Origin: Minisyncoccia bacterium
GTDB lineage: Bacteria > Patescibacteriota > Minisyncoccia > Phycocordibacterales > UBA918
NCBI GenBank assembly: GCA_041742075.1
Contig: JBGSJJ010000005.1
Location: 97,481-161,480, forward strand
DNA length: 64,000 nucleotides
Reading direction: 5' to 3'
Program-made: the position numbers and the translations under genes
Notes under the pieces: model-generated
Database searches by the model: none
What the model was told of the DNA's origin: nothing
What the model saw: only the letters and a program-made list of their open reading frames with translations
Part shown: positions 1 through 64,000 of the stretch, piece after piece
Position numbering within the stretch: the stretch's first letter is position 1
Layout of the letters: every line of letters begins with the position of its first letter

Positions 1-3000
1 TGGTGATCAGTTTGCTACTGGTGATAATCGAAACATTGAGACAACTGCGACACAGGCGCAAATTACTACCACTATTACCGAGGCGATGGTTGCCTATGGC
101 GAGTCTTCGACACTTTTCCCTCGGTATCGTATTTGGTCAGGTAGTGAGTGGAGTGAAGCAGAAAATGCTCTGAGTACCAATGCTCTCGTTGAGTGGGCCG
201 AGCTTAAAGCGGGTACAAAACGAAGTGAGTATGCACTTGCGACACTGGGTACTGATGGCGACGTTAATGTGCAAATCTATGATGGTAATGCGCGCACCTG
301 GGGCGACATGAATGAATTAGTAACTGAGATACCCGTAACTGGCTATCGAGGAGTAGACATTGCCTACGAGACTGACTCGGGTGATCTACTTGCAGTTGCC
401 TGTAGTGACGATGATGCAGTGTTTAGTGTCTGGGATGGTGCGAGCTGGAGCACTACCACGTCGCTTAGTCTCACTAAGGCGACTGATTGTCAGTTCATCA
501 AGATGGCTTCTGACCCAGACTCAGACGAAATTATTACTGTGTTTAAACACGAATTTACGGGTGATCCTGACTATGAGGCACTTGTGTGGACCGGCTCTAG
601 CTGGAGTGCGAGCAATCTCACCTTTGGTGCTATCAGTCAGGCGGCTAACGAAGGTATTACAGTAGAGTATGAAGAGTCCGGCGACCAAGCGATTGTTGCG
701 GTCGCCAACGGAGGAGGTAATAATTTTGTGTATAACACTTGGAACGGTAGTAGTTGGTCAGGTAACCTAACAAACGCTCTCCAGGATGACTTCCAGCACG
801 GTGTCTTGAAGCGTGACGTGGGTACTGATCGGATGGCACTCTGTGGTATCGACGTAGACGGACAAGTAACCAGTACAGTCTGGGACGGTTCGGCCTGGGG
901 AACTGCCTATACCCTTGATACTGCCGGAAATAGTCAGGCGGGGCGACCAGTCAGTTGTGAATTTGAAACGCTCGGTGACCGTGATGGCTATATTATGATT
1001 CCATACTCAGACACCGCCAATGCGCGCTACCAGTACGGATCGACCTCGTATTCAGGAGAGCTTGATATTACTGGCCTTAACTTGAGTAATGGTGCCTGGA
1101 CAACGCAGACAGTACGTACCAATGACGGTCTAATCCTCGCGCTATTCTTAAAAGAAGATGGGCCAGCACCGACTGATCAATATCTTTTTGCGTACTGGGA
1201 CGGTGCTTCGTGGCTTGGTCAGGATACACTTAGTAATTTGCCATCAGTTACCACCACACCATTCCATGAGTCTATCTCTATGGCCGCTCAGATTTTCCCG
1301 AACTTCGTCGACGGCACTATACGTTCAACGTCTATTAACTTTGCTGATGGCGATAGTCCGCGCTGGCAAGAAGTGTCGTGGACAGACAGTACTCCTGCTG
1401 GAAGTACGGTTGAGTATCGAGTCTACTATGAAACTGCTACGGGAACTTTTGCCCTCATACCCGAGAGTGCGTTATCGGGGAACGAAGATGGGTTTACCAC
1501 CAGTCCAATTGATATTTCTGACCTTGATAGTGATATCTATTCTGTACTTCAGCTTGAGGCTGAACTTATCTGTGATGAGGATAACTGTCCAAGTGTACTT
1601 GATTGGACTGTTGAGTGGTCTGAGGGTATCAGTATTTCTGGACTCGCGCTTGAGTATGACCAAGCAACGGCGCTCTCAACTGGTACGATAGCAGTGGCAG
1701 TAAACGGTGATTTACAGGATGGTAAGACAGCCAATATTTCGGGTACAATTGGTTCACAAGAGGAAGTTTTTGATACGGCAGGAACAAGTACTTTCTCAGT
1801 ACCGGCTGGTGTTAATGAACTCACGGTAAAGTCTTGGGGAGCGGGTGGCGGTGGCGGTGCAGGAGGTTTACGGAACGTTGGAGCGGTTGGTGGCGGTGGC
1901 GGTTTCATGCAGGGAACGCTTAGTGTGACACCCGCTGAAAATCTCACCGTTGCAGTTGGTGGCGGTGGATCATCGGGTTCATATGGTGTACCGGCTGGTG
2001 CTGGTGGTGGCGGTGGGTACTCAGGTGTGTATCGCACTTCAACACCACTTATAGTAGCCGGCGGAGGAGGTGGAGGAGGGGCTGGTGCTGGTGGTATAGG
2101 CTACGCTGGAGTCGGCGCTGAATGTGCAGTAACTGCAGCTGCTGCAACGGCTTGTTTGCCACAACTTCCAGCTGGTACGGCTGAACATGACGTACTCATC
2201 GCAGTGCTTCATTCACGAACAGATACGGCTCACACCTGTACTACTAACTGTACGGGTTGGACAGAGTTTTCTACTCAGGCCGGTGGTAACGGTCGTTTGT
2301 CAGTCTGGTGGTACCGACAAGGTACCACGACACCAACCGGACCAACCTTTGCCGGACCAACTTCAGGTTCGTACACTGGTCGAATCTGGGCTTTTAGAGG
2401 GGTGGCCCAGTCAGGTAATCCATTTGACCAGGTAAGCTCTAACACTACGCAAGGTGCGACAACCAACTACGCTGGATCAAACCTCACGAGTACCGTGTCC
2501 AACTCCATGCTGGTAATGGTTGGAGGTTCCGTTGACGATCAGGCCTGGGGACCAGGCGGTGGTTCTTGTAATGTGCCATCTGGAGCTAATGGAGATTTTT
2601 ATGCAGTCCATGCAGGCAGTAATAATAACTCAATCTTCCTCTGTTATGACGGTACACCAAGTGGTGGTACTGGTTCTCTTGGTGTACCAAGTATGACGCA
2701 AGCAGCTTCAGTGGCTGGAAGATGGTTTAACTTTAACCTTCGAGCTGAAACTTCAGTTGGGGCAGTAGCAGCGGGCGGTGGTGGAGTGGGAGGTGGCTTA
2801 ATCGGTGGCGATGGTGGTTCTGGCGACACCGCATTTAGCGCTACGGGTGGAACTATTTCCGACTTGTTTGGTTTTAGGCACCATGTTTTTACCGCGAGCG
2901 ATACGTTCGAAATCTTAAGTGGCACACGACCAATAGACCTGCTTTTGGTTGGTGGAGGTGGAGGAGGTGGCGGATACCAATTTGGCGCTGGCGGTGGTGG

Positions 3001-6000
3001 CGCTGGTGGTGTTCGAGTCTTGCAGAATCAAGCGCTCGGTGTCGATACTTACACCGTCACTATTGGTGCAGGAGGAACTGGCGGAGACAATACTGACACG
3101 TCGGCTGGAAACGGTCAGTCTGGAGGAGACTCTTCATTTGATGCCGAAGTTGCGCTTGGTGGTGGTGGTGGACTTCGTGGAGCCAGGCCAAATGATGGTT
3201 CAACTGGTTTCTTCGGTGCTTCAGGTGGCGGTGGCGGTAGTACTATTATTAACGGTGTTTCTCATACTGGCGGTACGAGCACAGCTGGTCAAGGGAATGA
3301 CGGCGGTACCGGTGGTGCCTCAAATGGAACTGACAATCAGTCGGCTGGAGGAGGAGGCGGAGCAACAGCTGTCGGTAGTAATGGTACCAATGGGACGGGA
3401 GGTGCCGGCGGTGCTGGTATAAATCTTGGCTCACTGTGGGGAACTAGTGTCGGTGCCAGTGGTTGGTTTGGTGGTGGTGGTGGTGGAAAGCGTACGAACG
3501 CGGGCGGTGATACCGCTGGTGCTGGTGGTATTGGTGGAGGCGGAGGCGGTGTTGGTGACAATAACGGTACCACCGCAACAGCCAATACCGGTGGCGGTGG
3601 TGGTGGTGGAGCAGGTACCACCGCAACGCAGTATGGTGGGACGGGTGGTTCTGGTGTCGTGATTGCTCGCTATCGTATTCCATTCCTTGGAGGGTTTGGA
3701 GGTACACAAAGTGCTGGTGGTGTAAGTGGTGGAAATGGTGCTTCAGGGTCAGCCTTTTTGGGTGGCGCTGGCGATACGGGAGTAAGTGGTGGAGCAGGAG
3801 GGGCTGGAGGTTTCTTGGGTGGCGCGTCTGGCGGTACTGGTAATAGCACGAGTTCTGAAGCTGGTGGTGGAGGTGGTGCTGGAGGCTACTACGGAGGCGG
3901 AGGTGGTGCGCGAGGTAACGCTGGACTATATTCTGGGACTGGTGGTGCTGGCGGCTCTTCGTACGCTATCGCCACCGCGACAGCGACTAGTACGATAAGT
4001 GGTTCAGGAAATACTGCTGGTAATACTGGTGACTCAGACTATGGTGGGACAGCTGGCACAGGCGGAACTGGAGGTGCACTGTCAACCGACGGTGTTTCAG
4101 GTGCTGACGGACGTGTAGTCATAAGTTGGGTTGGTTCTACCACACCAGGCACGTGGACTATTCCAAACGTGAGTGCTCAGGTTGGCGACATAATCACCGT
4201 GTTTATAGTGGCACCTGACGGCACGAAAGAAGCAGTCGCAGTAACTAAGTATGACGGTGCAGGAGACATTTCAGGTATGCAGTTAAGTGAGCGCCACCTG
4301 ACGCTTGGTTCAGATGATGAGCCTACTATTTCCAACCAAAACCTCGAGGTGTATAAAAACAACGACAACCCAAACATTTTCTTTGATGTGTCTGTGGCAG
4401 GTGTACTTAATCTCTGTGCGGAAGCAACCTGTACTGACAGTCGCTTGCGCGTCCTTGCGAGCACCACCTATCAGCCAGGCGCAAACGGTAGTGTGATTAA
4501 CTTCCAAAATAGTGGCACCTTTGCTCCAGCCACGAACACCTTGCGCGTTTTAAATAGATGGCAACAACAAGGTACGTTCCTACCGGACTCTTCAACGATT
4601 ATCTTTACTGCTACCTCTGGCACACCGACTTTAGAAAACGCCACTACGTCGTTTGTATTTAATAATGTAACCTTTGGTGAAACGACTGGTACGGCATCCT
4701 GGACCATAGACAAGCCACTAGATGTTGGTGGTGCACTTACTGTTAACTACGGCACACTGGCGCGCGGTACATCGACAATTATGGTTGCTGGTAACCTTTC
4801 CCTTGGTGCAAACGGATATATAACTGGCCTTGCCACCACCACTTTTGATGGAAGCGGTAGTAACACCTGGGGTGATGCTAAGGCGAGCGCCTCGAGTACC
4901 AACATCGGACATGTGGTTATCGATGGAACAGGTAAGACAATTACTTTGGCTGGGAATGTTGGTGCACAGACGGTCACGATTGGTGCCGATGATACGCTTA
5001 ACAGTTCTGGTTCGCCTTTTAACATAAATGTTGTGTCAGCTTGGACTAACTACAATGCTTTTATCCCGCAGTCGGGTACGGTGACGTTTATTGGTACCAC
5101 CACAGGCACCATCGCGCGTGGTACGTCAGCCTTTAACAACCTTACCTTCAGTGGAGTAGGAGGGAATTGGTCATTTGCTACAGCTACTCTTGCCTTAAAC
5201 GGTAACTTCACGATTGCTACCGGTACCGTTACGCTACCAACGGGCACGACAACGATTGCTGGTTCATTCTTAAATACTGGTGGTACTTTTGCACATAACA
5301 ACGGTGAGGTTCGTATGACCAGTACAGCAGGAGGTCGTACCATCACACAAAGTGGCACGGCGTTTCTAAACGCCTTCTATGACCTCGTGTTTGCTGGCTC
5401 AGGCTCGTGGAGCTTTAATGAAGCCAATGCAACCACTTCAAGACAGTTCAGAATTCAGTCAGGTACAGTTACCTTCCCAAGTGGAAAACTTACCGTCGGT
5501 GGTGATTTTCTCACGACTGGCTCCGGTGCCTTTGCTCACAATAATGGCGAGGTGGTTTTGCTGGTCCAGGAAACAAACAGTGTTCGAGCGAATACATCTT
5601 CATTTAACAATGTACGAACCGTTAGTGCTGCCACTGGCTCTTGGTACAACGACACCTGGAATTATCGTGTTCCAGTGGTGATTCAAGAATCACAAATTGA
5701 TGACACACTTACCAACTTCCCAGTCTATGTAAACCTGGATGACTTCAGTAGTAGCTTCTTCTCGAACGTGAAAGCTGACGGTGGCGACATCCGCGTGACT
5801 GAAAGCAACGGAATAACCGAGGTGCCAGTTGAAGTTGTTTCAATTGACACGAGTGGTACGACTGGAGAAATTTACTTTAGAGCGACATCACTTGCTTCGA
5901 CAACTAACACTACCTATTACGTGTATTACGGAAACACAACTGCTACCACTGTCGCTTCAACCACAGCCTATGGTGCTCGAAATGTGTGGAGTAATAGCTA

Positions 6001-9000
6001 TGTACTGGTGTCGCATATGGACGACTTAACGACCAGTATCGTAGAGAACAGTGCTGGGGCAGTAAATGGTATAAAGACAAACACGAGTGGTACAGCTGTT
6101 CCTGGCAACCCGCCAGAAGTTTCTACAGGTCGAATATATGAGGCACAAGACTTGAGTACGGTACCGATTCAACACACAGGTAATTTCCTCAATAGTCAAA
6201 CCCAGTATAACGTTTCGCTCTGGTTCAACCCAGACAACATCGCTGGTTCAGCTCCTCAAGAAACAAATGTATATGGTCACAGTTTATACGGTGTTTCTTC
6301 GGCTGGTAACTACGATTGGGTTTCGATAGGAGGTAGTACAGCAGGAACCTCAGCAAATAGTTCTGAAATCTGTGTTCGTGCATTTACAAATTCAACGACA
6401 TGTAATGTTACCTCGGGGACTAATCTAACTGCTGGAAACTGGTATTACCTGTCTATCAACGCAGTCCAAAATAGTACACTTACTGCTCGTGTAAACGGTA
6501 CAACGCGAGGTACATTCACAGCTGGTAATTTGGCACCTAATACAAACTTCACCATTGGTGCACTGCGTCCAAACCGAACACCACCGATTGTGTTTGATGG
6601 CCGGATTGATGAAGTACGTGTGTCCACTACAACTCGCACTGATGCCTGGCGTGATGCTGAGTATCGAAACTTGGCAACAACGACAACTTTCTACACTGTT
6701 AGTACACCAGAGACAGGGAGAACACGTACGTTTGCTGATACTAATGCTACTATCCTGGGTAACTTAGTGCTCGAAAACGGAGGAGACGCCACCTTCCCAA
6801 CTGGTGTACTCGGTATTGGTGGTTCGTTTGATAACAATGCTGACTTTACAGCAAATGGCGGTACAGTACGTTTCAATTCAACAGCTGGAGCTGAAACTAT
6901 CGCTGTTGGTAGTTCGACCTTTGCCACGCTGGACTTCAACAGCGCAACTGGAAACTTCACCGTGACCGAAAATGCCACTGCTACGGTAGCTATCAGTCTA
7001 ACGAATGTATCTCAGTTTACTTTACAAAGTGGACTGCGTTTAGCAACTGCTGGTACGTTCTCAAATGCTGCCAACGGTTCAAATACCACCTGGACTGGTT
7101 CAACACTTGCTCTCTTGGGTAGCGATCATAGTATCAATACCAAAACGAGTACCGGTGACGCGTACGGCACGCTCCAGACAACAGGTGATACAGATATCGC
7201 AATGTGGAATAGTACGTCAACCGTGTACGACACCGCCAGCACTTCCTCAATCTACTCCCAAGACCATAACGGAGTAGATGGAGACCTCTATATCTTTGGT
7301 AATTACGTACGCTCTACCGGTACTGAGTACTGGAGTTACGCCACTGACTTCGATGGCACCAATCTTGGTACGACATCTGGTCGTCAAGTAGACGTTAGGG
7401 TGGCTACCAGCAGTACCGTTGGCTTTAGTAGTTCAACGCTTAGTATGCAGGGAAGTGCAACCGCTTCAACCACTATCGATGCCCAGACGGGAGCTTTTAG
7501 CTTAAATGCCAGTAATACAACAATAACTGCTGAATACTTTACTGTGGCAGGTACAGACGCTAGTGGTTTTGGTCTACGGGCCTCGACGACGCTCAGCACC
7601 TTCCGTGACGGGTTCTTCACTGTCACTCCTGGTCGAACTGGAATAACCATCAGTAGTACAACCGTGTCGCATAACCCGTCAGCTCAGTTCTACCGGATTG
7701 GTTTTGCAACCACTTCAGCAGGTACTGCCTCAAACGTTACGTTAGTTGGTACCTCAACATCGTTTGTCTGGTTCCGTGAAGGCGGCGGCGGTCTCTATGG
7801 TGAAGCGTATGATGCAGGCGACGCTAACCCAGGGTCTGTCAGGTGGGATGATAGTTCGAACTCAATTGTGGTGTCTGGTATTGTCTACGCTGACGATGGA
7901 GTGACTCCACGAAGCTCATCTACAGTTGTCAGGATTGTGGTTGATGGTGGTACGTATACCGCAACAACCTCAAGTACTGCTGGTACGGGAGCCTATTCAT
8001 TCCCAGCCGTAAATTATATTGGTGACCCGAAAATCGTCGTGTACCTCGATACTAATGGTGGGGTAACAGGTAGTGTCGTGACGAAGACACCAACGAGCAA
8101 TATCACGAACATGCACATCTATGTCAACCGGGTTATCACGAGACACCAGGACATTTTGCCTCTTACTGCCAGTGATATGCAGTCATTTGATTTTGACAAT
8201 GATACTGACCTCCGCTTCATTGCTGCCACTACTTCACTCACGGTACTGCCAAGTACTGAACTCTTCGTGTTTGCCAGCACAACGTTTGCGCCGGGTGGTA
8301 ACGTCACGCTTCTAGGAAACGGTAGTAGTACAAGTTATGAAGGTACGCTCCAAATAGGAACAAATGCTACGTTTAGGGCTTCAAGTACCGAAACTCACAC
8401 GCTGGCCGGTCGATTTGTGATGGCTACTACCTCTACGTTTACTTCAGCCTCGTCTACCTTTATTTTTAACGCGACCACGACTGGCAAGAGTATTACCTCA
8501 CCAAATACCGTAACCTTTAACGAAATAGCCTTTACGGGAGTGGGAGGTGGTTGGAACATAACTGCTCCACTGACGGTTGTGCAAAGTATGCAGATTGCCA
8601 CTGGAACCGTGACTGGTACAAGTAATATTTCACTCCTCTATGGTTCACTCTATGGAGACGGTACTCTCTCGTTTGGAAGTGGCACTACCACACTAGCGCG
8701 CAGTAACACGTTTGGAGGAATGCGAGCTTGGACACTCAATAATCTTGTGTTGGGTAATGGAGTAAATGTAGGCACAACAACACCGGTAACAGTTGCGACA
8801 ACGACAATTCTCGGGCGGTTAACTATCGCCAGTGCACACTTCTTAGATGCGGGTAGTACAAGTTGGAACTTAAACGGCTCAGGAACAGTGTTTGTAGAAA
8901 CTGGTAATTTGCTCGAAGGAACGAGCTCCTTTAGGTACAGTGGTGCCAGTTCAAGTATCTTGTCTACGACGTACTACAACCTTGAGCTCAATGCTGGTTC

Positions 9001-12000
9001 ACCAAACCCTGTTTATACCGCAGTGGGAAGTGGTATCAATGTACTCAATGACTTGGTGGTAGGTGGTACCGCTAGTACGACAGTAAACTTTGCCACGAAT
9101 GACCCAGTTCTAGCGGTTGGAAATGATATGCGTATCCAACCAAACGGTACGTTCATTGCGAGCGATAGTGGTCTCTTCACCATTACCGGCAGTTATGACA
9201 ACAACGGAGTCTTTACTGGTAGTAACGGTACGACCACGTTTATCGGTAGTGGTTCTGAAACAATTTCCGCCGGCAATTCAGCTTTTAGTAGCGTGAACAT
9301 AAATGGGACTGGTTCGTTTACCATCACCGAAAATGCTACCAGTACCGGAGCCTTTACACTCACGAACCACGCAAACTTTACCGTTGCGAGCGGTCAAACA
9401 CTTTCTTTTGGCGGAGCCTTTACTAATACGCTTGGAGGTGGCGCTACTACCTTTGCGAGTAGCACACTTCACTTCTATGGCGGTAATACAAAATCTATTA
9501 ACGCCTCAACCACAAGTGATAGTTATGAAACGCTATCAGTTGCATCAGGTACTAATGTACGTATGTGGAATAGTAATGCGATTACGTATGCCGCTACTGG
9601 AGGTATTTACTCACAAGACCATAATGGCAATAATGGATTACTACATATCTATGGTGCGTATACCTCAAGTGCTAACAATGATTATTGGAGTTACGCTACT
9701 GACTTTGATGGGACGAGTCTCGTCGGTGGAAGTGAACGTCAGGCAGTGGTAGCTTTGGCTTCCAGTGCAAGTGCAAGTTATTCTGGCGGCAGTCTCACCG
9801 TACTTGGTAGTACTACTGCTACTACGTCTATCACCAACCAAGGCAGTGGAATCTACGGTCTTACAATTGGAGGTACCACTGCCACTAATTGGAACCATGT
9901 TTCGATTCGTGACATAAATAGTTCAGGAGTGGTATTTGGTGGCTCACCAACGGTAGCTAACTTCTCAAACACCGACCACTTAGTGAAAATTAATAGTGCA
10001 ACAGCCGTTACTGTCGGAGGGTCTGTGATAAACGCTAACGAAGCCAAGAGCTTTACCGGAAACATTTTTGAAGCAGACCTCGGCGTAACTGGTGCAGTAA
10101 ACGTTACTGCAACAGGTACTGCAGTTAGTTCATGGCGCTTTACCCTTCATTCGGGTGATATTGCTGGGGAGGCGTATGACTCTGACCCACAAGGAGACCC
10201 AGGCTACATAACCTGGGATGACTCCGCCGCTTCCATTACGGTTTCTGGAACAGTCTATAGTGACGAAAGTAGTACACTCTCAAATGTATGCGATGGAGTT
10301 ACGCAAAATATTCGTCTCGTTGTTAAGAGTGAGACCACTGATAAGGCGTACGATATGACCTGTGACGCAACAACTCGCGTGTATAGTACGAGTAGTGTGG
10401 CCTATAGTCCGAATGATTTACTTGTCGTGTACATTGTTGGAGAAACAGAAAAAGCAACCAGCGCTACTACCGAACCAATTTCCTCCATCAATAATTTACA
10501 TCTGATTGAAAACCGAGTTATTGTACGTCATGAAAGTACCAATCCGCTCACAATTGCGCGAATGTCGCTCTGGGACTCTTCAGATGATTCTGATATTCAG
10601 TACACCGCCGTCAACGCGACGCCTGACACCCTTACTATCCCAGCAGACCGCAAGCTCCTTATTTGGACTGGTAAGACGTTTGAACCAAATGGTAACGTGA
10701 CAGTCAGTGGTGGTGGTAGCGGTTCCGCCGAAGATGGGACCCTTGAAGCCCAAACCAATGCGCGCTTTAGAGCAAGTAGTACGGTAGCACAAGTACACTC
10801 AATTGGAGGGAGCTTTATCTTCAATACGGGAGCGGTGTTCGAATCAGCTCTTTCAACCACCAGCTTTACGACGACAGGAAGCGGGCGCACAATCGATGTA
10901 AATGAAGGTGCTTTCAGTAACGCTTCCTTTAGCGGTAGCGGTAGTTGGAATGTGACTGATCCAACACTTACTGTCCGTGGAAGCTTACTCCAATCAGCTG
11001 GGGCACTCACTTTCGGTACAGCAACGACTACCATTGGACGCTCCTTTAACGCGACAGGAGGAAGCTTTACTATCAATAACAGCCCACTTATCTTTACTAG
11101 TACAACGACAGGTAACACCGTTCGTTTTGACGATTCACCGGTAGCCTCTATGTACTTTACTGGTACCAGTGGAGCCTGGACACTGGCTGACACCAACGCT
11201 ACAGCGACTCAATCGGTAATAGTTGAACGAGGAACGTTGACTTTCCCAAGTGGAAACTTCGCTATTGGTGGTAGTCTTCGAAATGTAAGTGGAGCTTTTG
11301 TTCACAATACGGCAGACCTGATTATGACCGCCACTACGTCAGCTTTGGTGCGAGCAAGTAGTTCAGATCTCTACGCTATTCGATTTGCTGGAGCTGGTCC
11401 ATTTACGCTTGAAGATGTCAGTACTACCTTCCGTGATAACTTCACTATTGCCTCTGGCACCGTCACTGTCGGCACCGGTACACTCGCTGTTGGTGGTTCG
11501 TTTGATACTACTGGTGGGGTATTCAATCACGCTTCCGGTACGGTGCTCCTTAATGCATCAGCGGTGGGTAAGACAGTTAATCCTGGTTCTAGTCCGTTTT
11601 ATAACCTACAGATTGGCGCGCCAGCAGGGGGGTATACCTTCTTGAATGCTACAACCACTAATAATCTCACCTTTGCGAGTGTGAGCAACTTCACCCAGCA
11701 GTCGGGTAGTCGACTCTACGTTGGGGGTGTCTTCAGTAACGTTGTGCAGAATGCTTCAACCACCTGGACTGGTAGTACACTGGCTCTTGGTCCAAACCAG
11801 GCCTACAACGTAAATAGCCGAACCAATTCTGGCGACACCTACGGTACGCTCACGATTGACGCAAATAGCGACATTCGGTTCTGGTATTCAAGCGCCGCTA
11901 CGACTACCGTCGCTTCTACAGCTTCGCTCTATTCACAAGACCATAACAACACCAATGGCGCACTCTATATCTATGGAGACTTCGGAATTAGCTCTACCAC

Positions 12001-14845
12001 TGAGTACTGGAACTATGCTCGTGATTTTGACGGCACTGTACTTACTAGTGCTGAGCGTCCTGTCGTGGTTTCTCATGCTTCAAATGCAACGACAACTGTC
12101 TCCGGAGGTACGCTTGAGATGGTTGGTGTACTCGGCAACGTCACGACGATTCAAAATCAAGGAGCTGGATCATATACTTTTATAGTGTCGGGCGGAACCT
12201 TCGAAGCAAATCACTATGAGTTTAATCACCTCAACATAAGTGGTCTACAGCTCAGTGGTACACCAACTATCACAGATTTGTCAGATGGATATTTTGAAGT
12301 GGCAGTCGATACTACGTCACTTATTACCTTGTCTTCAACCACCCTAAATGCCAATGCCTCGAAAATATTTGATAATGTTGGCTTCAACGCCGTCGGTCCG
12401 CTGTCTGGAAATAACATAAATCTAGTCGGAGAGACCAGTAATGCTTGGCGTTTCACCAATAGTTATGGAAATATTGATGGAGAAGGTTTTGACATTGATG
12501 GTATTGATGCTTGTGGATCTATCCGTTTTGACGACAGTTCTTGTCTCCTTACTGAACAAACACACGTCCGTTGGCGCTACGATGATGGGGGTGAAGGTGC
12601 TCCTGATAGCGAGTGGTACAATGACAGCTTTGACTACCGCAAGCGTATCAGAGTCGTGAACGAAGATGCTCAGAGCTACGCTTCAACTGCGGTAAAGGTA
12701 CAGGTTACCTACGATAGTGATATGCAAGCCAACTTCGAGGACTTGCGCTTCACGAGTGATGATGGACAAACACTTATTCCGCACTGGGTAGAAAAGTATA
12801 CCGCCAGTACCGACGCACAAGTCTGGGTGAGGGTACCTACTATGACGGCGAGCGATAACGCAACAGTCTTTATGTATTACGGTAGCAGTACAGCCCCAAG
12901 TGTCAGTTCCGGGTTGTCTACTTTTGATGTGTTTGATGACTTTGAGGATAACGACATTTCTGAGTACAGTGGGGCAACATCATTGTTCCAGACCACAGCA
13001 TCACCTGTTTATGGTGGAAGTTATGCCCTTCAAGCTTCCAACCCGCTTGGTAGAACTCAAACTGGAGGTATCTACCTAACTGACCAAACGACCGAGGAAG
13101 GTCAAATAATCCGCTTCACGCAGTACGTTGGTAGTGATAGTAATGATGCCTGTACACTGTTTGGCGTCCAGTCTGGTACATTAAACTACGCATTTTGTAT
13201 GATTCGATTTGGTGTAGACCGCATCGCGTTGGTTCAAGATGTGGAAGACAGTGATTCTTCAGGTACTAAACTTGCGTCTTCGTCCGCATCGTTTACGTCA
13301 GGCTGGTATGAGGTTGAGATTGACTGGCGAGCTAACAACACGGTGACTGCCTATATGTACAATTCTTCTGGATCGCTTGTCGCTTCAACTTCAGCTACCG
13401 GTGTCACGAGCTATGATGATGGTGGGTATGGCTTTACGTATTGGATAAACAACGGAGCGTGGGATAGCTATACTGCTCGTCCAGCCGGACCACGTCGTCC
13501 GCAAGTGTTTACCGGTATTGAGCAGACTTTCGGTGGCGCCACTTGGGCCGGAGCACTCGATGCACCAGCCAACGTCTTCCAACCAGGCGATACCGCTCGG
13601 CTACGTATTGCAATCGAAAACTCTGGTCTCGATATTACCAACCAGCAGTTCTTACTTGAGTATGCAGAAAAGGGCAATGCACCTAGTTGTGAAGCGGTTG
13701 CGGCTGGAGATTTTGATCCTGTACCGAACCAAGCTTCCTGTGGTCTCTCACCAGTGTGTATGCAGACCTCAACATTCATTGCCGATGGAGACGCGACAAC
13801 CGATCAGTTGTTTGGTACCAACGGTACCTTTGCTCCTGGTGAAATGGTGGAAAGCCCTTCTAGTAAAACAGGTGCACTTGATGTTGATCAGGATAATTAT
13901 ACCGAAATAGAGTATGTACTGACGCCAACCGTAAATGCGTCTGATGCCCTTTGTTTTAAAGCAACAAATGATGGAACCGATCTTGATTTCTACGCTACGG
14001 TGGCGGAACTTGGTCTTCAGTTTGATCCGATCCTAACGGGTATGAGTATTAATGGTGGTGGGGTGATTAGACTTACCCCAGGTACGACGACTCCGATTTA
14101 CGCGACGGGTACCGTGAGTGACTTTAACGGGTATCAAGACATTGTTTCAGCGACTACTACCTTCTACCGCAGTACCTCAAGTGCGGCCTGTCTCCCAGAT
14201 ACTAATAACTGCTACATTGCCACGTCAGCTTCATCAACCTATAGTGCCATCGCTTCAACGACCTGTAGCTTTACGTTGTGTTCAGGTAACAGCTGTACAC
14301 TCTCCTGTGTCGCCCATATGTATTACAACGCTGATCCAACCGATATGGGTACCTTTGAAGGTCAGGAATGGCTAGCGTTTGTCGAAGTTGAAGATGCGGG
14401 TAATGGCTATGACTTTGAAACAACACCAGGGGTTATCCTCGAGACACTTAGGTATATCGACGTAAGTAACGGTATCGATTATGGAGAGCTTACTCCGGAT
14501 ACAAACACTGGTAGCTATAACGCCTCAACAACTATCATCAACCTAGGTAACGAAAACCTCGACATCAACATTGAGTCAACTGACCTCTTGGGACTTAGTG
14601 GCTCATCAATTCCAGCCTTTAGACAGAAATTCTCTACCTCTACCTTTGATTACGATACGTGTGGACTGGCTTGTACAGCGCTCTCTTCGTCTTCACTTGT
14701 GAGTGCTCCGCTTGATTTACCAAAACCATTACTACCGGCGCCATTTATTAGTGACGATCTGTATTGGGGAATCTACGTACCGTTTGGTACCGGAGCGAGT
14801 GCGCACCAGGGAGTTAACACCCTCTACCCAGTAGCTGAGGATTAA
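1..14845 (+). CDS. Giant secreted/surface repeat protein, 5'-partial (more than 4919 aa). Domains in order: N-terminal W-x-G-S-x-W-S repeat modules; a Gly-rich low-complexity tract; parallel beta-helix-like repeats of about 40 aa; two DUF2341-like modules; a LamG/concanavalin-like region; three tandem repeats of about 780 aa; a Cys-containing C-terminal region.
   Basis: The reading frame is open from window position 2 with no upstream stop, so the N-terminus lies outside the window. DUF2341-like motifs at about nt 5660 (WNYRVPVVIQ...GGDIRVTESNG...YYVYYGN) and nt 12637 (YRKRIRVVNED...LRFTSDDGQTLIPHWVE...VFMYYGSS). The YSQDHNG...EYWSYATDFDGT motif occurs three times, at about nt 7250, 9606 and 11930. 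Gly-rich GGGGGAGG tracts lie at nt 1850-4100. Confidence 0.85.
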   Translation, partial: GDQFATGDNRNIETTATQAQITTTITEAMVAYGESSTLFPRYRIWSGSEWSEAENALSTNALVEWAELKAGTKRSEYALATLGTDGDVNVQIYDGNARTWGDMNELVTEIPVTGYRGVDIAYETDSGDLLAVACSDDDAVFSVWDGASWSTTTSLSLTKATDCQFIKMASDPDSDEIITVFKHEFTGDPDYEALVWTGSSWSASNLTFGAISQAANEGITVEYEESGDQAIVAVANGGGNNFVYNTWNGSSWSGNLTNALQDDFQHGVLKRDVGTDRMALCGIDVDGQVTSTVWDGSAWGTAYTLDTAGNSQAGRPVSCEFETLGDRDGYIMIPYSDTANARYQYGSTSYSGELDITGLNLSNGAWTTQTVRTNDGLILALFLKEDGPAPTDQYLFAYWDGASWLGQDTLSNLPSVTTTPFHESISMAAQIFPNFVDGTIRSTSINFADGDSPRWQEVSWTDSTPAGSTVEYRVYYETATGTFALIPESALSGNEDGFTTSPIDISDLDSDIYSVLQLEAELICDEDNCPSVLDWTVEWSEGISISGLALEYDQATALSTGTIAVAVNGDLQDGKTANISGTIGSQEEVFDTAGTSTFSVPAGVNELTVKSWGAGGGGGAGGLRNVGAVGGGGGFMQGTLSVTPAENLTVAVGGGGSSGSYGVPAGAGGGGGYSGVYRTSTPLIVAGGGGGGGAGAGGIGYAGVGAECAVTAAAATACLPQLPAGTAEHDVLIAVLHSRTDTAHTCTTNCTGWTEFSTQAGGNGRLSVWWYRQGTTTPTGPTFAGPTSGSYTGRIWAFRGVAQSGNPFDQVSSNTTQGATTNYAGSNLTSTVSNSMLVMVGGSVDDQAWGPGGGSCNVPSGANGDFYAVHAGSNNNSIFLCYDGTPSGGTGSLGVPSMTQAASVAGRWFNFNLRAETSVGAVAAGGGGVGGGLIGGDGGSGDTAFSATGGTISDLFGFRHHVFTASDTFEILSGTRPIDLLLVGGGGGGGGYQFGAGGGGAGGVRVLQNQALGVDTYTVTIGAGGTGGDNTDTSAGNGQSGGDSSFDAEVALGGGGGLRGARPNDGSTGFFGASGGGGGSTIINGVSHTGGTSTAGQGNDGGTGGASNGTDNQSAGGGGGATAVGSNGTNGTGGAGGAGINLGSLWGTSVGASGWFGGGGGGKRTNAGGDTAGAGGIGGGGGGVGDNNGTTATANTGGGGGGGAGTTATQYGGTGGSGVVIARYRIPFLGGFGGTQSAGGVSGGNGASGSAFLGGAGDTGVSGGAGGAGGFLGGASGGTGNSTSSEAGGGGGAGGYYGGGGGARGNAGLYSGTGGAGGSSYAIATATATSTISGSGNTAGNTGDSDYGGTAGTGGTGGALSTDGVSGADGRVVISWVGSTTPGTWTIPNVSAQVGDIITVFIVAPDGTKEAVAVTKYDGAGDISGMQLSERHLTLGSDDEPTISNQNLEVYKNNDNPNIFFDVSVAGVLNLCAEATCTDSRLRVLASTTYQPGANGSVINFQNSGTFAPATNTLRVLNRWQQQGTFLPDSSTIIFTATSGTPTLENATTSFVFNNVTFGETTGTASWTIDKPLDVGGALTVNYGTLARGTSTIMVAGNLSLGANGYITGLATTTFDGSGSNTWGDAKASASSTNIGHVVIDGTGKTITLAGNVGAQTVTIGADDTLNSSGSPFNINVVSAWTNYNAFIPQSGTVTFIGTTTGTIARGTSAFNNLTFSGVGGNWSFATATLALNGNFTIATGTVTLPTGTTTIAGSFLNTGGTFAHNNGEVRMTSTAGGRTITQSGTAFLNAFYDLVFAGSGSWSFNEANATTSRQFRIQSGTVTFPSGKLTVGGDFLTTGSGAFAHNNGEVVLLVQETNSVRANTSSFNNVRTVSAATGSWYNDTWNYRVPVVIQESQIDDTLTNFPVYVNLDDFSSSFFSNVKADGGDIRVTESNGITEVPVEVVSIDTSGTTGEIYFRATSLASTTNTTYYVYYGNTTATTVASTTAYGARNVWSNSYVLVSHMDDLTTSIVENSAGAVNGIKTNTSGTAVPGNPPEVSTGRIYEAQDLSTVPIQHTGNFLNSQTQYNVSLWFNPDNIAGSAPQETNVYGHSLYGVSSAGNYDWVSIGGSTAGTSANSSEICVRAFTNSTTCNVTSGTNLTAGNWYYLSINAVQNSTLTARVNGTTRGTFTAGNLAPNTNFTIGALRPNRTPPIVFDGRIDEVRVSTTTRTDAWRDAEYRNLATTTTFYTVSTPETGRTRTFADTNATILGNLVLENGGDATFPTGVLGIGGSFDNNADFTANGGTVRFNSTAGAETIAVGSSTFATLDFNSATGNFTVTENATATVAISLTNVSQFTLQSGLRLATAGTFSNAANGSNTTWTGSTLALLGSDHSINTKTSTGDAYGTLQTTGDTDIAMWNSTSTVYDTASTSSIYSQDHNGVDGDLYIFGNYVRSTGTEYWSYATDFDGTNLGTTSGRQVDVRVATSSTVGFSSSTLSMQGSATASTTIDAQTGAFSLNASNTTITAEYFTVAGTDASGFGLRASTTLSTFRDGFFTVTPGRTGITISSTTVSHNPSAQFYRIGFATTSAGTASNVTLVGTSTSFVWFREGGGGLYGEAYDAGDANPGSVRWDDSSNSIVVSGIVYADDGVTPRSSSTVVRIVVDGGTYTATTSSTAGTGAYSFPAVNYIGDPKIVVYLDTNGGVTGSVVTKTPTSNITNMHIYVNRVITRHQDILPLTASDMQSFDFDNDTDLRFIAATTSLTVLPSTELFVFASTTFAPGGNVTLLGNGSSTSYEGTLQIGTNATFRASSTETHTLAGRFVMATTSTFTSASSTFIFNATTTGKSITSPNTVTFNEIAFTGVGGGWNITAPLTVVQSMQIATGTVTGTSNISLLYGSLYGDGTLSFGSGTTTLARSNTFGGMRAWTLNNLVLGNGVNVGTTTPVTVATTTILGRLTIASAHFLDAGSTSWNLNGSGTVFVETGNLLEGTSSFRYSGASSSILSTTYYNLELNAGSPNPVYTAVGSGINVLNDLVVGGTASTTVNFATNDPVLAVGNDMRIQPNGTFIASDSGLFTITGSYDNNGVFTGSNGTTTFIGSGSETISAGNSAFSSVNINGTGSFTITENATSTGAFTLTNHANFTVASGQTLSFGGAFTNTLGGGATTFASSTLHFYGGNTKSINASTTSDSYETLSVASGTNVRMWNSNAITYAATGGIYSQDHNGNNGLLHIYGAYTSSANNDYWSYATDFDGTSLVGGSERQAVVALASSASASYSGGSLTVLGSTTATTSITNQGSGIYGLTIGGTTATNWNHVSIRDINSSGVVFGGSPTVANFSNTDHLVKINSATAVTVGGSVINANEAKSFTGNIFEADLGVTGAVNVTATGTAVSSWRFTLHSGDIAGEAYDSDPQGDPGYITWDDSAASITVSGTVYSDESSTLSNVCDGVTQNIRLVVKSETTDKAYDMTCDATTRVYSTSSVAYSPNDLLVVYIVGETEKATSATTEPISSINNLHLIENRVIVRHESTNPLTIARMSLWDSSDDSDIQYTAVNATPDTLTIPADRKLLIWTGKTFEPNGNVTVSGGGSGSAEDGTLEAQTNARFRASSTVAQVHSIGGSFIFNTGAVFESALSTTSFTTTGSGRTIDVNEGAFSNASFSGSGSWNVTDPTLTVRGSLLQSAGALTFGTATTTIGRSFNATGGSFTINNSPLIFTSTTTGNTVRFDDSPVASMYFTGTSGAWTLADTNATATQSVIVERGTLTFPSGNFAIGGSLRNVSGAFVHNTADLIMTATTSALVRASSSDLYAIRFAGAGPFTLEDVSTTFRDNFTIASGTVTVGTGTLAVGGSFDTTGGVFNHASGTVLLNASAVGKTVNPGSSPFYNLQIGAPAGGYTFLNATTTNNLTFASVSNFTQQSGSRLYVGGVFSNVVQNASTTWTGSTLALGPNQAYNVNSRTNSGDTYGTLTIDANSDIRFWYSSAATTTVASTASLYSQDHNNTNGALYIYGDFGISSTTEYWNYARDFDGTVLTSAERPVVVSHASNATTTVSGGTLEMVGVLGNVTTIQNQGAGSYTFIVSGGTFEANHYEFNHLNISGLQLSGTPTITDLSDGYFEVAVDTTSLITLSSTTLNANASKIFDNVGFNAVGPLSGNNINLVGETSNAWRFTNSYGNIDGEGFDIDGIDACGSIRFDDSSCLLTEQTHVRWRYDDGGEGAPDSEWYNDSFDYRKRIRVVNEDAQSYASTAVKVQVTYDSDMQANFEDLRFTSDDGQTLIPHWVEKYTASTDAQVWVRVPTMTASDNATVFMYYGSSTAPSVSSGLSTFDVFDDFEDNDISEYSGATSLFQTTASPVYGGSYALQASNPLGRTQTGGIYLTDQTTEEGQIIRFTQYVGSDSNDACTLFGVQSGTLNYAFCMIRFGVDRIALVQDVEDSDSSGTKLASSSASFTSGWYEVEIDWRANNTVTAYMYNSSGSLVASTSATGVTSYDDGGYGFTYWINNGAWDSYTARPAGPRRPQVFTGIEQTFGGATWAGALDAPANVFQPGDTARLRIAIENSGLDITNQQFLLEYAEKGNAPSCEAVAAGDFDPVPNQASCGLSPVCMQTSTFIADGDATTDQLFGTNGTFAPGEMVESPSSKTGALDVDQDNYTEIEYVLTPTVNASDALCFKATNDGTDLDFYATVAELGLQFDPILTGMSINGGGVIRLTPGTTTPIYATGTVSDFNGYQDIVSATTTFYRSTSSAACLPDTNNCYIATSASSTYSAIASTTCSFTLCSGNSCTLSCVAHMYYNADPTDMGTFEGQEWLAFVEVEDAGNGYDFETTPGVILETLRYIDVSNGIDYGELTPDTNTGSYNASTTIINLGNENLDINIESTDLLGLSGSSIPAFRQKFSTSTFDYDTCGLACTALSSSSLVSAPLDLPKPLLPAPFISDDLYWGIYVPFGTGASAHQGVNTLYPVAED

Positions 14846-14863
14846 GTGGTACGATAGTGATAC

Positions 14864-16375
14864 ATGAAACGGAGTTTCGCTTCTATTTTTTTGACGTTCT
14901 TTTTTGTCGCAACGGTAACGTATGCGCAATCGAGTGACGTCAGGCCCCCAACTATCTCTGGAGTACAAATTGAGCAGGTGTCGCCAACTGAAGTAAACAT
15001 TACGTGGCAGACCGATGAGGACGCTGACTCACTCGTTAACTACGGACTCAAACCCGATTACGGAATTGTGCGTATTCCCGACCCCAGTCGAGTAACGCAT
15101 AGCGTGACGCTCGATGAACTCGAGCCAGGCAGACAGTATTACTTCCGCGTTGTTTCAGCCGATGCTGAAGGGAACCAAGGTATCTCGGCTGATTACAAAA
15201 TTCAGACTGATGCCGAGCCGTCAGAAAACTCTGGCTCTGGAGCAGGGGAGGGGCAAGCAGAAAGTGCTGGCGAGGGTCAAGGATCAGGTCAAAGTCCGGG
15301 ACAAGGAGGGAATCAGTCAACGACTGAAGAAATTGTCGAGCAGATTGAACAAATAACCGAAGTTACTCAACTCCAAGAAATTCTGGAAGTAACGATTCAG
15401 GCAATTCAGGGTATAACCGACGACCTTACTATTATCGGTCCGCCAACTGTCATTCCTGAAACAACGACCGCCATTGTCCGTTGGACCACTGACCGCGATG
15501 CCGATTCCACAGTGTTATTTTCAAGAACAAGTGGTTTCAATGGTACAGACTATGCCTTTTCTCAATCAAGTACCGGTGGAGCCACGCGAGACCATGAAGT
15601 ACAGCTCATTGGACTAGAGTCATTTACTGACTATAGCTTCAAAGTGCAATCAACTGACGCTCTTGGCGTACTCGGGGAAAGTCGTAATTTTACTTTCAAA
15701 ACTAAGGCGTCGTTACCAGATATTCGCAACCTTCGTATCGTAAAAGTAGAAGAAAGTTCAGCTACGATTGCTTGGGAAACTACTGTGCCAGCTAAAGCAC
15801 TCATTGAGTATCAAGACCTCACGACCGGTGTACAGAACTCAATCGGTCGACCGACCCTAGCGACGACGCACCAAATGCGTATCGCTGACCTTACGCTTGG
15901 TACTCGCTACGTTGCCTTCGTGGTGGCTGAAAACTCCGGTGGTGACCGTGTCCGCAGTCAGCCAATTACCTTTATTACGACCCGTGACTCAGCGCCACCA
16001 ATCATTAGCAACGTCACAAACGAATCAACCATTTTCCCGGGCGGTGAATCGCGTATTCAAACTATTGTGGAGTGGCGTACCGATGAACCTGCGTACTGTA
16101 CGATGACGTATCGTGAAGGAGTGGCCGGTGGTGTCGACCCAGTGACGCTAGAAGACGAAGAAATTAACTACACTGAACGTCACGTGAAGGTGATTATCGA
16201 TTTTGCTTCTGCCACTGTGTATCAGTTCTGGCTTAACTGTACTGATGAGGCTGGAAACGCCATCCAGTCAGAAAATTTTGTACTCTTTACACCGGTCCAA
16301 GAGAAAAACATTATCGACTTGATTCTCGAGAACTTTGAGTCAACATTTGGATGGGTAAAGAATATAACGGGGTAA
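14864..16375 (+). CDS. Secreted protein with fibronectin type III-like repeats of the kind found at the N-terminus of purple acid phosphatases, and an internal acidic Gly/Gln-rich linker.
   Basis: Signal peptide MKRSFASIFLTFFFVATVTYAQS. Repeated motifs of the form ...W.TDE.ADS.V.YG.....G.......THSV.L..L.PG..YYFRV.S.D..GN appear at least four times. Confidence 0.7.
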   Translation: MKRSFASIFLTFFFVATVTYAQSSDVRPPTISGVQIEQVSPTEVNITWQTDEDADSLVNYGLKPDYGIVRIPDPSRVTHSVTLDELEPGRQYYFRVVSADAEGNQGISADYKIQTDAEPSENSGSGAGEGQAESAGEGQGSGQSPGQGGNQSTTEEIVEQIEQITEVTQLQEILEVTIQAIQGITDDLTIIGPPTVIPETTTAIVRWTTDRDADSTVLFSRTSGFNGTDYAFSQSSTGGATRDHEVQLIGLESFTDYSFKVQSTDALGVLGESRNFTFKTKASLPDIRNLRIVKVEESSATIAWETTVPAKALIEYQDLTTGVQNSIGRPTLATTHQMRIADLTLGTRYVAFVVAENSGGDRVRSQPITFITTRDSAPPIISNVTNESTIFPGGESRIQTIVEWRTDEPAYCTMTYREGVAGGVDPVTLEDEEINYTERHVKVIIDFASATVYQFWLNCTDEAGNAIQSENFVLFTPVQEKNIIDLILENFESTFGWVKNITG

Positions 16376-16677
16376 TACATGGCATCTCAAAATCTCTTTG
16401 GGTTAAGGCAAGACACCAGCGTACATTCCTTACAGGAACTGTACACCTTTTGGATATTTCTGTTCATTACATTCCAGAACTTTCTCAAAAGGTCTTGCGC
16501 TGTGAGTCCCTACTCACGACTCACTCCCTCTGGGGTCGTCTGTACTGGGTGTTTGCATAAGGGAAATATTCTCGTGGCTTCGCCACTTGGTATTTCCCTA
16601 AAATATAACCGGCTAACCGTATGCACAGTCACTTCCACCTATATATTGTGTTCTGTGTTCTAATGAACTAAATAGTT

Positions 16678-18000
16678 ATGGCAAAACCGCTCATTGTGTG
16701 TCGAAATCTCGACATCATCTACAACAAAGGAAAATCAAACGAATTTAGAGCACTTCAAAATGCTAGTACTGACATCTATGAAGGTGAGTACATTATTCTG
16801 TTCGGTGCGTCTGGTTCAGGTAAGTCTACCCTCATGTATGCCATCCAGGGCTCACTGCCACCAGGCGGAGGAACCATGCTTATTGGTGGGGAAGACATTT
16901 ACAATATCCCGGTTGATGACCGTATCTACTTTCAACGATACATCATGGGTATTATCTTCCAGTCATTTAACCTGATTGGGTCTCTTTCGGTACTCGACAA
17001 TGTAGCCCTGCCGATGATTTTTGCTAACGTGAATAAGCCAACCCGCGAACGTCGCGCACAATCGCTTCTCGAGCGGTTTGGTGTTGGTCACGTCTCACAC
17101 AAGATCCCAGCGATGCTTTCCGGAGGTCAGCAACAACGTGTTTCAGTAGCACGGTCGATGGTTAATGACCCTAAGATTCTTCTGGCTGACGAACCGACCG
17201 GTAACCTCGACTCGGTTTCGACTCAGCAAGTAATGGACAAAATTGATGAAATTAACACGTTCGATAAACGCACAATTATCATGGTGTCGCACAACGCGGC
17301 CCACTTGAGCTACGCCCACCGTGTGTACTACCTCAAAGACGGTTTTATTGTCCGTGAAGTGGTAAACCCACAGCGTAAGCAAATCAAACCGGTAAAAGAG
17401 GGGGAGACGATTGTAACTGAACTCGAACAGCTCGCCCGGCTTTTCCCCTATGACTCAGTTGATACCCTTCGCGTAAAAAGTTTAGTAAATCTCCTCACGC
17501 AGGAGTATACCTTTGATCAACTTGAGCGAATGGAACGGGTGATGAGCTTCTTGATTGAAGGTAAGGTGGATAAAACTGCCGTCATAAAGGCCCTAGTCCT
17601 CCCGTACGAACAAGGTGGTGTCGGGATACCGGAAAAAGATGCGCGAAAAATGGTACATATCGCTACTAAGATTGTTGGACAAGCAGAGGATATTCGGCGC
17701 TTCAGAAAAAAGCATACTGATGACCATGTATTTTTTGACCAGCACCGTCTTGCTGAACGATTGCGCGACCATCTTCTCCAATCATATCGTCTCGCTCTTT
17801 CAAAAAAGCAAGATGAAAACTTGGTTGAACTCATCGCTGACCGAGTGGTTGGTGTGAGTGGGGAAGATGAATTTAATGCTGAGCTCATGAAAGGTGTGAG
17901 TGTCGGTGGGTTAGCTCTTTCAGAAAAAGAGGCCGATGACCTCACTCGCTATTTTGAAAAAATTATTGCCCTTGGTGTGGATGTAAGCTACAAGTCGTAG
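16678..18000 (+). CDS. ABC transporter ATP-binding protein of the FtsE/LolD/MacB family, with an unusual C-terminal extension of about 200 aa.
   Basis: Walker A GASGSGKST, ABC signature LSGGQQQRVSVARS, Walker B ILLADEPTGNLD, H-loop MVSHN. The ATPase core ends near residue 230; residues 230-440 are extra. Confidence 0.85.
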   Translation: MAKPLIVCRNLDIIYNKGKSNEFRALQNASTDIYEGEYIILFGASGSGKSTLMYAIQGSLPPGGGTMLIGGEDIYNIPVDDRIYFQRYIMGIIFQSFNLIGSLSVLDNVALPMIFANVNKPTRERRAQSLLERFGVGHVSHKIPAMLSGGQQQRVSVARSMVNDPKILLADEPTGNLDSVSTQQVMDKIDEINTFDKRTIIMVSHNAAHLSYAHRVYYLKDGFIVREVVNPQRKQIKPVKEGETIVTELEQLARLFPYDSVDTLRVKSLVNLLTQEYTFDQLERMERVMSFLIEGKVDKTAVIKALVLPYEQGGVGIPEKDARKMVHIATKIVGQAEDIRRFRKKHTDDHVFFDQHRLAERLRDHLLQSYRLALSKKQDENLVELIADRVVGVSGEDEFNAELMKGVSVGGLALSEKEADDLTRYFEKIIALGVDVSYKS

Positions 18001-18009
18001 AGAAAGTTT

Positions 18010-18018
18010 TGCTATACT
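18010..18018 (+). promoter_or_regulatory. Extended -10 promoter element TGCTATACT, 6 nt upstream of the ATG at 18025 (leaderless candidate).
   Basis: Exact 9-mer shared with 25275, 55719 and 58683. Confidence 0.5.
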
Positions 18019-18024
18019 GACCAT

Positions 18025-19233
18025 ATGAGACTCCAAGATTTGGCCCAGCTCTCCACGCGTGCTTTTAAAACCAACCCGCTTCGTACCTGGTTAACTATTT
18101 TAGGTATGGGAGTGGGTACTGGTGCGGTGGTGGTTTTGGTGGGACTTGGTTTCGGACTCCAACAGATTATTTTGGAGCAAATTGTGTTTGGAGAAACATT
18201 GCTTTCCCTGGGTGTATCAGCCACTGGTGCACAAAACTTACGTCTGACACCGGAAGTGGTAAACGAATTTAAGCAAATGGATAACGTGCTCGATGCTGCG
18301 CCACTGGCTCGTTTTCCGGCTTTGGTAACCTATAAAGGCCTCACTGGTAACGTATTCGTGCAAGGCGCTGAACCGCCCTATATGCGCTATGGCGGAGTGA
18401 CTGCCCAAGAAGGAGAGGTGTTTACTGACGAAGACTTGGGGGACACCAATACCGTAATGCTTTCACCAGCCGTATTGAAACTATTCGGCATTGAAGATAT
18501 GGAAGGCTTTGTCGGTGAAAAAGTTCGCTTTCGTATTTTGGTTCCCGCTAACGACGGTACTGACACTATTAATGAAGTGGTGATTGAAAAAGACTACACG
18601 GTACGCGGTATTACTAAAGAAGAAGGGGTGCTCAATGCTCTTATGATGCTTCCCGAACTGCGTACGTATATTGGTATCGAAGAGTTCGAGCGTGTCCAGG
18701 TTCGTGTCGAAAGTAGCGAGTTCTTGCCAGTCGTAGAAGCGCAACTGATTGAAATGGGGTATCGAGTAACGGCTTTGTCAAAGACCGTTGAGCAAGCATC
18801 GAAAATCTTCCAAGGAGTTCAGGCTGTTTTAGCTACGTTTGGTGGTATAGCTCTCTTGGTGTCAGCTATCGGTATGTTTAACACCATGACAGTGACTCTC
18901 CTCGAGCGAACCAAGGAAATTGGTATTATGCGTACTATTGGTGCTGCGCCACAGGACATTAAGTGGCTGTTCGTCTCTGAGTCTATCGTGGTGGGTTTTC
19001 TTGGGGGTATATCGGGGATTGTGATGGGGGTGACCCTTGGTTTGGTGGTAAACCTGCTTCTTAATATCGCGGCCAGTCAATTCGGCGGTGAATCAGTTAA
19101 CCTCTTTTCCTTCCCAATTCCATTCCTCATTTTCATTGCGCTTTTCTCCGCGACGGTGGGTTACTTAACAGGAATTTTCCCAGCGAAGCGGGCGGCGTCT
19201 TTGAACCCACTTGATGCGATTCGCTACGAATAG
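18025..19233 (+). CDS. ABC transporter permease, FtsX/MacB-like: one N-terminal transmembrane helix, an extracytoplasmic domain of about 200 aa, and three C-terminal transmembrane helices.
   Basis: The hydrophobicity pattern and the C-terminal FtsX-like region (GIMRTIGA...; LNPLDAIRYE at the C-terminus) fit this family. It sits immediately downstream of the ABC ATPase. Confidence 0.8.
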   Translation: MRLQDLAQLSTRAFKTNPLRTWLTILGMGVGTGAVVVLVGLGFGLQQIILEQIVFGETLLSLGVSATGAQNLRLTPEVVNEFKQMDNVLDAAPLARFPALVTYKGLTGNVFVQGAEPPYMRYGGVTAQEGEVFTDEDLGDTNTVMLSPAVLKLFGIEDMEGFVGEKVRFRILVPANDGTDTINEVVIEKDYTVRGITKEEGVLNALMMLPELRTYIGIEEFERVQVRVESSEFLPVVEAQLIEMGYRVTALSKTVEQASKIFQGVQAVLATFGGIALLVSAIGMFNTMTVTLLERTKEIGIMRTIGAAPQDIKWLFVSESIVVGFLGGISGIVMGVTLGLVVNLLLNIAASQFGGESVNLFSFPIPFLIFIALFSATVGYLTGIFPAKRAASLNPLDAIRYE

Positions 19234-19332
19234 GTAAGTCGGAGCACCCGAAAGCCTCGCGTACTTTATGTGTATAACTAGGCATTTTTCCAGTATGGAT
19301 TGGGTACAATAAGATGGAACCTTTAGTAATTT

Positions 19333-21198
19333 ATGTCGTACAACATGCAAGAGCTGTCATTTACAAGAACAACCGCGGGAAAAATTACGGTACTTACCAG
19401 TATCGTCGGAGTAGCAGTGTTTGCTGCCGTTTTCCTCTTTAACCTAGGAGCACAAGAGCTTCAGAAAGTTGAAGCACAAAGTTTAGCTACTACCACGCTA
19501 ACCGTGCTCAACACTCCGCCACAATGGACGGTGGACGCACAGGAACAACTCGGATCATCAACCTCTACCCCAACTAACTCGGGCACGCAAGTCTCATGGG
19601 TCGCAACTGCAACAGACCCAAGTAATCAGCCATATTTCTTGCTTTTGTGTGATACCGCAAACACCCCAACCGCTACTTCTGCCACTACAACCCTCGGCAC
19701 GAATCCACCACGCTGTAGTGCGACATCAACAGTTCGTTGGGCAGTTTCAACTTCTACTGTAAGTGGTCAGCAAGCGCGAGCAGCTACTACTACACTAGAA
19801 TCTTTTGCTGAGCAAAACACTTGGTACGCCTGGATTTGTGACGACGACTTTATTCTTCCTCGCTGTAACAGTCTCTCGAAGCAAGGAACCGGTACGACAT
19901 CTTCACCGTTTTTGGTAAACCATAGACCTAGAATCTCGAGCTTTACCAATGACTCGCCAACCTTACCGGGAGCAGTCGTTACCTTTAGCTCCTCATCGTC
20001 TGATCCTGACGTGGTTTCTTCACCAGACAGAATTCAACTGTTTGTTTGTTCAACCAACTCCTTTAGTACCACTACCCAAACTTGTAACGCGACAACAATT
20101 GCCACTTCCTCTCTCTTAACAAATAACGCATCAAGTAGCTACACTATTCCAATTCCATACGTTGACCAAAACTACAACGCCTTTGGTTTCATTCTTGATG
20201 AACATGGACATGACGCAAACCCACAAGGAGGACTCTCCGCTTTCACTGTAGCGAACGCGACTTCTACCATTAATCCCGGCGATATTACTCTGAATGGTAC
20301 CAGTACACTCATTTTGACGGTAGATGCTGGTCAAACGACTGGCTTCACACTCGACTTCACTGTAAATGATAATAATAGCTGTCTAAACTCAGCTAGTACA
20401 ACTGAGATTATCAATTACCAAGCCTCAGTCTTTAGAACGACGATTGGCTCATCTACCTGTAATGCCAATGGTACTTTTAACGCTAACAATTGTTATCCAA
20501 GCGGTGTGGGTACCTCAACCTGGAACCTGTCATGTACAGCATCTTCGACGAGTTGTACTGGAACAAGTGACACGACTAAGCTTTATAATTGTACGTTCCC
20601 GCTCTGGTACGTCGCTGATCCAACCGATGGTAGTGCTACAACGAGTATCCACTTTGCTACCGACTGGTCAGCCGCCGTATCTGCAGTAGACGATGACTTT
20701 GCCACAAGTTCGTTCACAACGGGTTCTATTGGTAAAGAATTGCAAGCCTTCCTCGCCTTTGCCCTTGATACGCTTGCCATTCCGTATGGTCAGCTTGAGC
20801 CAGGTAACTTCACACCGACCTTGACTGCATCCACTTCATTTAGAGCAACTGGAAACATTGGTCTTGACCAACGTCTGTCTGGAGAGGCTATGTGTAATAC
20901 CTATACAACAGCGGTAAATTGTCCAAACTCAGCCACTTCAACCATTCCTGAGTATGAACAAGTGTTCGCTACCTCAACTGTTGGCTACGGAGCAGCATCA
21001 ACCAGTGGTAATGTACTTTCTTCATCATCACCTGGAGTATTCCTAGACCTCAACGTACCAAAGTCTACTTCAACCAGTGTCCAGGCAACTGCTCGAACGT
21101 ACTGGGGTATCAACGTTCCGATTTCGATAACCTTCTCAGGTTCGTACACAGGTGAAAACACATTCATAGGTGTAGCAAGTAATCCACTCCAATGGTAA
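19333..21198 (+). CDS. Secreted, Thr/Ser-rich, Cys-containing hypothetical protein with an N-terminal membrane anchor or signal sequence.
   Basis: N-terminal hydrophobic segment ITVLTSIVGVAVFAAVFLF. Long T/S-rich composition and many paired Cys residues. Confidence 0.6.
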   Translation: MSYNMQELSFTRTTAGKITVLTSIVGVAVFAAVFLFNLGAQELQKVEAQSLATTTLTVLNTPPQWTVDAQEQLGSSTSTPTNSGTQVSWVATATDPSNQPYFLLLCDTANTPTATSATTTLGTNPPRCSATSTVRWAVSTSTVSGQQARAATTTLESFAEQNTWYAWICDDDFILPRCNSLSKQGTGTTSSPFLVNHRPRISSFTNDSPTLPGAVVTFSSSSSDPDVVSSPDRIQLFVCSTNSFSTTTQTCNATTIATSSLLTNNASSSYTIPIPYVDQNYNAFGFILDEHGHDANPQGGLSAFTVANATSTINPGDITLNGTSTLILTVDAGQTTGFTLDFTVNDNNSCLNSASTTEIINYQASVFRTTIGSSTCNANGTFNANNCYPSGVGTSTWNLSCTASSTSCTGTSDTTKLYNCTFPLWYVADPTDGSATTSIHFATDWSAAVSAVDDDFATSSFTTGSIGKELQAFLAFALDTLAIPYGQLEPGNFTPTLTASTSFRATGNIGLDQRLSGEAMCNTYTTAVNCPNSATSTIPEYEQVFATSTVGYGAASTSGNVLSSSSPGVFLDLNVPKSTSTSVQATARTYWGINVPISITFSGSYTGENTFIGVASNPLQW

Positions 21199-21222
21199 TA
21201 CGAAGTAGCAAATAAAGTTTAT

Positions 21223-21263
21223 AAGAACCGCTGCTATCAGAACAGCGGTTCTTGCTTTATTTC
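21223..21263 (+). terminator. Rho-independent terminator candidate after the 19333-21198 gene.
   Basis: Perfect 11-bp inverted repeat AAGAACCGCTG / CAGCGGTTCTT with a 9-nt loop, followed by the T-rich GCTTTATTTC. Confidence 0.6.
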
Positions 21264-21282
21264 AGGTTATTGTCGATAATTA

Positions 21283-22236
21283 GTGAAACTTATAACTGGC
21301 AAAATGTATCGTCTCTTTTCATTATCATCAGTCATAATTTTCTTTTTCGTGCTCACGGCTGAAGTGGCTCTGGCAGGTTTTGGAGTTACACCTCCGTATG
21401 TTCGTAACACGAGTCTTACTCGTAATTCAACGTATGAGCAGCAAATTTTAATTGTTCGTGGTGACCCGAACGTTCCCCTTAAGGCGTCTATTTTAGTTGA
21501 CGCGCCTGGCTTCTCTGAATGGATTGAAGTTGTTGAAGGAACAGAGTTTGTCCTCCCACGCGGTGAGCAAAAAGTACCAATGACGGTTCGTGTTCGAATA
21601 CCTGATGATGCTGAGTTTAAAAACTACACAGGTTCAATTCGTATCAAGACCGGAGCGGTAGACGATCAGGTTAGTGCTGGAGCGGTAAACATTTCTCTCG
21701 GGGCACAGATTGACCTAGAACTTAACGTCATCGATAAAGTCATCAAAGACTTCAAGGTACGTAAAATTGGTATCAGTGACTTAAACGAAGGAACAAAGAT
21801 TGGGTGGTTGTATTTTCCGGGAAAGATAAATTTCTCAATCGTACTTGAAAACACGGGTAACGTTGACGTAGCGCCGTCTAAAGTTGTCTTCAGAATTTAT
21901 GACGCCACTGGCTCAGTCTTGCTCGAAGAGACAAAGAACAAAGGCAAGATAGAACTCGTAAAGCCGTTTGCTGTGGAAGAGGTTGTCGCCTACTTACCAA
22001 CTTTTCTACCAAAAGGAACCTACCTCGCACGCTACCAAATATTTAATGACGATGAATCAAAGCTTGAAGGCGAGCTAAACCTCAGTATATTGCCGTACGG
22101 CACCCTTCAAGCAGCTGGCTTTGGGTTTAGTGGTCTTTCTCTCATGCATAAGGCATCAGTGATAATGCCAATTGTGGCTATCTTAGTTATCATACTTCTG
22201 TTTTTCATTTCAAGACGACGTAATCGTGTTCGTTAA
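21283..22236 (+). CDS. Two-domain surface protein anchored in the membrane by a C-terminal helix. First member of a three-paralog family.
   Basis: GTG start at 21283; an ATG at 21304 is the alternative. Signal peptide, two beta-rich domains (the second with the motif SIVLENTGNVDVAP), then a C-terminal transmembrane helix IMPIVAILVIILLFFI followed by RRRNR. Confidence 0.6.
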   Translation: MKLITGKMYRLFSLSSVIIFFFVLTAEVALAGFGVTPPYVRNTSLTRNSTYEQQILIVRGDPNVPLKASILVDAPGFSEWIEVVEGTEFVLPRGEQKVPMTVRVRIPDDAEFKNYTGSIRIKTGAVDDQVSAGAVNISLGAQIDLELNVIDKVIKDFKVRKIGISDLNEGTKIGWLYFPGKINFSIVLENTGNVDVAPSKVVFRIYDATGSVLLEETKNKGKIELVKPFAVEEVVAYLPTFLPKGTYLARYQIFNDDESKLEGELNLSILPYGTLQAAGFGFSGLSLMHKASVIMPIVAILVIILLFFISRRRNRVR

Positions 22237-22251
22237 ACAGAAATAGGGTAT

Positions 22252-23361
22252 ATGATCTTATTTTCTAGAAACATATTTCTGGTAGCACTCATCTTTGTTT
22301 TGTTGCCACAGCAATTACTAGCACAGTCATATATTGCAACAACGACACTCAGTTTAAGTATTTGTGGTGATTCAGTGATAAACCCTGGCGAAGAATGTGA
22401 CATACCATCCGAGACTGGTGTCTATAGTACGACTATTGTTGGGCGACAATGCAATGTTAACTGTCAGTTTGGTCCCTACTGTGGAGATGGAATTTTGCAG
22501 ACGCTGTTTAGTGAAGAGTGCGATGACGGTAACAACGATGACGCTGACTTCTGTAGTAGTACCTGTACGATTGAACCAGCTGGTTCAGGTGGTGGTGGTT
22601 CCTCTGGTGGTGGTGGTTCCTCCGGCGGGAGTAGCCGAGACCTGGGGGATACAGAGATTAGTGTCACGGGACGGGCGTATCCAAACCAGACGGTCAACAT
22701 TACGCTTGATGGTAATTCTGTTGGATCAGTTCGTGCTGACTCTCAAGGACGATTTGATTTTACTACCGCAGCTTCCCCAGGAACAGTTTCGATGGGTTTT
22801 TGGGCAAACGACAATCAAGGTACTCGCTCGATAACGCTCAACAATACCTTTGACGTTACTCAAGGAGCCATAACGAACATTGCAAGTATTTTACTTCCAC
22901 CGACACTCCGCGTGAATAGTACCCAAATCGATCCCGGCGCAACAGTCACGTTTAGTGGTCAAGCGCTTCCTAACGCCACGGTACAAGTCCATATCGACGG
23001 TAGTCGTATTGTACAGACCACAACGGCTAACACACTCGGTGTATGGACGCTTAACTACGCCACAAATGCACTCACGCCAAAAGCGTACCCAGTAAAAGCC
23101 CGCTACCAGATCGGAGTTCCACCACTTGTAACTGAAAGTAACTTCAGCTCTACCTTACAACTCTTTGTCGGTGTGGAAGGGCAGTCAAGTACACCGTCCG
23201 ACCTCAGTCGTGACGGCAGGGTAAACCTTACTGACTTTTCTATTCTTATTTTCTGGTGGAATAGTAATGGTGGTGATTCTGACCCTCCGGCTGACATAAA
23301 CAATAACGACCGAGTCGGAATCGAAGACTTTTCTATATTGCTGTTTAATTGGACCGGATAG
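22252..23361 (+). CDS. Secreted protein. Domains in order: Cys-rich repeats of the Myxococcus type, a G/S linker, Ig-like domains, and a C-terminal type-I dockerin-like double repeat.
   Basis: Signal peptide. CGDSVINPGEECD... and CGDGILQTLFSEECDDGNNDDADFCSSTC. Dockerin segments DLSRDGRVNLTDFSILIFWW and ADINNNDRVGIEDFSILLFNW. Confidence 0.65.
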   Translation: MILFSRNIFLVALIFVLLPQQLLAQSYIATTTLSLSICGDSVINPGEECDIPSETGVYSTTIVGRQCNVNCQFGPYCGDGILQTLFSEECDDGNNDDADFCSSTCTIEPAGSGGGGSSGGGGSSGGSSRDLGDTEISVTGRAYPNQTVNITLDGNSVGSVRADSQGRFDFTTAASPGTVSMGFWANDNQGTRSITLNNTFDVTQGAITNIASILLPPTLRVNSTQIDPGATVTFSGQALPNATVQVHIDGSRIVQTTTANTLGVWTLNYATNALTPKAYPVKARYQIGVPPLVTESNFSSTLQLFVGVEGQSSTPSDLSRDGRVNLTDFSILIFWWNSNGGDSDPPADINNNDRVGIEDFSILLFNWTG

Positions 23362-23382
23362 GAAAATGAGCAAAGGAGCGTC

Positions 23383-23404
23383 GCGACTATTGCGAATTTT
23401 CTTC
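23383..23404. repeat. Copy 1 of a 22-bp direct repeat, GCGACTATTGCGAATTTTCTTC. It overlaps a 7-bp-stem hairpin, GCGAATT-N8-AATTCGC, at 23392-23413.
   Basis: Exact 22-mer also at 23574-23595. Confidence 0.7.
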
Positions 23405-23429
23405 CCAATTCGCCCCTTTCCTAGGTCAG

Positions 23430-23463
23430 CGTAGAATTTTCATTAGCAATAGAAAATTCTACG
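23430..23463. promoter_or_regulatory. Perfect 12-bp-stem hairpin, CGTAGAATTTTC-N10-GAAAATTCTACG, in the intergenic region. Terminator-like or a protein-binding palindrome.
   Basis: Read directly from the sequence. No T-run follows, so an operator role is as likely as a terminator. Confidence 0.55.
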
Positions 23464-23573
23464 TATGAAAAACATAGTCGCTACGCTCGTTGTTTTTCAC
23501 AATTGCTCCCAGGCGCACTCCAACCTTTGCTGAGCATCACTAGTTCTTACTAATTATTTAAATCACTCCCGTG

Positions 23574-23595
23574 GCGACTATTGCGAATTTTCTTC
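23574..23595. repeat. Copy 2 of the 22-bp direct repeat, GCGACTATTGCGAATTTTCTTC.
   Basis: Exact match to 23383-23404. Confidence 0.7.
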
Positions 23596-24008
23596 AGCGC
23601 TATTTTATTCCTAGATAAAACATCGGCGCAATACCACATAATTTCAAAGTAAATTTGCGTAGTAATTATAAATTTTCTATAGACATTTGCTATTTTGCTG
23701 TCAGAGAAATATAAATTGGCATTTTTGTGTATAACTTGCACCCGTAAAAATGTACTGCACGCTACAATGTAAATGTATTTGTTACAGAGGTAACTCATTA
23801 GATGGTTACTGCACTTAGTTCGCGTACTATAGTGGGCACTTCAGCCGGGTGTTATGTAGCAAATATGCTTATGGACATTTATCAATAAGGAGGTGTGGAG
23901 ACCAACTTATTATACGTACCACAACACCACAGTGGTATTGACTCACATACTAATGATGTACAACTCGTTTTTATAGTGAGGGACATAGGCTAAAAACAAC
24001 GTAGAGCT

Positions 24009-25154
24009 ATGCTTAAAACGGAAAAAACCGTTACGCAGCTCAAAACTATTGCAATGGTTGCAGGCCTCGCGATTATTTTATGGTCGCTTGGACTGCCGTA
24101 TATCCAGCTTGCTGGAGCCGCTAATGTTACAAACTTTAGCGACACACTATCAGACTCAGCCCCAAATGCATTATCAAATCATACACTTGTGTATGAAGCG
24201 ACCAGCGGTGTTGCAAACGGTGAAACTATCGTCCTTACGTTCGAAGCAGGCTTCGACCTACTCGCGGTAGATTTCAGTGACATTGATCTCTCAGGAGATA
24301 CCTTCGGTCCATTTGACCTCGCAGCGACCTGCGGAGTTGGTGTCGAGGCCAGCGTGGCCACTTCATCTGGACCAACCATTACACTTGATTTGTGTGCTGG
24401 TGAAGGAGGAGTAATCGCTGCTGACGAGGAAGTAACTATTCTCATCGGTCTAAATGCATCTGGCGGAGACGCACAGATTAGAAACCCAGGAACCGCTGTT
24501 TCTTATGACATCACTCTTGATAGTGGTTCAGAGGACAGTGGCGCAACAATTGTTGCGATTGTTGCCAGCGTTACTGTGACGGCTGCCGTAAATACCATCT
24601 TTACCTTTACGGTAGATGGTGTAGGTGGAGGTCAAAACGTAAACGGAGTAACAACTACTGGAGTAAGTTCTTCTACAGGAATTGCGTTTGGAACGTTGTC
24701 TCCGGGAGTAGCTTCAACGGCCGCTCAAGATCTTACAGTTGAAACAAATGCTAGTAATGGCTTTGTAGTAACGGTACAGACTGACGGTCCACTTGAATCT
24801 TCAACTGGAGCAGACATCGATTCATACAATGAAGGGTCTGACACAGACACTCCATCGGGTCCATGGTCAGCACCAAACGGAGTTATAGGTCAAGAGAATA
24901 CGTATGGTCACTGGGGTATTACTTCAAATGATCAAAATACACAGGGCGCTCGAGCATCAGATTTTGCTACAAGCACCTTCTCTGCAGCGAGTACAACTCC
25001 TCGCATCGTAATGGCCCATAATGACGTTGCTGACGCAAACGAGCCAGGAATTGGTATTGCGCGCGTAGGGTATCAAATAGAAATTACTTCGCTTCAAGAA
25101 GCGGGTGATGACTACACGACTACACTAACGTACGTTGCTACACCATCATTCTAA
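24009..25154 (+). CDS. Secreted G/T/S/A-rich protein that may be a major surface or S-layer-type protein.
   Basis: Signal peptide ...IAMVAGLAIILWSLGLPYIQLAGA|ANV. It is preceded by a 650-bp AT-rich intergenic region carrying repeats and a hairpin, and is followed by a strong intrinsic terminator. Confidence 0.6.
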   Translation: MLKTEKTVTQLKTIAMVAGLAIILWSLGLPYIQLAGAANVTNFSDTLSDSAPNALSNHTLVYEATSGVANGETIVLTFEAGFDLLAVDFSDIDLSGDTFGPFDLAATCGVGVEASVATSSGPTITLDLCAGEGGVIAADEEVTILIGLNASGGDAQIRNPGTAVSYDITLDSGSEDSGATIVAIVASVTVTAAVNTIFTFTVDGVGGGQNVNGVTTTGVSSSTGIAFGTLSPGVASTAAQDLTVETNASNGFVVTVQTDGPLESSTGADIDSYNEGSDTDTPSGPWSAPNGVIGQENTYGHWGITSNDQNTQGARASDFATSTFSAASTTPRIVMAHNDVADANEPGIGIARVGYQIEITSLQEAGDDYTTTLTYVATPSF

Positions 25155-25213
25155 GTAGAAGAAAAGGTACAAATCTCTCATTGCAATAGTAGAGCTACGC
25201 AAATAAACCTATC

Positions 25214-25237
25214 TCCCACCACGAGGTGGGTTTTTTG
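25214..25237 (+). terminator. Rho-independent terminator.
   Basis: TCCCACC-ACGA-GGTGGG followed by TTTTTT. Confidence 0.75.
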
Positions 25238-25274
25238 CTGTTCACATTTTTAGTCACAAACTGAGAGAGATTGT

Positions 25275-25283
25275 TGCTATACT
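25275..25283 (+). promoter_or_regulatory. Extended -10 element TGCTATACT, 7 nt upstream of the ATG at 25291.
   Basis: Exact recurrent 9-mer. Confidence 0.5.
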
Positions 25284-25290
25284 AAAGGAA

Positions 25291-26328
25291 ATGAAACGCG
25301 CAATTTGCCTTATTCTTTGTAGTGGTATTTTTCTAAGTAGTGGCAGTTATGTGTCGGCAGCTACGCTTTACATGGACCCAAATAAAATTGAGCTGATGCG
25401 TGGCGACACCAGTGTTTTTTCTCTTAGACTAAATACTGACCCGGGCGAATGTATAAACGTTGTTGATGCCGTCATAACCTATACAGAAAATATTGAACCG
25501 GTTGATATTTCTCGCGGTAATTCAATCTTGTCTATCTGGGTAGAGGAGCCAAAAATTAACAAAGAAAATCGAACCATTACGTTTGCTGGCGGGATCCCTA
25601 ATGGGTACTGTGGTCGGATAGCTGGTGACCCGAGACTTACGAACAACTTGGTAGATATTTTGTTTATGTCACCGGGTCTTTCTATTGGAACAACAGAAAA
25701 TGGCAACTTGGCCAAGATTAACTACGGTGAGCAAACGCGTGTGCTATTAAATGACGGCTTTGGTACTGAAGCACCACGACAGCTCTTTGGAGCAGAAATC
25801 ACTCTGTCACCTAATGCTGGTTCGCAGGTCAATAACGAGTGGCTTGATAGAGTGGAGGCCGATGAAATTCCTCCCGAAGACTTTACGGTAAGTCTTGAAC
25901 AAACACCAAATGCTTTTGGCGGAAAGTACTTTATTGTTTTTAATACCACCGACAAGCAAACCGGTTTAGCGTACTATGAGGTAATTGAGGAACCGCTTGA
26001 ACTCATCAATCTTTTCAGTTGGGGTGCCGCCGATGCTCCGTGGAGAGAGACGCAAAGTCCATACGTGCTAAAGGACCAGACACTTAACAGTACTATCCGC
26101 GTTCGGGCGGTGGATAAAGCTGGTAATGAGTATATGGCTACTTTGATTCCAGATGAATCAAGACGAGGCATCCCAATGCCATACCTGCTTATTTTTGGAG
26201 CGATACTGGTGCTTACGGTTGGCCTACTAACTCTCGGATACGTTCTAATTCGTCGATTCAAGGCTAGAAAATCAGAAGACCACTCTTCAGACAATGATAC
26301 GCTCGAGGAAGATGAAGTTGAAGAATAA
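25291..26328 (+). CDS. Membrane-anchored surface protein with an N-terminal cohesin-like domain, a C-terminal transmembrane helix and an acidic cytoplasmic tail.
   Basis: Signal peptide, then a cohesin-like pattern: ATLYMDP...VFSLRLNTDPGECINVVDAVITYTENIEPVDISRGNSILSIWVEEP...TITFAGGIPNGYCG. Transmembrane helix LLIFGAILVLTVGLLTLGYVLI. C-terminal tail EDEVEE. Confidence 0.6.
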   Translation: MKRAICLILCSGIFLSSGSYVSAATLYMDPNKIELMRGDTSVFSLRLNTDPGECINVVDAVITYTENIEPVDISRGNSILSIWVEEPKINKENRTITFAGGIPNGYCGRIAGDPRLTNNLVDILFMSPGLSIGTTENGNLAKINYGEQTRVLLNDGFGTEAPRQLFGAEITLSPNAGSQVNNEWLDRVEADEIPPEDFTVSLEQTPNAFGGKYFIVFNTTDKQTGLAYYEVIEEPLELINLFSWGAADAPWRETQSPYVLKDQTLNSTIRVRAVDKAGNEYMATLIPDESRRGIPMPYLLIFGAILVLTVGLLTLGYVLIRRFKARKSEDHSSDNDTLEEDEVEE

Positions 26329-26329
26329 T

Positions 26330-28093
26330 ATGAGTGCGTATTTATTTAAAAACATATATTCAACTGTCTACCTAGTCGTACTAATGGTGTTTGTGTGTTT
26401 AGGTTTTACACTTCAGGCTGAAGCTGCAACACTATCATTTTCACCAAGTACCGGTGTATACCAAAGTGGTAAAACGTTTACCGCTAGTGTTGTCATAAAT
26501 ACAGAGGGTCAATCAATCAACGCGGCAGAAGGAACGATAAAGTTTAACCCCGGCGAGCTATCAGTAGTTAGTGTAACGAAAGGCTCGCTTTTTAATCTCT
26601 GGACAGCAGAACCAACGTTTTCTAATTCAGCTGGTACCATCTCATTTAGTGGCGGTAACCCAACTGGGTACAAGGGATCAGCTGGTACGGTACTGACTAT
26701 TACGTTTAGGGCAACAGGGAGCGGTTCAGCTAAAACTTCCTTTGGTAGTGGGGCTGTTCTGGCAGCAGACGGGAGGGGTACTAACGTACTTTCTACCATG
26801 GGTAGTGGCAACTACACGATTAGTTCACAAACTACTACACCGACTGAAGAAGTGATTATTGAGTATGTAGCTCCCGCGAATACTCCCGGGGCACCAGTTA
26901 TAACCTCAACTACTCACAGTGACTCAAGTAAATGGTACAAGCAAAAAACTGCTGAGTTGAGTTGGAAACTACCGGCGGGAGTGACGGGTGTACGCACCTC
27001 GCTCGATACGTCGCCGTCTGGGGTACCGACTAAAGTCTACGACAGTCCGATTTCAAGCATCTCACTCCCTGACCTAGACGAAGGGGTTTCGTACTTTCAC
27101 TTACAATTTCGAAACGCAGATGGCTGGGGCAAAATTACCCATTATCGTCTCGCGATAGACTCTGAAGCACCTTCTGCCTTTACCTTGGCAGTAAAGGAAG
27201 GTTCAGATAGCGCTAGCCCAACCCAGACGCTTTCGTACCAGGTAACTGACGAGTCGTCTTCCGTCAATAGATTTATGCTTCAAATAGACGGTGCTGAAGC
27301 AATTGAGTATATTGATTCTGACAAGAAAGGTGAAATTATTTTGCCGGAGCTTAAACCTGGGTATCACACCATTGTTGTAGAGGCCTTTGATGAAGCGGGA
27401 AATGGCACGTTGGCTACGATTTCGTTAACGATTGAGTCATTTGATAAGCCAGTCTTTACCGAGTACCCAACGAGTATCGACAACACTGTTATTCCAGTCA
27501 TTAAAGGTAAGACGCGTCCGCAAGCGACTGTTAAAGTCACCTTTACACAAGTCGGTGTGGGAGTCTCTTCAAGTGATACCGTTAAAACCTATGAAGTCGG
27601 AGCGGGAGAAAATGGCGAATTTGTTGTTATTCCTGACGGTAGACTAGGGTATGGTGTCTATGAACTCAGCGCCATTGCGTTAGATACAAGCGGTGCCCAA
27701 AGTGACATATCTGAGATAATCCGAATAGTAGTTGAAGAGCCGGGTTACGTACGTTTTGGCACCTTTGCTATCAGTGTACTTTCAGTGGTTATTCCACTTT
27801 TGGCACTCTGTATCCTGCTGTTTGTCAGTGTGTGGTTTATTTTGGTACGAACGAGACTGCTTAAAAAGGGAGTGGTGAGAGAAGCGCATGAAGCAGAAGC
27901 CATGCTGGTACGAGAGTTTAAAGAGCTACGAACGCTACTTGATTCGCAAAAGGAAGTTTTGATAGCTTCTCGAAAGGGAGGTAAAATGACTAAGTCTGAG
28001 TCAGACCTCATAGATGAACTCGCACATGCCCTGCGGGAGTCTGAGAATCGAGTCATGAAAGAGATAGAAGATGTTAATAAGCTTGTCGAATAA
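26330..28093 (+). CDS. Membrane-anchored surface protein. Domains in order: N-terminal cohesin-like domain, Ig/Fn3-like domains, a transmembrane helix, and a cytoplasmic coiled coil.
   Basis: ATLSFSPSTGVYQSGKTFTASVVINTEGQSINAAEGTIKFNPGELSVVSVTKGSLFNLWTAEP...TISFSGGNPTGYKG. Transmembrane helix ISVLSVVIPLLALCILLFVSVWFIL. The ORF is open from 26294, but the start was chosen at the ATG at 26330 to avoid overlap with the upstream gene. Confidence 0.6.
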   Translation: MSAYLFKNIYSTVYLVVLMVFVCLGFTLQAEAATLSFSPSTGVYQSGKTFTASVVINTEGQSINAAEGTIKFNPGELSVVSVTKGSLFNLWTAEPTFSNSAGTISFSGGNPTGYKGSAGTVLTITFRATGSGSAKTSFGSGAVLAADGRGTNVLSTMGSGNYTISSQTTTPTEEVIIEYVAPANTPGAPVITSTTHSDSSKWYKQKTAELSWKLPAGVTGVRTSLDTSPSGVPTKVYDSPISSISLPDLDEGVSYFHLQFRNADGWGKITHYRLAIDSEAPSAFTLAVKEGSDSASPTQTLSYQVTDESSSVNRFMLQIDGAEAIEYIDSDKKGEIILPELKPGYHTIVVEAFDEAGNGTLATISLTIESFDKPVFTEYPTSIDNTVIPVIKGKTRPQATVKVTFTQVGVGVSSSDTVKTYEVGAGENGEFVVIPDGRLGYGVYELSAIALDTSGAQSDISEIIRIVVEEPGYVRFGTFAISVLSVVIPLLALCILLFVSVWFILVRTRLLKKGVVREAHEAEAMLVREFKELRTLLDSQKEVLIASRKGGKMTKSESDLIDELAHALRESENRVMKEIEDVNKLVE

Positions 28094-28121
28094 TCAGAAT
28101 GATATGAATAAGGATGCGTAT

Positions 28122-28757
28122 ATGAAAATTACTTTGTTGGCACTCGTCGGCTTTTTTGTAGTCGCAGTTGTTCTCTATATTGGAATTCAACAACGACTTC
28201 TTGGATCACTGACGAGTATTATCCAAAATGAAGAACAACTACAACGCGAGTACTCAACGCACCTAGCCAACAATACAGCCCCAGGTGATGTCGCCAGTTA
28301 TTACACAGACTGTAAAACTGAGTCACGCTCTGAGTATGAGCGACTTCTTTCAATCATAACAACTTTGTCTATACCTGAGCTTGAGAAGCTCGATCAGCTT
28401 TTTGTCGAATGTGCGTATTTTTATCCAGTCCAACAAGGTATAGTCTTGACTAAGCTTAAAGACTTAAACAGTACCTATACCAAACACATTGCGCTCTATG
28501 ATTCACTCTGGTTTGACAACGTGTACGCTAAAAGAGCGGACGTATGGGAACAAATTATTAAAGAAGAGTCATTAAAACACGATTTGACCCGTGAACTCGT
28601 AGCTATCCAGAAAAGTATTATTGAAGAACTCCGTAAAGGGACTCCTAAAGAAAATGAAGCAATTGAGTCACAGCGTAGTCGAGCTGACGAGATTTTGGTA
28701 GGAATACTTACTGCTCGTAACGAGTTAAATAGACTGCAGACAGAACTTAGCTATTAG
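28122..28757 (+). CDS. Hypothetical protein with an N-terminal transmembrane anchor and a coiled coil.
   Basis: MKITLLALVGFFVVAVVLYIG followed by helical, charged sequence. The ORF is open from 28071, but that would overlap the preceding gene. Confidence 0.5.
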   Translation: MKITLLALVGFFVVAVVLYIGIQQRLLGSLTSIIQNEEQLQREYSTHLANNTAPGDVASYYTDCKTESRSEYERLLSIITTLSIPELEKLDQLFVECAYFYPVQQGIVLTKLKDLNSTYTKHIALYDSLWFDNVYAKRADVWEQIIKEESLKHDLTRELVAIQKSIIEELRKGTPKENEAIESQRSRADEILVGILTARNELNRLQTELSY

Positions 28758-28765
28758 TAGCATCT

Positions 28766-29518
28766 ATGAAGCGCATACTGCACTTTTTCTTTCCCTGGAT
28801 GATAAAGTCAAAATCGTCTACTGTTAAGTATGCGTTCCCACTTTTCTTTGGTATTGCCACCTTGCTTGGCGCTTCTGCCTTATTATCTGAAACTGATACC
28901 TACATTATCCTTGAAGCCGATAATGAAGAGGTGATAGCTGGGCAAAATTTTGCCATTGATGTATATGTCGTAGCTCAAGTGCCAATTAATGCCGTTGATA
29001 TACGAGTCGCGCTTCCAGTGAGTCAGGTAAAGATGCTGGGTGTCGACACGGGTGAGTCAGTTATTACCCTCTGGACCAAGCAACCATATTTTGAAAACGG
29101 CACTGTGTATTTTTCTGGCGGTACGTACCGTAAGGGTTTTGTCGGAAAACATAAAATTGGCACCATTAATGGCCAAGCACTCACCTCTGGGTTAGCCCAC
29201 GTTGGCGTAACCTACGCTGACTTATACGCTGGAGATGGTACGGGCGATAAGGTAACTGTAACAAGTGCGGGTGAAGACAAGACAGAGCTTAAAATTGCTC
29301 GAGAAGATGGGACTTTTTTACCTAGCGCTAGTCTAGAGGGAACCGCTCAGTTTGGTATTGTGGGAGATATTGATGGCGACGGTAAGGTTTCCTTAAAGGA
29401 TTTAAGCGCTTTTATGAATGCCTGGCAAACTAAGTCAGCCAATCATGACTTTGACGGTGATAACAAGATGACATTTCGTGATTTTGGCATTATTTTGTCT
29501 AAGTTTTTCTTTCAATAG
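28766..29518 (+). CDS. Secreted protein with a cohesin-like domain and a C-terminal type-I dockerin-like double repeat. Candidate adaptor protein.
   Basis: YIILEADNEEVIAGQNFAIDVYVVAQVPINAVDIRVALPVSQVKMLGVDTGESVITLWTKQP...VYFSGGTYRKGFVG. Dockerin segments GDIDGDGKVSLKDLSAFMNAW and HDFDGDNKMTFRDFGIILSKFF. Confidence 0.6.
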   Translation: MKRILHFFFPWMIKSKSSTVKYAFPLFFGIATLLGASALLSETDTYIILEADNEEVIAGQNFAIDVYVVAQVPINAVDIRVALPVSQVKMLGVDTGESVITLWTKQPYFENGTVYFSGGTYRKGFVGKHKIGTINGQALTSGLAHVGVTYADLYAGDGTGDKVTVTSAGEDKTELKIAREDGTFLPSASLEGTAQFGIVGDIDGDGKVSLKDLSAFMNAWQTKSANHDFDGDNKMTFRDFGIILSKFFFQ

Positions 29519-29614
29519 TGTTGATAAGTGTTGAAATAGATAGCCCAGTAATAGAGTAAACTATAGTAGTGATGGGAAGTCTCTAAAAAAGACGTATTTT
29601 TTTGGTGGACAAAC

Positions 29615-31156
29615 ATGAAAAAGAAATGTAGAGAACCTGATAGTACATGTAATGCATTACTCTACCGTTTTGTATTTAAAGGCATATATGCTTCATATGT
29701 CGTATTTTTGCTATGCGCATCTTTTGTCTTATCTGGTGTTCATGTTGTTTTTGCCAATGAAGCAGACCTCATTGTCCCAGAAGAAAGTCCACCGCTTTCA
29801 GTCGAAGAGTTTATTGCTACAGAACAAACTCCACCAAGTGAAGTAGTGGAGGATTTTGCGGTAACTGATGATCCAGTAGCACCTGATGAAGCTGAAGCCG
29901 CTGAGCCTGAAACGATTGAACAAGAACTACCGACCTCAAACGAAGAGGTGTCAGACGTTGTAGTACCTGAAGAAATTGAAGATACTGTATCCAGTGTTGA
30001 TGATACAACTCCTCCCCAAAGTGACATTGGTGGAGAGATTTTACCTGACGAGGTTGTCGACACTGCTTCTTCTACTGCCACTTCTACCGTAGAGGTAGAG
30101 ACACCGCTCATGGTAGAAACAAATAGTGATAATTTCTACCAATTTAATAAAGACGAATGTGTACGGGTTGAGGACGGCTCATTTTACTGTGGAGAGGTTG
30201 AGGAGAGTGACGCAAGCGAAGTTTTGGCTGATAGTCTTTTTTCTGCACCAGACTCAGGTGGTGACCTAGAGATATTTCTTCGCTACGATGGTGAGGAAAC
30301 TCAAGTCAGTCATAATGATGAAGATGATGCCGCCCCGTACTACGACGCGAAGTCCCACACGATAGTGTGGCACAGGCTAATAAACGATCGCTACCAGATT
30401 GTCGTCTATGACATAGAAGAGGCGAGTGAGTCAATTCTCACAAGTACGAAAGTGAACAACATGGAACCGTCTCGGTATGGCAACAAAATTGCCTGGCAAC
30501 GCTGGGTTGACTCAAATTGGGAAATAATTTTCTATGATGGAAATGAAGAAAAACAAATCTCAAATTCTATTACTCACGACGTCGCACCACTAGTCTATGA
30601 AAACTACGTACTGTGGAATAGCACCAGTATTGAAGCCGGACAACAGATAGTTATGTATGACATATCTTCTGGTGATTTAACCTATATAAAGGATGCTGAT
30701 GGTGCGGCGGTACAAAATCCAAGAATGGTACTGGTATACGAAACAGCACATGCAAACGGTGACGTGATTACTAAAGGTTTTGACCTCCAGTCGCAAGAAG
30801 TGGTTCCGCTTGGAGCCTTGCCAAGAGAAGTGCCAACAGAAATTCCGGAAAGTGATCAAACGGGTGAGACAAGAGCCTTGATACAAGGTAAATCATCCGG
30901 AAAGGATTCAGAAATTGTTGAACTTGACCTAACAAACGGAACAACGTCAGCTAGTGGGCCAGCACCGGAACCAACCGCCACTAGCTCAACAGCAGAAGTA
31001 ATTGCGGTACCGGTGACGCAAGTAACAGTGACTGAGCCAGTTGACCTCGTTATTCCACAGTATGTTGCGACTTCGTCAAGTGAAACCCCACCACGCATAC
31101 CAGAGGCCATTAGCGACATAGTAATCCCCGCATTTTCAAGCAGTGACACTGAATAG
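29615..31156 (+). CDS. Membrane-anchored, highly acidic protein with TolB/PD40-like beta-propeller repeats.
   Basis: Transmembrane helix ASYVVFLLCASFVLSGVHVVFA. A D/E-rich linker. Repeats such as ...YQIVVYDIEE..., ...WEIIFYDGNEEKQIS... and ...QIVMYDISSGDLTYI... Confidence 0.55.
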   Translation: MKKKCREPDSTCNALLYRFVFKGIYASYVVFLLCASFVLSGVHVVFANEADLIVPEESPPLSVEEFIATEQTPPSEVVEDFAVTDDPVAPDEAEAAEPETIEQELPTSNEEVSDVVVPEEIEDTVSSVDDTTPPQSDIGGEILPDEVVDTASSTATSTVEVETPLMVETNSDNFYQFNKDECVRVEDGSFYCGEVEESDASEVLADSLFSAPDSGGDLEIFLRYDGEETQVSHNDEDDAAPYYDAKSHTIVWHRLINDRYQIVVYDIEEASESILTSTKVNNMEPSRYGNKIAWQRWVDSNWEIIFYDGNEEKQISNSITHDVAPLVYENYVLWNSTSIEAGQQIVMYDISSGDLTYIKDADGAAVQNPRMVLVYETAHANGDVITKGFDLQSQEVVPLGALPREVPTEIPESDQTGETRALIQGKSSGKDSEIVELDLTNGTTSASGPAPEPTATSSTAEVIAVPVTQVTVTEPVDLVIPQYVATSSSETPPRIPEAISDIVIPAFSSSDTE

Positions 31157-31171
31157 ATAAGGTACAATACA

Positions 31172-34100
31172 GTGAAGTGTATGAACCGAACACGGCTGTT
31201 TTATAGTGAGGATAAGAAGCGCTTTAAGCAAGTAATTGTATCAGTGTGTCTTTTTGCGTTACTTCTTTCAGACGTTGCTACCATATTTACTCTTATTACA
31301 CCAATACCTGCCGAGGGTGCGGAAGTGACGATAACGTCGGTTGAAAGTACGACTGCAGCGAGACATTTACATAGCGGTTCACAATCAGTGTTTATATCTG
31401 ACCAGGAGGGGTACAAATTTTTTGCAGAATTTATATCGGCGGGAAACTCTGAGTGCTCGTACGTAAAAACAGAAGATGGTGGTGACACCTGGGGTGTCGC
31501 GCAAAAGGTTGACGACCAAGGAACCGGAACAGACTGTCTTGGTATTACCGTCCACTATGATAAATGGACCCCGGGAGATACTGGTGACTATATCCATATT
31601 TTGACCATGGATAACGGTTCAGACGACTTATTTTATAACCGTCTTGATACAACTGATGATTCACTTTTGGCGGGAGCAACTGCTATTAACGTGACCCAAA
31701 CTGCTGGCTACCCAACGGTGACATTTGTAGACTCAGATAATAAGTCGAGTATTACTAAAAGTACGACTGGTGAGCTATTTATTTCTGTTGACGAAGGAAC
31801 ACTGAATGGTTCAAGAGTGTACCGATGTAGTACCGCCTGCGATACGCCGTCTAACTGGTCTGAAGCAGGTACTTCTCCGCAAGACGATGTGAACGATTGG
31901 TCACTTCTTACGCCGCTTCTGGCTGGAGAAGTTTTGTTAATTAACTGGGACTTATCGGCCAACACCCTTAGGTCGCGTGTTTGGCACACCTCATCTAGCT
32001 CGTGGAGTACTTCATGGACGACAATTACTAACATAGCAGAAGAGAATACGACGTATGACGTTGGTATGTCCGCAGTAACCGATAAAAATGGCGTTGTTTA
32101 TCTCGCACATACTGCAGACAACACCACAATTGGTGGTAATAATGATGACGTTAGAACTAAGCGATACGATGGATCATGGGCTACTACTACCAACGTCGTT
32201 ACAAATACCTCACGAGGGGTTACTCAGGTAGCCTTAGGGCTCGATTCAAACACTAATGATGTCTATGTGGCATACACAGCGAGAACGACGGCCGCTACCG
32301 CCAGTACGACCCGGGTCTATTGGCATAAGTCTACTGATGGAATGTCTACTTGGGGCAGTGAGCAAGGACCAGTAAATACTCCGAGCGGTGACCTGTATGG
32401 TATAGACTTAAACAGAATCTCTAACGAACGTATCTACGCGTCTTGGTATAGCTTAACGGGTAGTCATATACGAGGCGATACTTTAGCTGACGTTTATGGT
32501 GGTGTAGCGGTAAGTGCGACGAGTACGCAAGTAACAGAAGTGCGAGCAAGTTCAACTAACGTCTATAGTGGTGGTACATTTGTCCTTCAAGAAAACTCTA
32601 TCGTACGAACCATCAACTCCATTACGGTAAGTGAGAACGGATCGATCGATGCCTCAACCGGTATTAGAAATACCAAGCTGGTGTACGACCTGGATACATC
32701 TGCTCCGTATAACTGTGTCAGTGAAAGTTACGGTGGTAGTGAACTGCAGTACGGTGACACTGATACCAATGGTTTCTCTGCTTCAGATGGAGTGTCTGCT
32801 TTTAGTGATATCGGGATAACTATTAGTAGTACGTCGGCCATGTGTTTGTATGTCGTACATGATGTAACAAGTGAAGCGGTCGATGGTGACACAATTAACT
32901 TTTATATCGACGACCCAAGTACAGATGTTGAAATATCAGTTGGCGGAGTGGTTGTCCCAAGTACGATAATAGATATTTTTGGTACAACTACGGTGAAAGA
33001 TGATGTCCTTACCCAAAGCCACTATCATTTTAGAAATGATGACGGGAGTGAGACGACAGCTACCTCAAAAACTGGCGGCTCTGAAGATACTGAATTAACT
33101 GCACTCCAGCAAAATTCACCCGTACGGCTTCGTATAGAAGTCTCAAACGAGGGATCAACAACGTCACTCCCAACCTCACTTCGCCTTGAGTATAGTCTCT
33201 CAACTTCAACGTGTAGTGTGGCGACCGGTTGGACCGATGTTGGGGCAACGAATGACGCAATTAATATGTCAAACACTGGTAACTTAACGGATGGCTCAAA
33301 TACAACCGACATTCCCAATGGTGACGGAGGAGTTTCAAACGAAAATACAACATTTTTAAGCAGTAATGGTGGAGTCCGTGACACTAGTTCACAAACCGGA
33401 CCACTTACCTTTGCTTCAACTACCTTTGTTGAGCTTGAGTACTCAATTGTTGCTTCAACCAGTGCACCGGAGGGGAGTGCCTACTGTTTTAGGTTGACTG
33501 ACGCCGGGACGCCACTTGGAAACTATGTTGAATACCCACGGGTCACCATAGACTCAGCCGTAAGGCTTTCAGCCTTAGGGAGTCAGATAGCCAATACAGT
33601 TATTCCAGGAACTGCGGTATATATTGGAGGCGCCTTTGTCCTTGAAGAAAATGTTTTAAGTCGAGATGTTACGAGTATTACCATAAAGGAAAGTGGTAGT
33701 ATCGATGCCACAACTGGCCTTACTAACACGTCTCTTTATTATGAGACTGATACATCGTTGCCGTATGATTGTTCAAGTGAAAGTTATGCTGGTGGTGAAA
33801 CCGCATTTAGTTCAGCCGGCACGTTTACTGGAGCGGATGGAACGGCGACATTTACCGACACGGTAAACTTTTCAACCAGTAGTACCCTTTGCTTGTACGT
33901 GGTAACTGACATTACTGAGTCAGCCGTCAATGGTGAGACACTCGACATTAGCATTACTAACCCTTCAACGGATGTATTAGTAAGTGGTGGGGCAACAGTT
34001 TCGCCGGGCGCTCTCGTTGACATAACCGGGAGTACTACGTTAAATGGGGCAATTTTAACACAGACACATTTTCACTTTAGAAATGATGACGGGAATGAGA

Positions 34101-37100
34101 CGACCGCTACTTCGAAGACTGGCGGAGTAGAAGACATAGTGCTTACTGATTTTCCACGTGAGGTTCCCACCAGAGTCCGCGTGCAGGTATCAAACGAAGG
34201 GAGTGCGAGCTCCGCCCCCGTCGCGTATCAGCTTGAGTACGGCACAAAAATTACTACCTGCGAAAATATCGGAACATGGCTCAGTATGGATTCTGTTAAT
34301 GCAGCGTTTGAGGTGGTTGACTCAAGTAACTTAACTGACGACACTGATACTACTGACATCACTGTCGGGACCGGTGGTGTAACGAATGAAAATACAACTT
34401 TCCTTACACCAAATAGCAGTGTTGAGGAGGGAAGTGCCCTTAGTGCGACAACCACACTGAGCGACACCGAGTTTATTGAACTTGAGTACGTATTTCAGCA
34501 AACTGATAAAGCCGGCTATAACACCAGCTATTGTTTTAGACTGTCTAAGTCTGGTGTACCACTCAATGCCTACGACAAGTACCCCGAACTAACAACGACA
34601 ACTAAAAAAGACTTTAAAGTTCAGCGGGGTAGCACAACTGTCACCGGTACTTCTGTCACTATCACAGCCGGAGTAGACTACGTTGCGCCAAGTTCTACTT
34701 CCTCAGCCTTTATTCGTATAACGAACTCTAACCATACGGGAGCCGGAAGAGTCAGTGGCGGTGGTAACCAATTTGCTCGCGATGTGTCTACCTACATTTC
34801 TAACCCAAGAAACCTACTGACTTCAGTTACGTTTGTGAGACCCACTGGTGCCATTAACAACACGAGAGTTGACTGGGAAATTGTCGAGTATGTTGGTGAC
34901 GTTGGTGGTGATAACGAGATGATTGTACGTGATCAGTACATCGTTGACTATGGAACCACCGCTACTGCCACGTCTGGTCCAGCTGTGTCTGGTGTAGTGA
35001 GTAACAACGATGTTGTTGTGTTTATTACTGGTGCCTTTAGTCCCGACGCTAGTCAAAATGACTATGAAACACTGCAATCTACTTCAAACTGGGCGACCAC
35101 TACTCAGCAACCTACTTTTACTCGAGGGGTAGCGGGAGGTGATGCAGTTCGTTTGAGTTACGCAGTTGTTGAGTTTACCGGTGTCAACTGGAAAGTACAG
35201 CGCATACAACACACCTATACAGCAGTTGGTTCACTTGAAACGAAAGACATTACACCAGTCAATAGTTTAAGTCGGGCATTTATTCATACGCAAAAGCAGA
35301 TGACGAATGGCCTTCAATCTATGGCAAACTTTGGTCACGAAGTGTGGCTGTCGAGTATTGGTGTACTTTCGTTTCGTCTTGATGGTGCCGCCACAACAGC
35401 TTCAGGTCACACCTCAGTGGCGTGGGTTATAGAGAATACTCAGCTTACCCTCGGTGCTATGAAAGTCCACCGGGATGCAAGTGGGTCAACCTCAGGTGGG
35501 GTTGAACCACTCAACCTTTCACTCGCCATTGGAGCAACTTTGGCTGCCACCACCACCAGTTCAATCTTTGCTAACTCTCGACTCTCTAGTAACGGAGCCA
35601 ACTTCCCTCAACCAATTGCTGGTTTTTCAATTGCCTCAACCACCAACATTCTGCTGTGGCGGAGTGATTCCGGTAACGTACTTACTTTTCGCGTGGAGGT
35701 AGTTGAGTGGCCAGTAGCAGAACTTTCGTTTAGACAGAACTACTACCAATTTTACGTAGATAATGGAAGTAGTACACCAGAGGATATCTGGCCACCCGGA
35801 CCGACAGACCTTGATGAAAATGCAGCCGTCACAGGAGCGTACGAACCGATAGGTGAAGGAGAACAGATACGTATTCGTATGACACTTAAAGTTGCTAATG
35901 CGACGTTCCCTGACAATAATCAGAGTTTCAAACTTCAATATGGGAGACGCACTACTCCATCATGTACAGCAATTTCTTCCTGGAGTGATGTAGGCAACGT
36001 CGGCAGTGGTGCCGTTTGGCGAGGCTATAACACGGCAGCTATCGATGGTTCAACGTTACCAAGTACGCTGATATCAATTGCTGACGTAGCAGGTACTTTT
36101 GAGGAAGAAAATAACTCAGCCGTAAACCCAAATACCGTACTTGAGACTGAAGATATCGAATACGATTGGGCAATTGAACACAACGGTGCCCTCCAGCGCT
36201 CTGACTATTGTTTTAGAATGGTGTATGCGGATGGAACGCCACTGTCTGTCTACTCAGAGTACCCAACCCTGCGCACAACCGGCTACACACCAGTTATTTC
36301 AAAGTGGCGCTGGTATACCGATGAGAGTAGTGCTACGCCACTTATACCACTGGCTGGTGAAAACGTGAGCCCGATAGATGTCGTAAACAGTGAAGTTCTT
36401 AAACTACGCGTGACGCTCCGGGAAGTAGAAAGCGCAACGGGTGAAAATGTTAAGTTCGCTGTGCAGTATTCACAGTACGCTAACTTTAGCGATGGCGGTA
36501 CGTTTATTACAAGCACGACCACGTGTACCAGCTCTTCAACGTGGTGCTATGCCGATGTAGCTGGAATTGATAACGAGCTCATCGATGAAGCAATTCTGTC
36601 TGATGCTGAGTCGTGCGCGTCAGCGACTGGAACCGGCTGTGGTACCTATAACGAAATCGCCTCGTCTACTAGTTTACTGACCCAGGATGCCCTTAGTACC
36701 CTTGAGTTTGAATACGCGATTAGGCAAGGTATTCCACGAGTCGGAGGAACCTACTACTTCCGTCTGTATGATACGGTTAACAATGAACCAATTTCTGCCT
36801 CCTCCTCTACCTTCCCGAGTCTGATCACTGAAGGTGCACTCTTATCTTTTTCGGTAAACGGATTACCATCTGGTACTACAACTGAAGGTATTGTGACAGA
36901 TGCCACTACCACTCCAACCTCTCTTTCGTTTGGCTACTTACCATTTGATGATGTTCAATATGGTGCCCATCGGTTGAGTGTCTCAACCAACGCCACTGAA
37001 GGGTATCGATTGTTCGTAGTAGCTGACCAACAGTTAACTGACCTGTATGGCAATACTATTTTGCCGATTTCTGGTACCAATACCGCTCCGGTCAGTTGGG

Positions 37101-37354
37101 CTACCGGCTGTTCAGTCTTAGCAAACAGTTGCTTTGGTTACCACGCTGGAGATGACGTTCTGGAGGGAGGATCAGCACGTTTTGCGCCAAATGATACGTT
37201 TTCTAGTATCAACACTAGTTTGGGCGAGATTATGTACAGTACCGTGCCGGCGAGCGATACTCATGATATTGTATATGGGATCTCAGTTAGTGAACGGGCG
37301 CCAGCCGGTGCGTACCAAAACAATATTTCCTATATAGCGGTACCAGTGTATTAA
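31172..37354 (+). CDS. Giant secreted surface protein (2060 aa) with BNR/Asp-box repeats near the N-terminus and an internal tandem duplication of about 1.05 kb.
   Basis: Transmembrane or signal segment VIVSVCLFALLLSDVATIFTLI. BNR motifs TEDGGDTWG and STDGMSTWG. The repeated module ...LTQ(S/T)H(Y/F)HFRNDDG(S/N)ETTATSKTGG...LEY(S/G) occurs at about nt 33000 and 34060. Confidence 0.8.
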   Translation: MKCMNRTRLFYSEDKKRFKQVIVSVCLFALLLSDVATIFTLITPIPAEGAEVTITSVESTTAARHLHSGSQSVFISDQEGYKFFAEFISAGNSECSYVKTEDGGDTWGVAQKVDDQGTGTDCLGITVHYDKWTPGDTGDYIHILTMDNGSDDLFYNRLDTTDDSLLAGATAINVTQTAGYPTVTFVDSDNKSSITKSTTGELFISVDEGTLNGSRVYRCSTACDTPSNWSEAGTSPQDDVNDWSLLTPLLAGEVLLINWDLSANTLRSRVWHTSSSSWSTSWTTITNIAEENTTYDVGMSAVTDKNGVVYLAHTADNTTIGGNNDDVRTKRYDGSWATTTNVVTNTSRGVTQVALGLDSNTNDVYVAYTARTTAATASTTRVYWHKSTDGMSTWGSEQGPVNTPSGDLYGIDLNRISNERIYASWYSLTGSHIRGDTLADVYGGVAVSATSTQVTEVRASSTNVYSGGTFVLQENSIVRTINSITVSENGSIDASTGIRNTKLVYDLDTSAPYNCVSESYGGSELQYGDTDTNGFSASDGVSAFSDIGITISSTSAMCLYVVHDVTSEAVDGDTINFYIDDPSTDVEISVGGVVVPSTIIDIFGTTTVKDDVLTQSHYHFRNDDGSETTATSKTGGSEDTELTALQQNSPVRLRIEVSNEGSTTSLPTSLRLEYSLSTSTCSVATGWTDVGATNDAINMSNTGNLTDGSNTTDIPNGDGGVSNENTTFLSSNGGVRDTSSQTGPLTFASTTFVELEYSIVASTSAPEGSAYCFRLTDAGTPLGNYVEYPRVTIDSAVRLSALGSQIANTVIPGTAVYIGGAFVLEENVLSRDVTSITIKESGSIDATTGLTNTSLYYETDTSLPYDCSSESYAGGETAFSSAGTFTGADGTATFTDTVNFSTSSTLCLYVVTDITESAVNGETLDISITNPSTDVLVSGGATVSPGALVDITGSTTLNGAILTQTHFHFRNDDGNETTATSKTGGVEDIVLTDFPREVPTRVRVQVSNEGSASSAPVAYQLEYGTKITTCENIGTWLSMDSVNAAFEVVDSSNLTDDTDTTDITVGTGGVTNENTTFLTPNSSVEEGSALSATTTLSDTEFIELEYVFQQTDKAGYNTSYCFRLSKSGVPLNAYDKYPELTTTTKKDFKVQRGSTTVTGTSVTITAGVDYVAPSSTSSAFIRITNSNHTGAGRVSGGGNQFARDVSTYISNPRNLLTSVTFVRPTGAINNTRVDWEIVEYVGDVGGDNEMIVRDQYIVDYGTTATATSGPAVSGVVSNNDVVVFITGAFSPDASQNDYETLQSTSNWATTTQQPTFTRGVAGGDAVRLSYAVVEFTGVNWKVQRIQHTYTAVGSLETKDITPVNSLSRAFIHTQKQMTNGLQSMANFGHEVWLSSIGVLSFRLDGAATTASGHTSVAWVIENTQLTLGAMKVHRDASGSTSGGVEPLNLSLAIGATLAATTTSSIFANSRLSSNGANFPQPIAGFSIASTTNILLWRSDSGNVLTFRVEVVEWPVAELSFRQNYYQFYVDNGSSTPEDIWPPGPTDLDENAAVTGAYEPIGEGEQIRIRMTLKVANATFPDNNQSFKLQYGRRTTPSCTAISSWSDVGNVGSGAVWRGYNTAAIDGSTLPSTLISIADVAGTFEEENNSAVNPNTVLETEDIEYDWAIEHNGALQRSDYCFRMVYADGTPLSVYSEYPTLRTTGYTPVISKWRWYTDESSATPLIPLAGENVSPIDVVNSEVLKLRVTLREVESATGENVKFAVQYSQYANFSDGGTFITSTTTCTSSSTWCYADVAGIDNELIDEAILSDAESCASATGTGCGTYNEIASSTSLLTQDALSTLEFEYAIRQGIPRVGGTYYFRLYDTVNNEPISASSSTFPSLITEGALLSFSVNGLPSGTTTEGIVTDATTTPTSLSFGYLPFDDVQYGAHRLSVSTNATEGYRLFVVADQQLTDLYGNTILPISGTNTAPVSWATGCSVLANSCFGYHAGDDVLEGGSARFAPNDTFSSINTSLGEIMYSTVPASDTHDIVYGISVSERAPAGAYQNNISYIAVPVY

Positions 37355-37363
37355 AATAATAGT

Positions 37364-38395
37364 ATGAATGTATCTCTATCGCTCTCTATACGTCTTCTAA
37401 TCAGCATTGTTTTAGGTCTGTTTCTTTTAAGCACTACGACACTGACTTTTGCAGCTAGCTATTCGGTGTCACCACTCGTTATCGACCGAACTGTCAGTCC
37501 ACGTGAATCAGAAACAGTGCCAATTACTATTACCAACTCAACTGGTGGGCCGGTCCGTCTGTATGCAACCGTAAATACTATTAATGTAGACGAGAATGGC
37601 GCCATCACAGAATTTGTCGAGCCTTCGATGGTTGACACTACCGTTACGGTCACCTCGTGGCTTCAGATTTCACGACAGCGGATTGAGCTACCGGCTGGAG
37701 AAACGTTTACCACTGAACTAACTCTAAAAATCCCTGCCAAAATAGAGCCAGGCGAGTATCATGCGTTTATTGGTTTCCCTGATGCGAGTAATCGGCCTGA
37801 AGCGGAAGCACAAGTGGCAACGGGAAATGTTCCGGGTGTAGTGGTACGGATAGCAGTGGGGGATGATTCCTTCTCACTTCTACGCATGAGCAAGTTTTAT
37901 ATCGATCGGTTTATCACGACAAAGGCAGACCGCACTGCAGTAATTACGCTAGCCAATACCGGTACCCAGCCAGTAACTCCAACCGGTGAAATAATTTTTT
38001 ATAACACCAAGGGTATTGAAGTAAATGCTGTCCCACTTACAAGCGAATCAGTCACTATCCTAGAGGGTGGAGAAGCGAGTATTAACGTCGACTTACCGAG
38101 CGATTTGCGTTTTGGTAAGTACAAGGCCTTTCTTAACATGCAGTACGGCAACAATCAAACCGCTCAACTGCAAGACACAACGTTCTTTTACATTATCCCG
38201 ATCTATCATTTATTGGCCATTTTTATGACGTTACTCGTCTTAGCGCTTATACTTGCACTTAAAGTCCATCGCCAGTATGCTCGTGTAACTGATGATGATT
38301 TTGCTAAGATAGGTGCTATACCTATGTATGTGCGGGGCGTAACGTCAGAACCTCAAGACCATGATATTGACCTCAAAAATCAGAATAGTAAGTAG
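37364..38395 (+). CDS. Two-domain surface protein anchored by a C-terminal transmembrane helix. Paralog of 21283 and 38361.
   Basis: Signal peptide. Second domain with VITLANTGTQPVTPTGEIIFYNTKG. Transmembrane helix LLAIFMTLLVLALILAL. Confidence 0.6.
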   Translation: MNVSLSLSIRLLISIVLGLFLLSTTTLTFAASYSVSPLVIDRTVSPRESETVPITITNSTGGPVRLYATVNTINVDENGAITEFVEPSMVDTTVTVTSWLQISRQRIELPAGETFTTELTLKIPAKIEPGEYHAFIGFPDASNRPEAEAQVATGNVPGVVVRIAVGDDSFSLLRMSKFYIDRFITTKADRTAVITLANTGTQPVTPTGEIIFYNTKGIEVNAVPLTSESVTILEGGEASINVDLPSDLRFGKYKAFLNMQYGNNQTAQLQDTTFFYIIPIYHLLAIFMTLLVLALILALKVHRQYARVTDDDFAKIGAIPMYVRGVTSEPQDHDIDLKNQNSK

Positions 38396-40019
38396 CTCAA
38401 AATTACTGCTTTTAGTCATTCTCTTTGTTGGACTACTTGGTTTTACTGGAGTAGCTCTCGCTCAGTCAGGCCTCTCAATTAGTGTAACGCCAAGCTTAAT
38501 TGAACTATCTGTCGAGCCTGGTCGAACCTGGGAAAGCTCAGTTAAGGTTATAAATAATAACCAGTTTGATTTAACTGTCTACGCCAACGTTGTAAACTTT
38601 GCTCCACAAGGAGAATCTGGCCAAGGTGCCTTTTTGCCGATCGAAGCAGGCGGTGACAAAACTACTGTTGCCGAGTGGCTTACGGTCAGCTCTGACCCGA
38701 TTGTCATACCGCGTGAGTCAAGTACAGAAGTACCTTTATTACTTACTGTTCCCGCAAACGCCGCACCGGGCGGACATTATGCGGCTATCATGATTGGTAC
38801 AAAACCACCTGAAAGTAGCAACATTACGGCAGTGAGAACCTCACAAATTGTCACCGCATTGTTTTTTGCTCGAGTCACCGGTGACGTGATTGAAAACGGT
38901 ACAATTCGATCATTTCGTCCGACCGACTTTGTGGTCGGTAGTCCTACAGCAACGTTTGAACTGCGCTTTGAGAATAACGGTAACGTCCACCTGCAACCGC
39001 AAGGTGAGATTGTTATTAAAAACATGTGGGGTGCAACACGAGGCCTCATACCTATTAATCGAGAAACGCATTTTGGTAATGTGCTACCAAATAGTATTAG
39101 AAAGTTTGAATTTACGTGGAGCGGAGCCTTTTCGCTCACAGATATCGGTCGCTATACAGCTGAGGTTGCTTTAGCGTACGGTGAGGACGCACGCAAGTTT
39201 TCCTCCTTTAGTACTTCGTTTTGGGTTTTACCCCTTAAGGGTATAACCCTCGCTCTTATAGTGCTATTTGGACTTATTTTCTTCCTCCGTTTTGTCGTAC
39301 GTTCTTATGTAAGACGAATGCTGGTCTTAGCTGGTGTTGATCCAAATATGGGAAAACGCGTGCCAGTATCTCTACCAAAGCTGCCTGGTAAAGATGTGCG
39401 GATTATAAAAACAGCCATGCTTACTGCTCCCGTTAAAAATGGGTTTAGTGACTTCAAGTCAAAGATGCGAGCCGTCCCGATACTTAAAGATAAATTCTAT
39501 GCGGTGCTAGAGTTTATCTACCAATACAAACTATTTTTTATTTCAGTCCTGGTTTTTATTGTTCTTGTCGTTGGTATAATCTTCTTCTTCAAGAGCGTCC
39601 TCACGAAAGAAGTTCCGTATGAAATAACCGTCGACCGGGAAGGTGAAGACGTCACGCTCTCCTCAGAACAAATCGAATTTGATGCAAACAATTCTACAGA
39701 AGATATACAGACTGAAACCGTTGTTTCAGACTCAAGTTCACAACCGTTTACCCTCATTCTGACAAATGCGAGCGGAAAGTCAGGTGTTGCTGGTACCTTA
39801 AAAACAGAACTTGAAAATGATGACTATGTAGTTGATGAGCTCCGGTCTGACTTAACTGGTGTAAAAAATAGAACAGTAATTATTTACAGTAAAGAAGTTG
39901 AAGAGTCAGCCTTAAAGCTAAGTGAGCGTTTAAACAACGCACTCCTATCGGCATTGTCAGACACAACCGGCCCACCAGAAATTGAAGTTCTCATCGGTAC
40001 AGATTATCTAGAAGAGTAG
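38361..40019 (+). CDS. Two-domain surface protein, paralog of 21283 and 37364, with a transmembrane helix, a long cytoplasmic region and a second transmembrane helix.
   Basis: Signal peptide LLLLVILFVGLLGFTGVALAQS. ELRFENNGNVHLQPQGEIVIKNMWG. Transmembrane helices GITLALIVLFGLIFFL and FFISVLVFIVLVVGIIFFF. Overlaps the upstream gene by 35 bp. Confidence 0.6.
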   Translation: MILTSKIRIVSSSKLLLLVILFVGLLGFTGVALAQSGLSISVTPSLIELSVEPGRTWESSVKVINNNQFDLTVYANVVNFAPQGESGQGAFLPIEAGGDKTTVAEWLTVSSDPIVIPRESSTEVPLLLTVPANAAPGGHYAAIMIGTKPPESSNITAVRTSQIVTALFFARVTGDVIENGTIRSFRPTDFVVGSPTATFELRFENNGNVHLQPQGEIVIKNMWGATRGLIPINRETHFGNVLPNSIRKFEFTWSGAFSLTDIGRYTAEVALAYGEDARKFSSFSTSFWVLPLKGITLALIVLFGLIFFLRFVVRSYVRRMLVLAGVDPNMGKRVPVSLPKLPGKDVRIIKTAMLTAPVKNGFSDFKSKMRAVPILKDKFYAVLEFIYQYKLFFISVLVFIVLVVGIIFFFKSVLTKEVPYEITVDREGEDVTLSSEQIEFDANNSTEDIQTETVVSDSSSQPFTLILTNASGKSGVAGTLKTELENDDYVVDELRSDLTGVKNRTVIIYSKEVEESALKLSERLNNALLSALSDTTGPPEIEVLIGTDYLEE

Positions 40020-40026
40020 TGTATAC

Positions 40027-40539
40027 TTGAACTACTTATCGGATAATATTGTCCCTATGAACAAACAATCTATAATTGCTGGTTTGGTTATTTTTGCCCT
40101 CATTGTGGTGGGTATGTTTACCTTTACCTACCTTAAGAAAAAAGAGTTAATGGCCGAACTACCAGCTGAAGTTCCTACTCAAGAACAAACTATAGCTGAG
40201 AAGTATGGAATATCTCAAATCGACACGACGCATTACTTTATCGATGGCAAGCATACGTTTGTCGGTGAAATTCTTATGCCTACTCCCTGCGATTTACTCG
40301 AAGTTGAAGCTCTCGTGATGGAATCTTTCCCGGAACAAATCCGACTCGATTTTACCGTGATAAACACCGCTGACGCCTGTGCGCAGGTTATCACCCCGCA
40401 ACGATTTAGTGTTGAAGCAGTTGCTTCCGCTGAAGCTAGTACTACCGCCTACTTTATGAACGAACCTGTCCTCCTTAACATAACTCCAGCAAGAGCGGGA
40501 GAGACACCAGAAGAGTTTGAAGTGTACATTAAGGGGTAA
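40027..40539 (+). CDS. Small membrane-anchored hypothetical protein.
   Basis: Transmembrane helix IIAGLVIFALIVVGMFTF. No recognisable motif. Confidence 0.45.
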   Translation: MNYLSDNIVPMNKQSIIAGLVIFALIVVGMFTFTYLKKKELMAELPAEVPTQEQTIAEKYGISQIDTTHYFIDGKHTFVGEILMPTPCDLLEVEALVMESFPEQIRLDFTVINTADACAQVITPQRFSVEAVASAEASTTAYFMNEPVLLNITPARAGETPEEFEVYIKG

Positions 40540-40542
40540 CAC

Positions 40543-41211
40543 GTGCTTAGACGTATGTATTTTTTTAGCTCTCCCAAAGAATACTATGCATTTGTCGGTG
40601 CGGTGTTACTCGGTTGCGGGCTCGTCTTTGGTGCTTCCTACCTGAAGTCAGAAATCAAAACCGTCGCCTTAGCAGACGGAATGACAGAAAACATCTCTCG
40701 TAAAGAAGCTCTTCGTCATGTCTATGGCAACAAAAACGCGGAGGTAACAGTGGTTGAGTTCTCAGACTTTTCGTGTCGCTTCTGTTCACTTGTCCATGAA
40801 ACTCTCCGGACACTGGTAGACGAAAGTAACGCAAACGTTGTGTGGGAGTATCGACATTTACCGATTCTGAGAGAAGAATCCTTTACCGCTGCTTTGGCTT
40901 CAGAATGTGTTAGTGAACTCAAAGGCAATGACGCTTTTTGGCAGTTTGCTGATACGATTATGGCAAGTCAGGCCAACCTAAACGATGCGTACATTAAAGA
41001 TACCGTACTCACTCTTGGTATCACAAACGATGAGTATACGAGTTGTCTACAAAATGAAGACTTGCGAGCGCGGGTGGAGTCAGATGCGGAGTTAGCCAGG
41101 TCTCTCGGAGCCAGGGGTACACCGTACAGTGTGGTTATCTCTAAAGACGGTACGAAGACACCTGTTTCGGGAGCTCTACCTTTGTCTGAATTTAAAGCAC
41201 TTATCAACTAG
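40543..41211 (+). CDS. DsbA-like thiol:disulfide oxidoreductase (thioredoxin fold).
   Basis: GTG start. N-terminal transmembrane helix or signal sequence. CxxC active site FSDFSCRFCSLVHE. DsbA-like C-terminal part ...GARGTPYSVVISKDG... Confidence 0.7.
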   Translation: MLRRMYFFSSPKEYYAFVGAVLLGCGLVFGASYLKSEIKTVALADGMTENISRKEALRHVYGNKNAEVTVVEFSDFSCRFCSLVHETLRTLVDESNANVVWEYRHLPILREESFTAALASECVSELKGNDAFWQFADTIMASQANLNDAYIKDTVLTLGITNDEYTSCLQNEDLRARVESDAELARSLGARGTPYSVVISKDGTKTPVSGALPLSEFKALIN

Positions 41212-41220
41212 TATCTTTCT

Positions 41221-41769
41221 ATGGTAACTAAGAAAAATCTTGTACTCCTCGCGTTCCTTGTTTTTATACTGGGAGTGGTACTTTTGGCTACTATATACAT
41301 AGCGCGTTTAAATCAAGAGCCCAGTGAAATAGACTCCTTACTGAACCTTGACCAGGCAGGTGTGTTTCTGGCTGAAAATGGTGACGATATAAGTTTTTCA
41401 AATTTTGATAACAAAGTACGTATTATTAACTCTTGGGCGACGTGGTCACCGTATAGCACTGAAGAACTAATTGCCCTTAATGAACACGCCAAAAATTATC
41501 AAGACAAAAATGTCGTCGTACTAGCGGTGAACCGAAATGAACCGCCTGACAGAATCGAAGCGTTTATGAATACGCTTCCGGAGCTATCACATATTACTTT
41601 TGTGCGTGATACTGCTGACCAGCTTTACGGTGCGTTTTCTGGGTACGCTATGCCCGAGACTTTGTTCTATGATGCGGAGGGTAATCTTATATTTCACAAG
41701 CGAGGTGTTCTCACAAAAGATGAACTGTACCAGTACACTGAGGCGTCTATTGTAGGCCTCACAGAATAG
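41221..41769 (+). CDS. TlpA/ResA-like thioredoxin-fold protein in which both active-site cysteines are replaced (SxxS). Predicted to be redox-inactive.
   Basis: N-terminal transmembrane helix. WATWSPYS sits where the TlpA family has WAxWCxPC. DNA read directly: tgg gcg acg tgg tca ccg tat agc. Confidence 0.6.
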   Translation: MVTKKNLVLLAFLVFILGVVLLATIYIARLNQEPSEIDSLLNLDQAGVFLAENGDDISFSNFDNKVRIINSWATWSPYSTEELIALNEHAKNYQDKNVVVLAVNRNEPPDRIEAFMNTLPELSHITFVRDTADQLYGAFSGYAMPETLFYDAEGNLIFHKRGVLTKDELYQYTEASIVGLTE

Positions 41770-41772
41770 ATT

Positions 41773-42516
41773 ATGGCCGTAGAGATGGAAAGTTTACTCA
41801 TTGGATCATTTCTGGCTGGCCTTTTGATGTTCTTAGCACCATGCACTCTGCCACTAGTTCCAGCGTTTATAGCTTTCTTAGGAGGCAATACAATTTCCGC
41901 TCAAAAAAATCGCTTAACAGTACTTAGAAACGCTTTCTTATTTACGAGTGGGTTTACGCTGATTTTTGTATTGTTTGGACTCCTCGCCGGCCTATTGGGA
42001 ACGAGTTTTGGTCCGTACCGATCATTTCTAGTGCAGGTAAGCGGAGGACTGATTATTGTGTTTGGACTCACACTACTTGGACTATTTGATATACCACTTT
42101 TAAATCGGACGTTTACGCCACAGGTGCCAAAATTTTTTACCGTTGGCACTGGCCGTTCTGCCTTTATCACTGGTGCACTGGTTGCTGTCGGCTGGTCACC
42201 GTGCGTTGGCCCACTCTTGGCAACAGTACTGTTACTCACGGCTAGTACGGCTACTGCTTTGTCTGGAACAATCCTTCTATTTGTTTTTTCACTCGGTTTT
42301 TCAATACCTTTTTTGTTGGTAGCAGTCTTGTATTCACGAGTAAACCAGATTCCCAAGTCACTCCTTTTGGTGTCGCGCGTACTAAGGTATGTTGGTGGCG
42401 CTTTGATTGTTGTTATTGGGTATTTGCTTCTCACTGACTCACTCGGTATGCTTACTAGTATGACGGAGTCATTTTTTGAACTATTTGGTCTGTCTTCATT
42501 ACTTAATTTCTACTAA
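41773..42516 (+). CDS. ccdA: Cytochrome c-type biogenesis / thiol-disulfide transporter of the CcdA (DsbD transmembrane domain) family.
   Basis: Multiple transmembrane helices. Conserved Cys motifs LAPCTLPLVP in TM1 and GWSPCVGPLL in TM4. Confidence 0.8.
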   Translation: MAVEMESLLIGSFLAGLLMFLAPCTLPLVPAFIAFLGGNTISAQKNRLTVLRNAFLFTSGFTLIFVLFGLLAGLLGTSFGPYRSFLVQVSGGLIIVFGLTLLGLFDIPLLNRTFTPQVPKFFTVGTGRSAFITGALVAVGWSPCVGPLLATVLLLTASTATALSGTILLFVFSLGFSIPFLLVAVLYSRVNQIPKSLLLVSRVLRYVGGALIVVIGYLLLTDSLGMLTSMTESFFELFGLSSLLNFY

Positions 42517-42522
42517 CCTTGT

Positions 42523-43761
42523 ATGACTCCATTTGCCCAAGTTCAAAATCATGTTCAGAGTGCTACGACTGCGCTCAAGTATGACGAAGCGACTCTTGCA
42601 AAACTCACAAAGCCTGACGCCGTACATGAGCACGTGCTCCAGGTAGAGACTAGCTTAGGTACGCGTTCACTCCCAGCCTATCGTGTACAGTTCAATAACG
42701 CACGTGGGCCGTACAAGGGAGGGATTCGTTTTCATGCCGACGCTGACAAAGACGAAGTACAAGCGCTCGCTCTCGCGATGGCTGTTAAGTGTGCGGTTGT
42801 CGGAATTCCCTTAGGGGGAGCCAAAGGAGGCGTTAGTTTTAACCCTAAAGAGTATTCCAAGAATGACCTCGAGTTAATTAGCCGAGCCTACGCTTCTGCG
42901 TTTGCTTCGGTACTTGGTGTTGATAGTGATATACCTGCACCAGACGTGAACACTACGCCAGAGGTGATGGCGTACATGCTCGACGAGTACGAAAAGATTA
43001 TTGGAAAAAGCGAACCAGGTATGATTACTGGAAAGCCACTCTCATTGTGGGGGAGTGCTGGAAGAGGGATTGCTACCGCACAAGGTGGTGTGTATGTACT
43101 TGAAGCGTACCTGAAGACTAAAAACGAATCACTGTCCAAAAAAAGAATTGCGATTCAAGGCTATGGAAATGCCGGTGCAGTTATCGCTAGACTTCTGTAC
43201 GAAAAAGGAGCTCTGATTGTCGCTGTTTCAGACAGTCAAGGTACCGCCATAAACGAAGCCGGATTTAATCCAGCCGAATTAGATGCTCTCAAACGTGAAA
43301 AAAAGAGTGTACTGGAAGCATCTGGTCAAAACTCACCAGATAGCAGTGCCGTACTTATAAGTGACGCCGACATTCTTATTCCTGCGGCTCTTGATAATGC
43401 CATCACCGAAGCAAACGCGCCACAAGTTACAGCAAAAATAATTCTTGAACTAGCCAATAATCCCGTAACCCCGGAAGCAGAGGCATTGCTTACAAGTAAA
43501 GGTGTCGACTGTATACCTGACGTCCTCGCGAATGCTGGTGGGGTAACGGTATCGTATTTTGAATGGGTACAAAACCGTCAACAGTTCTACTGGTCGGAAG
43601 CAGAGGTTTTGTCAAAGCTACAAACAAGAATGGAGCAGTCTTTTGCCGATGTATTGGCGCTTAAAAATGCCCAGCCAACAGAAGCTACTTTCAGGCAAGG
43701 AGCCTACGTACTTGGTATTAGTAGGATAGTGGAAGCCATGAAAATTCGTGGAAGAATATAG
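42523..43761 (+). CDS. gdhA: Glu/Leu/Phe/Val dehydrogenase family protein, most likely glutamate dehydrogenase.
   Basis: PYKGGIRFH and GIPLGGAKGG catalytic motifs. Rossmann motif GYGNAGA. Confidence 0.85.
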   Translation: MTPFAQVQNHVQSATTALKYDEATLAKLTKPDAVHEHVLQVETSLGTRSLPAYRVQFNNARGPYKGGIRFHADADKDEVQALALAMAVKCAVVGIPLGGAKGGVSFNPKEYSKNDLELISRAYASAFASVLGVDSDIPAPDVNTTPEVMAYMLDEYEKIIGKSEPGMITGKPLSLWGSAGRGIATAQGGVYVLEAYLKTKNESLSKKRIAIQGYGNAGAVIARLLYEKGALIVAVSDSQGTAINEAGFNPAELDALKREKKSVLEASGQNSPDSSAVLISDADILIPAALDNAITEANAPQVTAKIILELANNPVTPEAEALLTSKGVDCIPDVLANAGGVTVSYFEWVQNRQQFYWSEAEVLSKLQTRMEQSFADVLALKNAQPTEATFRQGAYVLGISRIVEAMKIRGRI

Positions 43762-44151
43762 CTATTCTGGCTATTGTAAATAGAGCAATTTTGTGCTATA
43801 GTCTTAAATAGGTACGTTCAAACGCTTTTCGCGCCACCCCAAACTTTATTTGGAGCTCTTCTACAGAAGGGTTTCGGTGTACGCAATCATATTCAACTAT
43901 GAGAAAAGCAATTGGTTTTGTGATAGTACTATATGCCATCACAATAATAGTAGACTCAGGATTTGAGTCTTTCGAAAAGGCACTCGTTGCTTCTTTTAAA
44001 CTTGTTGAAACGGCGGCTTACGTTTCAGAGAGTCAATTAGAGACACGACTGCCAAAAAATCAGTGACACACCCGGACCTTTCAAACATTCGTTTGTTAGG
44101 TCTTTGTTGTTTGTACTTATCCGTGTAGCTATAGTATTATGTAACTAAACT

Positions 44152-45198
44152 ATGGACCTAAAACGTATAACTGAGTACATCTTCTTTTTTGGTTTGCTAC
44201 TTGTCGTCGGCTACATAGCGTGGTCAATGATGTTTCCTTTTGTGGCAGCATTGGTACTAGCTGCCATTATTGTAATTCTCTGTTACCCAATCTTTGAATT
44301 TATTTTGCGCTTCACACCGAGAAATAACCGTTCTATTGCAGCCCTCTTGAGTACCCTGATTGCATTTTTTGCTATCGTTATTCCAGTTTTCTTTCTTTCG
44401 ACACTTCTCGTTGATGAATTTGTTTCTTTCTATAAATCAATCGAAGGAACTAACGAGCTGGCAATAGACGGGGCATTTTCAAAAGTAGAAGCACTCGTGA
44501 ATACCTACATCCCCGGTTTTGAACTAAACATAACCGAACAGGTTAAACAAAGTGGTGCCTGGCTTGCGAGCAACATTGGCGCTATTTTTGCTGGCACAAT
44601 ATCAGTGGTGTTTATTTTCTTGATCTCACTTATGGGATCTTTCTACCTGTTTCGTGACGGTAAAGAGTTCGTTGCTTGGGTAGTCGAAGTAAGTCCATTG
44701 GCTGATGGGCAAGATAAGCTAATTCTGGATAGAATTAGCCGAGCCATCCGCTCCATCGCTACTGGAACTCTCCTTCTTTCGATAGTGCAAGGAGTGGTGG
44801 CAGCTATTGGCTTTAGTCTATTTGGTATTGATCGACCGATTCTATGGGGTTCAGTAGCAGCCATCGGTGCGCTCCTGCCTGGTATTGGCACGGCTGGTAT
44901 TATGATCCCGTTTGTTTCGTACTTAGTGTTTGTCGGCAATATGGGCAACGCGATTGGTCTTTTGGTCTGGGCAATTGCTTCAATTGCCATTATTGACAAT
45001 GTTCTTGGACCGTACCTCATGAGTCGCGGTAACAACCTGCATCCGTTTGTGGTTCTACTCTCAGTGCTTGGTGGCATCTCTGTTTTTGGCCCGATTGGAT
45101 TTATCATTGGGCCTGTTGTCATGAGTTTGTTCGTAGTTCTTCTAGAAATCTATATGCAGATAGTGGCAGTCAGTGAACGAAAAAAAGTAAAAAAATAA
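44152..45198 (+). CDS. AI-2E family transporter (UPF0118/PerM-like permease).
   Basis: About 8 transmembrane helices. Family-typical region ...TGTLLLSIVQGVVAAIGFSLFGI...LWGSVAAIGALLPGIGTAGIMIPFVSYL. Confidence 0.75.
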   Translation: MDLKRITEYIFFFGLLLVVGYIAWSMMFPFVAALVLAAIIVILCYPIFEFILRFTPRNNRSIAALLSTLIAFFAIVIPVFFLSTLLVDEFVSFYKSIEGTNELAIDGAFSKVEALVNTYIPGFELNITEQVKQSGAWLASNIGAIFAGTISVVFIFLISLMGSFYLFRDGKEFVAWVVEVSPLADGQDKLILDRISRAIRSIATGTLLLSIVQGVVAAIGFSLFGIDRPILWGSVAAIGALLPGIGTAGIMIPFVSYLVFVGNMGNAIGLLVWAIASIAIIDNVLGPYLMSRGNNLHPFVVLLSVLGGISVFGPIGFIIGPVVMSLFVVLLEIYMQIVAVSERKKVKK

Positions 45199-45201
45199 AC
45201 T

Positions 45202-45615
45202 ATGCTAGAGCGTGCACATATTGAAAAGTTTCTTATGTTAAATGGGGTCAGTCCGACTGCTCCTGATGAAGAAATAAAGTCTGTTTTAATTAGTGCTTCG
45301 TGGCAGGAGGACGATGTAAACGCGGCTATTTTAGTTCTTAGAGAAAACACCGAAAGCAATCAGTCTCGTGTCGATAGTGTTCATCGTATCTTTCACACCG
45401 ACGACAAGCTAAAGCCAGAAATGGTGTCAGCTCTTTTAGGTATTGAAATGGGTGTTAGTTCTGCCGACATTGAACTAAGACAGACTCAGCGCAGAGGACT
45501 TACTTTTACTGAGATATTTAGACTCATTGCTATCTCGATAGTTCTCTCCGCAGTTGCTTTTTTGCTTTCAATGTGGTATTTCGAGATTGGTATTTTTCAC
45601 TTCGCTGCTGTCTAA
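45202..45615 (+). CDS. Hypothetical protein with a C-terminal transmembrane helix.
   Basis: ORF abutting the stop of the previous gene. C-terminal hydrophobic segment. Confidence 0.45.
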   Translation: MLERAHIEKFLMLNGVSPTAPDEEIKSVLISASWQEDDVNAAILVLRENTESNQSRVDSVHRIFHTDDKLKPEMVSALLGIEMGVSSADIELRQTQRRGLTFTEIFRLIAISIVLSAVAFLLSMWYFEIGIFHFAAV

Positions 45616-45627
45616 ATACTCTCGCGC

Positions 45628-46674
45628 ATGACTAAACTTCTATATGGTGGCCTTGTTTTTGCTGTAGCAATTGTTGCTGGCAGTGGTTTTTCAGTTTCTG
45701 GAGAAGGGTATGAGTATGGTGCGCTTAAGAGTGAGCTTACTATTGTGGAAGAAGAGGTTTTAGATGTAGAAGGCAACCGAGCTATTGTATTTGTTGGCGA
45801 CGTACTCCTGGCTCGTAAGGTAGAGCGCTACATGGAACGCTTTTCTCATGAGTACCCCTTCATGCGTCTTGACCCGTTTAGAAGCGATGAGTATGTAGTG
45901 GCAAACTTTGAATCAAGCATTCCAAGCGTACATGTCCCGACACCGTTTTACTCTCTGAACTTTTCAACAAAAAGTGAGTATGCTAAAGCTTTGCGCACCC
46001 AAGGCTTCACGCACGTCAGTCTCGCTAACAACCATAGTTATGATACTGGTCATAGTGGCTTCATGAGTACGACAGACGTCCTTACGGCGTCTGGCCTGAC
46101 TTCGTTTGGTGTGCCTGGAAAGCTTACGGCTTCAAGTACAGCCTATGTTACGCTCGGTACTTCTACCGTAGCGCTCATAGGTCTTGAAACTCTATCTTCA
46201 GTCCCAACTGATGAAGAACTTAAAAATTTTCTTGGTGAAGTCGATGCACAAAGCGACCTCATGATTGTCTATATTCATTGGGGAAACGAGTATGCGCTTA
46301 GGCATAGTAAAAGCCAGGAAGTGTTTGCAGAGAAACTGGTTTCGCTTGGGGTAGATGCGATTGTCGGTCATCATCCCCATGTTGTTCAAGATATTGCCCT
46401 TATTGATGGTGTGCCTGTCTTTTATTCACTTGGTAACTTTGTTTTTGATCAGTATTTTAGTCCTGAAGTCCAACAAGGTCTCCAACTTACCTTTGAAGTA
46501 TCTCACGATGTACTTTCGTATTCGCTTACTCCGGTGACGAGTATCGATATGCAGAGTTCACCTCGACCAATGACCGCTTCAGAAAAGAAAAGTTTTTTGA
46601 CTACTCTAGCTAACCGGAGTGATATTGAGTTAAGAGACATGATCACAGACGGCAAAATTGTTATTCCGCGGTAA
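45628..46674 (+). CDS. CapA/PgsA-family metallophosphoesterase-like protein (poly-gamma-glutamate capsule synthesis family).
   Basis: Signal peptide. Motifs VFVGDVLLAR, ANFESSIPS, ANNHSYDTGHSG, VYIHWGNEY, GHHPHVVQ. Confidence 0.8.
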   Translation: MTKLLYGGLVFAVAIVAGSGFSVSGEGYEYGALKSELTIVEEEVLDVEGNRAIVFVGDVLLARKVERYMERFSHEYPFMRLDPFRSDEYVVANFESSIPSVHVPTPFYSLNFSTKSEYAKALRTQGFTHVSLANNHSYDTGHSGFMSTTDVLTASGLTSFGVPGKLTASSTAYVTLGTSTVALIGLETLSSVPTDEELKNFLGEVDAQSDLMIVYIHWGNEYALRHSKSQEVFAEKLVSLGVDAIVGHHPHVVQDIALIDGVPVFYSLGNFVFDQYFSPEVQQGLQLTFEVSHDVLSYSLTPVTSIDMQSSPRPMTASEKKSFLTTLANRSDIELRDMITDGKIVIPR

Positions 46675-46710
46675 GCTTGCAATTACAGCAAAATTGCCTA
46701 GTATAGTCGC

Positions 46711-47241
46711 ATGATAAACAAGTTTGAAGCAGTAGGAATTGGGGCCAGTATCTTGGCAATGATAGTAATCTTGATGGTGTTACAAGCTGAACCAAAGGAA
46801 ACTGAGACGAAAGCTGAAGTGGTGAAGGATGAGGAAGGTGAAGTAGTAATAGTAGAGGAAGGTGGTGAAGATGAACTAGCGACCGCTTTAATAGAATCAG
46901 TTGGAACTTCAGGTGATATGGAAAAATTAATTATCGATGATGTAACAGTAGGTAGTGGGGCAGAAGTAGTAGCAGGAGACACAGTTGCGGTCCACTATGT
47001 TGGCACACTGCAAAATGGCCAAGAATTTGATAACTCTAAGAAGCGTGGTGAACCATTTATGTTTACGGTTGGTGCTGGACAAGTGATTGCTGGTTGGGAG
47101 CAAGGCGTTGTCGGCATGAAAGTTGGCGGTACCAGAATCCTAGTTATTCCACCAGCGCTTGCCTATGGTGAACGAGGAATTGGCCCCATCCCTGGCGGAG
47201 CAACTCTCGTGTTCTCAATTGAACTGGTTGAAATTCAGTAA
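46711..47241 (+). CDS. FKBP-type peptidyl-prolyl cis-trans isomerase with an N-terminal membrane anchor and an acidic linker.
   Basis: VAVHYVGTLQNGQEFDNS...FMFTVGAGQVIAGWEQGVVGMKVGGTRILVIPPALAYGERG. Confidence 0.8.
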   Translation: MINKFEAVGIGASILAMIVILMVLQAEPKETETKAEVVKDEEGEVVIVEEGGEDELATALIESVGTSGDMEKLIIDDVTVGSGAEVVAGDTVAVHYVGTLQNGQEFDNSKKRGEPFMFTVGAGQVIAGWEQGVVGMKVGGTRILVIPPALAYGERGIGPIPGGATLVFSIELVEIQ

Positions 47242-48494
47242 TGTCTACTAAGGCAGTTACATTTAAAGTAGAAGCACGTGGTAAAGGTACTCTAGCGCGA
47301 GCGGGAGTTATTTCTACCCCGCATGGAGATATACAAACGCCGGCATTTGTTGTGGTTGGAACCAAGGCAAGTGTGAAGAGCTTGATGCCCGAAGACATGA
47401 CGCAGTATGTTGGCAATCAAGTAACGCTCGCTAATACCTACCATCTCTTTCTTCAGCCGGGGCATGAAGTTATAAAAGCTGGCGGAGGACTGCATACCTT
47501 TGCAAACTGGCAGATGCCAACCATGACCGATTCGGGTGGTTTTCAGGTATTTAGTCTTGGTGCCGCCTTTGGCAAAGGGGTGACAAAATTCGCCAAAGGT
47601 GACGTCGATACCGAGACGAGTGTACCTGCCAAAGCTGGCCTCAACGTCTATAGCCAGAAGTTTGCCGAAGACCACGGTAAGCTCTGTATTATTGATGAAG
47701 AAGGTGTGACGTTTACGTCACACATCGATGGCTCGATGCACCGCTTCACCGCTGAACGCTCGATAGAGATTCAGCACGCTATTGGTGCTGACATCATTAT
47801 TGCTTTCGATGAGTGTACGGCGCCGGCTGCTGACTATGACTACCAGAAGGAAGCGATGGAAAGAACGCACCGCTGGGCCAAGCGCTCAATCATGTCACAC
47901 AAACAAAACTATGAAGCGCTTAAGAAGCAAGGGCTTTACGGTGTCGTGCAAGGCGGACGGTTTTTGGATTTGAGACAAGAGAGTGCTCGAACGCTTAGTG
48001 ATATGGATTTTGATGGCTTTGGTATTGGCGGGAGTTTTTCTAAAGAAGACTTAGGCGAGTCACTCAAGGTAGTAAATGAGTTATTGCCTGAAGATAAACC
48101 AAGACATCTCCTCGGTATTGGTGAACCAGAGGATATTGTAAATGGTGTTCTCATGGGGTGCGATACGTTCGACTGCGTGGCACCAACTCGGATTGGCCGA
48201 ACTGGTACCATTTACGTACAAACGGGCGTTATGAAGACAACCCCATGTGGTACCTTTACCTATCCTGAAACTAAGAAAATAAATCTCCTTAATGAAAAGT
48301 ATAAAACTGACCACACTCTGCTTGATCCGCTAAGTGAAGGCTACGTAGCAGGGAAGTACACCAAAGCCTACGTAGCCCACCTTTTCCGCTCTGGTGAAAT
48401 CCTCGGTCCGCACTTGGCTTCTATTCACAACCTCAACTTCATAGTCAGTTTCACTAAAAACTTACGAGCACAGATACTATTGAAATATTCTTAA
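47241..48494 (+). CDS. tgt: Queuine tRNA-ribosyltransferase (tRNA-guanine transglycosylase).
   Basis: TDSGGFQVFSLG, catalytic-region LGIGEPEDIVNGVLMGCDTFDCVAPTR, Zn site CGTFTY. Confidence 0.85.
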   Translation: MSTKAVTFKVEARGKGTLARAGVISTPHGDIQTPAFVVVGTKASVKSLMPEDMTQYVGNQVTLANTYHLFLQPGHEVIKAGGGLHTFANWQMPTMTDSGGFQVFSLGAAFGKGVTKFAKGDVDTETSVPAKAGLNVYSQKFAEDHGKLCIIDEEGVTFTSHIDGSMHRFTAERSIEIQHAIGADIIIAFDECTAPAADYDYQKEAMERTHRWAKRSIMSHKQNYEALKKQGLYGVVQGGRFLDLRQESARTLSDMDFDGFGIGGSFSKEDLGESLKVVNELLPEDKPRHLLGIGEPEDIVNGVLMGCDTFDCVAPTRIGRTGTIYVQTGVMKTTPCGTFTYPETKKINLLNEKYKTDHTLLDPLSEGYVAGKYTKAYVAHLFRSGEILGPHLASIHNLNFIVSFTKNLRAQILLKYS

Positions 48495-48516
48495 AACGTA
48501 GTATATTATTAAAACT

Positions 48517-48885
48517 ATGTTATCTGCTGGGGTTATAAAAAAGAAAGTTGCTACTTCAAAGAAGCAAATGCCAGTATCTTCGATTTCTGTTGTTTATAAG
48601 AGCCAACAAGGTATGTGGCGTGGATTTGTTGTGCCATATGACGTTACTTATGAAGGTAACTCAAAGAAAAAAGTACTTGAGATACTTCAGAGCATGAGAG
48701 ATTTGTACGTTCAAGGACTGTATAGATACAATAGCCCAACCCATTTGTCTGACGTGCCACTTTCAGACGATGAAGATATAAAAGTTTTTAATCGTATTTC
48801 TCCTGAGCTGCTGAAAAGAACTTTGACTGGAAACTTCAAATTTGAGTCAAAAGATTTATATGCAGAAGCTCAATTACCCGCTTAA
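48517..48885 (+). CDS. Small hypothetical protein. Weak resemblance to a HicB-like antitoxin fold.
   Basis: VVYKSQQGMWRGFVVPYDVTYEGNSKKKVLEILQSMRDL resembles the HicB pattern (Y.A.IE.DE.GGY.V..PDLPGC...G.T.EEAL.N). Similarity judged by eye only. Confidence 0.3.
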   Translation: MLSAGVIKKKVATSKKQMPVSSISVVYKSQQGMWRGFVVPYDVTYEGNSKKKVLEILQSMRDLYVQGLYRYNSPTHLSDVPLSDDEDIKVFNRISPELLKRTLTGNFKFESKDLYAEAQLPA

Positions 48886-49141
48886 TGTATATATTAAAGC
48901 TGTTGAAGCAATCCTAGAAAGAAAGGGCTTAAGTCATATTAAGTGTTATGAAGGAAGTAAAGGTAGTGCTGTTCATTTTGATCTTTTTGTAAAAAATGAA
49001 TTAAAACCATTAGCTATGTGGCAGGTACATACTGAACATAAATCCAAAAGACGAATCGTCTCAAAAGAAGACTATAAAAAAGCTTGCCGTCATCTTGGTG
49101 TGACATTAGAAGATTTTGTAGATGTCCTTAATGAAATTTAA
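48842..49141 (+). CDS. Small hypothetical protein. Weak resemblance to a HicA-like toxin. Overlaps the upstream ORF by 44 bp in a different frame.
   Basis: ERKGLSHIKCYEGSKGSAVHF...HTEHKSKRRIVSKEDYKKACRHLGVTLEDF against the HicA pattern kGw......GSHH.f.......v.vP.H...i....l..IlkqlGl. Confidence 0.3.
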   Translation: MSQKIYMQKLNYPLNVYIKAVEAILERKGLSHIKCYEGSKGSAVHFDLFVKNELKPLAMWQVHTEHKSKRRIVSKEDYKKACRHLGVTLEDFVDVLNEI

Positions 49142-51146
49142 ACTCGCAACCGACAAAACACCAGCTGGAGACCAACCAAAAGCCATTGAGGCCTTGGTTA
49201 AGGGTATTCGTGCCGGCTATACACACCAGACGCTCCTTGGTGTAACTGGCTCTGGTAAGACCTATACGGCAGCGAACGTCATTGCGCAAATTCAGAAGCC
49301 GACTCTGGTCATCGCCCACAACAAGACGCTAGCGGCCCAGCTCGCGCAAGAGTACCGTGACTTTTTCCCGGACAATGCCGTTCATTACTTCGTCTCCTAC
49401 TATGACTACTATCAGCCTGAGGCGTATATGCCAACTTCTGATACCTACATTGAGAAGGAGGCGCAAATCAACGAAGAAATTGACCGCCTTCGGCACGCTT
49501 CGACTCAGGCGCTTTTAACGAGAGACGATGTGATTATCGTCGCTTCGGTTTCGTGTATTTATGGACTCGGTGCACCAACTGAATACCTGAAGCGTCACAT
49601 TAAGTTTGAAAAAGGTTTTCAAACGACGCGAACAGAGCTTCTTCGAACACTGATTGATTTATACTTTGAACGAACCAACGCTGACCTTACGCCCGGTCAG
49701 TTTCGGGCGGTCGGAAATACTGTTGAAATCATGCCAACGAACGAACGGGTTATTTTCAGACTCAGTTTTACGGCTAACACGGTCACTTCTATCACCAAGA
49801 TAGACGCCGTCACGAGAGAAATTATCGAAGAGTCGGAAGTATTTTTTTTGTTCCCCGCTAAGCACTTTGTTACGCCAGAAGATGAACGCAAGGTAGCTAT
49901 CGAAGACATTAAGCTTGAACTTGATGAACAACTCAAAAAATTTAAAGCGGAAGGCAAGCTCCTTGAAGCAGAGCGTATCAAACGTCGAACCCAATACGAC
50001 CTGGCTCTACTAAGAGAAGTTGGCTACTGCAATGGTATTGAAAACTACTCGCGTCACTTCGATAGACGTAAGGCCGGCGAACCGCCACACACACTGCTTT
50101 CATATTTTCCACACAAGGAAGATGGTACACCAGACTTCCTTACCATTATCGATGAATCACACGTTACTATTCCGCAAATTAACGGCATGTATGCTGGCGA
50201 CCGCTCACGCAAGGACACGTTGGTAGAGTTCGGTTTCAGACTACCGAGTGCAGTTGATAACCGACCACTTAAGTTTGCTGAGTTTGAGAAAAGTGTTGGT
50301 CAAAGAATCTATACCTCAGCTACTCCAGGTAAGTATGAGTATGCTGAATTAGAGCGTAGCGGGGTAAAAATGATTGAACAAATAATTAGGCCAACTGGTT
50401 TGGTTGACCCGATCATCGACGTACGACCGATCATACAAACAGCTGATTACCCAGGTCAGATTAAAGACTTTATTGATGAAGCCATTACGGTGATACAGGG
50501 TGGTATGCGCGTTCTTACCACCACACTGACTAAGAAAATGGCTGAAGACTTATCTGAATACCTAACAGAGAAGGGAGTTAGTACCAAGTATATTCATAGT
50601 GATATTCAGACACTAGAACGTATCGACATCATGATGGATTTTCGAAAAGGGAAGTTCGACTGCTTGGTGGGGGTGAACCTACTCCGAGAAGGTCTCGATT
50701 TACCGGAGGTCGAACTTGTTGCTATTCTTGATGCCGACAAAGCTGGTTTTCTCCGCAGTGAGACCGCCCTCATTCAAACTATCGGCCGAGCCGCCCGTAA
50801 CGTAAACGGTAGAGTAATTCTCTATGCTGACCAAATGACTGACGCGCTCGAGTACGCTATTTCTGAAACTAATCGACGTCGGGAATTACAACTAAAGTAT
50901 AATGAAAAAAACGGTATCACTCCGACCACTATCGCTAAAGAAATCCGCTCGATCGCTGATCAGCTCCGTACCAAGCATGACGAGACTGTTGAAACCCTCC
51001 TCAAAGTTGATGTGGCTTTATTTAAACAAAATCCGAAGAAAATCATTAAGGAAAAGCGTCGACAAATGGAGGAAGCGGTCGCCATTTTGGACTTTGAAAC
51101 TGCAGCTATTATACGAGATGAGATTAAATACCTAGAAACACTATAG
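49122..51146 (+). CDS. uvrB: Excinuclease ABC subunit B.
   Basis: PAGDQPKAIEALVKGIRAGYTHQTLLGVTGSGKT, helicase motifs, beta-hairpin region, and the C-terminal UVR motif AAIIRDEIKYLE. Confidence 0.95.
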   Translation: MSLMKFKLATDKTPAGDQPKAIEALVKGIRAGYTHQTLLGVTGSGKTYTAANVIAQIQKPTLVIAHNKTLAAQLAQEYRDFFPDNAVHYFVSYYDYYQPEAYMPTSDTYIEKEAQINEEIDRLRHASTQALLTRDDVIIVASVSCIYGLGAPTEYLKRHIKFEKGFQTTRTELLRTLIDLYFERTNADLTPGQFRAVGNTVEIMPTNERVIFRLSFTANTVTSITKIDAVTREIIEESEVFFLFPAKHFVTPEDERKVAIEDIKLELDEQLKKFKAEGKLLEAERIKRRTQYDLALLREVGYCNGIENYSRHFDRRKAGEPPHTLLSYFPHKEDGTPDFLTIIDESHVTIPQINGMYAGDRSRKDTLVEFGFRLPSAVDNRPLKFAEFEKSVGQRIYTSATPGKYEYAELERSGVKMIEQIIRPTGLVDPIIDVRPIIQTADYPGQIKDFIDEAITVIQGGMRVLTTTLTKKMAEDLSEYLTEKGVSTKYIHSDIQTLERIDIMMDFRKGKFDCLVGVNLLREGLDLPEVELVAILDADKAGFLRSETALIQTIGRAARNVNGRVILYADQMTDALEYAISETNRRRELQLKYNEKNGITPTTIAKEIRSIADQLRTKHDETVETLLKVDVALFKQNPKKIIKEKRRQMEEAVAILDFETAAIIRDEIKYLETL

Positions 51147-51184
51147 TTCTAGACAGGATTAAAAGGGTGATATACTAGTCATAT

Positions 51185-51553
51185 ATGAAAAAAATACTTC
51201 TGGTTGAAGACGATGCGTATATCCGAGACATTACAGCGACAAGACTCCAGGAACATTCATTTGAAGTATTTACTGCCGGCACTGGCGAACAGGCATTAAC
51301 CCAAATGGACACTGTCGTTCCAGACTTAGTCCTTATGGATTTAGATCTACCTGATACCTATGGCCTCGATATTTTGGCTGAAATGAGAGATAACGATTCA
51401 CTAAAGCTAGTGCCAGTGATTGTGTTTACCAACAACGATGCACCGGAAATTATAGAAAAAGTTATGACCTCAGGTGCGCAAGATTTTTTCAATAAAGCGA
51501 TGACTGATTTCGATCAGCTCCTTGAAGTGATCCAAAAAAACATAGGAAGCTAG
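51185..51553 (+). CDS. Single-domain response regulator (CheY-like receiver only).
   Basis: KILLVEDDAYIRD...DLVLMDLDLPDTYGLDIL...VPVIVFT. Confidence 0.8.
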   Translation: MKKILLVEDDAYIRDITATRLQEHSFEVFTAGTGEQALTQMDTVVPDLVLMDLDLPDTYGLDILAEMRDNDSLKLVPVIVFTNNDAPEIIEKVMTSGAQDFFNKAMTDFDQLLEVIQKNIGS

Positions 51554-51617
51554 CTCGTCCATAGTTATCGACAGTTTAGAGTAAGGAACTCAACCTCTTT
51601 CCTGTATACTTACCAGT

Positions 51618-54299
51618 ATGAAATCCACTCCAAAAGTGGCTAGAGAAACTAAAGTCTCCAAAAAAGATTCAGTCAAAGCTGAAAAGCTTTCTTCGTCTAA
51701 ACCAAAAAAGAAGCTTGTACTGAAGACAGCCAAGTCTTCTTCTAAGAAGGCATCCACCGTTGCTATTAAAAACAAAACTACGGTCAAGGAGCGGATGTTG
51801 AGCAAAATGTCTAAAGTGGAAGCCTTACACGGCTCGAAGAAGACAGATCCTGTAAAGTCTAAAACGTTTAAAGAGAACAAGTCAAAGGCTTTGGCTATAC
51901 TGTCACCTTTTAGGTTACCGTTTGACGCTCAGATAGTCGCTAAACAGACCGCCCGCTACGGAGGTATTACTTTTGTCACTGTTGGTGCTCTTTTTGCGTT
52001 GTTTTATGCTCAGTTGATCCAGCTCCCCATCAATGCCACTAGCCAACTTAGTCAAGCGTGCTCTTCATCCGATGTGACGTGTATTACAGAACAAGGAGTA
52101 AACTTGCTTGAGCGAAACAACGACAATATCACTGAACCAAGTGGCGTACTACAGCAACCGACCATAGCTAGTACTACACCACCCAAAGTGCCGACCATCT
52201 CACGTCCGCCAGCTATCTTTACGATTGGAGCCACAGAACCATACCGAGGTATTTTACCTATAAACCTCACTGTGGCTGAAGCTACTTCAGTTCGTATTTC
52301 TGCCTACTTTGAAGGCTCGGGTAGAAACATTAACCTCGGTAGTGCTCGGCAAGAAAATGGTGCCTGGGTGTATACCTGGAATACAACAAATTTTGATAAT
52401 GGTCGCTACCGACTCAAAGCCTTGATAACCAATAAAACTGGCTCATACGAAGCAGTCCATCCAGATCGAGTCGTGATTGAGAACGTTGTTGTTACTGAAG
52501 AAGAGGAAGACATTGAAGCAGAAGAGCAGGCAATCAGTCAAAACAACAACACTCTTAACTACGAGTATAATTTTGACAAAACAAGTATTACTTTGTCCCA
52601 GGAGTTTCCTGATCCAAAAGTTTCTGACAATGTAAAAATTTACTTTGTTGACACGACAAACAGCCAGAAAAAGTTTTTAAATGAATCACACTTCTATAGC
52701 TACCTACTACAGGCTAACGACTCTGGAGCCTTTACCTGGAAAGTAACCATTAAGGCGCCGAACCTCCCGAGTGGCAAATACGTAATTCGTACCGAGCGCT
52801 TTCGAAATAATGTCTTAATTGATATTGGTAAAAAAGAAATTGACTACAAAAACAGTAACTTCAACACAATTGAAGATTCAGGAGACTTAGTAAAGAACGA
52901 GACTGGAGCCGTTATCTCGGTTCGTGGAGCGCAGTCCCTCAGTAAGTTCGCAGACGTAGTAGTTGAAACATCAGATGCAACTTTTGCAGAAGTTTACGCT
53001 GTTAATACCGCTTCAGTCAACAACATCTTCCTTGGCCTCGCAAGAAAGACTGGTACAGGAACCTGGGTACTTAACTGGGATACGAAGCAAATTCCAAATA
53101 GCACCTACCAGCTATTTGCACGAATTGGTGGCTCAAAAGGTATCTACGAAACAAACCGTATCACCGTAAATATAAGAAATGAACGACAGACGACACCAAC
53201 TATCACCGAGGTTGAGGAGTTAACTACCCGCACCGAAGAAATCAAAGTTATTCTTAATGATAATGTACTTCTTAAGAGTAATCTTTGGAATTCTGACCAA
53301 GGTACTTCTACCGAACCACTATTCAATGATTTCTTATTAGACTACCAAGATACGCTTCAAGAAGAGTTCCAGCGCTACGCCGCTGCTATCCGCTCTGGCA
53401 ACGAAAGCTCTATAGCAGTAGCTAACACTCGTCTTCTAGGACTTGAAAATGAATACTTAAGTGTAATTGCTGGTGCCCCAAACAATGAAGAACTAGAGCG
53501 AATTTTTACAGAATACATAGCAAACGCCCGAGCTCGGATTGAAGGTGATGTACTCAAAATTGAACGTATTGTTTCAGAACGAACAAGTGAATCGATGCTC
53601 GTTGACTCTGACCGAGACGAAGTGTCTGACTTTGACGAAATTTATATTTACAAGACTAATCCCTTTTCTGCCGACACCAGTGGCAAGGGTATCCCAGACG
53701 GTGTTGCTATTTTAAATGGCCTTGATCCACTGAGTACTGATTCAAATGCCTCGATAGTCTTTGAGTCACCAAAGGACATTGGCGTTATTCGTGAAGATAT
53801 TTTGAGTGTACAAAGTATTACTGCAGTAGCTCAAGATGAATCAACAGGTGATGTAACTGCAACTGTAGCTCCAGCAGTTATTTCAGGAACTGCCTTACCA
53901 AATAGTTTTGTTACAATCTATATCTTTAGTAATCCAATCGTAGTAACCGTTAAAACAGAAGCTGATGGAAGCTGGCAATACAGATTTGAAAAGGAGCTTG
54001 AAGACGGTGAACACTCCGTATATGTAGCCTTAACTGACAACTCTGGTCGTATTATTGCCCGCAGTGAGCCATTTAGTTTCATCAAGCAAGCGCAAGCGTA
54101 TACAACAATTGATGAAGCGCTGTCTGGTAGTGTCTCAAATCAGACTGATTCAAATGACTACTCATTCTTCTCTTCATCACTTATTTATCTTGTTCTTTCC
54201 TTCGCGGTTGTAACAATTGGCCTCGTACTTCTTCTTCTTGGTATGTTTCTTGACAAGCGTCGCAAGGTCGAGAACATGATGCAAGAAGAAACTTTGTAA
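51618..54299 (+). CDS. Large membrane protein (893 aa). Domains in order: Lys-rich cytoplasmic N-terminal tail of about 100 aa, a transmembrane helix, an extracytoplasmic region of about 750 aa, and a C-terminal transmembrane helix.
   Basis: N-terminus KKLVLKTAKSSSKKASTVAIKNKTTVKER... Transmembrane helices ITFVTVGALFALFYAQLI and LIYLVLSFAVVTIGLVLLLLGMF. Asp-rich putative Ca-binding stretch DSDRDEVSDFDE. Confidence 0.6.
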   Translation: MKSTPKVARETKVSKKDSVKAEKLSSSKPKKKLVLKTAKSSSKKASTVAIKNKTTVKERMLSKMSKVEALHGSKKTDPVKSKTFKENKSKALAILSPFRLPFDAQIVAKQTARYGGITFVTVGALFALFYAQLIQLPINATSQLSQACSSSDVTCITEQGVNLLERNNDNITEPSGVLQQPTIASTTPPKVPTISRPPAIFTIGATEPYRGILPINLTVAEATSVRISAYFEGSGRNINLGSARQENGAWVYTWNTTNFDNGRYRLKALITNKTGSYEAVHPDRVVIENVVVTEEEEDIEAEEQAISQNNNTLNYEYNFDKTSITLSQEFPDPKVSDNVKIYFVDTTNSQKKFLNESHFYSYLLQANDSGAFTWKVTIKAPNLPSGKYVIRTERFRNNVLIDIGKKEIDYKNSNFNTIEDSGDLVKNETGAVISVRGAQSLSKFADVVVETSDATFAEVYAVNTASVNNIFLGLARKTGTGTWVLNWDTKQIPNSTYQLFARIGGSKGIYETNRITVNIRNERQTTPTITEVEELTTRTEEIKVILNDNVLLKSNLWNSDQGTSTEPLFNDFLLDYQDTLQEEFQRYAAAIRSGNESSIAVANTRLLGLENEYLSVIAGAPNNEELERIFTEYIANARARIEGDVLKIERIVSERTSESMLVDSDRDEVSDFDEIYIYKTNPFSADTSGKGIPDGVAILNGLDPLSTDSNASIVFESPKDIGVIREDILSVQSITAVAQDESTGDVTATVAPAVISGTALPNSFVTIYIFSNPIVVTVKTEADGSWQYRFEKELEDGEHSVYVALTDNSGRIIARSEPFSFIKQAQAYTTIDEALSGSVSNQTDSNDYSFFSSSLIYLVLSFAVVTIGLVLLLLGMFLDKRRKVENMMQEETL

Positions 54300-54303
54300 C
54301 TTT

Positions 54304-55683
54304 ATGGTTTCATACGCCATTCGAATGATTTTACGTGGCGGAGAGTATCTACGTTCACATCCACAACTTTTGTTTGTGTTGACACTTCTCGTGGTGATTC
54401 CACTTCTTTTTCTCTACAGTGGTCAGCAGTTTCTCGACGCTGGTAGAGCCAACCAAGATCGCTTACAGCGAGATAAGGTAGGTATTTTGCATGATGTGTT
54501 TGCATCACTTATCATTAGTTCAGATTTCAATAATGAAGTAATCCAAAATGAAATTGACAGAATAGCGAGAGTAAACAATGACATTGTCGACTTTAGAGTC
54601 GTCACCCTTGAAGATGGTATAGCTACTCCTATTGCCGCCCTTGATAGAGAGAAAATCGGTACCCTGGAGTCCTTCACTGACATGTTTGTTAACTCAACAG
54701 TTCGTGTAGATGAGTCACTTATATTTGAGATACCTACCTCGGATGGTCGTGTCTGGTTGTCGTATCGTTCGGTACGAAACCCAGACACTGGAGTGTTTTA
54801 CATTATTCATACTGAAACCTCTCTTGAGCTGATTGACCGCCTTTTTGCCCAACGAGAACAGTCAGCCCTTTTTTCTTTGTTATACATTTTTATTTTTATC
54901 TTGGGTCTAGCCTATTGGCATATCAGGATGTCGGATTATCGCTATTTATATCTCACTGAGAAAAAGCATAACGACGCAAAAGATACGTTTATCAACGTAG
55001 CCGCTCATGAACTAAGGGCACCGCTCACTGCTATGAAAGGCTATTCAGACATGCTCGGCGAAAAACTTACCGATGATACCCAAAAAGAATATGCGTCGCG
55101 TATATCCGTTTCTACTGAACGACTTCTTGAGATGGTTAACGACCTGCTTGACGTTGCCCGTATCCAGTCAGGTAAAATTGAAGTTGTCTTGGGCTACGTT
55201 GATGTTTCAAGAGTGGTTAATGAAGTTATTGAAGAACTATCGGTTACCGCCACAGAGAAAAATATTACTCTTACGAGTAAGGGGGCTGAAACACCACACC
55301 AAGCAATTGCTGACCAGGCTAGACTGCACCAAGTTCTCACAAACGTTATTAATAACGCGATTAAGTACACACCAAAAGGCAACATCGAAGTTGCCGTTTC
55401 AGCACGACACCGAACACTTGAAATACGTATAAAAGATACCGGTATGGGTATTGAAGCCGAGGACCAGAAAAAGTTGTTTGCACCGTTCTTCCGGGTTAAA
55501 ACCGCAGATGTCACCTCGATTACCGGTACCGGTCTTGGGATGTGGATTACCAAACAGTTAGTCTCAGTGATGCAGGGCACGATTGGCGTGGAGTCTATTA
55601 GTGGTGTTGGAACTCATATAGTGATTACCTTACCAACAAAAAGTGAGACGGTCGGTGTACACAAAGCAGAAGCAAATCTGTAA
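54304..55683 (+). CDS. Membrane sensor histidine kinase with two transmembrane helices flanking a periplasmic sensor domain of about 150 aa.
   Basis: HisKA H-box AAHELRAPLTAMKGY. HATPase_c N-box NNAIKYTP, DTGMGI, and G-box GTGLGMWI. Confidence 0.85.
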   Translation: MVSYAIRMILRGGEYLRSHPQLLFVLTLLVVIPLLFLYSGQQFLDAGRANQDRLQRDKVGILHDVFASLIISSDFNNEVIQNEIDRIARVNNDIVDFRVVTLEDGIATPIAALDREKIGTLESFTDMFVNSTVRVDESLIFEIPTSDGRVWLSYRSVRNPDTGVFYIIHTETSLELIDRLFAQREQSALFSLLYIFIFILGLAYWHIRMSDYRYLYLTEKKHNDAKDTFINVAAHELRAPLTAMKGYSDMLGEKLTDDTQKEYASRISVSTERLLEMVNDLLDVARIQSGKIEVVLGYVDVSRVVNEVIEELSVTATEKNITLTSKGAETPHQAIADQARLHQVLTNVINNAIKYTPKGNIEVAVSARHRTLEIRIKDTGMGIEAEDQKKLFAPFFRVKTADVTSITGTGLGMWITKQLVSVMQGTIGVESISGVGTHIVITLPTKSETVGVHKAEANL

Positions 55684-55718
55684 TAAGTGGATTTTCTGCA
55701 ATGTAGAGTGATAAACCT

Positions 55719-55727
55719 TGCTATACT
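55719..55727 (+). promoter_or_regulatory. Extended -10 element TGCTATACT upstream of the FIST gene.
   Basis: Exact recurrent 9-mer, 29 nt upstream of the ATG at 55757. Confidence 0.45.
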
Positions 55728-55756
55728 ATATTTAGTTAAATTAGTAAAGAAAATAT

Positions 55757-56974
55757 ATGATTATCGCATCAACATCAGTGAATTCTGGCTCAGATGACTT
55801 CGTAGTCGGCGTGTCAGCGGCCTCAGTGGCACTCAGTGACTTACAACAAAAAAAACCAGGTGCACTTCCTGTTGTTGTATACCTATTTGTTTCAATAAAC
55901 TATGACTTTGCGCTTGTTATTAAAGGAATCCGTTCAGTAATCGGTGAAGAAGTTTTAATTGTTGGTTCTTCAACCGCAGGTGAAATTTCTAATGCTGGAC
56001 CCGCCCCACGTCCTTCAGTCGCGCTCATGTTTTTGTATTCCGATAGTATTCATTTTACTTCAGCTATAGCAAACGACATAAGCACTGACTCGCAAAAAGC
56101 TGGGTCAGATGTTGCTTTTTCAATTCTTCAAAATTCTCCTGAAGCACTTAAGCTCGTTATGATGTTTGCAGACGGACTTAAAGGTAACGGTTCTGCGATT
56201 TTACGTGGACTCATCTCGCATTTAGGTGATCAATTTCCAATAGTGGGTGGCTCTTCTGGCGATAATGGCCACTTCGTTGAAACGAAACAGATTTTTCAAA
56301 ACTCAGCGTATACAGACTCAGTAGTCGGAGTTGGTATTTCAGGACCACTTGAATTTTCTGTTGGGGTCAACCATGGATGGAGTGCGGTTGGTGCACCGAG
56401 AACTGTTACAAATGCAACCGGAACGGTTGTACATACTATAGACAACGAACCAGCACTATCTTTGTATGCCCAATACTTAGGTGAAGACGAAATTGCAAAT
56501 CTTAAATCTACAACCTTAGGTGCTGTAGCTCTTTCGTATCCCCTAGGTATCAAGGATAATCAAAGTGGTGAAATGCTCCTACGGGCTCCTTTTGCTGTGC
56601 AGCCAGATGGATCTATTGTTTGTGGTGGTGAAGTAAAAACTGGTTCAATCATACAACTTATGATTGGAACAAAAGAAGACGCTATTCTCGCAGCAAGAAA
56701 AGCTGCCGAAACTGCAATGGCAGGACTTGGCAAAAAACCAGAAGCCGCTTTTATTTTTAGTTGTCACGTACGAAATACTCTTTATGCTAATCTAGAAGCC
56801 TCAAGTGCAGAAGTTAGTGCCATACAAGAAGTAATCGGATCCGATGTGCCAATGATTGGATTTTATACATATGCTGAACAGGCACCAGTCGGTGGAGTAA
56901 CCCATAACATTCATAGCTGTAATCCAGAGTTTCATAACGAAACTGTAGTCCTTGTCTTAATTGCAGAAACGTAG
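55757..56974 (+). CDS. FIST-domain signalling protein (FIST_N plus FIST_C).
   Basis: C-terminal FIST_C-like ...AAFIFSCHVRNTLYANLEASSAEVSAIQEVIGSDVPMIGFYTYAEQAP. Overall about 400 aa with the two-domain layout of FIST proteins. Confidence 0.65.
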   Translation: MIIASTSVNSGSDDFVVGVSAASVALSDLQQKKPGALPVVVYLFVSINYDFALVIKGIRSVIGEEVLIVGSSTAGEISNAGPAPRPSVALMFLYSDSIHFTSAIANDISTDSQKAGSDVAFSILQNSPEALKLVMMFADGLKGNGSAILRGLISHLGDQFPIVGGSSGDNGHFVETKQIFQNSAYTDSVVGVGISGPLEFSVGVNHGWSAVGAPRTVTNATGTVVHTIDNEPALSLYAQYLGEDEIANLKSTTLGAVALSYPLGIKDNQSGEMLLRAPFAVQPDGSIVCGGEVKTGSIIQLMIGTKEDAILAARKAAETAMAGLGKKPEAAFIFSCHVRNTLYANLEASSAEVSAIQEVIGSDVPMIGFYTYAEQAPVGGVTHNIHSCNPEFHNETVVLVLIAET

Positions 56975-56982
56975 TCTTTACT

Positions 56983-57807
56983 ATGGATAAGGTTCAGGAA
57001 TTAGAAAAAAAAGTACTAGAGTTACAAAGCATCATCACTGTAATGGACAAGTCCGCCATGATGATAGTTCGTCGTGACATAGAACTTCGTCACGCGAACG
57101 CTAAGCTAAACGAACTAGATAAAAGTAAGTCGGAGTTCGTCTCGATTGCTGCTCACCAAATGCGTACACCGCTCTCTGCTATAAAGTGGTCACAGCAGAT
57201 GCTTTTTAACGAAGAGCTCGGACCTCTCAATTCTGATCAAAAAAAGATTATTACGCAAACAATGGAAAGTGTAAATGGACTGGTGGTGTTAGTAAACAAC
57301 CTCCTTACCGCTGACCATCTAGAGCTTGGTAAAGGCACAAACGTAGTAAAGCGAATAAACATTATCTTGCTTATTAATGACGTCATTAAAACCCTTTTTC
57401 CTATCGCTTCAGAGCGGGGTGTCACGATTAACTTTTCTCACCAGCAAGGTGAGGTAGCACTCGATACGAATCCAGAGCGAATGAAAGACGTTTTTGCCAA
57501 CTTACTTGATAATGCCATCAAGTACACCCCAGCCGGCGGGACGATTACGATTACACTCTGGATTACCGAAGTGATAAACATCACCGTTTCAGACACCGGG
57601 ATTGGTATTCCAAATGATTATCTCCCAAAATTATTTGGACGGTTCGTCCGAGCTGATAATGCCAAGCGAGCGGATCCAAACGGATCTGGTTTGGGCTTAT
57701 ACATAGTTAAAAAGATTATTCAGGCAAACAGTGGTACAATTTCTGTAAGCAGTACTGCCGGTAGCGGTACGACATTTACAGTAACGCTACCGCTTGCTGT
57801 ACATTAA
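56983..57807 (+). CDS. Cytoplasmic histidine kinase: coiled coil, HisKA and HATPase_c domains, no transmembrane helix.
   Basis: AAHQMRTPLSAIKWS (H-box). DNAIKYTPAGG, DTGIGIP, GSGLGLYIVKKI. Confidence 0.8.
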   Translation: MDKVQELEKKVLELQSIITVMDKSAMMIVRRDIELRHANAKLNELDKSKSEFVSIAAHQMRTPLSAIKWSQQMLFNEELGPLNSDQKKIITQTMESVNGLVVLVNNLLTADHLELGKGTNVVKRINIILLINDVIKTLFPIASERGVTINFSHQQGEVALDTNPERMKDVFANLLDNAIKYTPAGGTITITLWITEVINITVSDTGIGIPNDYLPKLFGRFVRADNAKRADPNGSGLGLYIVKKIIQANSGTISVSSTAGSGTTFTVTLPLAVH

Positions 57808-58660
57808 TAAGCAAAATATGGCCGATAGACTACTAGAGGGCAAGACGATTTTAATTGTTGAAGACAATACATTTTTATCTAACGTAATATCTCAGAAACT
57901 CTCTTTACGTGGCGCGCGAGCACTTACCTACACTAACGGACTAGAAGGCCTCGCTGCTATTCGGGTAGAAAAGCCTGACCTTGTACTCCTTGATATCCTC
58001 ATGCCGATAATGAATGGCTACGAGGTACTCCAAGTTTTAAATAATGAAGGCCTTACAGCAGACATTCCAATTATAGTTATCTCAAACTCTGGTCAACCGG
58101 TAGAAATTGAACGAATCAAGGCCTTAGGTGTTCGCGAGTATCTCATCAAGGCTGACTTTGAACCGGACGATGTTTTGCAAAAGGTGTACGAAACACTTGG
58201 TCTCAAAGAAGCTTCAAGTGGTTATGAAATGTCACCGGAATCAAATGCGAGTGTCGCCCAAAGTACAGCCGAAGCAGAATCGTCAGCGTTACCCCGTGTT
58301 CTTGTCGTCGAAGACGATCCACTTCTGCGCAATCTACTAGCGATGAAGTTGTCTAATTCTAATTGCCCAGCCATGTTCAGTAACGATGGCCTCCACGTGA
58401 TGGAACTAGTCGCTAGTTTTAACCCGGAAGTAATAGTGCTCGACCTTCGTTTACCTGGTAAGGACGGCTTTGAGATTCTGAAGGACTTAAAATCAAACGA
58501 TGAGTTCAAACACATTCCAGTCGTAATCTTTTCAAACAACAGTAGTGAGGAAGACCAAAAGCGTACGACTGACCTAGGTGCTGCAGCCTTTTTCGTAAAA
58601 GCGATGACAGACCTCACAGAATTTATACAAGAGCTTGTGAAAATTGCTCAAAAAAAATAA
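57794..58660 (+). CDS. Response regulator with two tandem receiver domains and no output domain.
   Basis: REC1 KTILIVEDN...DLVLLDILMPIMNGYEVL. REC2 PRVLVVEDDPLL...EVIVLDLRLPGKDGFEIL. Confidence 0.8.
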   Translation: MLYINKQNMADRLLEGKTILIVEDNTFLSNVISQKLSLRGARALTYTNGLEGLAAIRVEKPDLVLLDILMPIMNGYEVLQVLNNEGLTADIPIIVISNSGQPVEIERIKALGVREYLIKADFEPDDVLQKVYETLGLKEASSGYEMSPESNASVAQSTAEAESSALPRVLVVEDDPLLRNLLAMKLSNSNCPAMFSNDGLHVMELVASFNPEVIVLDLRLPGKDGFEILKDLKSNDEFKHIPVVIFSNNSSEEDQKRTTDLGAAAFFVKAMTDLTEFIQELVKIAQKK

Positions 58661-58682
58661 GCTACGCAAGAGAGGAGGGCTA

Positions 58683-58691
58683 TGCTATACT
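58683..58691 (+). promoter_or_regulatory. Extended -10 element TGCTATACT upstream of uvrA. A GGAGG Shine-Dalgarno sequence lies at 58716-58720 and the ATG at 58735.
   Basis: Exact recurrent 9-mer. Confidence 0.45.
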
Positions 58692-58734
58692 CTAAGCCTA
58701 ACCTTCGGCTCCATCCGGAGGCAATCTGCTATAT

Positions 58735-61371
58735 ATGCCACAAAAACCAACGAAAACAACCTGGAATGGCTCTGTCGAGCAAAAGATTGTCGTTAAAGGT
58801 GCTCGTACCCACAACCTGAAAAACATCAGTGTTGAGATGCCTCGCAACGCCATGATAGCGATTACCGGACCATCTGGTTCTGGTAAGTCTTCGCTTGCGT
58901 TTGATACTATTTTTGCTGAAGGTCAACGTCGCTACGTTGAGTCACTCTCACCGTACGCGAGACAATTCTTGAGACAAATGCAGAAGCCTGATGTGGATGA
59001 AATTAGTGGTCTCTCACCAGCAATCTCGATTGACCAAAAGTCAGCTTCAAGAAACCCACGGTCGACCGTGGCTACGATTACTGAAATCTATGACTATCTG
59101 CGTATTTTGTATGCTCGCGTGGGCAGACCATACTGTATGGACGTCGACGTGGCGATTGAAAAGCTTTCGCAAGACGAAATTTTAAGCATTGTCCTTAAGT
59201 CAATCGAAGAACGTGAAGTCGAAAACGCCACCAAGGCCGAGAAGCGCGACAAGGTACTCGGTATTGAGATTTCTCACGGTCGAGTAGCTATTTTTGCTCC
59301 GATCATTGTCGGTCGTAAGGGTGAGTACTACCAGCTACTTTATGACTTGCTCGCGAAAGGGTACGAGACGGTAAAAATTGATGGTCAAATCAAGCAGTTG
59401 CGTGAAAAAATTATTCTCTCCAAGAATAGTCGCCACGATATTGACGTACTCATAGACGACATTTTTGTGAGTGAGTTCACAACTGACAAAAAAGGTTCCC
59501 ATGAACGACTCTCAGAAGCCGTTGAACGGGCGCTTCATGAAAGTAATGGTCTGGTTAAAATCGAGAGTCCTGACGGCAGTGAACGTACTCTCTCAGCGAA
59601 GTTTATCTGTCCAATTGACGGCTCTTCCTTCCCAGAAGTAGAACCACGGTTATTTTCATTTAACTCACCTTATGGGGCCTGTCCGGAGTGTAACGGTCTT
59701 GGTGTCGTCGGTATATTTCAAAGTGACGTCTGTCCCGTTTGCGATGGTGCCCGCCTCCGCAAAGAAGCACTTCGTGTATTTATTGGTGGCGACGGCAAGA
59801 AGAAGCTTGGTTTCAACATTGTAGACTTCACCAACATGACAGTGGCTGAAGCAGTGGAGTTTATTTCTAACCTCAAGTTATCGAAAAAAGAGCAAGAAAT
59901 CGCCTGGCCGGCTCTTAGGGAGATTATCGATAGACTCTCGTTTATGCAGAACGTCGGGATTGAGTACCTCACCCTTAACCGTCGGGCCAATACACTCTCA
60001 GGAGGAGAAGCCCAGCGTATTAGACTGGCTTCCCAGCTCGGTAGTGGCCTGGTGGGCGCCCTCTATGTACTTGATGAGCCGACGATTGGTCTGCATCAAA
60101 GGGATAACGACAAGCTGATTAAAACTCTGACTGAACTGCGTGACCTTGGCAACACCATTATTGTGGTAGAGCACGATGAAGACACTATTTTCGCTGCTGA
60201 CTATTTGGTTGATATCGGGCCTGGAGCCGGTATTCATGGTGGGGAAGTGGTTGTCGCTGACTATCTCAAAAAACTTCTTGAGGCACCAAAAAATACGAGC
60301 AAGTCAATCACACTTGATTACCTGCGTGGCGATAAAAGAATTGAAGTTCCAGATAGGCGGGAAAGTGAGAAAGGTTCTATCAAGATTCGAGGTGGCAAAG
60401 CGTTCAACATCAAGAACCTCAATGTCGACATTCCACTTGGTCGACTGATTTGTGTTACTGGCGTCTCAGGCTCAGGTAAGTCGACCTTCATGTACGAGAT
60501 AGTAGATAAGAACCTAAAGTCTCGCCTTGAAAAAAAGTACCGCACTCCGCATACCTATAACTGCAAAACCTTTACCGGTAGCGAGTATCTGGGCCGGTCA
60601 GTCCTCATAGACCAGTCACCAATTGGTCGCACGCCACGCAGTAACCCAGTGACGTATACTGGTGCCTTTACCCACATGCGTGACATGTTTGCTGCTTCAA
60701 ACGAAGCAAAAGCCCGTGGTTGGAAGCCAGGACGCTTCAGTTTCAACGTAAAAGGAGGACGCTGTGAGGCGTGCGAAGGTAACGGCATGATTGCAGTTGA
60801 GATGCACTTCTTACCGACGGTCTATGTAACGTGCGACATTTGTGACGGTAAGCGGTTTACCAAAGAAACACTTGAGGTGTACTACAAAGGAAAAAACATT
60901 TACGAGGTACTCGAAATGACCATTGAAGAGGCAGTTGAGTTCTACAAAGAAGTGCCGTCTATCTATGAGCGTATCGCGACACTACAAGAAGTTGGTTTAG
61001 GCTACTTAAAGCTTGGTCAAAGTGCCACCACGCTCTCTGGCGGAGAAGCTCAGCGCGTGAAGATAGCTTCTGAACTCTATAAGCCCCATACCCAGAAAAC
61101 TATTTACTTGCTCGATGAGCCAACCATTGGACTTCACTACGAGGATGTCCGAAAGCTGATTGAGATCCTCCAAGAACTGGTAAACCGTGGTAACACCGTG
61201 ATGGTAATTGAACACAATCTCGACTTAGTGAAGTGCGCTGACTACATCATCGACATTGGTCCCGAAGGAGGGAGTGGTGGAGGGGAGATAGTTGCTAAAG
61301 GTACGCCTGAAGAGATTGTAGAGAATAAAAATTCTCATACCGGAAAGTATCTCAAAAAGCACTTGCGCTAG
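58735..61371 (+). CDS. uvrA: Excinuclease ABC subunit A. At 878 aa it is a short form.
   Basis: Two ABC modules: GPSGSGKSSLAFDT and GVSGSGKSTFMYE as Walker A, LSGGEAQRIRLA and LSGGEAQRVKIA as signature motifs, and Zn-finger Cys clusters CPECNGLG and CEACEGNG. Confidence 0.95.
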   Translation: MPQKPTKTTWNGSVEQKIVVKGARTHNLKNISVEMPRNAMIAITGPSGSGKSSLAFDTIFAEGQRRYVESLSPYARQFLRQMQKPDVDEISGLSPAISIDQKSASRNPRSTVATITEIYDYLRILYARVGRPYCMDVDVAIEKLSQDEILSIVLKSIEEREVENATKAEKRDKVLGIEISHGRVAIFAPIIVGRKGEYYQLLYDLLAKGYETVKIDGQIKQLREKIILSKNSRHDIDVLIDDIFVSEFTTDKKGSHERLSEAVERALHESNGLVKIESPDGSERTLSAKFICPIDGSSFPEVEPRLFSFNSPYGACPECNGLGVVGIFQSDVCPVCDGARLRKEALRVFIGGDGKKKLGFNIVDFTNMTVAEAVEFISNLKLSKKEQEIAWPALREIIDRLSFMQNVGIEYLTLNRRANTLSGGEAQRIRLASQLGSGLVGALYVLDEPTIGLHQRDNDKLIKTLTELRDLGNTIIVVEHDEDTIFAADYLVDIGPGAGIHGGEVVVADYLKKLLEAPKNTSKSITLDYLRGDKRIEVPDRRESEKGSIKIRGGKAFNIKNLNVDIPLGRLICVTGVSGSGKSTFMYEIVDKNLKSRLEKKYRTPHTYNCKTFTGSEYLGRSVLIDQSPIGRTPRSNPVTYTGAFTHMRDMFAASNEAKARGWKPGRFSFNVKGGRCEACEGNGMIAVEMHFLPTVYVTCDICDGKRFTKETLEVYYKGKNIYEVLEMTIEEAVEFYKEVPSIYERIATLQEVGLGYLKLGQSATTLSGGEAQRVKIASELYKPHTQKTIYLLDEPTIGLHYEDVRKLIEILQELVNRGNTVMVIEHNLDLVKCADYIIDIGPEGGSGGGEIVAKGTPEEIVENKNSHTGKYLKKHLR

Positions 61372-61400
61372 CCTAGACATGGCTGTGTCTTTGGCACACA

Positions 61401-61409
61401 TGCTATAAT
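61401..61409 (+). promoter_or_regulatory. Extended -10 element TGCTATAAT, with a GAAGGA Shine-Dalgarno sequence at 61435-61440 upstream of the ATG at 61448.
   Basis: Canonical spacing: -10, about 30 nt, Shine-Dalgarno, 7 nt, ATG. Confidence 0.5.
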
Positions 61410-61447
61410 TATTTTTTAGAGAAGTACCAAACAGAGAAGGATTGAAA

Positions 61448-61765
61448 ATGAATGTTGCTCACCTCTTGGTGCAAGAATTCTATGATAGTTTGCCGTTTGA
61501 ATGCCGGCTTGTCCTAGAGCTCAGTCAAGCACTCAACGTTCCCGATAACTATGTTGCAGTCTATTTTGCAGCGTTCAGGTGGTACTACGTACCCTTGAGC
61601 CGTGAACGTCGTGCCTATGCGAAGCGGGTACTCAAGTCTGCACTCAAAAAGTACAAGACTGCACTTCAGCACCCGGATTGGCTGATAAGGGTCTACGAAC
61701 TCAAGTGTATTGGTAAACCGAGCACAAACGAATCAATCCCACCTCCTCCAGACCCTGCTTATTAA
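61448..61765 (+). CDS. Small hypothetical protein between uvrA and the uvrC-like gene.
   Basis: An ORF with a good Shine-Dalgarno sequence. The ORF track starts at the TTG at 61442; the ATG at 61448 is preferred. No recognisable motif. Confidence 0.45.
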   Translation: MNVAHLLVQEFYDSLPFECRLVLELSQALNVPDNYVAVYFAAFRWYYVPLSRERRAYAKRVLKSALKKYKTALQHPDWLIRVYELKCIGKPSTNESIPPPPDPAY

Positions 61766-61820
61766 AGCAAGTAAGTCGCCCCTCGGGGCGACTTCATCAT
61801 TGTGGTATAGTGCATTTTAA

Positions 61821-63065
61821 ATGACTAAAGAATTCCTCCTAAAAAAGAAATTGCCAGACTCACCCGGGGTGTACTTCTTTTTGGGTGCGCGAAAGCAGAT
61901 TCTCTATATTGGTAAAGCGACCTCGCTCCGCAATCGTGTCCGAAGCTACTTTGCGTCAGATATCCGCGAGAAACGTTCAGAACTCATAGAAAACATGATT
62001 GTAGAGGCTAAAACCCTTGAAGTGGCGGTGACTGACAGTGTCCTTGAAGCGCTTATTCTCGAGACCAACCTTATCCGTACCCACAAGCCTAAGTACAACA
62101 CCCGCAGTAAAGACGATAAAAGCTACAACCACTTGGTTATCACAAATGAAGAGTACCCGCGCGTACTCGTCGTGCGTGGCAAAGACATGACGGAAAAATT
62201 CGCTGACAGTGAGATTATGTATCACTTTGGTCCGTTCCCAAGTGGCACACTCTTTCGTGAAGCTCTCAAAATAGTCCGTCGACTCTTTCAGTTTTATGAC
62301 ACGAAAGAACCAATTGGCACTGAGAAAACTCAAATTGCCCGGGGTCGTATCGACTTCAACCGCCAAATCGGCCTGTTCCCAAGTGAACAAAACAAACAGG
62401 AATACATGCGAACCATTAGGCACATCCGACTGTTCTTTGAAGGGAAGAAGCACGAGGTCATTAAAGACCTAAAAAAGGAAATGATGAAGTCTGCCAAAGC
62501 TGAACACTTCGAGGAAGCCAACGTCTATAAACGCAGAATCTTTGCGCTTGAGCACATCCAGGACATTGCTCTTATAAAAGATGACGTGCGTCAGTATCGT
62601 GACGAGTCAAATGTGCGGATTGAATCCTATGACATCGCTCACTTGGCTGGAGAAAATATGGTCGGGGTCATGACGGTCGTCGAGGGTGGGGAAGCGATGA
62701 AGAATGAGTACCGAAAGTTTAAGATAAACACGGTTACTGGATCAAACGACACCAAAGCCTTGAAAGAAGTGCTGGAACGGCGTTTTGCTCACACGGAGTG
62801 GCCTTTCCCCCAACTGGTGGTAGTAGACGGCAGTACGGCCCAGAAAAACACTGCTGAACTCGTGCTCCGAAAGCTCGGTTTTGTCATACCGGTAGTGGCA
62901 GTCGTGAAAGATGACCGGCATAAACCGATTCGCTTGCTCGCTTCAACCAGCGTAAAAAAGCAGTTTCAGAACGATATTTTGCTTGCAAACGCTGAGTCGC
63001 ACCGCTTCGCTATCACCTACCACAAGAAGAAGCGCACTGACGCCTTCCTTCCGAAGGGAGCGTGA
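61821..63065 (+). CDS. uvrC: UvrC-like excinuclease subunit lacking the C-terminal (HhH)2 domain. At 414 aa it comprises GIY-YIG, UVR and RNase H-like endonuclease domains.
   Basis: GIY-YIG: PGVYFFLGARKQILYIGKATSLRNRVRSYF. UVR motif HFEEANVYKRRIFALEHIQ. Endonuclease region IESYDIAHLAGENMVGVMTVVEGGEAMKNEYRKFKI. Confidence 0.75.
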   Translation: MTKEFLLKKKLPDSPGVYFFLGARKQILYIGKATSLRNRVRSYFASDIREKRSELIENMIVEAKTLEVAVTDSVLEALILETNLIRTHKPKYNTRSKDDKSYNHLVITNEEYPRVLVVRGKDMTEKFADSEIMYHFGPFPSGTLFREALKIVRRLFQFYDTKEPIGTEKTQIARGRIDFNRQIGLFPSEQNKQEYMRTIRHIRLFFEGKKHEVIKDLKKEMMKSAKAEHFEEANVYKRRIFALEHIQDIALIKDDVRQYRDESNVRIESYDIAHLAGENMVGVMTVVEGGEAMKNEYRKFKINTVTGSNDTKALKEVLERRFAHTEWPFPQLVVVDGSTAQKNTAELVLRKLGFVIPVVAVVKDDRHKPIRLLASTSVKKQFQNDILLANAESHRFAITYHKKKRTDAFLPKGA

Positions 63066-63078
63066 TATACTTACCGGC

Positions 63079-64000
63079 ATGAGAAGGAAACACATCGCTG
63101 TGCTTCGTGGTGGTCCAAGTGACGAGTACGAGGTATCTATGAAAACCGGTGCCGGTGTCTTAGGCGCGCTTCGTGAGTCTGACTACGTTACCCACGATGT
63201 AGTAATCACCAAAGCCGGAGAATGGCTGATTGGTGGCCGTGTACGTACGCCCGAGCAGGCCTTAAGCGCCATTGACGGCGTGTTTATCGCCCTTCATGGT
63301 GCGTATGGGGAGGACGGTACTGTGCAACGACTCCTTGATAGACACAGTATTCCGTATACCGGGAGTGGGGCATACGCCTCAGGCATTGCTATGAACAAAG
63401 CTTTGACCAAAGGTCACGTGAAAGACCTTGGGCTTAAACTTGCTCCACACATGCAGTTGACTCGAGACAGTATGCCGAACGTCACAAAAACAGCTGAGAA
63501 CATCGCCGATCTGTTTGGTCCAACCTACGTGGTAAAACCACTGAAGGGAGGGTCGTCTATTGGTACACAAATTGCTGTCGGTACTACGCAGTTAGCCGAA
63601 GCCCTCGAGCGTTCCTTTGCTGTGTATGATGAAGTCATTGTTGAAAAACTTATTGAAGGCAAAGAGGCTACGATAGGTGTAGTGGAGGGATTCCGCGGTG
63701 AAGAACTCTATTGTCTTCCAGTAATTGAAATTGTGCCACCCGCCAGCTCCAACTTCTTCTCTGTAGAAGCCAAGTATAACGGCACAACGCAAGAAATCTG
63801 CCCCGCTCGCTTTTCCCACGACCAAAAACAAGCTATTGCTCGGGTAGGAGCTAACGTCCATAAAGCACTTGGCCTCAGGCACTATTCGCGCACCGACGTC
63901 ATCCTTTCCGGTGACGATGTCTACTTCCTCGAAGTGAACACACTACCCGGTCTCACGACTGAATCACTGATTCCAAATGCCCTTAAAGCGGTCGGTTGCT
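63079..64000 (+). CDS. ddl: D-alanine--D-alanine ligase, 3'-partial because it runs off the window edge.
   Basis: KHIAVLRGGPSDEYEVSMKTG, FIALHGAYGEDGTVQRLLD..IPYTGSG, ATP-grasp region VVKPLKGGSSIG, and C-terminal EVNTLPGLT. Confidence 0.85.
   Translation, partial: MRRKHIAVLRGGPSDEYEVSMKTGAGVLGALRESDYVTHDVVITKAGEWLIGGRVRTPEQALSAIDGVFIALHGAYGEDGTVQRLLDRHSIPYTGSGAYASGIAMNKALTKGHVKDLGLKLAPHMQLTRDSMPNVTKTAENIADLFGPTYVVKPLKGGSSIGTQIAVGTTQLAEALERSFAVYDEVIVEKLIEGKEATIGVVEGFRGEELYCLPVIEIVPPASSNFFSVEAKYNGTTQEICPARFSHDQKQAIARVGANVHKALGLRHYSRTDVILSGDDVYFLEVNTLPGLTTESLIPNALKAVGC

Follow-up and report, generated by a model that had tools for sequence, protein, structure and literature searches.

The window, by which we mean the whole 64,000-nt stretch of DNA analysed, opens with the 3′ part of a giant gene. 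Judged by sequence comparison, its product falls into an uncharacterised but conserved protein family found in Paceibacteria/Parcubacteria (CPR, Patescibacteria), and it is a new member of the already known giant DUF2341 proteins of Patescibacteria. A survey has described Patescibacteria proteins of >4,000 aa with FhaB/DUF2341 domains and proposed them as adhesins (PMC11809585). The window protein is built solely of beta-rich modules of binding or structural type; its repeat units are all-beta and solenoid-like by prediction. On the domain types and by analogy, we consider it fairly likely that this is a membrane-anchored, fibrous, adhesin-like protein that serves as an attachment fibre. The features of the gene and of its neighbourhood are listed below.

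nt 2..14845, + strand: giant gene, 3′ part (stop-free frame; 4,947 codons plus TAA)
nt 89..1321, + strand: array of eight ~50-aa W-x-G-x-x-W repeats, aa ~30-440 (motif positions)
nt 1319..1771, + strand: conserved module ('p') after the putative propeller, aa ~440-590 (recurrence in the family)
nt 1775..4171, + strand: glycine-rich tract, aa ~592-1390 (two Gly_rich_2 matches and glycine profile)
nt 4199..5641, + strand: T/S/G/N-rich beta-solenoid-like region with ~80-aa internal repeats, aa ~1400-1880 (internal similarity)
nt 5642..6721, + strand: DUF2341, then Laminin_G_3 / ConA-like lectin domain (Pfam tile scan)
nt 6728..9082, + strand: repeat unit R1, aa 2243-3027 (tile self-BLAST)
nt 9083..11404, + strand: repeat unit R2, aa 3028-3801 (identity with R1 38% in aa, 47% in nt)
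nt 11405..12571, + strand: repeat unit R3, aa 3802-4190, only the first half of a unit (aa identity with R1 and R2 37-40%)
nt 12599..14842, + strand: C-terminal block of 748 aa, conserved throughout the family (33 giant representatives are collinear here)
nt 14864..16375, + strand: secreted fn3 / Pur_ac_phosph_N-domain protein, 503 aa (Pfam; 18 nt downstream of the giant gene)
nt 16678..19233, + strand: ABC ATPase (440 aa) and MacB_PCD/FtsX permease (402 aa) (Pfam)
nt 19333..21198, + strand: 621-aa membrane-anchored paralogue of the giant's last ~300 residues (BLASTP)

Extent of the gene and modules ahead of the repeats

The frame is free of stops from nt 2 to nt 14842 and is closed by TAA at 14843-14845. 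Counted from the first ATG (nt 86), it has 4,919 codons. The initial annotation had described one 14.8-kb ORF running past the window start, and two further sequences agree with this. A Logan contig that is identical to the window over 21.5 kb gives a product of at least 5,528 aa, running off the contig end. In the 72%-identical Paceibacteria orthologue L003, residue ~2,886 pairs with residue 1 of the window protein and the two are collinear from there. L003 has ~2,885 residues beyond the window part, with a membrane anchor at the start. The whole giant protein probably has ~7,800 residues, and the window holds its C-terminal two-thirds, the last 4,947 residues.

The gene is intact and under purifying selection. 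Compared with L003, pS is 0.63-0.83 and pN is 0.14-0.19, and dN/dS is ~0.1 where it can be estimated. The window part of the protein is acidic, rich in T/G/S, and contains 34 Cys, the majority in close pairs. It has no TM-like segment (maximum KD19 1.49). NCBIfam profiles gave no match to the giant protein, and Pfam, NCBIfam and PDB sequence searches found no enzyme domain in it, that is, no glycoside-hydrolase, lyase or peptidase family.

A W-x-G-S-x-W-S array had been placed at the N-terminus. The array is present, with W-x-G-x-x-W motifs at aa 45, 144, 196, 247, 294 and 399, degenerate ones at ~93 and ~343, and a period of ~50 aa, but the true N-terminus of the protein lies elsewhere. Homologues of the array are ~440-aa secreted proteins, some with fused FG-GAP/VCBS domains, and L003 carries a further copy upstream (38% identity). 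A Pfam search with this family returned sub-threshold noise only; for this reason we infer, rather than assign, a beta-propeller-like module. A PDB search with a profile of the same family gave no meaningful match. The module that follows is present in 2-3 copies in most family members, with one extra copy in L003/L002.

The glycine-rich tract, put at ~750 aa in the initial annotation, is confirmed over aa ~600-1390 by the glycine profile and by Gly_rich_2 (PF21722). The profile matches nt 2903-3676 (aa 968-1225; 79.4 bits, E 5e-22) and nt 1775-2128 (aa 592-709; 30.8 bits, E 3.6e-07), with a gathering score of 24.3 bits. The tract contains 26-45% Gly per 100 aa, with a Gly-poor island at aa ~700-900 that holds Cys pairs, and its dN/dS against L003 is ~0.09. 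Against PHROG profiles, aa ~946-1226 matched phrog_2295 (E 1.3e-40) and phrog_863 (tail category, E 6e-16). When the domain was compared with 50,697 phage genomes by tblastn, one marginal match was found, so the phage link comes from the PHROG profiles only. What phrog_2295 and phrog_863 / Gly_rich_2 have in common with the giant protein is confined to this inserted module. A PDB sequence search with aa 560-1400 gave nothing, hence no detectable sequence match to gp38 adhesin structures in the PDB copy searched. A literature search on PF21722/Gly_rich_2 found nothing useful; polyglycine receptor-binding domains are a possible parallel, taken here as a lead (PMC12032242). The ~800-aa Gly-rich insertion was found in only 4 of 65 large homologues; it marks a lineage made up of the window protein, L002, L003 and two others.

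Next comes the solenoid-like region, in which aa 1710-1772 and 1791-1853 are 52% identical and which also resembles aa 3600-3900. In nearly all family members that were mapped, this module ('B') comes before the repeat units. The two DUF2341 modules and the LamG-like region proposed before were recovered by Pfam profile search. DUF2341 (PF10102) scores 92.8 bits over the whole protein in two stretches (gathering score 23.4 bits). The first lies at aa 1926-1989 (nt 5777-5968; 37.6 bits, E 3.1e-09) and the second at aa 4244-4319 (nt 12731-12958; 79.8 bits). Laminin_G_3 (PF13385) matches aa 2064-2215 (nt 6191-6646; 34.4 bits, E 3e-08), above its gathering score of 27.6.

Repeat units and the C-terminal block

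R1 consists of a solenoid, a conserved core (YSQDHNG...EYWSYATDFDGT), a small transthyretin/CarboxypepD_reg-like sandwich and another solenoid, in this order. The YSQDHN motif occurs three times, as had been noted, at nt 7253, 9608 and 11930 (spacing 2355 and 2322 nt). Three tandem repeats of ~780 aa had been described from it; two are full units, but the third is a half unit of ~385 aa.

The three copies had also been called near-identical, with high nucleotide identity. We found a pairwise identity of 37-40% at the amino acid level and ~47% at the nucleotide level, falling to 33-37% at the third codon position. The longest exact run in common is 13-18 nt, self-blastn matches are only 33 nt and 26 nt long, and synonymous sites are saturated. 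R1, R2 and R3 were compared with the units of 17 other giants (4,100-7,700 aa). In most of these giants, they best match the first, second and third unit, respectively (e.g. P0072, P0045, P0050, P0048 and P0041); R1 or R3 deviates in P0060, P0047, P0059, P0073 and P0062. Because copies at the same position are closest across most giants compared, the triplication is ancestral. The 2.5-copy arrangement was found again in most full-length family members mapped. The saturation, the positional orthology and the family-wide copy number do not fit the recent duplication or ongoing recombination suggested before. Nor is the region prone to assembly collapse, as had been feared: the copies are diverged, and the separate Logan assembly matches the window exactly through all three repeats. 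Since the repeats are old and diverged, the region is no assembly hazard and gives no evidence of ongoing recombination.

An AF2 model of the repeat unit (pLDDT 80.6) is all-beta. Foldseek gave weak matches to beta-helix adhesins, tailspikes and small beta-sandwiches; none of the PDB fold matches reached E <= 1e-3, and TM-scores were 0.1-0.2. The model thus points weakly to a beta-helix. A PDB sequence search with the unit gave no meaningful match. The invariant residues of the unit are G, W, D, F, G and R around YSQDHNG...DFDGT.

The C-terminal block comprises DUF2341, a galectin/ConA-like jelly roll, three Cys-rich Ig-like sandwiches and the terminal motif LYWGIYVPFGT...H.G.NT. The 33 giants align over ~740 aa, and 55 homologues are 43-60% identical. 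In the window the protein ends with PKPLLPAPFISDDLYWGIYVPFGTGASAHQGVNTLYPVAED, which fits the family ending ...KP...D.LYWGI.VPFGT....H.G.NTF... The region after the second DUF2341 has no Pfam match, and a PDB sequence search with the block gave no meaningful match. In Foldseek, the AF2 model (pLDDT 79.3) matched galectin-like 1oq1 (TMt 0.59), a GH43 C-terminal sandwich, MG/Ig strings and RTX-adhesin repeats; the galectin-like, Ig-string and RTX-adhesin matches reach E 1e-4 to 1e-6. A weak WxLIP_PGBD match nearby, together with the C-terminal motif, had suggested a WxL cell-wall-binding domain at the C-terminus. This was rejected, as neither the last 260 aa nor the 621-aa paralogue gave a Pfam match at E <= 10.

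Family and gene neighbourhood

The family of Paceibacteria giant surface proteins is defined here from the 542 cluster representatives of an exhaustive search. The giant relatives were seen only in that search; the other homologue search gave proteins of up to ~1,400 aa. Dozens of members have 5-7.7 kaa and the module order ...B Ra Rb Ra Rb Ra (d) C. The giant DUF2341 proteins of Paceibacteria/Parcubacteria (5,300-7,700 aa; P0072, P0060, P0047 and P0045) share with the window protein the C-terminal block and terminal motif, the 2.5 units with positional orthology, the B-Ra-Rb-Ra-Rb-Ra-(d)-C order and the same downstream fn3, ABC and 620-aa genes. Unlike the window lineage, most of them lack the ~800-aa Gly_rich_2 insertion. 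The numbers of propeller and DUF2341-LamG modules also differ between family members. A literature search on Parcubacteria lectin or laminin surface proteins found nothing useful.

Most full-length representatives listed (5,500-7,700 aa) begin with a single N-terminal hydrophobic anchor followed by an IHVFP..V..GW motif. In L003, the anchor is MYLKAFFQKIPGWLIAIFTLSIGLFVYATID. From the sequences of these relatives, we infer that the window protein carries such an anchor too. The part of L003 upstream of the window equivalent has LamG, fn3/Ig and sub-threshold BclA_C/TNF-like matches, and no enzyme domain.

Downstream, the fn3 protein has a signal-peptide-like N-terminus and follows the giant gene in L004-L007 as well. 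The position of the ABC ATPase and MacB_PCD/FtsX genes is also kept in L004-L007, and a ~620-aa gene lies at the matching position in L004, L005 and L007. The 621-aa paralogue is 31% identical to the giant's C-terminus (BLASTP, E 3e-14), and both end with YWGI.VP...G.NTF. Synteny is thus kept in four other loci, down to 45% identity. As these loci all come from one bacterial class, relatedness of the genomes alone could account for the linkage to the ABC transporter. The giant protein, the fn3 protein, the MacB-type ABC transporter and the 621-aa paralogue might together form a dedicated surface-fibre system of Paceibacteria not recognised before, with the MacB-type mechanotransducer helping to assemble, tension or release the fibre and the Gly-rich module, shared with phage tail proteins, acting as a horizontally exchanged receptor-binding cassette that sets host specificity; we regard this as decidedly unlikely. 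Many further surface proteins are encoded in the surrounding region, including ones with cohesin, dockerin and Big domains.

Proposed role and alternatives

The initial annotation took the protein for a giant of surface or attachment type. This is supported by the anchor of its orthologues, the lack of any other TM segment in the window part, the predicted all-beta structure with lectin-like (LamG, DUF2341, galectin-like), Ig-like and propeller-like modules, the paired Cys and the failure to detect a catalytic domain. The protein would leave the cell via Sec and stay tethered by its N-terminal helix. Its solenoid and Ig modules would form a stalk, maybe tens of nanometres long or more. This stalk would present the lectin-like domains, together with the conserved head at the C-terminus, to a substrate or to the surface of another cell, be it a host or a partner. 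Such an attachment fibre may serve an episymbiotic lifestyle. In the few lineages that have it, the Gly-rich phage-tail-like insertion may add or alter binding specificity.

Known adhesins resemble the giant protein in part. FhaB/EtpA (two-partner secretion) and Ag43/TibA (autotransporter passengers) likewise have a very long all-beta T/S/G/N-rich solenoid-like stalk without an enzyme domain, and they are the top fold matches of the repeat unit, weak and below significance. However, diderm beta-helical adhesins depend on a TPS domain or beta-barrel translocator and an outer membrane partner, whereas the giant protein has none of these and presumably has an N-terminal helix anchor instead. By Pfam, the Haemagg_act (TPS) domain is absent from the window protein, the N-terminal 2,900 aa of L003 and the neighbouring genes. 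The giant protein has no autotransporter Pfam match, and its C-terminus is modelled as Ig-like sandwiches. RTX adhesins (LapA, MpIBP, SiiE-type) follow the same logic of an anchored end, a long repetitive extender and a distal lectin-like cluster, and an Aeromonas RTX adhesin has tandem extender repeats that are matched by the C-terminal model (6xi1/6xi3, E ~1e-4). They carry many near-identical ~100-aa BIg repeats, while the giant protein has few, long (780 aa) and diverged ones. HemolysinCabind (RTX nonapeptide) and a T1SS signal were not detected in the window protein, and the adjoining ABC system is of MacB_PCD/FtsX type, not HlyB type.

In Vampirococcus, giant membrane proteins have been connected with its fibrous surface and with host attachment (PMC8080830). 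Compared by description only, Vampirococcus lugosii (PMC8080830) and Omnitrophota (bioRxiv 10.1101/2023.11.21.568195) are likewise ultra-small and host-dependent and spend a large part of a small genome on membrane-anchored giants proposed to act in host recognition and attachment. Their reported domains differ from those of the window protein: WD40/PKD/saposin in Vampirococcus; SecA-like, dockerin and antiparallel beta-helix in Omnitrophota.

The protein could instead be a structural component of the envelope, such as an S-layer-like coat, a spacer or a protective 'fuzz', rather than a specific adhesin; it would cover or space the cell surface, with its lectin domains bound to wall polymers of the same cell. 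The S-layer proteins SbsC (4uj6) and Deinococcus HPI (8cka) are further matches of the C-terminal model, the strong family-wide conservation of the C-terminal block and copy number would be expected of a structural part, and the surface proteins encoded around it, with their cohesin, dockerin and Big domains, would suit this too. However, S-layer proteins are usually far shorter, very abundant and self-assembling. Modules that vary between lineages (the Gly tract in 4/65; propeller and DUF2341 numbers) suit changing targets better than a fixed lattice, and we consider an envelope role unlikely.

Another possibility is that the solenoid units are parallel beta-helix polysaccharide lyases or depolymerases, tailspike-like, that degrade host wall or capsule polymers. 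Among the weak fold matches of these units are pectate lyase, rhamnogalacturonan lyase, isopullulanase, GH87, the HK620 tailspike and Klebsiella phage depolymerases, and giant genes of predatory Omnitrophota have been linked to cell-wall degradation (bioRxiv 10.1101/2023.11.21.568195). We consider this very unlikely: these matches have E > 1e-3 (PDB) and TM 0.1-0.2, the searches for enzyme families were negative as described above, and the invariant residues of the unit fit no identifiable catalytic motif.

A tip adhesin of type IV pili, PilY1-like, is highly improbable. DUF2341, which has been annotated as a component of type IV pili-like systems, is found in large proteins encoded at archaeal T4P loci and has been likened to PilY1 (PMC4858521), and among the homologues of the W-motif module are some with a pilin-like N-terminus or labelled 'PilX'. 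However, no PilB/T/C/M/N/O or prepilin peptidase genes were found in the 64-kb window or in the gene tables of the syntenic loci L004-L007, and the N-termini of full-length members, L003 included, lack a class III G/FTLIE-type prepilin motif by eye.

That the repeats arose by recent duplication, are a hotspot of recombination or stem from faulty assembly, or that the ORF is mis-assembled or a pseudogene, can practically be dismissed: the orthologous gene is split in some MAGs (L004, 2998+2498+60+983 aa; L005, many fragments), but the divergence, positional orthology and identical Logan sequence of the repeats and the uninterrupted ORF under selection argue against it, and the neighbouring MacB gene of L005 is split as well, which suggests that the L005 assembly contains indel errors.

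Of the uncultured CPR bacteria, Paceibacteria are among the most widespread. CPR genomes are typically small, and a gene of ~23 kb would take up a substantial part of one. Because the gene is conserved, with its low dN/dS, fixed repeat number, and conserved head and neighbours, the family is a concrete candidate for an attachment apparatus. The LamG domain, the C-terminal head and the Gly-rich insert are defined modules suited to expression and binding tests.

Extent of the giant gene

On the + strand, the frame from nt 2 meets its first stop at the TAA of 14843–14845 (4,947 codons), and no ORF longer than 200 aa was found in any other frame of this region. The first ATG, at nt 86, gives 4,919 aa, as in the initial annotation, which also had the ORF continue past the window start. 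It does so: a gene on Logan contig SRR28170467_25320 encodes exactly the product of the 503-aa neighbour gene, that contig equals window 4864–26375 with 0 mismatches, and the giant product on that contig is 5,528 aa long and touches the contig start.

The first 600 residues of the window protein were used as query and retrieved two related loci, L002 (75% identity) and L003 (72%). L003 comes from the Candidatus Paceibacteria MAG JTS-AC455. From the 75% identity of L002 to the window protein, and from how every other relative is labelled, we infer that the Saccharibacteria label of the L002 bin is doubtful. In L003 the giant frame opens immediately 3′ of a hairpin and the protein begins with "MYLKAFFQKIPGWLIAIFTLSIGLFVYATID...". 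Residue 1 of the window protein corresponds to L003 residue ~2,886 (numbered from the L003 start Met); collinearity between the two extends over 1,722 aa, as far as the contig end. If its upstream part is as long as that of L003, the full-length window protein would have ~7,800 aa, in keeping with the longest family representatives (7,696 and 7,622 aa). Upstream in L003 (4610–5929, outside the window), repeated ~100-aa modules give sub-threshold BclA_C / TNF-like (C1q-type jelly roll) matches.

The giant gene is intact and constrained, with pN of 0.14–0.19 and synonymous sites saturated. In two Paceibacterota loci, L004 1–12952 (GCA_041389025.1) and L005 1–12994 (GCA_041389005.1), the orthologous gene appears as several ORFs. 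Because the MacB permease of L005 is likewise split, this points to indel errors in the assemblies and not to real pseudogenes.

Modules and repeat units of the giant protein

Features of the window part of the giant protein
aa ~30–440, +: eight ~50-aa W-x-G-x-x-W repeats (motif positions)
aa ~592–1390, +: glycine-rich tract (Gly reaches 45% in 100 aa), two Gly_rich_2 matches
aa ~1400–1880, +: T/S/G/N-rich region with ~80-aa internal repeats
aa 1926–1989, +: first DUF2341, above gathering score
aa 2064–2215, +: Laminin_G_3, above gathering score
aa 2243–4190, +: 2.5 repeat units
aa 4200–4947, +: conserved C-terminal block
aa 4244–4319, +: second DUF2341, inside the C-terminal block

The W-x-G-S-x-W-S-type array, the Gly-rich tract and, by HMM search, the two DUF2341 modules and LamG-like region of the initial annotation were all recovered. 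NCBIfam and PDB sequence searches of the giant protein returned nothing. Its window part has no TM segment, and its cysteines are mostly in close pairs. Homologues of the W-motif array are ~440-aa secreted proteins, some fused to FG-GAP/VCBS domains and some with pilin-like N-termini. The array is a putative propeller; Pfam and PDB profile searches gave no confirmation of this fold. The Gly-rich module at window 2837–3679 (aa ~946–1226) has matches in two families of phage proteins: phrog_2295 at E 1.3e-40 and, at E 6e-16, phrog_863 of the tail category. The tract is constrained (dN/dS ~0.09 vs L003). Because of the PHROG matches and the presence of the tract in only 4/65 large homologues, the module may be common to phages and CPR surface proteins.

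Our main correction concerns the repeats, of which the initial annotation counted three, ~780 aa each and near-identical. Their motif positions and spacing stand: YSQDHN occurs at aa 2418, 3203 and 3977 (nt 7253, 9608 and 11930; spacings 2355 and 2322 nt). The key claim of near-identity was wrong. Self-blastn found only one 33-nt (88%) and one 26-nt (92%) match, and aligned protein tiles share 33–47% identity. In codon-aware alignment, the copies R1, R2 and R3 share 37–40% aa and ~47% nt identity (33–37% at third codon positions), and the longest exact common run is 13–18 nt. There are three motif copies but no third full copy, since R3 is the first half of the unit only (~385 aa).

In most of 17 other giants, R1 has its highest score with the first unit, R2 with the second and R3 with the third. 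For the cluster representative P0072, same-position scores were 291, 305 and 397 bits vs 127–186 bits off-position. The module order B-Ra-Rb-Ra-Rb-Ra-(d)-C (Ra and Rb, unit halves; C, C-terminal block) recurs in most full-length members mapped. Hence the triplication is older than the diversification of the giant family. Neither recent duplication or ongoing recombination nor assembly collapse is supported.

The repeat-unit model, built from a 25-sequence alignment (mean pLDDT 80.6), consists almost wholly of short beta strands that follow one another regularly; a small sandwich domain sits mid-unit. A Foldseek search of the PDB returned nothing at E <= 1e-3. Its best hits, all weak, were to beta-helical adhesins (TibA, Ag43, EtpA, EspP, Pet), pectate/rhamnogalacturonan lyases, tailspikes and small sandwiches of transthyretin- or pilin-like type; searching the viral structure library led to the same result. 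The model thus fits the proposed beta-helix-like character without proving it. The C-terminal block model (33 sequences, pLDDT 79.3) has, besides the DUF2341 sandwich, one jelly roll and three Ig-like sandwiches that are rich in Cys. Of these, the jelly roll resembles galectin-like 1oq1 (TMt 0.59, rmsd 4.2) and the GH43 C-terminal domain. The sandwiches resemble MG/Ig strings, integrin legs, filamin, S-layer proteins and RTX-adhesin extender repeats (E 1e-4 to 1e-6).

Family and gene neighbourhood

To define the family, one repeat unit was searched exhaustively with HMMER, which returned 542 cluster representatives at E <= 1e-3 (208 at E <= 1e-30). Dozens of them have 5,300–7,700 aa and 5–10 matched stretches. 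In most full-length members, a hydrophobic anchor forms the start, "...IHVFP..V..GW" comes after it, and the sequence ends in "...KP....D.LYWGI.VPFGT....H.G.NTF.A..D"; the window protein ends in "...DDLYWGIYVPFGTGASAHQGVNTLYPVAED". Named homologues belong to Candidatus Paceibacterota, Kaiserbacteria, Pacebacteria, Minisyncoccia and the Parcubacteria group; their annotation goes no further than "hypothetical" or "DUF2341 domain-containing protein". Patescibacteria are already known to have giant DUF2341 proteins of an adhesin-like kind, and public data already contain hundreds of members of this family, unannotated. The literature searched held no description of the family's architecture, ancestral 2.5-unit core, conserved head or gene neighbourhood.

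All credible genes of the 64-kb window are on the + strand, and no tRNA genes were found in it.

Genes downstream of the giant gene
18 nt 3′ of the giant gene, +: secreted fn3/Pur_ac_phosph_N protein (Pfam)
16678–18000, +: ABC ATPase, 440 aa
after the ABC ATPase, +: MacB_PCD/FtsX permease
19333–21198, + (after the permease): membrane-anchored protein, 621 aa
after the 621-aa gene, +: 317-aa protein
after the 317-aa gene, +: Big_6/DUF4215/dockerin protein

This order is conserved in L004, L005, L006 and L007, with C-terminal block identity down to 45%. The ABC ATPase exceeds a plain ABC_tran domain in length by ~200 aa, and its C-terminal extension has no Pfam match. Over its C-terminal ~300 aa, the 621-aa protein is paralogous to the C-terminus of the giant protein (31% identity, E 3e-14), and it has the same terminal motif, YWGI.VP...G.NTF. 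A similar-sized gene occupies its syntenic position in L004, L005 and L007.

A second large ORF (31172–37354; 2,060 aa, N-terminal TM segment, no Pfam domain) bears a weak resemblance (E 5e-05) to the Ig-like portion of the C-terminal block. At 37364–40019, two genes for proteins of 343 and 552 aa overlap; they are paralogues, with 25% identity at E 3e-13. The former has a weak, sub-threshold WxLIP_PGBD (DUF916-like) match and a C-terminal TM segment, the latter LytR_C. The arrangement is reminiscent of Firmicutes WxL loci; no WxL domain was detected anywhere. Cohesin- and dockerin-domain surface proteins adjoin the giant-gene cluster (22252–23361, 26294–28093, 28766–29518), and in L003 a cohesin protein (417–1961) lies directly upstream of the giant gene, which suggests cohesin–dockerin assembly of surface proteins in this CPR lineage. 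DsbA-like, AhpC/TSA-type and DsbD-type genes follow at 40543–42516. They fit the mostly close-paired cysteines of the giant protein and suggest oxidative folding of exported proteins.

Proposed role

Four alternatives to an attachment fibre were considered. The protein could be an envelope coat, and S-layer proteins are among the structural matches. It could be a depolymerase, as lyases and tailspikes are among the weak matches; only binding-type or structural modules were detected in its window part. It could be a pilus-tip adhesin; among the window genes, Pfam detected no pilus, TPS, T1SS or sortase-type components. An artefact is set against an intact gene under constraint.

As an attachment fibre, the giant protein would be exported by Sec and tethered by an N-terminal helix, as seen in relatives. 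The solenoid and Ig modules would form a long stalk, and the lectin-like domains and conserved C-terminal head would be displayed to a partner surface. This reading agrees with what has been proposed in the literature for the giant Patescibacteria proteins with DUF2341/FhaB (PMC11809585) and for giant membrane proteins of Vampirococcus (PMC8080830). The overall result would be an attachment fibre suiting an episymbiotic CPR bacterium.

Follow-up and report, generated by a model that had tools for sequence, protein, structure and literature searches.

Three divergent WxLIP homologs in a patescibacterial cell-surface gene cluster as candidate anchors for giant exoproteins without a recognisable WxL domain

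On Gram-positive gut bacteria, WxLIP proteins keep surface proteins in place. In Firmicutes, WxL (Csc) gene clusters encode WxLIP, which consists of a DUF916 domain (PF06030, WxLIP_PGBD), a DUF3324 domain (PF11797, WxLIP_HBD) and a transmembrane (TM) helix (CscA, DufA; Siezen 2006; Galloway-Pena 2015; PMC10599100). Clusters of one WxLIP with a short and a long WxL protein were described by Hassan et al. 2023 (PMC10599100), who define a WxL cluster as a minimum of one WxLIP together with two WxL proteins within four genes. According to their AF2 prediction, a hairpin strand of WxLIP completes the beta-sandwich of WxL, and host-binding and peptidoglycan-binding roles were proposed for the two WxLIP domains. 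The structure deposited as PDB 9i25 is entitled 'WxLIP bound to long WxL'.

The window analysed here (the whole stretch of 64,000 nucleotides) holds a ~40-kb co-directional cell-surface cluster, in which three WxLIP-like proteins (P1, P2 and P3) are encoded. The host, an ultrasmall bacterium, belongs to the Patescibacteria (CPR; Kaiserbacteria/Paceibacteria-type), and not, as for WxLIP, to the Lactobacillales/Bacillales. The relevant features are the following.

86..14845, + strand: 4919-aa giant surface protein (o86) with Gly_rich_2 and DUF2341 domains; candidate large client of P1
16678..19233, + strand: ABC ATPase (440 aa) and MacB/FtsX-type permease (402 aa), just 5' of the 621-aa protein and P1
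19333..21198, + strand: 621-aa secreted Thr/Ser/Cys-rich protein (o19333), directly 5' of P1; candidate small client of P1
21283..22236, + strand: P1, 317 aa, WxLIP-like; signal peptide ~1-31 (ending ...ALA, followed by GFG), DUF916-like domain ~32-148, DUF3324-like domain ~150-270, TM helix ~290-311, short basic tail
24009..25154, + strand: 381-aa secreted two-domain protein (o24009) with an MSCRAMM-like fold; candidate small client
31172..37354, + strand: 2060-aa giant exoprotein (o31172), directly 5' of P2; candidate large client of P2/P3
37364..38395, + strand: P2, 343 aa, of the three nearest to canonical WxLIP; signal peptide 1-30, DUF916-like domain ~31-166, DUF3324-like domain ~170-278, TM helix ~280-304, 40-aa cytoplasmic tail
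38361..40019, + strand: P3, 552 aa, WxLIP-like over the N-terminal 320 aa; signal peptide, two beta-sandwich domains, TM1 ~293-313, cytoplasmic loop, TM2 ~386-408, extracytoplasmic LytR_C 468-549
40027..40539, + strand: 170-aa single-pass membrane protein, always after P3

The cluster also carries cohesin/dockerin proteins and Dsb genes, which, like the MacB-type ABC transporter and the presence of three WxLIP-like paralogs in one cluster, distinguish it from Firmicutes WxL loci; no LPXTG protein was noticed in it.

An earlier note, made from the sequence alone, had placed three two-domain proteins behind large exoproteins, and this position holds: P1 starts 84 nt past the 621-aa ORF and P2 9 nt past the 2060-aa ORF, while P3 overlaps the end of P2. 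The common layout, in which a signal peptide precedes two beta-sandwich domains and a TM helix, is likewise found in all three plus-strand ORFs, with predicted hydrophobic segments at 8-36 and 285-313 in P1, at 1-31 and 273-303 in P2, and at 7-38 and 285-317 in P3. The helix is indeed C-terminal in P1 and P2, but not in P3, where ~235 residues follow it, with a second TM (hydrophobic segment 382-418) and, on the outside, a LytR_C domain (Pfam E 3.1e-7), which possibly makes contact with the cell wall. The predicted topology is that of a signal peptide that can be cleaved off, a pair of extracytoplasmic Ig-like domains and a membrane anchor. For P2, an AF2 model (mean pLDDT 88.1) has two domains of beta-sandwich type, with a helix at 280-312 behind them. 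The sequence motifs that had been pointed out are readable in the translations, i.e. W(I/L)x(V/I)S-type (WIEVV, WLQIS and WLTVS), N(T/N)G-type (ENTGNVDVAP, ANTGTQPVTP and ENNGNVHLQP) and P.GE (LPRGE/LPAGE).

Compared with WxLIP, P1 and P2 are similar in size (317-343 aa versus 337-365 aa) and likewise run from a signal peptide through two beta-sandwich domains of Ig type to the C-terminal TM, and they match its general length and topology (signal peptide, one C-terminal TM, ~320-380 aa), to which P3 conforms across its first 320 aa. Each protein also departs from WxLIP in its own way, since the second TM and LytR_C are fused to P3, the cytoplasmic tail of P2 is conserved (its KDHDIDL motif being invariant), and P1 is without the 16-21-residue domain-1 loop that is found in P2, P3 and Firmicutes WxLIP. 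In P2 this loop corresponds to residues 76-99, a conserved excursion of lower model confidence that is also present in P3 and aligns with the Firmicutes loop; it may be a strand-donating hairpin.

Whether the three proteins align with each other depends on the level of comparison. BLASTP shows P2 and P3 to be simple paralogs (25% identity across 325 aa, E 2e-14) but gives P1 an E of only 0.011 to P3 and no significant pairwise similarity to P2. The alignment expected in the earlier note stood for P2 and P3, and P1 is clearly joined at the profile level: in hhalign its family aligns with that of P2 at E 3.6e-10, or 4.9e-17 once the P1 profile is made more diverse, and with that of P3 at 1.1e-13. 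The family HMMs retrieve exactly P1, P2 and P3 among the window ORFs, the next ORF having an E of at least 0.06, and the three are the sole members of the family within the window.

The resemblance to DUF916/DUF3324 proteins, suggested at first from the layout, reflects true homology. Against a reference profile of seven Firmicutes proteins annotated 'DUF916 and DUF3324 domain-containing', hhalign gave a probability of 97.5% for the P2 family (E 5.6e-12, 254 columns), 98.0% for the P1 family (diverse profile; E 2.2e-13, 253 columns) and 95.3% for the P3 family (E 2e-8), while a control with the WxL profile gave E 0.04-0.1. These alignments cover the signal peptide and both domains, including the DUF3324 part (they extend through template columns ~160-276/294), and in the window ORFs an HMM from the same seven proteins picks up P2 with an E of 7.7e-10. 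Identity to Firmicutes WxLIP is ~13% in the hhalign alignments and the Pfam scores are below the gathering threshold: WxLIP_PGBD scores 26.5 bits on P2 (cut-off 27.3) and matches 19 of the 39 P2-family members at E <= 0.01, all sub-threshold, and WxLIP_HBD matches one P1-like relative (E 3.5e-5) but none of P1, P2 and P3 directly; P1 is undetectable as WxLIP by Pfam. Nor can the conserved N-terminal NQIDKxxxYFDLK motif of Firmicutes WxLIP be made out in P1, P2 or P3, the aligned segment of P2 being YSVSPLVIDRTVSPRE. On the structural side, where the match rests on P2 as the one protein of the three that was modelled, WxLIP structures are the top three Foldseek matches in the PDB (E 5e-12 to 5e-11, 246-274 aligned columns), with 9i25_C and 9i1y ('WxLIP from Enterococcus faecium') as the best (E 5e-12). 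The TM-scores are low (0.28-0.42) and the rmsd is ~17 A, which may be due to a different inter-domain orientation. The likeness of domain 2 to CARDB (PF07705) or DUF11 (PF01345) found no specific support: neither has a significant Pfam match in the window proteins, DUF11 was never matched, and the likeness to CARDB (two of 30 members at E 0.088, two of 41 at E 0.0019) is generic. P1, P2 and P3 are thus homologous to Firmicutes WxLIP across both domains, with E-values between 1e-8 and 1e-13, and WxLIP is also the closest fold in the PDB to the P2 model.

As in WxLIP loci, large and small secreted neighbours have a C-terminal domain in common. A type-A domain is common to the 621-aa protein (residues ~385-617) and the 4919-aa protein (4707-4919; E 6e-10), and a type-B domain, united across lineages by jackhmmer, to the 381-aa protein (~190-381, ending ...GDDYTTTLTYVATPSF) and the 2060-aa giant (~1890-2060, ending ...GAYQNNISYIAVPVY; E 6e-6), so that by common C-terminal domain the window holds two pairs of large plus small proteins (4919/621 aa and 2060/381 aa). 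This trait of a canonical cluster, next to a WxLIP, recurs in a distant lineage (22-24% identical), where the giant and the small protein both end in ...GxYxxTxxYVxTxxY. The position of the common domain at the extreme C-terminus, in large plus small pairs, is itself reminiscent of WxL proteins (PF13731; short/long WxL, CscB/CscC, Swp/Lwp). Moreover, an aromatic-x-hydrophobic motif occurs twice in type B, at a distance of 109-123 residues, and its second copy lies 6 residues from the C-terminus (...DYTTTLTYVATPSF versus ...EYSTTITWNLVEGP in WxL); unlike in WxL, the aromatic residue is Tyr or Phe instead of Trp, and the next Pro follows at a different spacing. A WxL domain proper was not detected by any of the comparisons made: PF13731 has no Pfam match in any window protein or in 37 relatives of the 381-aa protein, types A and B score at negative-control level against WxL in hhalign (type B E 0.019), jackhmmer/hmmsearch neither recruited Firmicutes WxL proteins nor ranked them above decoys, and the WxL chain of 9i25 is absent from the top 50 structure matches of the 381-aa protein model. 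Because a canonical WxL cluster has at least two neighbours with a C-terminal WxL domain (dual Trp-x-Leu), and none can be detected in the exoproteins next to P1-P3, the locus is not a canonical WxL locus.

With only a little more confidence than doubt, we take P1-P3 to be divergent WxLIP-type anchors for non-WxL exoprotein clients, which probably tether the giant surface proteins to the cell. Acting as WxLIP does for WxL proteins, they would remain membrane-tethered after Sec export, and the distal DUF916-like domain would bind the C-terminal beta-sandwich domain of the secreted exoproteins, probably by beta-strand complementation, by which the giant adhesin-like proteins would be kept on the cell surface. 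The putative clients of P1 would be the type-A pair (4919 and 621 aa) and those of P2/P3 the type-B pair (2060 and 381 aa), and the two pairs would echo the canonical triad of long WxL, short WxL and WxLIP. A role as anchor or partner would fit the strongly conserved adjacency of these genes, the rearranged distant lineage included. In the survey of genomic context suggested earlier, which came out in favour of this linkage, a 604-648-aa homolog of the 621-aa protein lies directly 5' of P1 in every species-level locus having upstream sequence, and of the 19 informative loci, 18 have a giant (1830-2690 aa) directly 5' of P2-P3. Counting against the anchor reading are the lack of a recognisable WxL domain in the clients and one genome (L047) in which P2-P3 are kept without the giant, as well as two properties of P1, namely that it is without the possible strand-donating loop and that it is far more conserved than a simple anchor needs to be.

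It is also conceivable, but unlikely, that P1-P3 are membrane-tethered assembly chaperones, which would temporarily cap exported subunits (e.g. the abundant 381-aa protein) at their incomplete C-terminal beta-sandwich and then hand these subunits on for polymerisation or cohesin/dockerin docking, possibly energised by the MacB-type ABC transporter. PapD-like, class 5 (CfaA) and EcpB chaperones also have two tandem Ig-like domains, and after WxLIP the next-best specific folds for the P2 model are CfaA (4y2o, 4ncd and 6k73; E ~1e-9) and EcpB (5dfk), within a Foldseek range of 1e-9 to 1e-7, while three P2 relatives match the PapD-like ASH domain. The complementation of an incomplete client beta-sandwich by a strand would be a conceptual analogy with these systems. 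Every exoprotein but one ends in an aromatic residue after an alternating beta-strand motif, and such termini resemble the pilin C-termini recognised by chaperones. The family of the 381-aa protein is very large (1931 matches), and this protein, its model resembling MSCRAMM N2N3 adhesins and not the solved WxL chain, gives the impression of an adhesin or structural subunit. Conservation within the cluster is highest in the genes of the ABC ATPase and MacB permease, a possible energising or export component (median identity 77-79% across species-level genomes), followed among the surface proteins by P1 (63%), with P2 and P3 at 41-46%. However, WxLIP ranks above the chaperones in the fold search and is alone in having sequence-profile support, no usher-like or polymerisation component in the cluster and no sign of exoprotein polymerisation was found, and a TM anchor, being permanent, is more in keeping with a tether than with a chaperone that is recycled. 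Pilus chaperones are soluble, periplasmic, usher-dependent proteins of diderms, whereas P1-P3 are membrane-anchored in a presumed monoderm. As to membership of the PapD-like chaperones, P1-P3 have no Pfam PapD matches and no detected sequence-level relationship to pilus chaperones, and this assignment was rejected.

Somewhat less probable again is that P1-P3 are autonomous adhesins or cell-wall binders that do not bind their neighbours, their linkage to the giants being that of a frozen surface-protein operon. Synteny extends over the whole ~40 kb of the cluster in about 80 genomes at species level, and therefore adjacency alone does not pick out a pairwise partnership; the genome with P2-P3 but no giant and the neighbours' lack of a detectable WxL domain point the same way, as do the binding roles proposed for the WxLIP domains themselves (Hassan et al. 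2023, PMC10599100) and the SH3b cell-wall-binding domains on some P1-like relatives. On the other hand, the giant and the 381-aa-like gene have kept their flanking WxLIP-like genes in the distant lineage, where the order is rearranged to giant, WxLIP-like, o24009-like, WxLIP-like; the homologous family has a solved complex with a neighbouring exoprotein (9i25); and the pattern of a WxLIP with large and small proteins sharing a C-terminal domain occurs twice in the window. MacB/FtsX-type transporters commonly work via extracytoplasmic partner proteins. That P1 is such a mechanotransmission partner of the adjacent transporter, only P2/P3 being exoprotein anchors, would agree with its position two genes 3' of the ABC/MacB genes (only the 621-aa gene lying between), its unusually high conservation and its missing loop, but is very improbable: P1 remains a complete WxLIP homolog with both domains, and the short WxLIP-like gene of the distant lineage (E 6.2e-12 to the Firmicutes WxLIP profile) lies between o24009-like and o22252-like genes, with no ABC permease adjoining.

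Returning to the reading of P1-P3 as anchors, a wider and more tentative proposal, which we regard as rather doubtful, is that the WxLIP fold is not limited to Firmicutes and would be an ancient, general device of monoderms for mounting secreted proteins by beta-strand complementation. In Paceibacteria/Kaiserbacteria, the three-paralog set would then form, together with the MacB-type ABC transporter and a cohesin/dockerin scaffold, a near-universally conserved core machine for giant host-attachment adhesins, with types A and B as either an unrecognised class or an extremely divergent Tyr/Phe-type 'WxL'. If true, the giant adhesins mounted by this machine would serve the attachment of episymbionts to their hosts.

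All three open reading frames proposed in the earlier note exist where they had been placed, and the motifs quoted for them are legible in the translations. The WxLIP-like membrane proteins that they encode are the following:

21283-22236, forward strand, P1, 317 aa
37364-38395, forward strand, P2, 343 aa
38361-40019, forward strand, P3, 552 aa

Each has a hydrophobic signal segment at its N-terminus and a later transmembrane (TM) segment, although the suggestion of a C-terminal TM helix in all three does not apply to P3, where that helix leads into a cytoplasmic loop, after which come another TM segment (382-418) and, predicted to be extracytoplasmic, a LytR_C domain (468-549; Pfam E 3.1e-7). 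This fusion (P3 residues about 314-552, window 39300-40019) is kept in relatives, with LytR_C in their precomputed Pfam annotation. The cytoplasmic tail of P2 (residues 313-343, window 38300-38395) bears a KDHDIDL motif that is invariant across 39 relatives (at the level of single residues, H333 and D334 are invariant, I335 and L337 nearly so), whereas the tails of Firmicutes WxLIP proteins are short and basic; the motif hints at a cytoplasmic partner. As to their mutual relationship, the expected pairwise alignment was obtained for P2 and P3, which are plain paralogs (25% identity over 325 aa, BLASTP E 2e-14), but not for P1, which is marginal against P3 (BLASTP E 0.011) and gives no significant match to P2 in direct BLASTP, so that profiles were needed. 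With hhalign, the P1 family joins the P2 family at 96.7% probability (E 3.6e-10, 213 columns across both domains), or at 98.8% (E 4.9e-17) when a more diverse P1 profile is used, and the P3 family matches the P1 family with E 1.1e-13. The family HMMs pick exactly P1, P2 and P3 among all ORFs of the window, the next ORF having an E-value of at least 0.06.

The earlier note had likened the three proteins to the DUF916/DUF3324 proteins of Gram-positive bacteria, i.e. to WxLIP, which combines DUF916 (WxLIP_PGBD), DUF3324 (WxLIP_HBD) and a TM helix in the WxL surface clusters of Firmicutes. In Pfam, P2 matches WxLIP_PGBD near the threshold (26.5 bits versus a cut-off of 27.3), P3 matches it more weakly, and P1 has no WxLIP_PGBD match; the domain is found at E ≤ 0.01 in 19 of 39 P2 relatives, while WxLIP_HBD is matched (3.5e-5) in one P1-like relative. 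Against a Firmicutes WxLIP profile of seven sequences from annotated WxL loci (Enterococcus, Lactiplantibacillus, Levilactobacillus, Lactococcus, Niallia plasmids), the P2 family aligned at 97.5% probability (E 5.6e-12) over 254 columns covering signal peptide, DUF916 and DUF3324, the diverse P1 family at 98.0% (E 2.2e-13, 253 columns) and the P3 family at 95.3% (E 2e-8, 245 columns), compared to E 0.04-0.1 for the same three query families against a WxL-domain profile as negative control. With the low-diversity P1 profile A2, the match to it was weak (E 2.5e-3, probability 11.7%), and diverse relatives from an exhaustive representative search were required for a convincing P1 match. The AlphaFold2 model of P2, built on the alignment of 39 relatives (mean pLDDT 88.1), has a signal helix and, after two beta-sandwich domains, a long TM helix. 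Its top PDB matches in Foldseek are 9i25_C and 9i1y ('WxLIP from Enterococcus faecium', E 5e-12), one of them titled 'bound to long WxL', and these outrank generic two-Ig proteins and the fimbrial chaperones CfaA and EcpB. TM-scores to the WxLIP structures are low (0.3-0.4, rmsd about 17 Å), which may be due to a differing inter-domain angle. Because profile, Pfam and fold evidence agree, the DUF916/DUF3324 likeness is correct as homology and not as layout alone, and it is supported that P1-P3 are WxLIP homologs at the family level. The likeness of domain 2 to CARDB/DUF11, also suggested earlier, turned out to be non-specific, as Pfam scans of family members ruled it out as generic Ig-like similarity.

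The P2 family comprises 214 matches of about 340 aa (40-57% identical), one of which is named Candidatus Kaiserbacteria by its source. With 1282 matches, the best 120 of which are 63-89% identical, the P1 family is far larger as well as more conserved, and the exhaustive search gave 1010 cluster representatives at 50% identity. Among species-representative genomes, 183 stretches were found to contain P1 relatives, from which 80 loci were retained; for P2, the locus scan used the tighter sub-alignment A4, A1 being too diverse. The majority of the 80 loci are labelled Patescibacteria, Kaiserbacteria, Paceibacteria, Parcubacteria or Nomurabacteria, many others bear the automatic label 'uncultured Candidatus Saccharibacteria', a few are named just 'bacterium', and two stand under other labels, which may be due to mis-binning. 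Among 41 divergent P1-like relatives (P0361-P0510, alignment A5), four carry bacterial SH3 domains (SH3_3/SH3_4), and weak matches to an LPXTG anchor and to a GW domain occur in one protein each, an indication that P1-like proteins of other lineages may be associated with the cell wall. The WxL/WxLIP system has been described as essentially restricted to Lactobacillales and Bacillales (PMC9772566, PMC10599100), and our literature searches found no paper tying DUF916, DUF3324 or WxL to Patescibacteria or CPR, nor anything relevant on a CPR cluster with P1-P3.

The three genes lie in one co-directional surface-protein cluster, or super-operon, of about 42 kb (window 86-42516):

gene 1, the 4919-aa giant, with Gly_rich_2 and DUF2341
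gene 2, an fn3 protein
genes 3-4, 16678-19233, ABC ATPase and MacB/FtsX permease
genes 5-6, the 621-aa protein (19333-21198), then P1
gene 7, 22252-23361, a Cys-rich Ig/dockerin protein
gene 8, 24009-25154, the 381-aa protein o24009
next, two TM-anchored cohesin-like proteins (25291-26328, 26294-28093), a 228-aa membrane protein and a cohesin-like/dockerin protein (28766-29518)
next, a beta-propeller protein
next, the 2060-aa giant (31172-37354), P2, P3 and a 170-aa membrane protein
end, 40543-42516, DsbA-like, redoxin (AhpC/TSA) and DsbD/CcdA-like genes

The last three genes form an extracytoplasmic disulfide system directly downstream, near Cys-rich exoproteins (the 621-aa protein and that at 22252, with myxo_disulf repeats). 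BLASTP relates the two TM-anchored proteins and the third cohesin-like protein to one another (2e-10 and 4e-6), with a Pfam Cohesin match in 26294 only, and the dockerin matches are weak (22252 below the Pfam cut-off, 28766 just above); the set points to a scaffold for docking proteins in the style of a cellulosome, here in a CPR bacterium. Window 1-4000, which falls into the 5' portion of the ORF for the 4919-aa giant, has a GC content of 0.49-0.55 and a GC skew of 0.14-0.25, clearly above the rest of the window.

Gene order is near-invariant in the 80 species-level loci. A homolog of the 621-aa protein (604-648 aa) lies directly upstream of P1 in every locus that has upstream sequence, and in 18 of 19 informative P2 loci a giant of 1830-2690 aa is directly upstream and P3 directly downstream. 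In the exception (L047, CAYOAM010000001.1), P2-P3 come straight after the 28766 homolog, without beta-propeller gene and giant; in another locus (L032), only a 321-aa P3-like gene remains, after a cohesin protein. Since the whole cluster is frozen, adjacency says little about which proteins are partners. More informative is the compact, rearranged order in a lineage 22-24% identical to P2 (L118-L124): a giant (at least 2000 aa), a WxLIP-like protein (374-534 aa), an o24009-like protein (355-401 aa), a second WxLIP-like protein (310-324 aa), and then o22252-like and cohesin-like genes, where giant and small protein share the terminal motif ...GxYxxTxxYVxTxxY. The linkage thus outlasts rearrangement, and the paralogs are not scattered in relatives without adjacent large exoproteins, an arrangement that would have spoken against the earlier note. 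Within the cluster, median identity is highest for ABC ATPase and MacB permease (77-79%), compared to 63% for P1, 46% for P3 and 41.5% for P2. As the conservation of P1 approaches that of the transporter and is far above that of P2 and P3, a link between P1 and the adjacent transporter is conceivable; a role of P1 as accessory of the ABC transporter is an unlikely alternative. The ATPase itself has 440 aa, with a C-terminal extension past the ABC domain.

If P1-P3 are anchors, candidate clients are the exoproteins with two types of C-terminal domain. Type A is common to the 4919-aa giant (4707-4919) and the 621-aa protein (385-617; E 6e-10), type B to the 2060-aa giant (1890-2060) and o24009 (197-381; E 6e-6), and an iterated type-B profile (jackhmmer) pulls in giants of the distant lineage too; hhalign and jackhmmer detected no relationship between the types. 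These large and small pairs mirror the canonical WxL cluster, which has one WxLIP, a long WxL and a short WxL protein (PMC10599100, PMC9772566). In type B, two aromatic-x-hydrophobic motifs are separated by 109-123 residues, the second lying exactly 6 residues from the C-terminus, compared to a spacing of 67-119 residues and a distance of 6-14 residues in true WxL references; type B ends ...DYTTTLTYVATPSF and Firmicutes WxL ...EYSTTITWNLVEGP. The resemblance comprises motif and spacing, nothing more, all statistical tests being negative or at control level. Five approaches failed to detect WxL homology of the exoprotein C-termini: Pfam gave no WxL in window proteins or 37 o24009 relatives, hhalign against a 14-sequence WxL reference gave E 0.019 for type B (control level, with controls at 0.04-0.05), jackhmmer over all collected ORFs (Firmicutes WxL sequences included) gave no WxL link, hmmsearch --max ranked against decoys (103 Firmicutes ORFs) gave no WxL signal, with all scores ≤ 4.3 bits, and the WxL chain of 9i25 was absent from the top 50 Foldseek matches of the o24009 model. 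That model (mean pLDDT 84.7) matches the two-domain MSCRAMM adhesins ClfA, SdrE and SdrG (E about 1e-6), and has two beta-sandwich domains like MSCRAMM N2N3. Its family is very large (1931 matches, the best 120 being 50-68% identical), with many copies alone on short contigs; haemagglutinin matches of the full-length profile to PDB sequences were chance only.

The secreted proteins of ORFs 19333-21198, 24009-25154 and 31172-37354, and those of L118-L124, have an aromatic residue (W, F, Y) as their very last one, after a strand motif G-x-Y-x-x-T-x-x-(Y/F) that is kept in the lineage 22-24% identical; the 4919-aa giant (...YPVAED) is the exception. In a bona fide WxL locus, Enterococcus gilvus plasmid pCR1A (L087), two proteins not annotated as WxL (5162-5770, 2730-4274) end ...ISYQLYNTADAQ and ...INYQLYNTPNAD, with Tyr in place of Trp in the second WxL motif, and such variants thus occur in Firmicutes loci. 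Aromatic C-termini of candidate clients, together with the CfaA and EcpB fold matches of the P2 model, would suit a role of P1-P3 as chaperone-like assembly factors, which we consider unlikely, WxLIP structures being ranked higher for the same model.

WxLIP homology, predicted topology and conserved linkage are established, and a putative anchoring function of P1-P3 is, by analogy with WxLIP, well motivated; that they are autonomous surface proteins appears quite improbable. As anchors, P1-P3 would be held in the membrane by their TM helix, while the distal DUF916-like domain would grip the C-terminal domain of secreted exoproteins, and this capture would lead to display of giant adhesin-like proteins on the cell. 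According to an AlphaFold2 prediction for Firmicutes (PMC10599100), WxLIP contributes a hairpin strand by which the WxL beta-sandwich is completed, and the same study found DUF916 on its own to be of poor solubility. PDB entry 9i25 is a complex of WxLIP with a long WxL. A conserved, lower-confidence excursion of domain 1 in P2 (residues 76-99) and P3 aligns to a Firmicutes loop, and P1 lacks 16-21 residues at this place. Should this loop donate the strand, P1 must function in a somewhat different way.

A large part of bacterial diversity belongs to the Patescibacteria (CPR), whose cells live attached to others, and to our knowledge it is largely unknown how they display giant surface proteins. 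Three WxLIP homologs in a cluster kept in at least 80 species-level genomes provide a concrete anchoring hypothesis for CPR giants, with the type-A and type-B C-termini as specific candidate binding domains. Ig-like anchors in a surface operon will not surprise a specialist; what stands out is the phylogenetic distance bridged, a conservation in the lineage that is almost universal, and the pairing hypothesis. New is the occurrence in Patescibacteria of WxLIP-type proteins, putative anchors, as three diverged versions encoded in one large and conserved surface cluster; the candidate clients from this cluster are not recognisable as WxL. This extends the WxLIP family well beyond Lactobacillales and Bacillales, and suggests that WxLIP may serve clients without recognisable WxL domains, which would alter the reading of DUF916/DUF3324 proteins elsewhere.

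What the first reader, a model, noticed from the sequence alone, without database searches (positions are those of the whole stretch)
51185..58660. Signalling island inserted between uvrB and uvrA: receiver, giant membrane protein, sensor kinase, FIST protein, cytoplasmic kinase, dual-receiver regulator, with no output domain
Six co-oriented genes sit in order between uvrB and uvrA: a single-domain receiver, an 893-aa bitopic membrane protein with a histone-H1-like Lys-rich cytoplasmic tail, a periplasm-sensing histidine kinase, a FIST-domain protein, a soluble histidine kinase, and a response regulator made only of two receiver domains. I recognise no DNA-binding, GGDEF, EAL or CheB/CheR output domain anywhere in the cluster. 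That suggests a phosphorelay or phosphate sink whose output goes through protein-protein interaction, possibly with the FIST protein or the Lys-rich membrane protein. The position inside the uvr gene set is unusual.
Basis: partly seen in the sequence, partly recalled or inferred. Interest (0 to 1): 0.6.

Follow-up and report, generated by a model that had tools for sequence, protein, structure and literature searches.

The report
FIST-kinase-receiver signalling module beside uvr genes
Between the DNA-repair genes uvrB and uvrA of a Patescibacteria (CPR) genome lie two signalling modules with no recognisable output domain; the core one (a FIST sensor protein, a sensor-less kinase and a two-receiver protein) is conserved in many related genomes and is often found at this same spot, so it is an old arrangement, not a recent insertion.

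Summary
The membrane protein has two TM segments. The dual-receiver gene starts at 57818. The whole 64-kb window is co-oriented, so co-orientation says little.

It is not one inserted island. Comparative data (80 loci) and promoter-like boxes split it into REC1 | BIG-HK1 | FIST-HK2-RR2. The FIST-kinase-REC/REC triad is present in 70 of 80 loci. It lies next to uvr genes in 21 of 46 well-flanked loci, scattered over the deep clades of the FIST tree. BIG-HK1(+REC) is a lineage-specific add-on (4 fetched loci plus the window).

The FIST protein is a distant NosP relative (82 bits; equivalog cutoff 450) and folds as one Toblerone-type domain. It most likely acts as the in-trans sensor of the sensor-less kinase. 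All catalytic and phospho-acceptor residues are conserved. I found no Hpt and no output domain; the 120 best RR2 relatives carry only receiver-type domain hits. More distant non-CPR relatives end in REC-GGDEF.

Verdict: a new variant of a known kind (NosP-type three-component system with receiver-only output). The uvr linkage is real, but its functional meaning is unproven, because tgt and ddl are equally syntenic.

The parts
47241..48494 (+). tgt (queuine tRNA-ribosyltransferase); upstream member of the conserved synteny block
   Evidence: Pfam TGT E 2e-118; a neighbour in 22 of the related loci
49122..51146 (+). uvrB
   Evidence: Pfam UvrB, UvrB_inter, Helicase_C, UVR; a neighbour of the FIST gene in 30 loci
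51171..51176 (+). -10-like box TATACT (TGATATACT), 8 nt before the REC1 ATG; predicts a leaderless transcript
   Evidence: TATAVT boxes are enriched in intergenic DNA, P = 1.7e-10
51185..51553 (+). REC1, single-domain receiver (E8 D9 D10, D52, T82, K104 all present)
   Evidence: Pfam Response_reg E 3e-23; residues read from the sequence
51605..51610 (+). -10-like box TATACT, 7 nt before the BIG ATG
51618..54299 (+). BIG: surface protein anchored at both ends. Basic disordered N-tail (24% Lys), TM1, three beta-sandwich domains, a helical region, an Asp-rich stretch with a weak thrombospondin-type-3-like hit, a Big_13 domain, and a C-terminal TM
   Evidence: only 8 homologues found
54304..55683 (+). 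HK1: membrane histidine kinase, 2 TM, extracytoplasmic domain of about 150 aa with no family hit, H-box HELRAP (H235)
   Evidence: follows BIG with a 4-nt gap and is always next to BIG in orthologous loci
55722..55727 (+). -10-like box (TGCTATACT), 29 nt before the FIST ATG
55757..56974 (+). FIST/FIST_C protein, a distant NosP relative; predicted in-trans sensor of HK2
56983..57807 (+). HK2: soluble kinase without a sensor domain (short predicted N-terminal helix (my reading of the sequence) + HisKA + HATPase_c), H-box HQMRTP (H58)
   Evidence: 8-nt gap after FIST
57818..58660 (+). RR2: REC-REC protein, both receivers complete (E15 D16 D59 S89 K111; E165 D166 D167 D209 S239 K261), low-complexity linker of about 30 aa
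58686..58691 (+). -10-like box (TGCTATACT), 43 nt before the uvrA ATG
58735..61371 (+). uvrA
   Evidence: Pfam UvrA_inter, ABC_tran
61821..63065 (+). uvrC, with its own -10-like box at 61806-61811

Best explanation
The region holds two separate signalling modules inside an old Patescibacteria synteny block (FKBP-tgt-uvrB ... uvrA-uvrC-ddl). Module 1 is FIST-HK2-RR2. It is a NosP-type three-component system. The stand-alone FIST protein binds a small ligand of unknown identity and, by contact, sets the autophosphorylation rate of the sensor-less kinase HK2. HK2 then phosphorylates one or both receiver domains of RR2. RR2 has no effector domain, so it must act by phosphorylation-dependent binding to other proteins, or by draining phosphate. 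Module 2 is BIG-HK1, with REC1 probably its partner. It is a lineage-specific membrane two-component system in which the large surface protein BIG probably serves as co-sensor for HK1. Shown here: the domains, the conserved catalytic residues, the gene order and the distribution. Inferred: FIST-HK2 contact, the ligand, the phosphotransfer partners, and any link to nucleotide excision repair.
For: Domains. Triad conservation: the FIST gene is followed by the small kinase and then the receiver protein in 70 of 80 species loci, and 6 of the 10 exceptions lie at or within about 1 kb of a contig end. Packing: median gaps are 3 nt (FIST-HK) and 13 nt (HK-RR), against 67-80 nt to the uvr genes. Promoters: -10-like TATAVT boxes precede REC1, BIG, FIST, uvrA, orf107 and uvrC but not HK1, HK2 or RR2. 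On the + strand 15 of 44 boxes fall in the 4.2% of the window that is intergenic (P = 1.7e-10). NosP relation: full-length match to NCBIfam NosP, E 5e-23. Published NosP systems consist of a FIST sensor, a sensor-less kinase and a response regulator, and there NosP binds the kinase and controls its autophosphorylation (PMC12570481). Generality: stand-alone FIST genes elsewhere lie directly upstream of a 355-aa 'ATP-binding protein' that carries an H-box (Nostoc) or of a 278-aa adenylate/guanylate cyclase protein (Aliiroseovarius). Distant non-CPR homologues show FIST -> GAF-HK -> REC-GGDEF. HK2 has no TM and no sensor domain, and its H, N, G1 and G2 boxes are conserved in essentially all 57 sequences. 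Both RR2 receivers keep the acidic pair, the phospho-Asp, Ser/Thr and Lys in essentially all 54 sequences. The 120 best RR2 relatives (257-321 aa) carry only receiver-type domains. The FIST model (pLDDT 90.5) is one Toblerone-type fold, and its best PDB match is the FBXO22 FIST domain. BIG-HK1 occurs only in the closest clade, always adjacent, but either before FIST or after RR2.
Against: No biochemistry exists for any CPR member. The NosP match is far below the equivalog cutoff (82 against 450 bits). The His of the family's HGW motif is not conserved in three distant FIST proteins, so the ligand cannot be transferred from NosP. From my own knowledge, CPR bacteria generally lack haem synthesis, which makes a haem/NO sensor uncertain. 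In some family members the kinase has its own dCache, PAS or GAF sensor, so FIST need not be the only input. HK2 has an invariant Gln where most HisKA kinases have Glu or Asp next to the phospho-His, which could mean atypical kinase chemistry. The promoters are consensus matches only, and no + strand terminators separate the units, so read-through from uvrB to uvrA is possible.
Confidence: 0.6

Rival explanations
1. One reading: all six genes form one pathway, a phosphorelay or phosphate sink acquired as an island, with the FIST or Lys-rich membrane protein as the target of the output.
For: The genes are contiguous. Two kinases and three receiver domains without an output would suit sink or branched designs. 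REC1 resembles the second receiver of RR2 (31% identity, with a shared KAMTD motif). In L005 a dual receiver precedes BIG.
Against: The modules separate in evolution: 70 loci have the triad, while only 4 fetched loci plus the window have BIG-HK1, and at variable positions. Separate -10 boxes precede REC1, BIG and FIST. There is no Hpt domain or hybrid kinase. There are no island hallmarks. FIST lies upstream of sensor-less transducers in unrelated phyla, which fits an input role.
Confidence: 0.12
2. The triad is functionally tied to DNA repair. It senses a genotoxic condition (for example nitrosative, alkylating or redox stress), and phosphorylated RR2 modulates nucleotide excision repair through direct contact with Uvr proteins or through co-expression.
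For: uvrB, uvrA and uvrC are by far the commonest neighbours (30, 27 and 22 loci; the next unrelated family reaches only 9). The linkage is spread over the deep FIST clades and survives local rearrangements: the triad lies before uvrB in L018, L025, L040 and L055, between uvrA and uvrC in L079, and uvrB sits between FIST and the kinase in L031. In several species the gaps to uvrB or uvrA are only 7-21 nt. RecG lies within 7 genes in 9 loci from three FIST clades. An O6-methylguanine methyltransferase directly follows a lone FIST gene in L071 and L077.
Against: tgt (22 loci) and ddl (17 loci) are about as syntenic as uvrC and have no link to repair, so inherited synteny explains much of the pattern. 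About half of the well-flanked loci (25 of 46) have no uvr neighbour. An unbiased scan of 146 neighbours in unlinked loci found 172 families with a maximum count of 3, where RecG tied with an AI-2E transporter and LOG. Most genomes have promoter-like boxes between the triad and the uvr genes. No DNA-repair context was seen for the non-CPR homologues.
Confidence: 0.2
3. The FIST protein is an enzyme, not a sensor: a Toblerone-fold hydrolase or lyase acting on a small ring compound. The adjacent kinase system would then respond to its substrate or product.
For: After FBXO22, the structural matches are cyanuric acid hydrolases, barbiturase and chorismatases. Some genomes carry a lone FIST gene without kinase or receiver (L071, L077, probably L069).
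Against: Sequence identity to those enzymes is 6-10% with TM-scores of 0.35-0.40, and I did not check their catalytic residues. In 70 of 80 loci a kinase and receiver gene follow; where the kinase is directly adjacent (61 loci) the median FIST-kinase gap is 3 nt. Published NosP proteins act as kinase regulators.
Confidence: 0.08

Closest known systems
NosP-NahK/NosK-NosR systems (Pseudomonas, Legionella, Vibrio, Burkholderia)
   Same: A stand-alone FIST + FIST_C protein is encoded next to a histidine kinase that lacks its own sensor domain, followed by a response regulator. The match to the NCBIfam NosP model is full length.
   Different: The score is 82 bits against the 450-bit equivalog cutoff. 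The regulator is REC-REC, with no HD-GYP, GGDEF/EAL or Hpt output. The host is a CPR bacterium. The ligand is unknown, and haem/NO sensing is untested. The kinase H-box is HQxRTP. The genomic context is uvr genes, not biofilm or c-di-GMP genes.
H-NOX/HnoK-type accessory-sensor two-component systems
   Same: The logic is the same: a separate soluble sensor protein controls a sensor-less kinase in trans (review PMC8846402).
   Different: The sensor fold is unrelated (FIST/Toblerone, not H-NOX), and here there is no c-di-GMP output.
Receiver-only response regulators (CheY, DivK, MrrA, EpsW; dual-receiver FrzZ of Myxococcus)
   Same: The output comes from receiver domains alone, acting through protein-protein contacts or as phosphate hubs or sinks (PMC5964349 and PMC12802240). 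That FrzZ has two receiver domains is from my own knowledge; the papers I opened name it only as a Frz output regulator.
   Different: There is no CheA, MCP or polarity module nearby. RR2 is paired with a classical HisKA kinase and a FIST protein. I did not test homology to FrzZ beyond the shared REC fold.
FBXO22 FIST domain (human F-box protein)
   Same: It is the best structural match for the model (Foldseek E 1e-12). It has three YjgF-like repeats and acts as a protein-recognition module (PMC11185555).
   Different: Identity is 12-14%. It is a eukaryotic ubiquitin-ligase substrate receptor, and that paper reports no obvious ligand pocket in it.

Membership tests
NosP-type three-component system | Stand-alone protein made of FIST (PF08495) + FIST_C (PF10442) | tested here: met
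   Pfam E 1e-41 and 4e-30, covering aa 40-377 of 405
NosP-type three-component system | Passes the NCBIfam NosP equivalog model NF041558 (cutoff 450 bits) | tested here: not met
   81.8 bits, E 5e-23, model positions 8-353 of 368. A distant homologue only.
NosP-type three-component system | Encoded next to a histidine kinase that has no sensor domain of its own | tested here: met
   HK2 has only HisKA + HATPase_c and no TM. The gap to FIST is 8 nt here and 3 nt at the median over 61 loci.
NosP-type three-component system | Haem binding, with NO- or haem-dependent control of kinase autophosphorylation | not testable with these tools
   This needs purified protein. No bacterial FIST structure is in the PDB. 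The His of the HGW motif is not conserved in distant FIST proteins.
NosP-type three-component system | Partner regulator with a c-di-GMP-metabolising output (HD-GYP, GGDEF/EAL) or an Hpt relay | tested here: not met
   RR2 is REC-REC only. REC-GGDEF appears only in distant non-CPR relatives.
Classical two-component system (HisKA kinase + receiver) | Kinase with conserved H-box His and N/G1/G2 ATP-binding boxes | tested here: met
   HK2: H58, N177 and the G boxes are conserved in essentially all 57 sequences. HK1: H235 in HELRAP, with HATPase_c E 2e-27.
Classical two-component system (HisKA kinase + receiver) | Receiver with acidic pocket, phospho-acceptor Asp, Ser/Thr and Lys | tested here: met
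   Both RR2 domains keep them in essentially all 54 sequences. REC1 has E8 D9 D10 D52 T82 K104 (sequence).
Classical two-component system (HisKA kinase + receiver) | Effector (output) domain on the regulator | tested here: not met
   No output domain by Pfam or NCBIfam. The 120 best relatives carry only receiver-type hits.
Multi-step phosphorelay (His-Asp-His-Asp) | Hpt domain or hybrid kinase with a fused receiver | tested here: not met
   No Hpt hit in any cluster protein or in the small flanking ORFs. Neither kinase has a receiver domain.
Chemotaxis-like system with CheY/FrzZ-type output | CheA-type kinase, CheW and MCP in the neighbourhood | tested here: not met
   None among the window genes scanned (all long ORFs from 14864 to 63065; the 4919-aa ORF at 86-14845 was not scanned) or among recurrent neighbours.
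Genomic island / mobile element | Flanking direct repeats, integrase or transposase, compositional break, patchy distribution | tested here: not met
   Only short chance repeats. GC is 0.40-0.44 inside the cluster against 0.44-0.48 in the uvr genes. The same position recurs across the deep FIST clades.

The most novel reading that the evidence does not exclude
In Patescibacteria, the FIST-kinase-REC/REC triad is a dedicated damage or genotoxin-sensing pathway that controls nucleotide excision repair. Phosphorylated RR2 would bind UvrA or UvrB directly, or gate their co-expression. That would be a two-component route for regulating DNA repair without a DNA-binding regulator.
Probability: 0.12. 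Interest if true: 0.8.

Novelty: new variant of a known kind. Interest (0 to 1): 0.45.

Why it matters
CPR bacteria encode very few histidine kinases, about 0.29 per 100 genes (PMC10805038). The two kinases here may therefore be much of this organism's sensory equipment, and the FIST-kinase-REC/REC triad may be one of the most widely kept signalling systems in the group (531 tblastn-confirmed matches in a scan of one genome per species). It shows that NosP-type sensing exists outside Proteobacteria with a receiver-only output. It also gives a defined, small and testable system (three soluble proteins) for asking what FIST domains sense and how output-less regulators work. The recurrent placement among uvrB, uvrA and uvrC offers a concrete hypothesis about control of DNA repair in organisms that are hard to culture. 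I found no paper that mentions both the FIST domain and Patescibacteria, and none in the related searches describes this arrangement.

Tried and rejected
1. Mobile island: there are no meaningful flanking repeats, no integrase gene, only a slight GC dip, and no tRNA or Rfam hits in the window. Rejected.
2. Cryptic output domain: Pfam and NCBIfam on all six proteins, an AF2 model of FIST with Foldseek, and the domain content of 120 RR2 relatives found none.
3. Hidden Hpt in small ORFs: orf107, the 122-aa ORF and the 99-aa ORF have no family hit and no HxxKG-like motif.
4. Identifying the FIST ligand from conserved residues: the alignment with distant FIST proteins showed mainly Gly and other apparently structural positions as universally conserved, and the family's HGW His is not universal. 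This was inconclusive. The primary NosP biochemistry papers were not available.
5. Sequence search of the PDB with the FIST profile gave nothing significant.
6. A second functional theme in loci not linked to uvr: the unbiased Pfam scan gave no family above 3 of 146 neighbours. The RecG and Ogt links are suggestive only.
7. The sigma-70 consensus scan found fewer -35/-10 pairs than in shuffles (16 against 24.9), whereas the -10-only TATAVT analysis was informative.
8. The BIG structure has low overall confidence (pLDDT 54.6 from 6 sequences). I used only the domain-level features and did no fold search on it.
9. Source names for the proteins: none are held.
Full report
OBSERVATION. The ORF list reproduces the six co-oriented genes at the stated coordinates, flanked by a 674-aa and an 878-aa ORF. 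Pfam identifies these flanks as uvrB and uvrA. It assigns the six genes as follows: a single receiver (REC1), an 893-aa protein with only a Big_13 hit (BIG), a HisKA/HATPase_c kinase (HK1), a FIST + FIST_C protein, a second HisKA/HATPase_c kinase (HK2), and a protein with two receiver stretches (RR2). uvrC follows at 61821-63065. NCBIfam adds no output domain; the regulators match only through their receiver parts.

Four details need correcting. BIG has two hydrophobic segments, at about aa 116-134 and 855-873, so both ends are cytoplasmic and about 720 aa lie outside the cell. This layout holds in all five orthologues. RR2 is called from the ATG at 57818 (280 aa) in public data. All long ORFs of the 64-kb window are on the + strand, so co-orientation carries no information here. 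The host is a Patescibacteria (CPR) metagenome-assembled genome.

ANATOMY. The intergenic gaps are 38 nt (uvrB-REC1), 64 (REC1-BIG), 4 (BIG-HK1), 73 (HK1-FIST), 8 (FIST-HK2), 10 (HK2-RR2) and 74 (RR2-uvrA). Each gap longer than 30 nt holds a TATAVT box, often in the form TGnTATACT. Over the window, 15 of the 44 + strand TATAVT boxes fall in the 4.2% of the DNA that is intergenic (binomial P = 1.7e-10). For REC1, BIG, uvrC and the next gene, the box ends 7-9 nt before the start codon, which predicts leaderless mRNAs. No convincing + strand terminator lies between uvrB and uvrA. The predicted units are REC1 | BIG-HK1 | FIST-HK2-RR2 | uvrA | orf107 | uvrC. This rests on motifs only, and read-through remains possible.

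COMPARATIVE GENOMICS. The FIST protein has 115 database relatives at E <= 1e-5, and the few that carry a source name are mostly Patescibacteria. A scan of one genome per species found 531 stretches that encode a relative, and 80 loci were fetched. In 70 of the 80 loci the FIST gene is followed by a small kinase and a receiver protein. Six of the ten exceptions lie at or within about 1 kb of a contig end. The median gaps inside the triad are 3 and 13 nt.

After the triad itself, the commonest neighbours are uvrB (30 loci), uvrA (27), tgt (22), uvrC (22) and a 322-aa protein (17) that corresponds to the D-Ala-D-Ala ligase following uvrC in the source contig. The next family reaches only 9 loci. 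Of the 46 loci with enough flank, 21 have uvr genes beside the triad, and 17 of those show exactly uvrB-triad-uvrA. In a neighbour-joining tree of the FIST proteins, the uvr-linked loci are scattered over the deep clades. The simplest reading is an ancestral arrangement with repeated loss, not an insertion in this genome. Local variants exist. The triad lies before uvrB in L018, L025, L040 and L055, and between uvrA and uvrC in L079. In L031, uvrB sits between FIST and the kinase.

BIG and HK1 occur only in the closest clade (the window with its source contig, plus L002-L005). They are always adjacent to each other, but they lie before FIST in some loci and after RR2 in others. BIG has only 8 database hits. 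There are no flanking repeats, and GC is only slightly lower than in the uvr genes.

WHAT THE FIST PROTEIN IS. It matches the NCBIfam NosP model over its whole length (E 5e-23), but at 82 bits against a 450-bit cutoff. It is therefore a distant homologue and not an equivalog. In published NosP systems, a FIST protein binds a sensor-less kinase encoded next to it and controls that kinase's autophosphorylation. The kinase then phosphorylates a regulator with a c-di-GMP output (PMC12570481). A review notes that ligand binding by FIST is poorly understood (PMC8846402).

The same gene logic appears elsewhere. In a Nostoc plasmid, FIST lies upstream of a 355-aa 'ATP-binding protein' that carries an H-box. 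In Aliiroseovarius it lies upstream of a small nucleotide cyclase. More distant non-CPR relatives (37-40% identity) show FIST -> GAF-kinase -> REC-GGDEF, FIST -> PAS-kinase with two single receivers, or FIST -> kinase + receiver.

The AlphaFold model built on 34 sequences is confident (pLDDT 90.5, pTM 0.90). It is one globular fold. Its best PDB matches are the FIST domain of human FBXO22 (E 1e-12), then the Toblerone-fold cyclic amide hydrolases and the chorismatases. This agrees with the published description of the FIST fold (PMC11185555). The protein has no room for an HTH. A sequence search of the PDB finds no bacterial FIST structure. The residues conserved across distant FIST proteins are mainly Gly and other apparently structural positions, and the His of the family's HGW motif is not universal. 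The ligand therefore cannot be inferred.

KINASE AND REGULATOR. HK2 has no TM and no sensor domain. Its H-box His and its N, G1 and G2 boxes are conserved in essentially all 57 sequences. An unusual Gln directly follows the His (HQ[LM]RTP). This signature is shared by the CPR FIST-linked kinases, including the dCache variant, but not by the distant GAF kinases or by HK1.

Both receiver domains of RR2 keep the acidic pair, the phospho-Asp, Ser/Thr and Lys in essentially all 54 sequences. REC1 also has the full set (sequence). The 120 best RR2 relatives are 257-321 aa long and carry only receiver-type domain hits. In some genomes the two receivers are separate genes (L003, L073, L010). I found no Hpt domain or hybrid kinase. 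The pathway is therefore a plain His-to-Asp system with receiver-only output. Such outputs are known to act by protein binding or as phosphate hubs (PMC5964349 and PMC12802240). A dual-receiver example is FrzZ (from my own knowledge).

SECOND MODULE. BIG has a basic N-terminal tail of about 100-115 aa (24% Lys in the window protein), which is conserved in character but not in sequence. The low-confidence model (pLDDT 54.6) still resolves several parts: three beta-sandwich domains (about aa 195-290, 312-412 and 430-520, with pLDDT 75-90), a helical region (565-655), a disordered Asp-rich stretch with a weak thrombospondin-type-3-like hit, the Big_13 domain, and a C-terminal TM helix. HK1 follows after 4 nt and has an extracytoplasmic domain of about 150 aa with no family match. 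BIG evolves fast (about 29% identity between clade members), whereas the FIST proteins of the same loci (L002-L005) are 50-66% identical to the window protein, as expected for a surface protein. I infer that it is a co-sensor for HK1, with REC1 as the likely partner.

THE UVR LINK. The linkage is real and old, but its meaning is open. In favour of a functional tie: uvr genes dominate among the neighbours; linkage is kept through local rearrangements; the gaps to uvrB or uvrA are only 7-21 nt in several species; RecG lies within 7 genes in 9 loci from three FIST clades; and an O6-methylguanine methyltransferase directly follows a lone FIST gene in two loci. Against it: tgt and ddl belong to the same block at similar frequency; half of the well-flanked loci have lost the linkage; an unbiased scan of 146 neighbours in unlinked loci gave 172 families with none above 3 hits; and non-CPR relatives show no repair context. 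I put the functional-link reading at about 0.2.

MECHANISM AND VERDICT. Most likely (0.6), this is a NosP-type accessory-sensor system (FIST -> HK2 -> RR2) with receiver-only output, plus a lineage-specific membrane two-component module (BIG/HK1/REC1). Both are embedded in an ancestral tgt-uvrB...uvrA-uvrC-ddl block. CPR genomes carry few kinases (PMC10805038), so this may be a large share of the organism's signalling. No paper mentions both the FIST domain and Patescibacteria, and the related searches turned up none that describes this arrangement. It is a new variant of a known kind. It is moderately interesting, mainly as a compact system for testing what FIST senses and how an output-less regulator acts, and for the unproven link to DNA repair.

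Noticed in passing
window 1-64000: Every long ORF in the window is on the + strand (about 37 genes). Many are very large proteins, several with surface-type domains or no Pfam hit: a 4919-aa ORF at 86-14845 (not scanned), a 2060-aa ORF at 31172-37354 with no Pfam hit, and several Ig-like, fn3 or cohesin proteins at 14864-28093.
   Followed up: partly
window 18013, 25278, 46702, 51171, 51605, 61806, 63066: TATAVT (-10-like) boxes end only 3-9 nt before start codons, which suggests widespread leaderless transcription in this genome. All 8 matches to TGNTATAMT and all 8 to TGNTATAST (overlapping patterns, about 11 distinct sites) are on the + strand.
   Followed up: partly
window 56983-57807 (HK2 aa 58-63) and related loci: The H-box is H-Q-[LM]-R-T-P, with Gln in place of the usual Glu or Asp next to the phospho-His. 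It is invariant in 57 CPR FIST-linked kinases and is also present in the dCache variant. HK1 has HELRAP, and the distant GAF kinases have HELRTP.
   Followed up: partly
L007, L009, L011, L026, L031: Variant loci insert a Peripla_BP_6 solute-binding protein and replace the small kinase with a dCache_1-HAMP membrane kinase between FIST and the dual receiver. L007 also has two tandem FIST genes.
   Followed up: partly
L071 3993-4475; L077 11212-11703; L065 2179-4488; L069 885-3128: Where the contig extends downstream (L071, L077, L069), a clade of FIST genes has no kinase or receiver gene after it; its other members (L033, L065) end too close to the contig edge to tell. These FIST genes sit next to DNA repair genes. 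An O6-methylguanine methyltransferase lies directly downstream in two loci, and RecG lies 2-3 genes upstream, in divergent orientation, in two others.
   Followed up: partly
window 48517-48885 and 48842-49141: Two small overlapping ORFs (122 and 99 aa) without any family match sit between tgt and uvrB, in a 236-nt stretch that would otherwise be intergenic. Their reality and function are unknown.
   Followed up: no
window 61773-61794: A near-perfect GC-rich palindrome (AAGTCGCCCCTCGGGGCGACTT) lies between orf107 and uvrC, just upstream of the uvrC -10-like box. It could be a hairpin or an operator-like site. It has no T-run on the + strand.
   Followed up: no
window 40543-42516: A thiol-redox gene trio: a DsbA-like thioredoxin, an AhpC/TSA peroxiredoxin and a DsbD/CcdA-type membrane protein. 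Glutamate dehydrogenase follows.
   Followed up: no
window 51472-51507 vs 58576-58611: The C-terminal coding region of REC1 and that of the second receiver of RR2 share a 36-nt stretch at 75% identity (protein motif FF[NV]KAMTD). This suggests that REC1 is a paralogue of that domain.
   Followed up: partly
window 53600-53800 (BIG aa 660-727): An Asp-rich stretch whose Asp positions are invariant among the six aligned BIG orthologues (DSDRDEVSDFDE...DPFSADTSGKGIPDG...DPLSTD), with a weak (E 0.003) NCBIfam hit to a thrombospondin-type-3-named adhesion protein model. It is predicted to be disordered.
   Followed up: no
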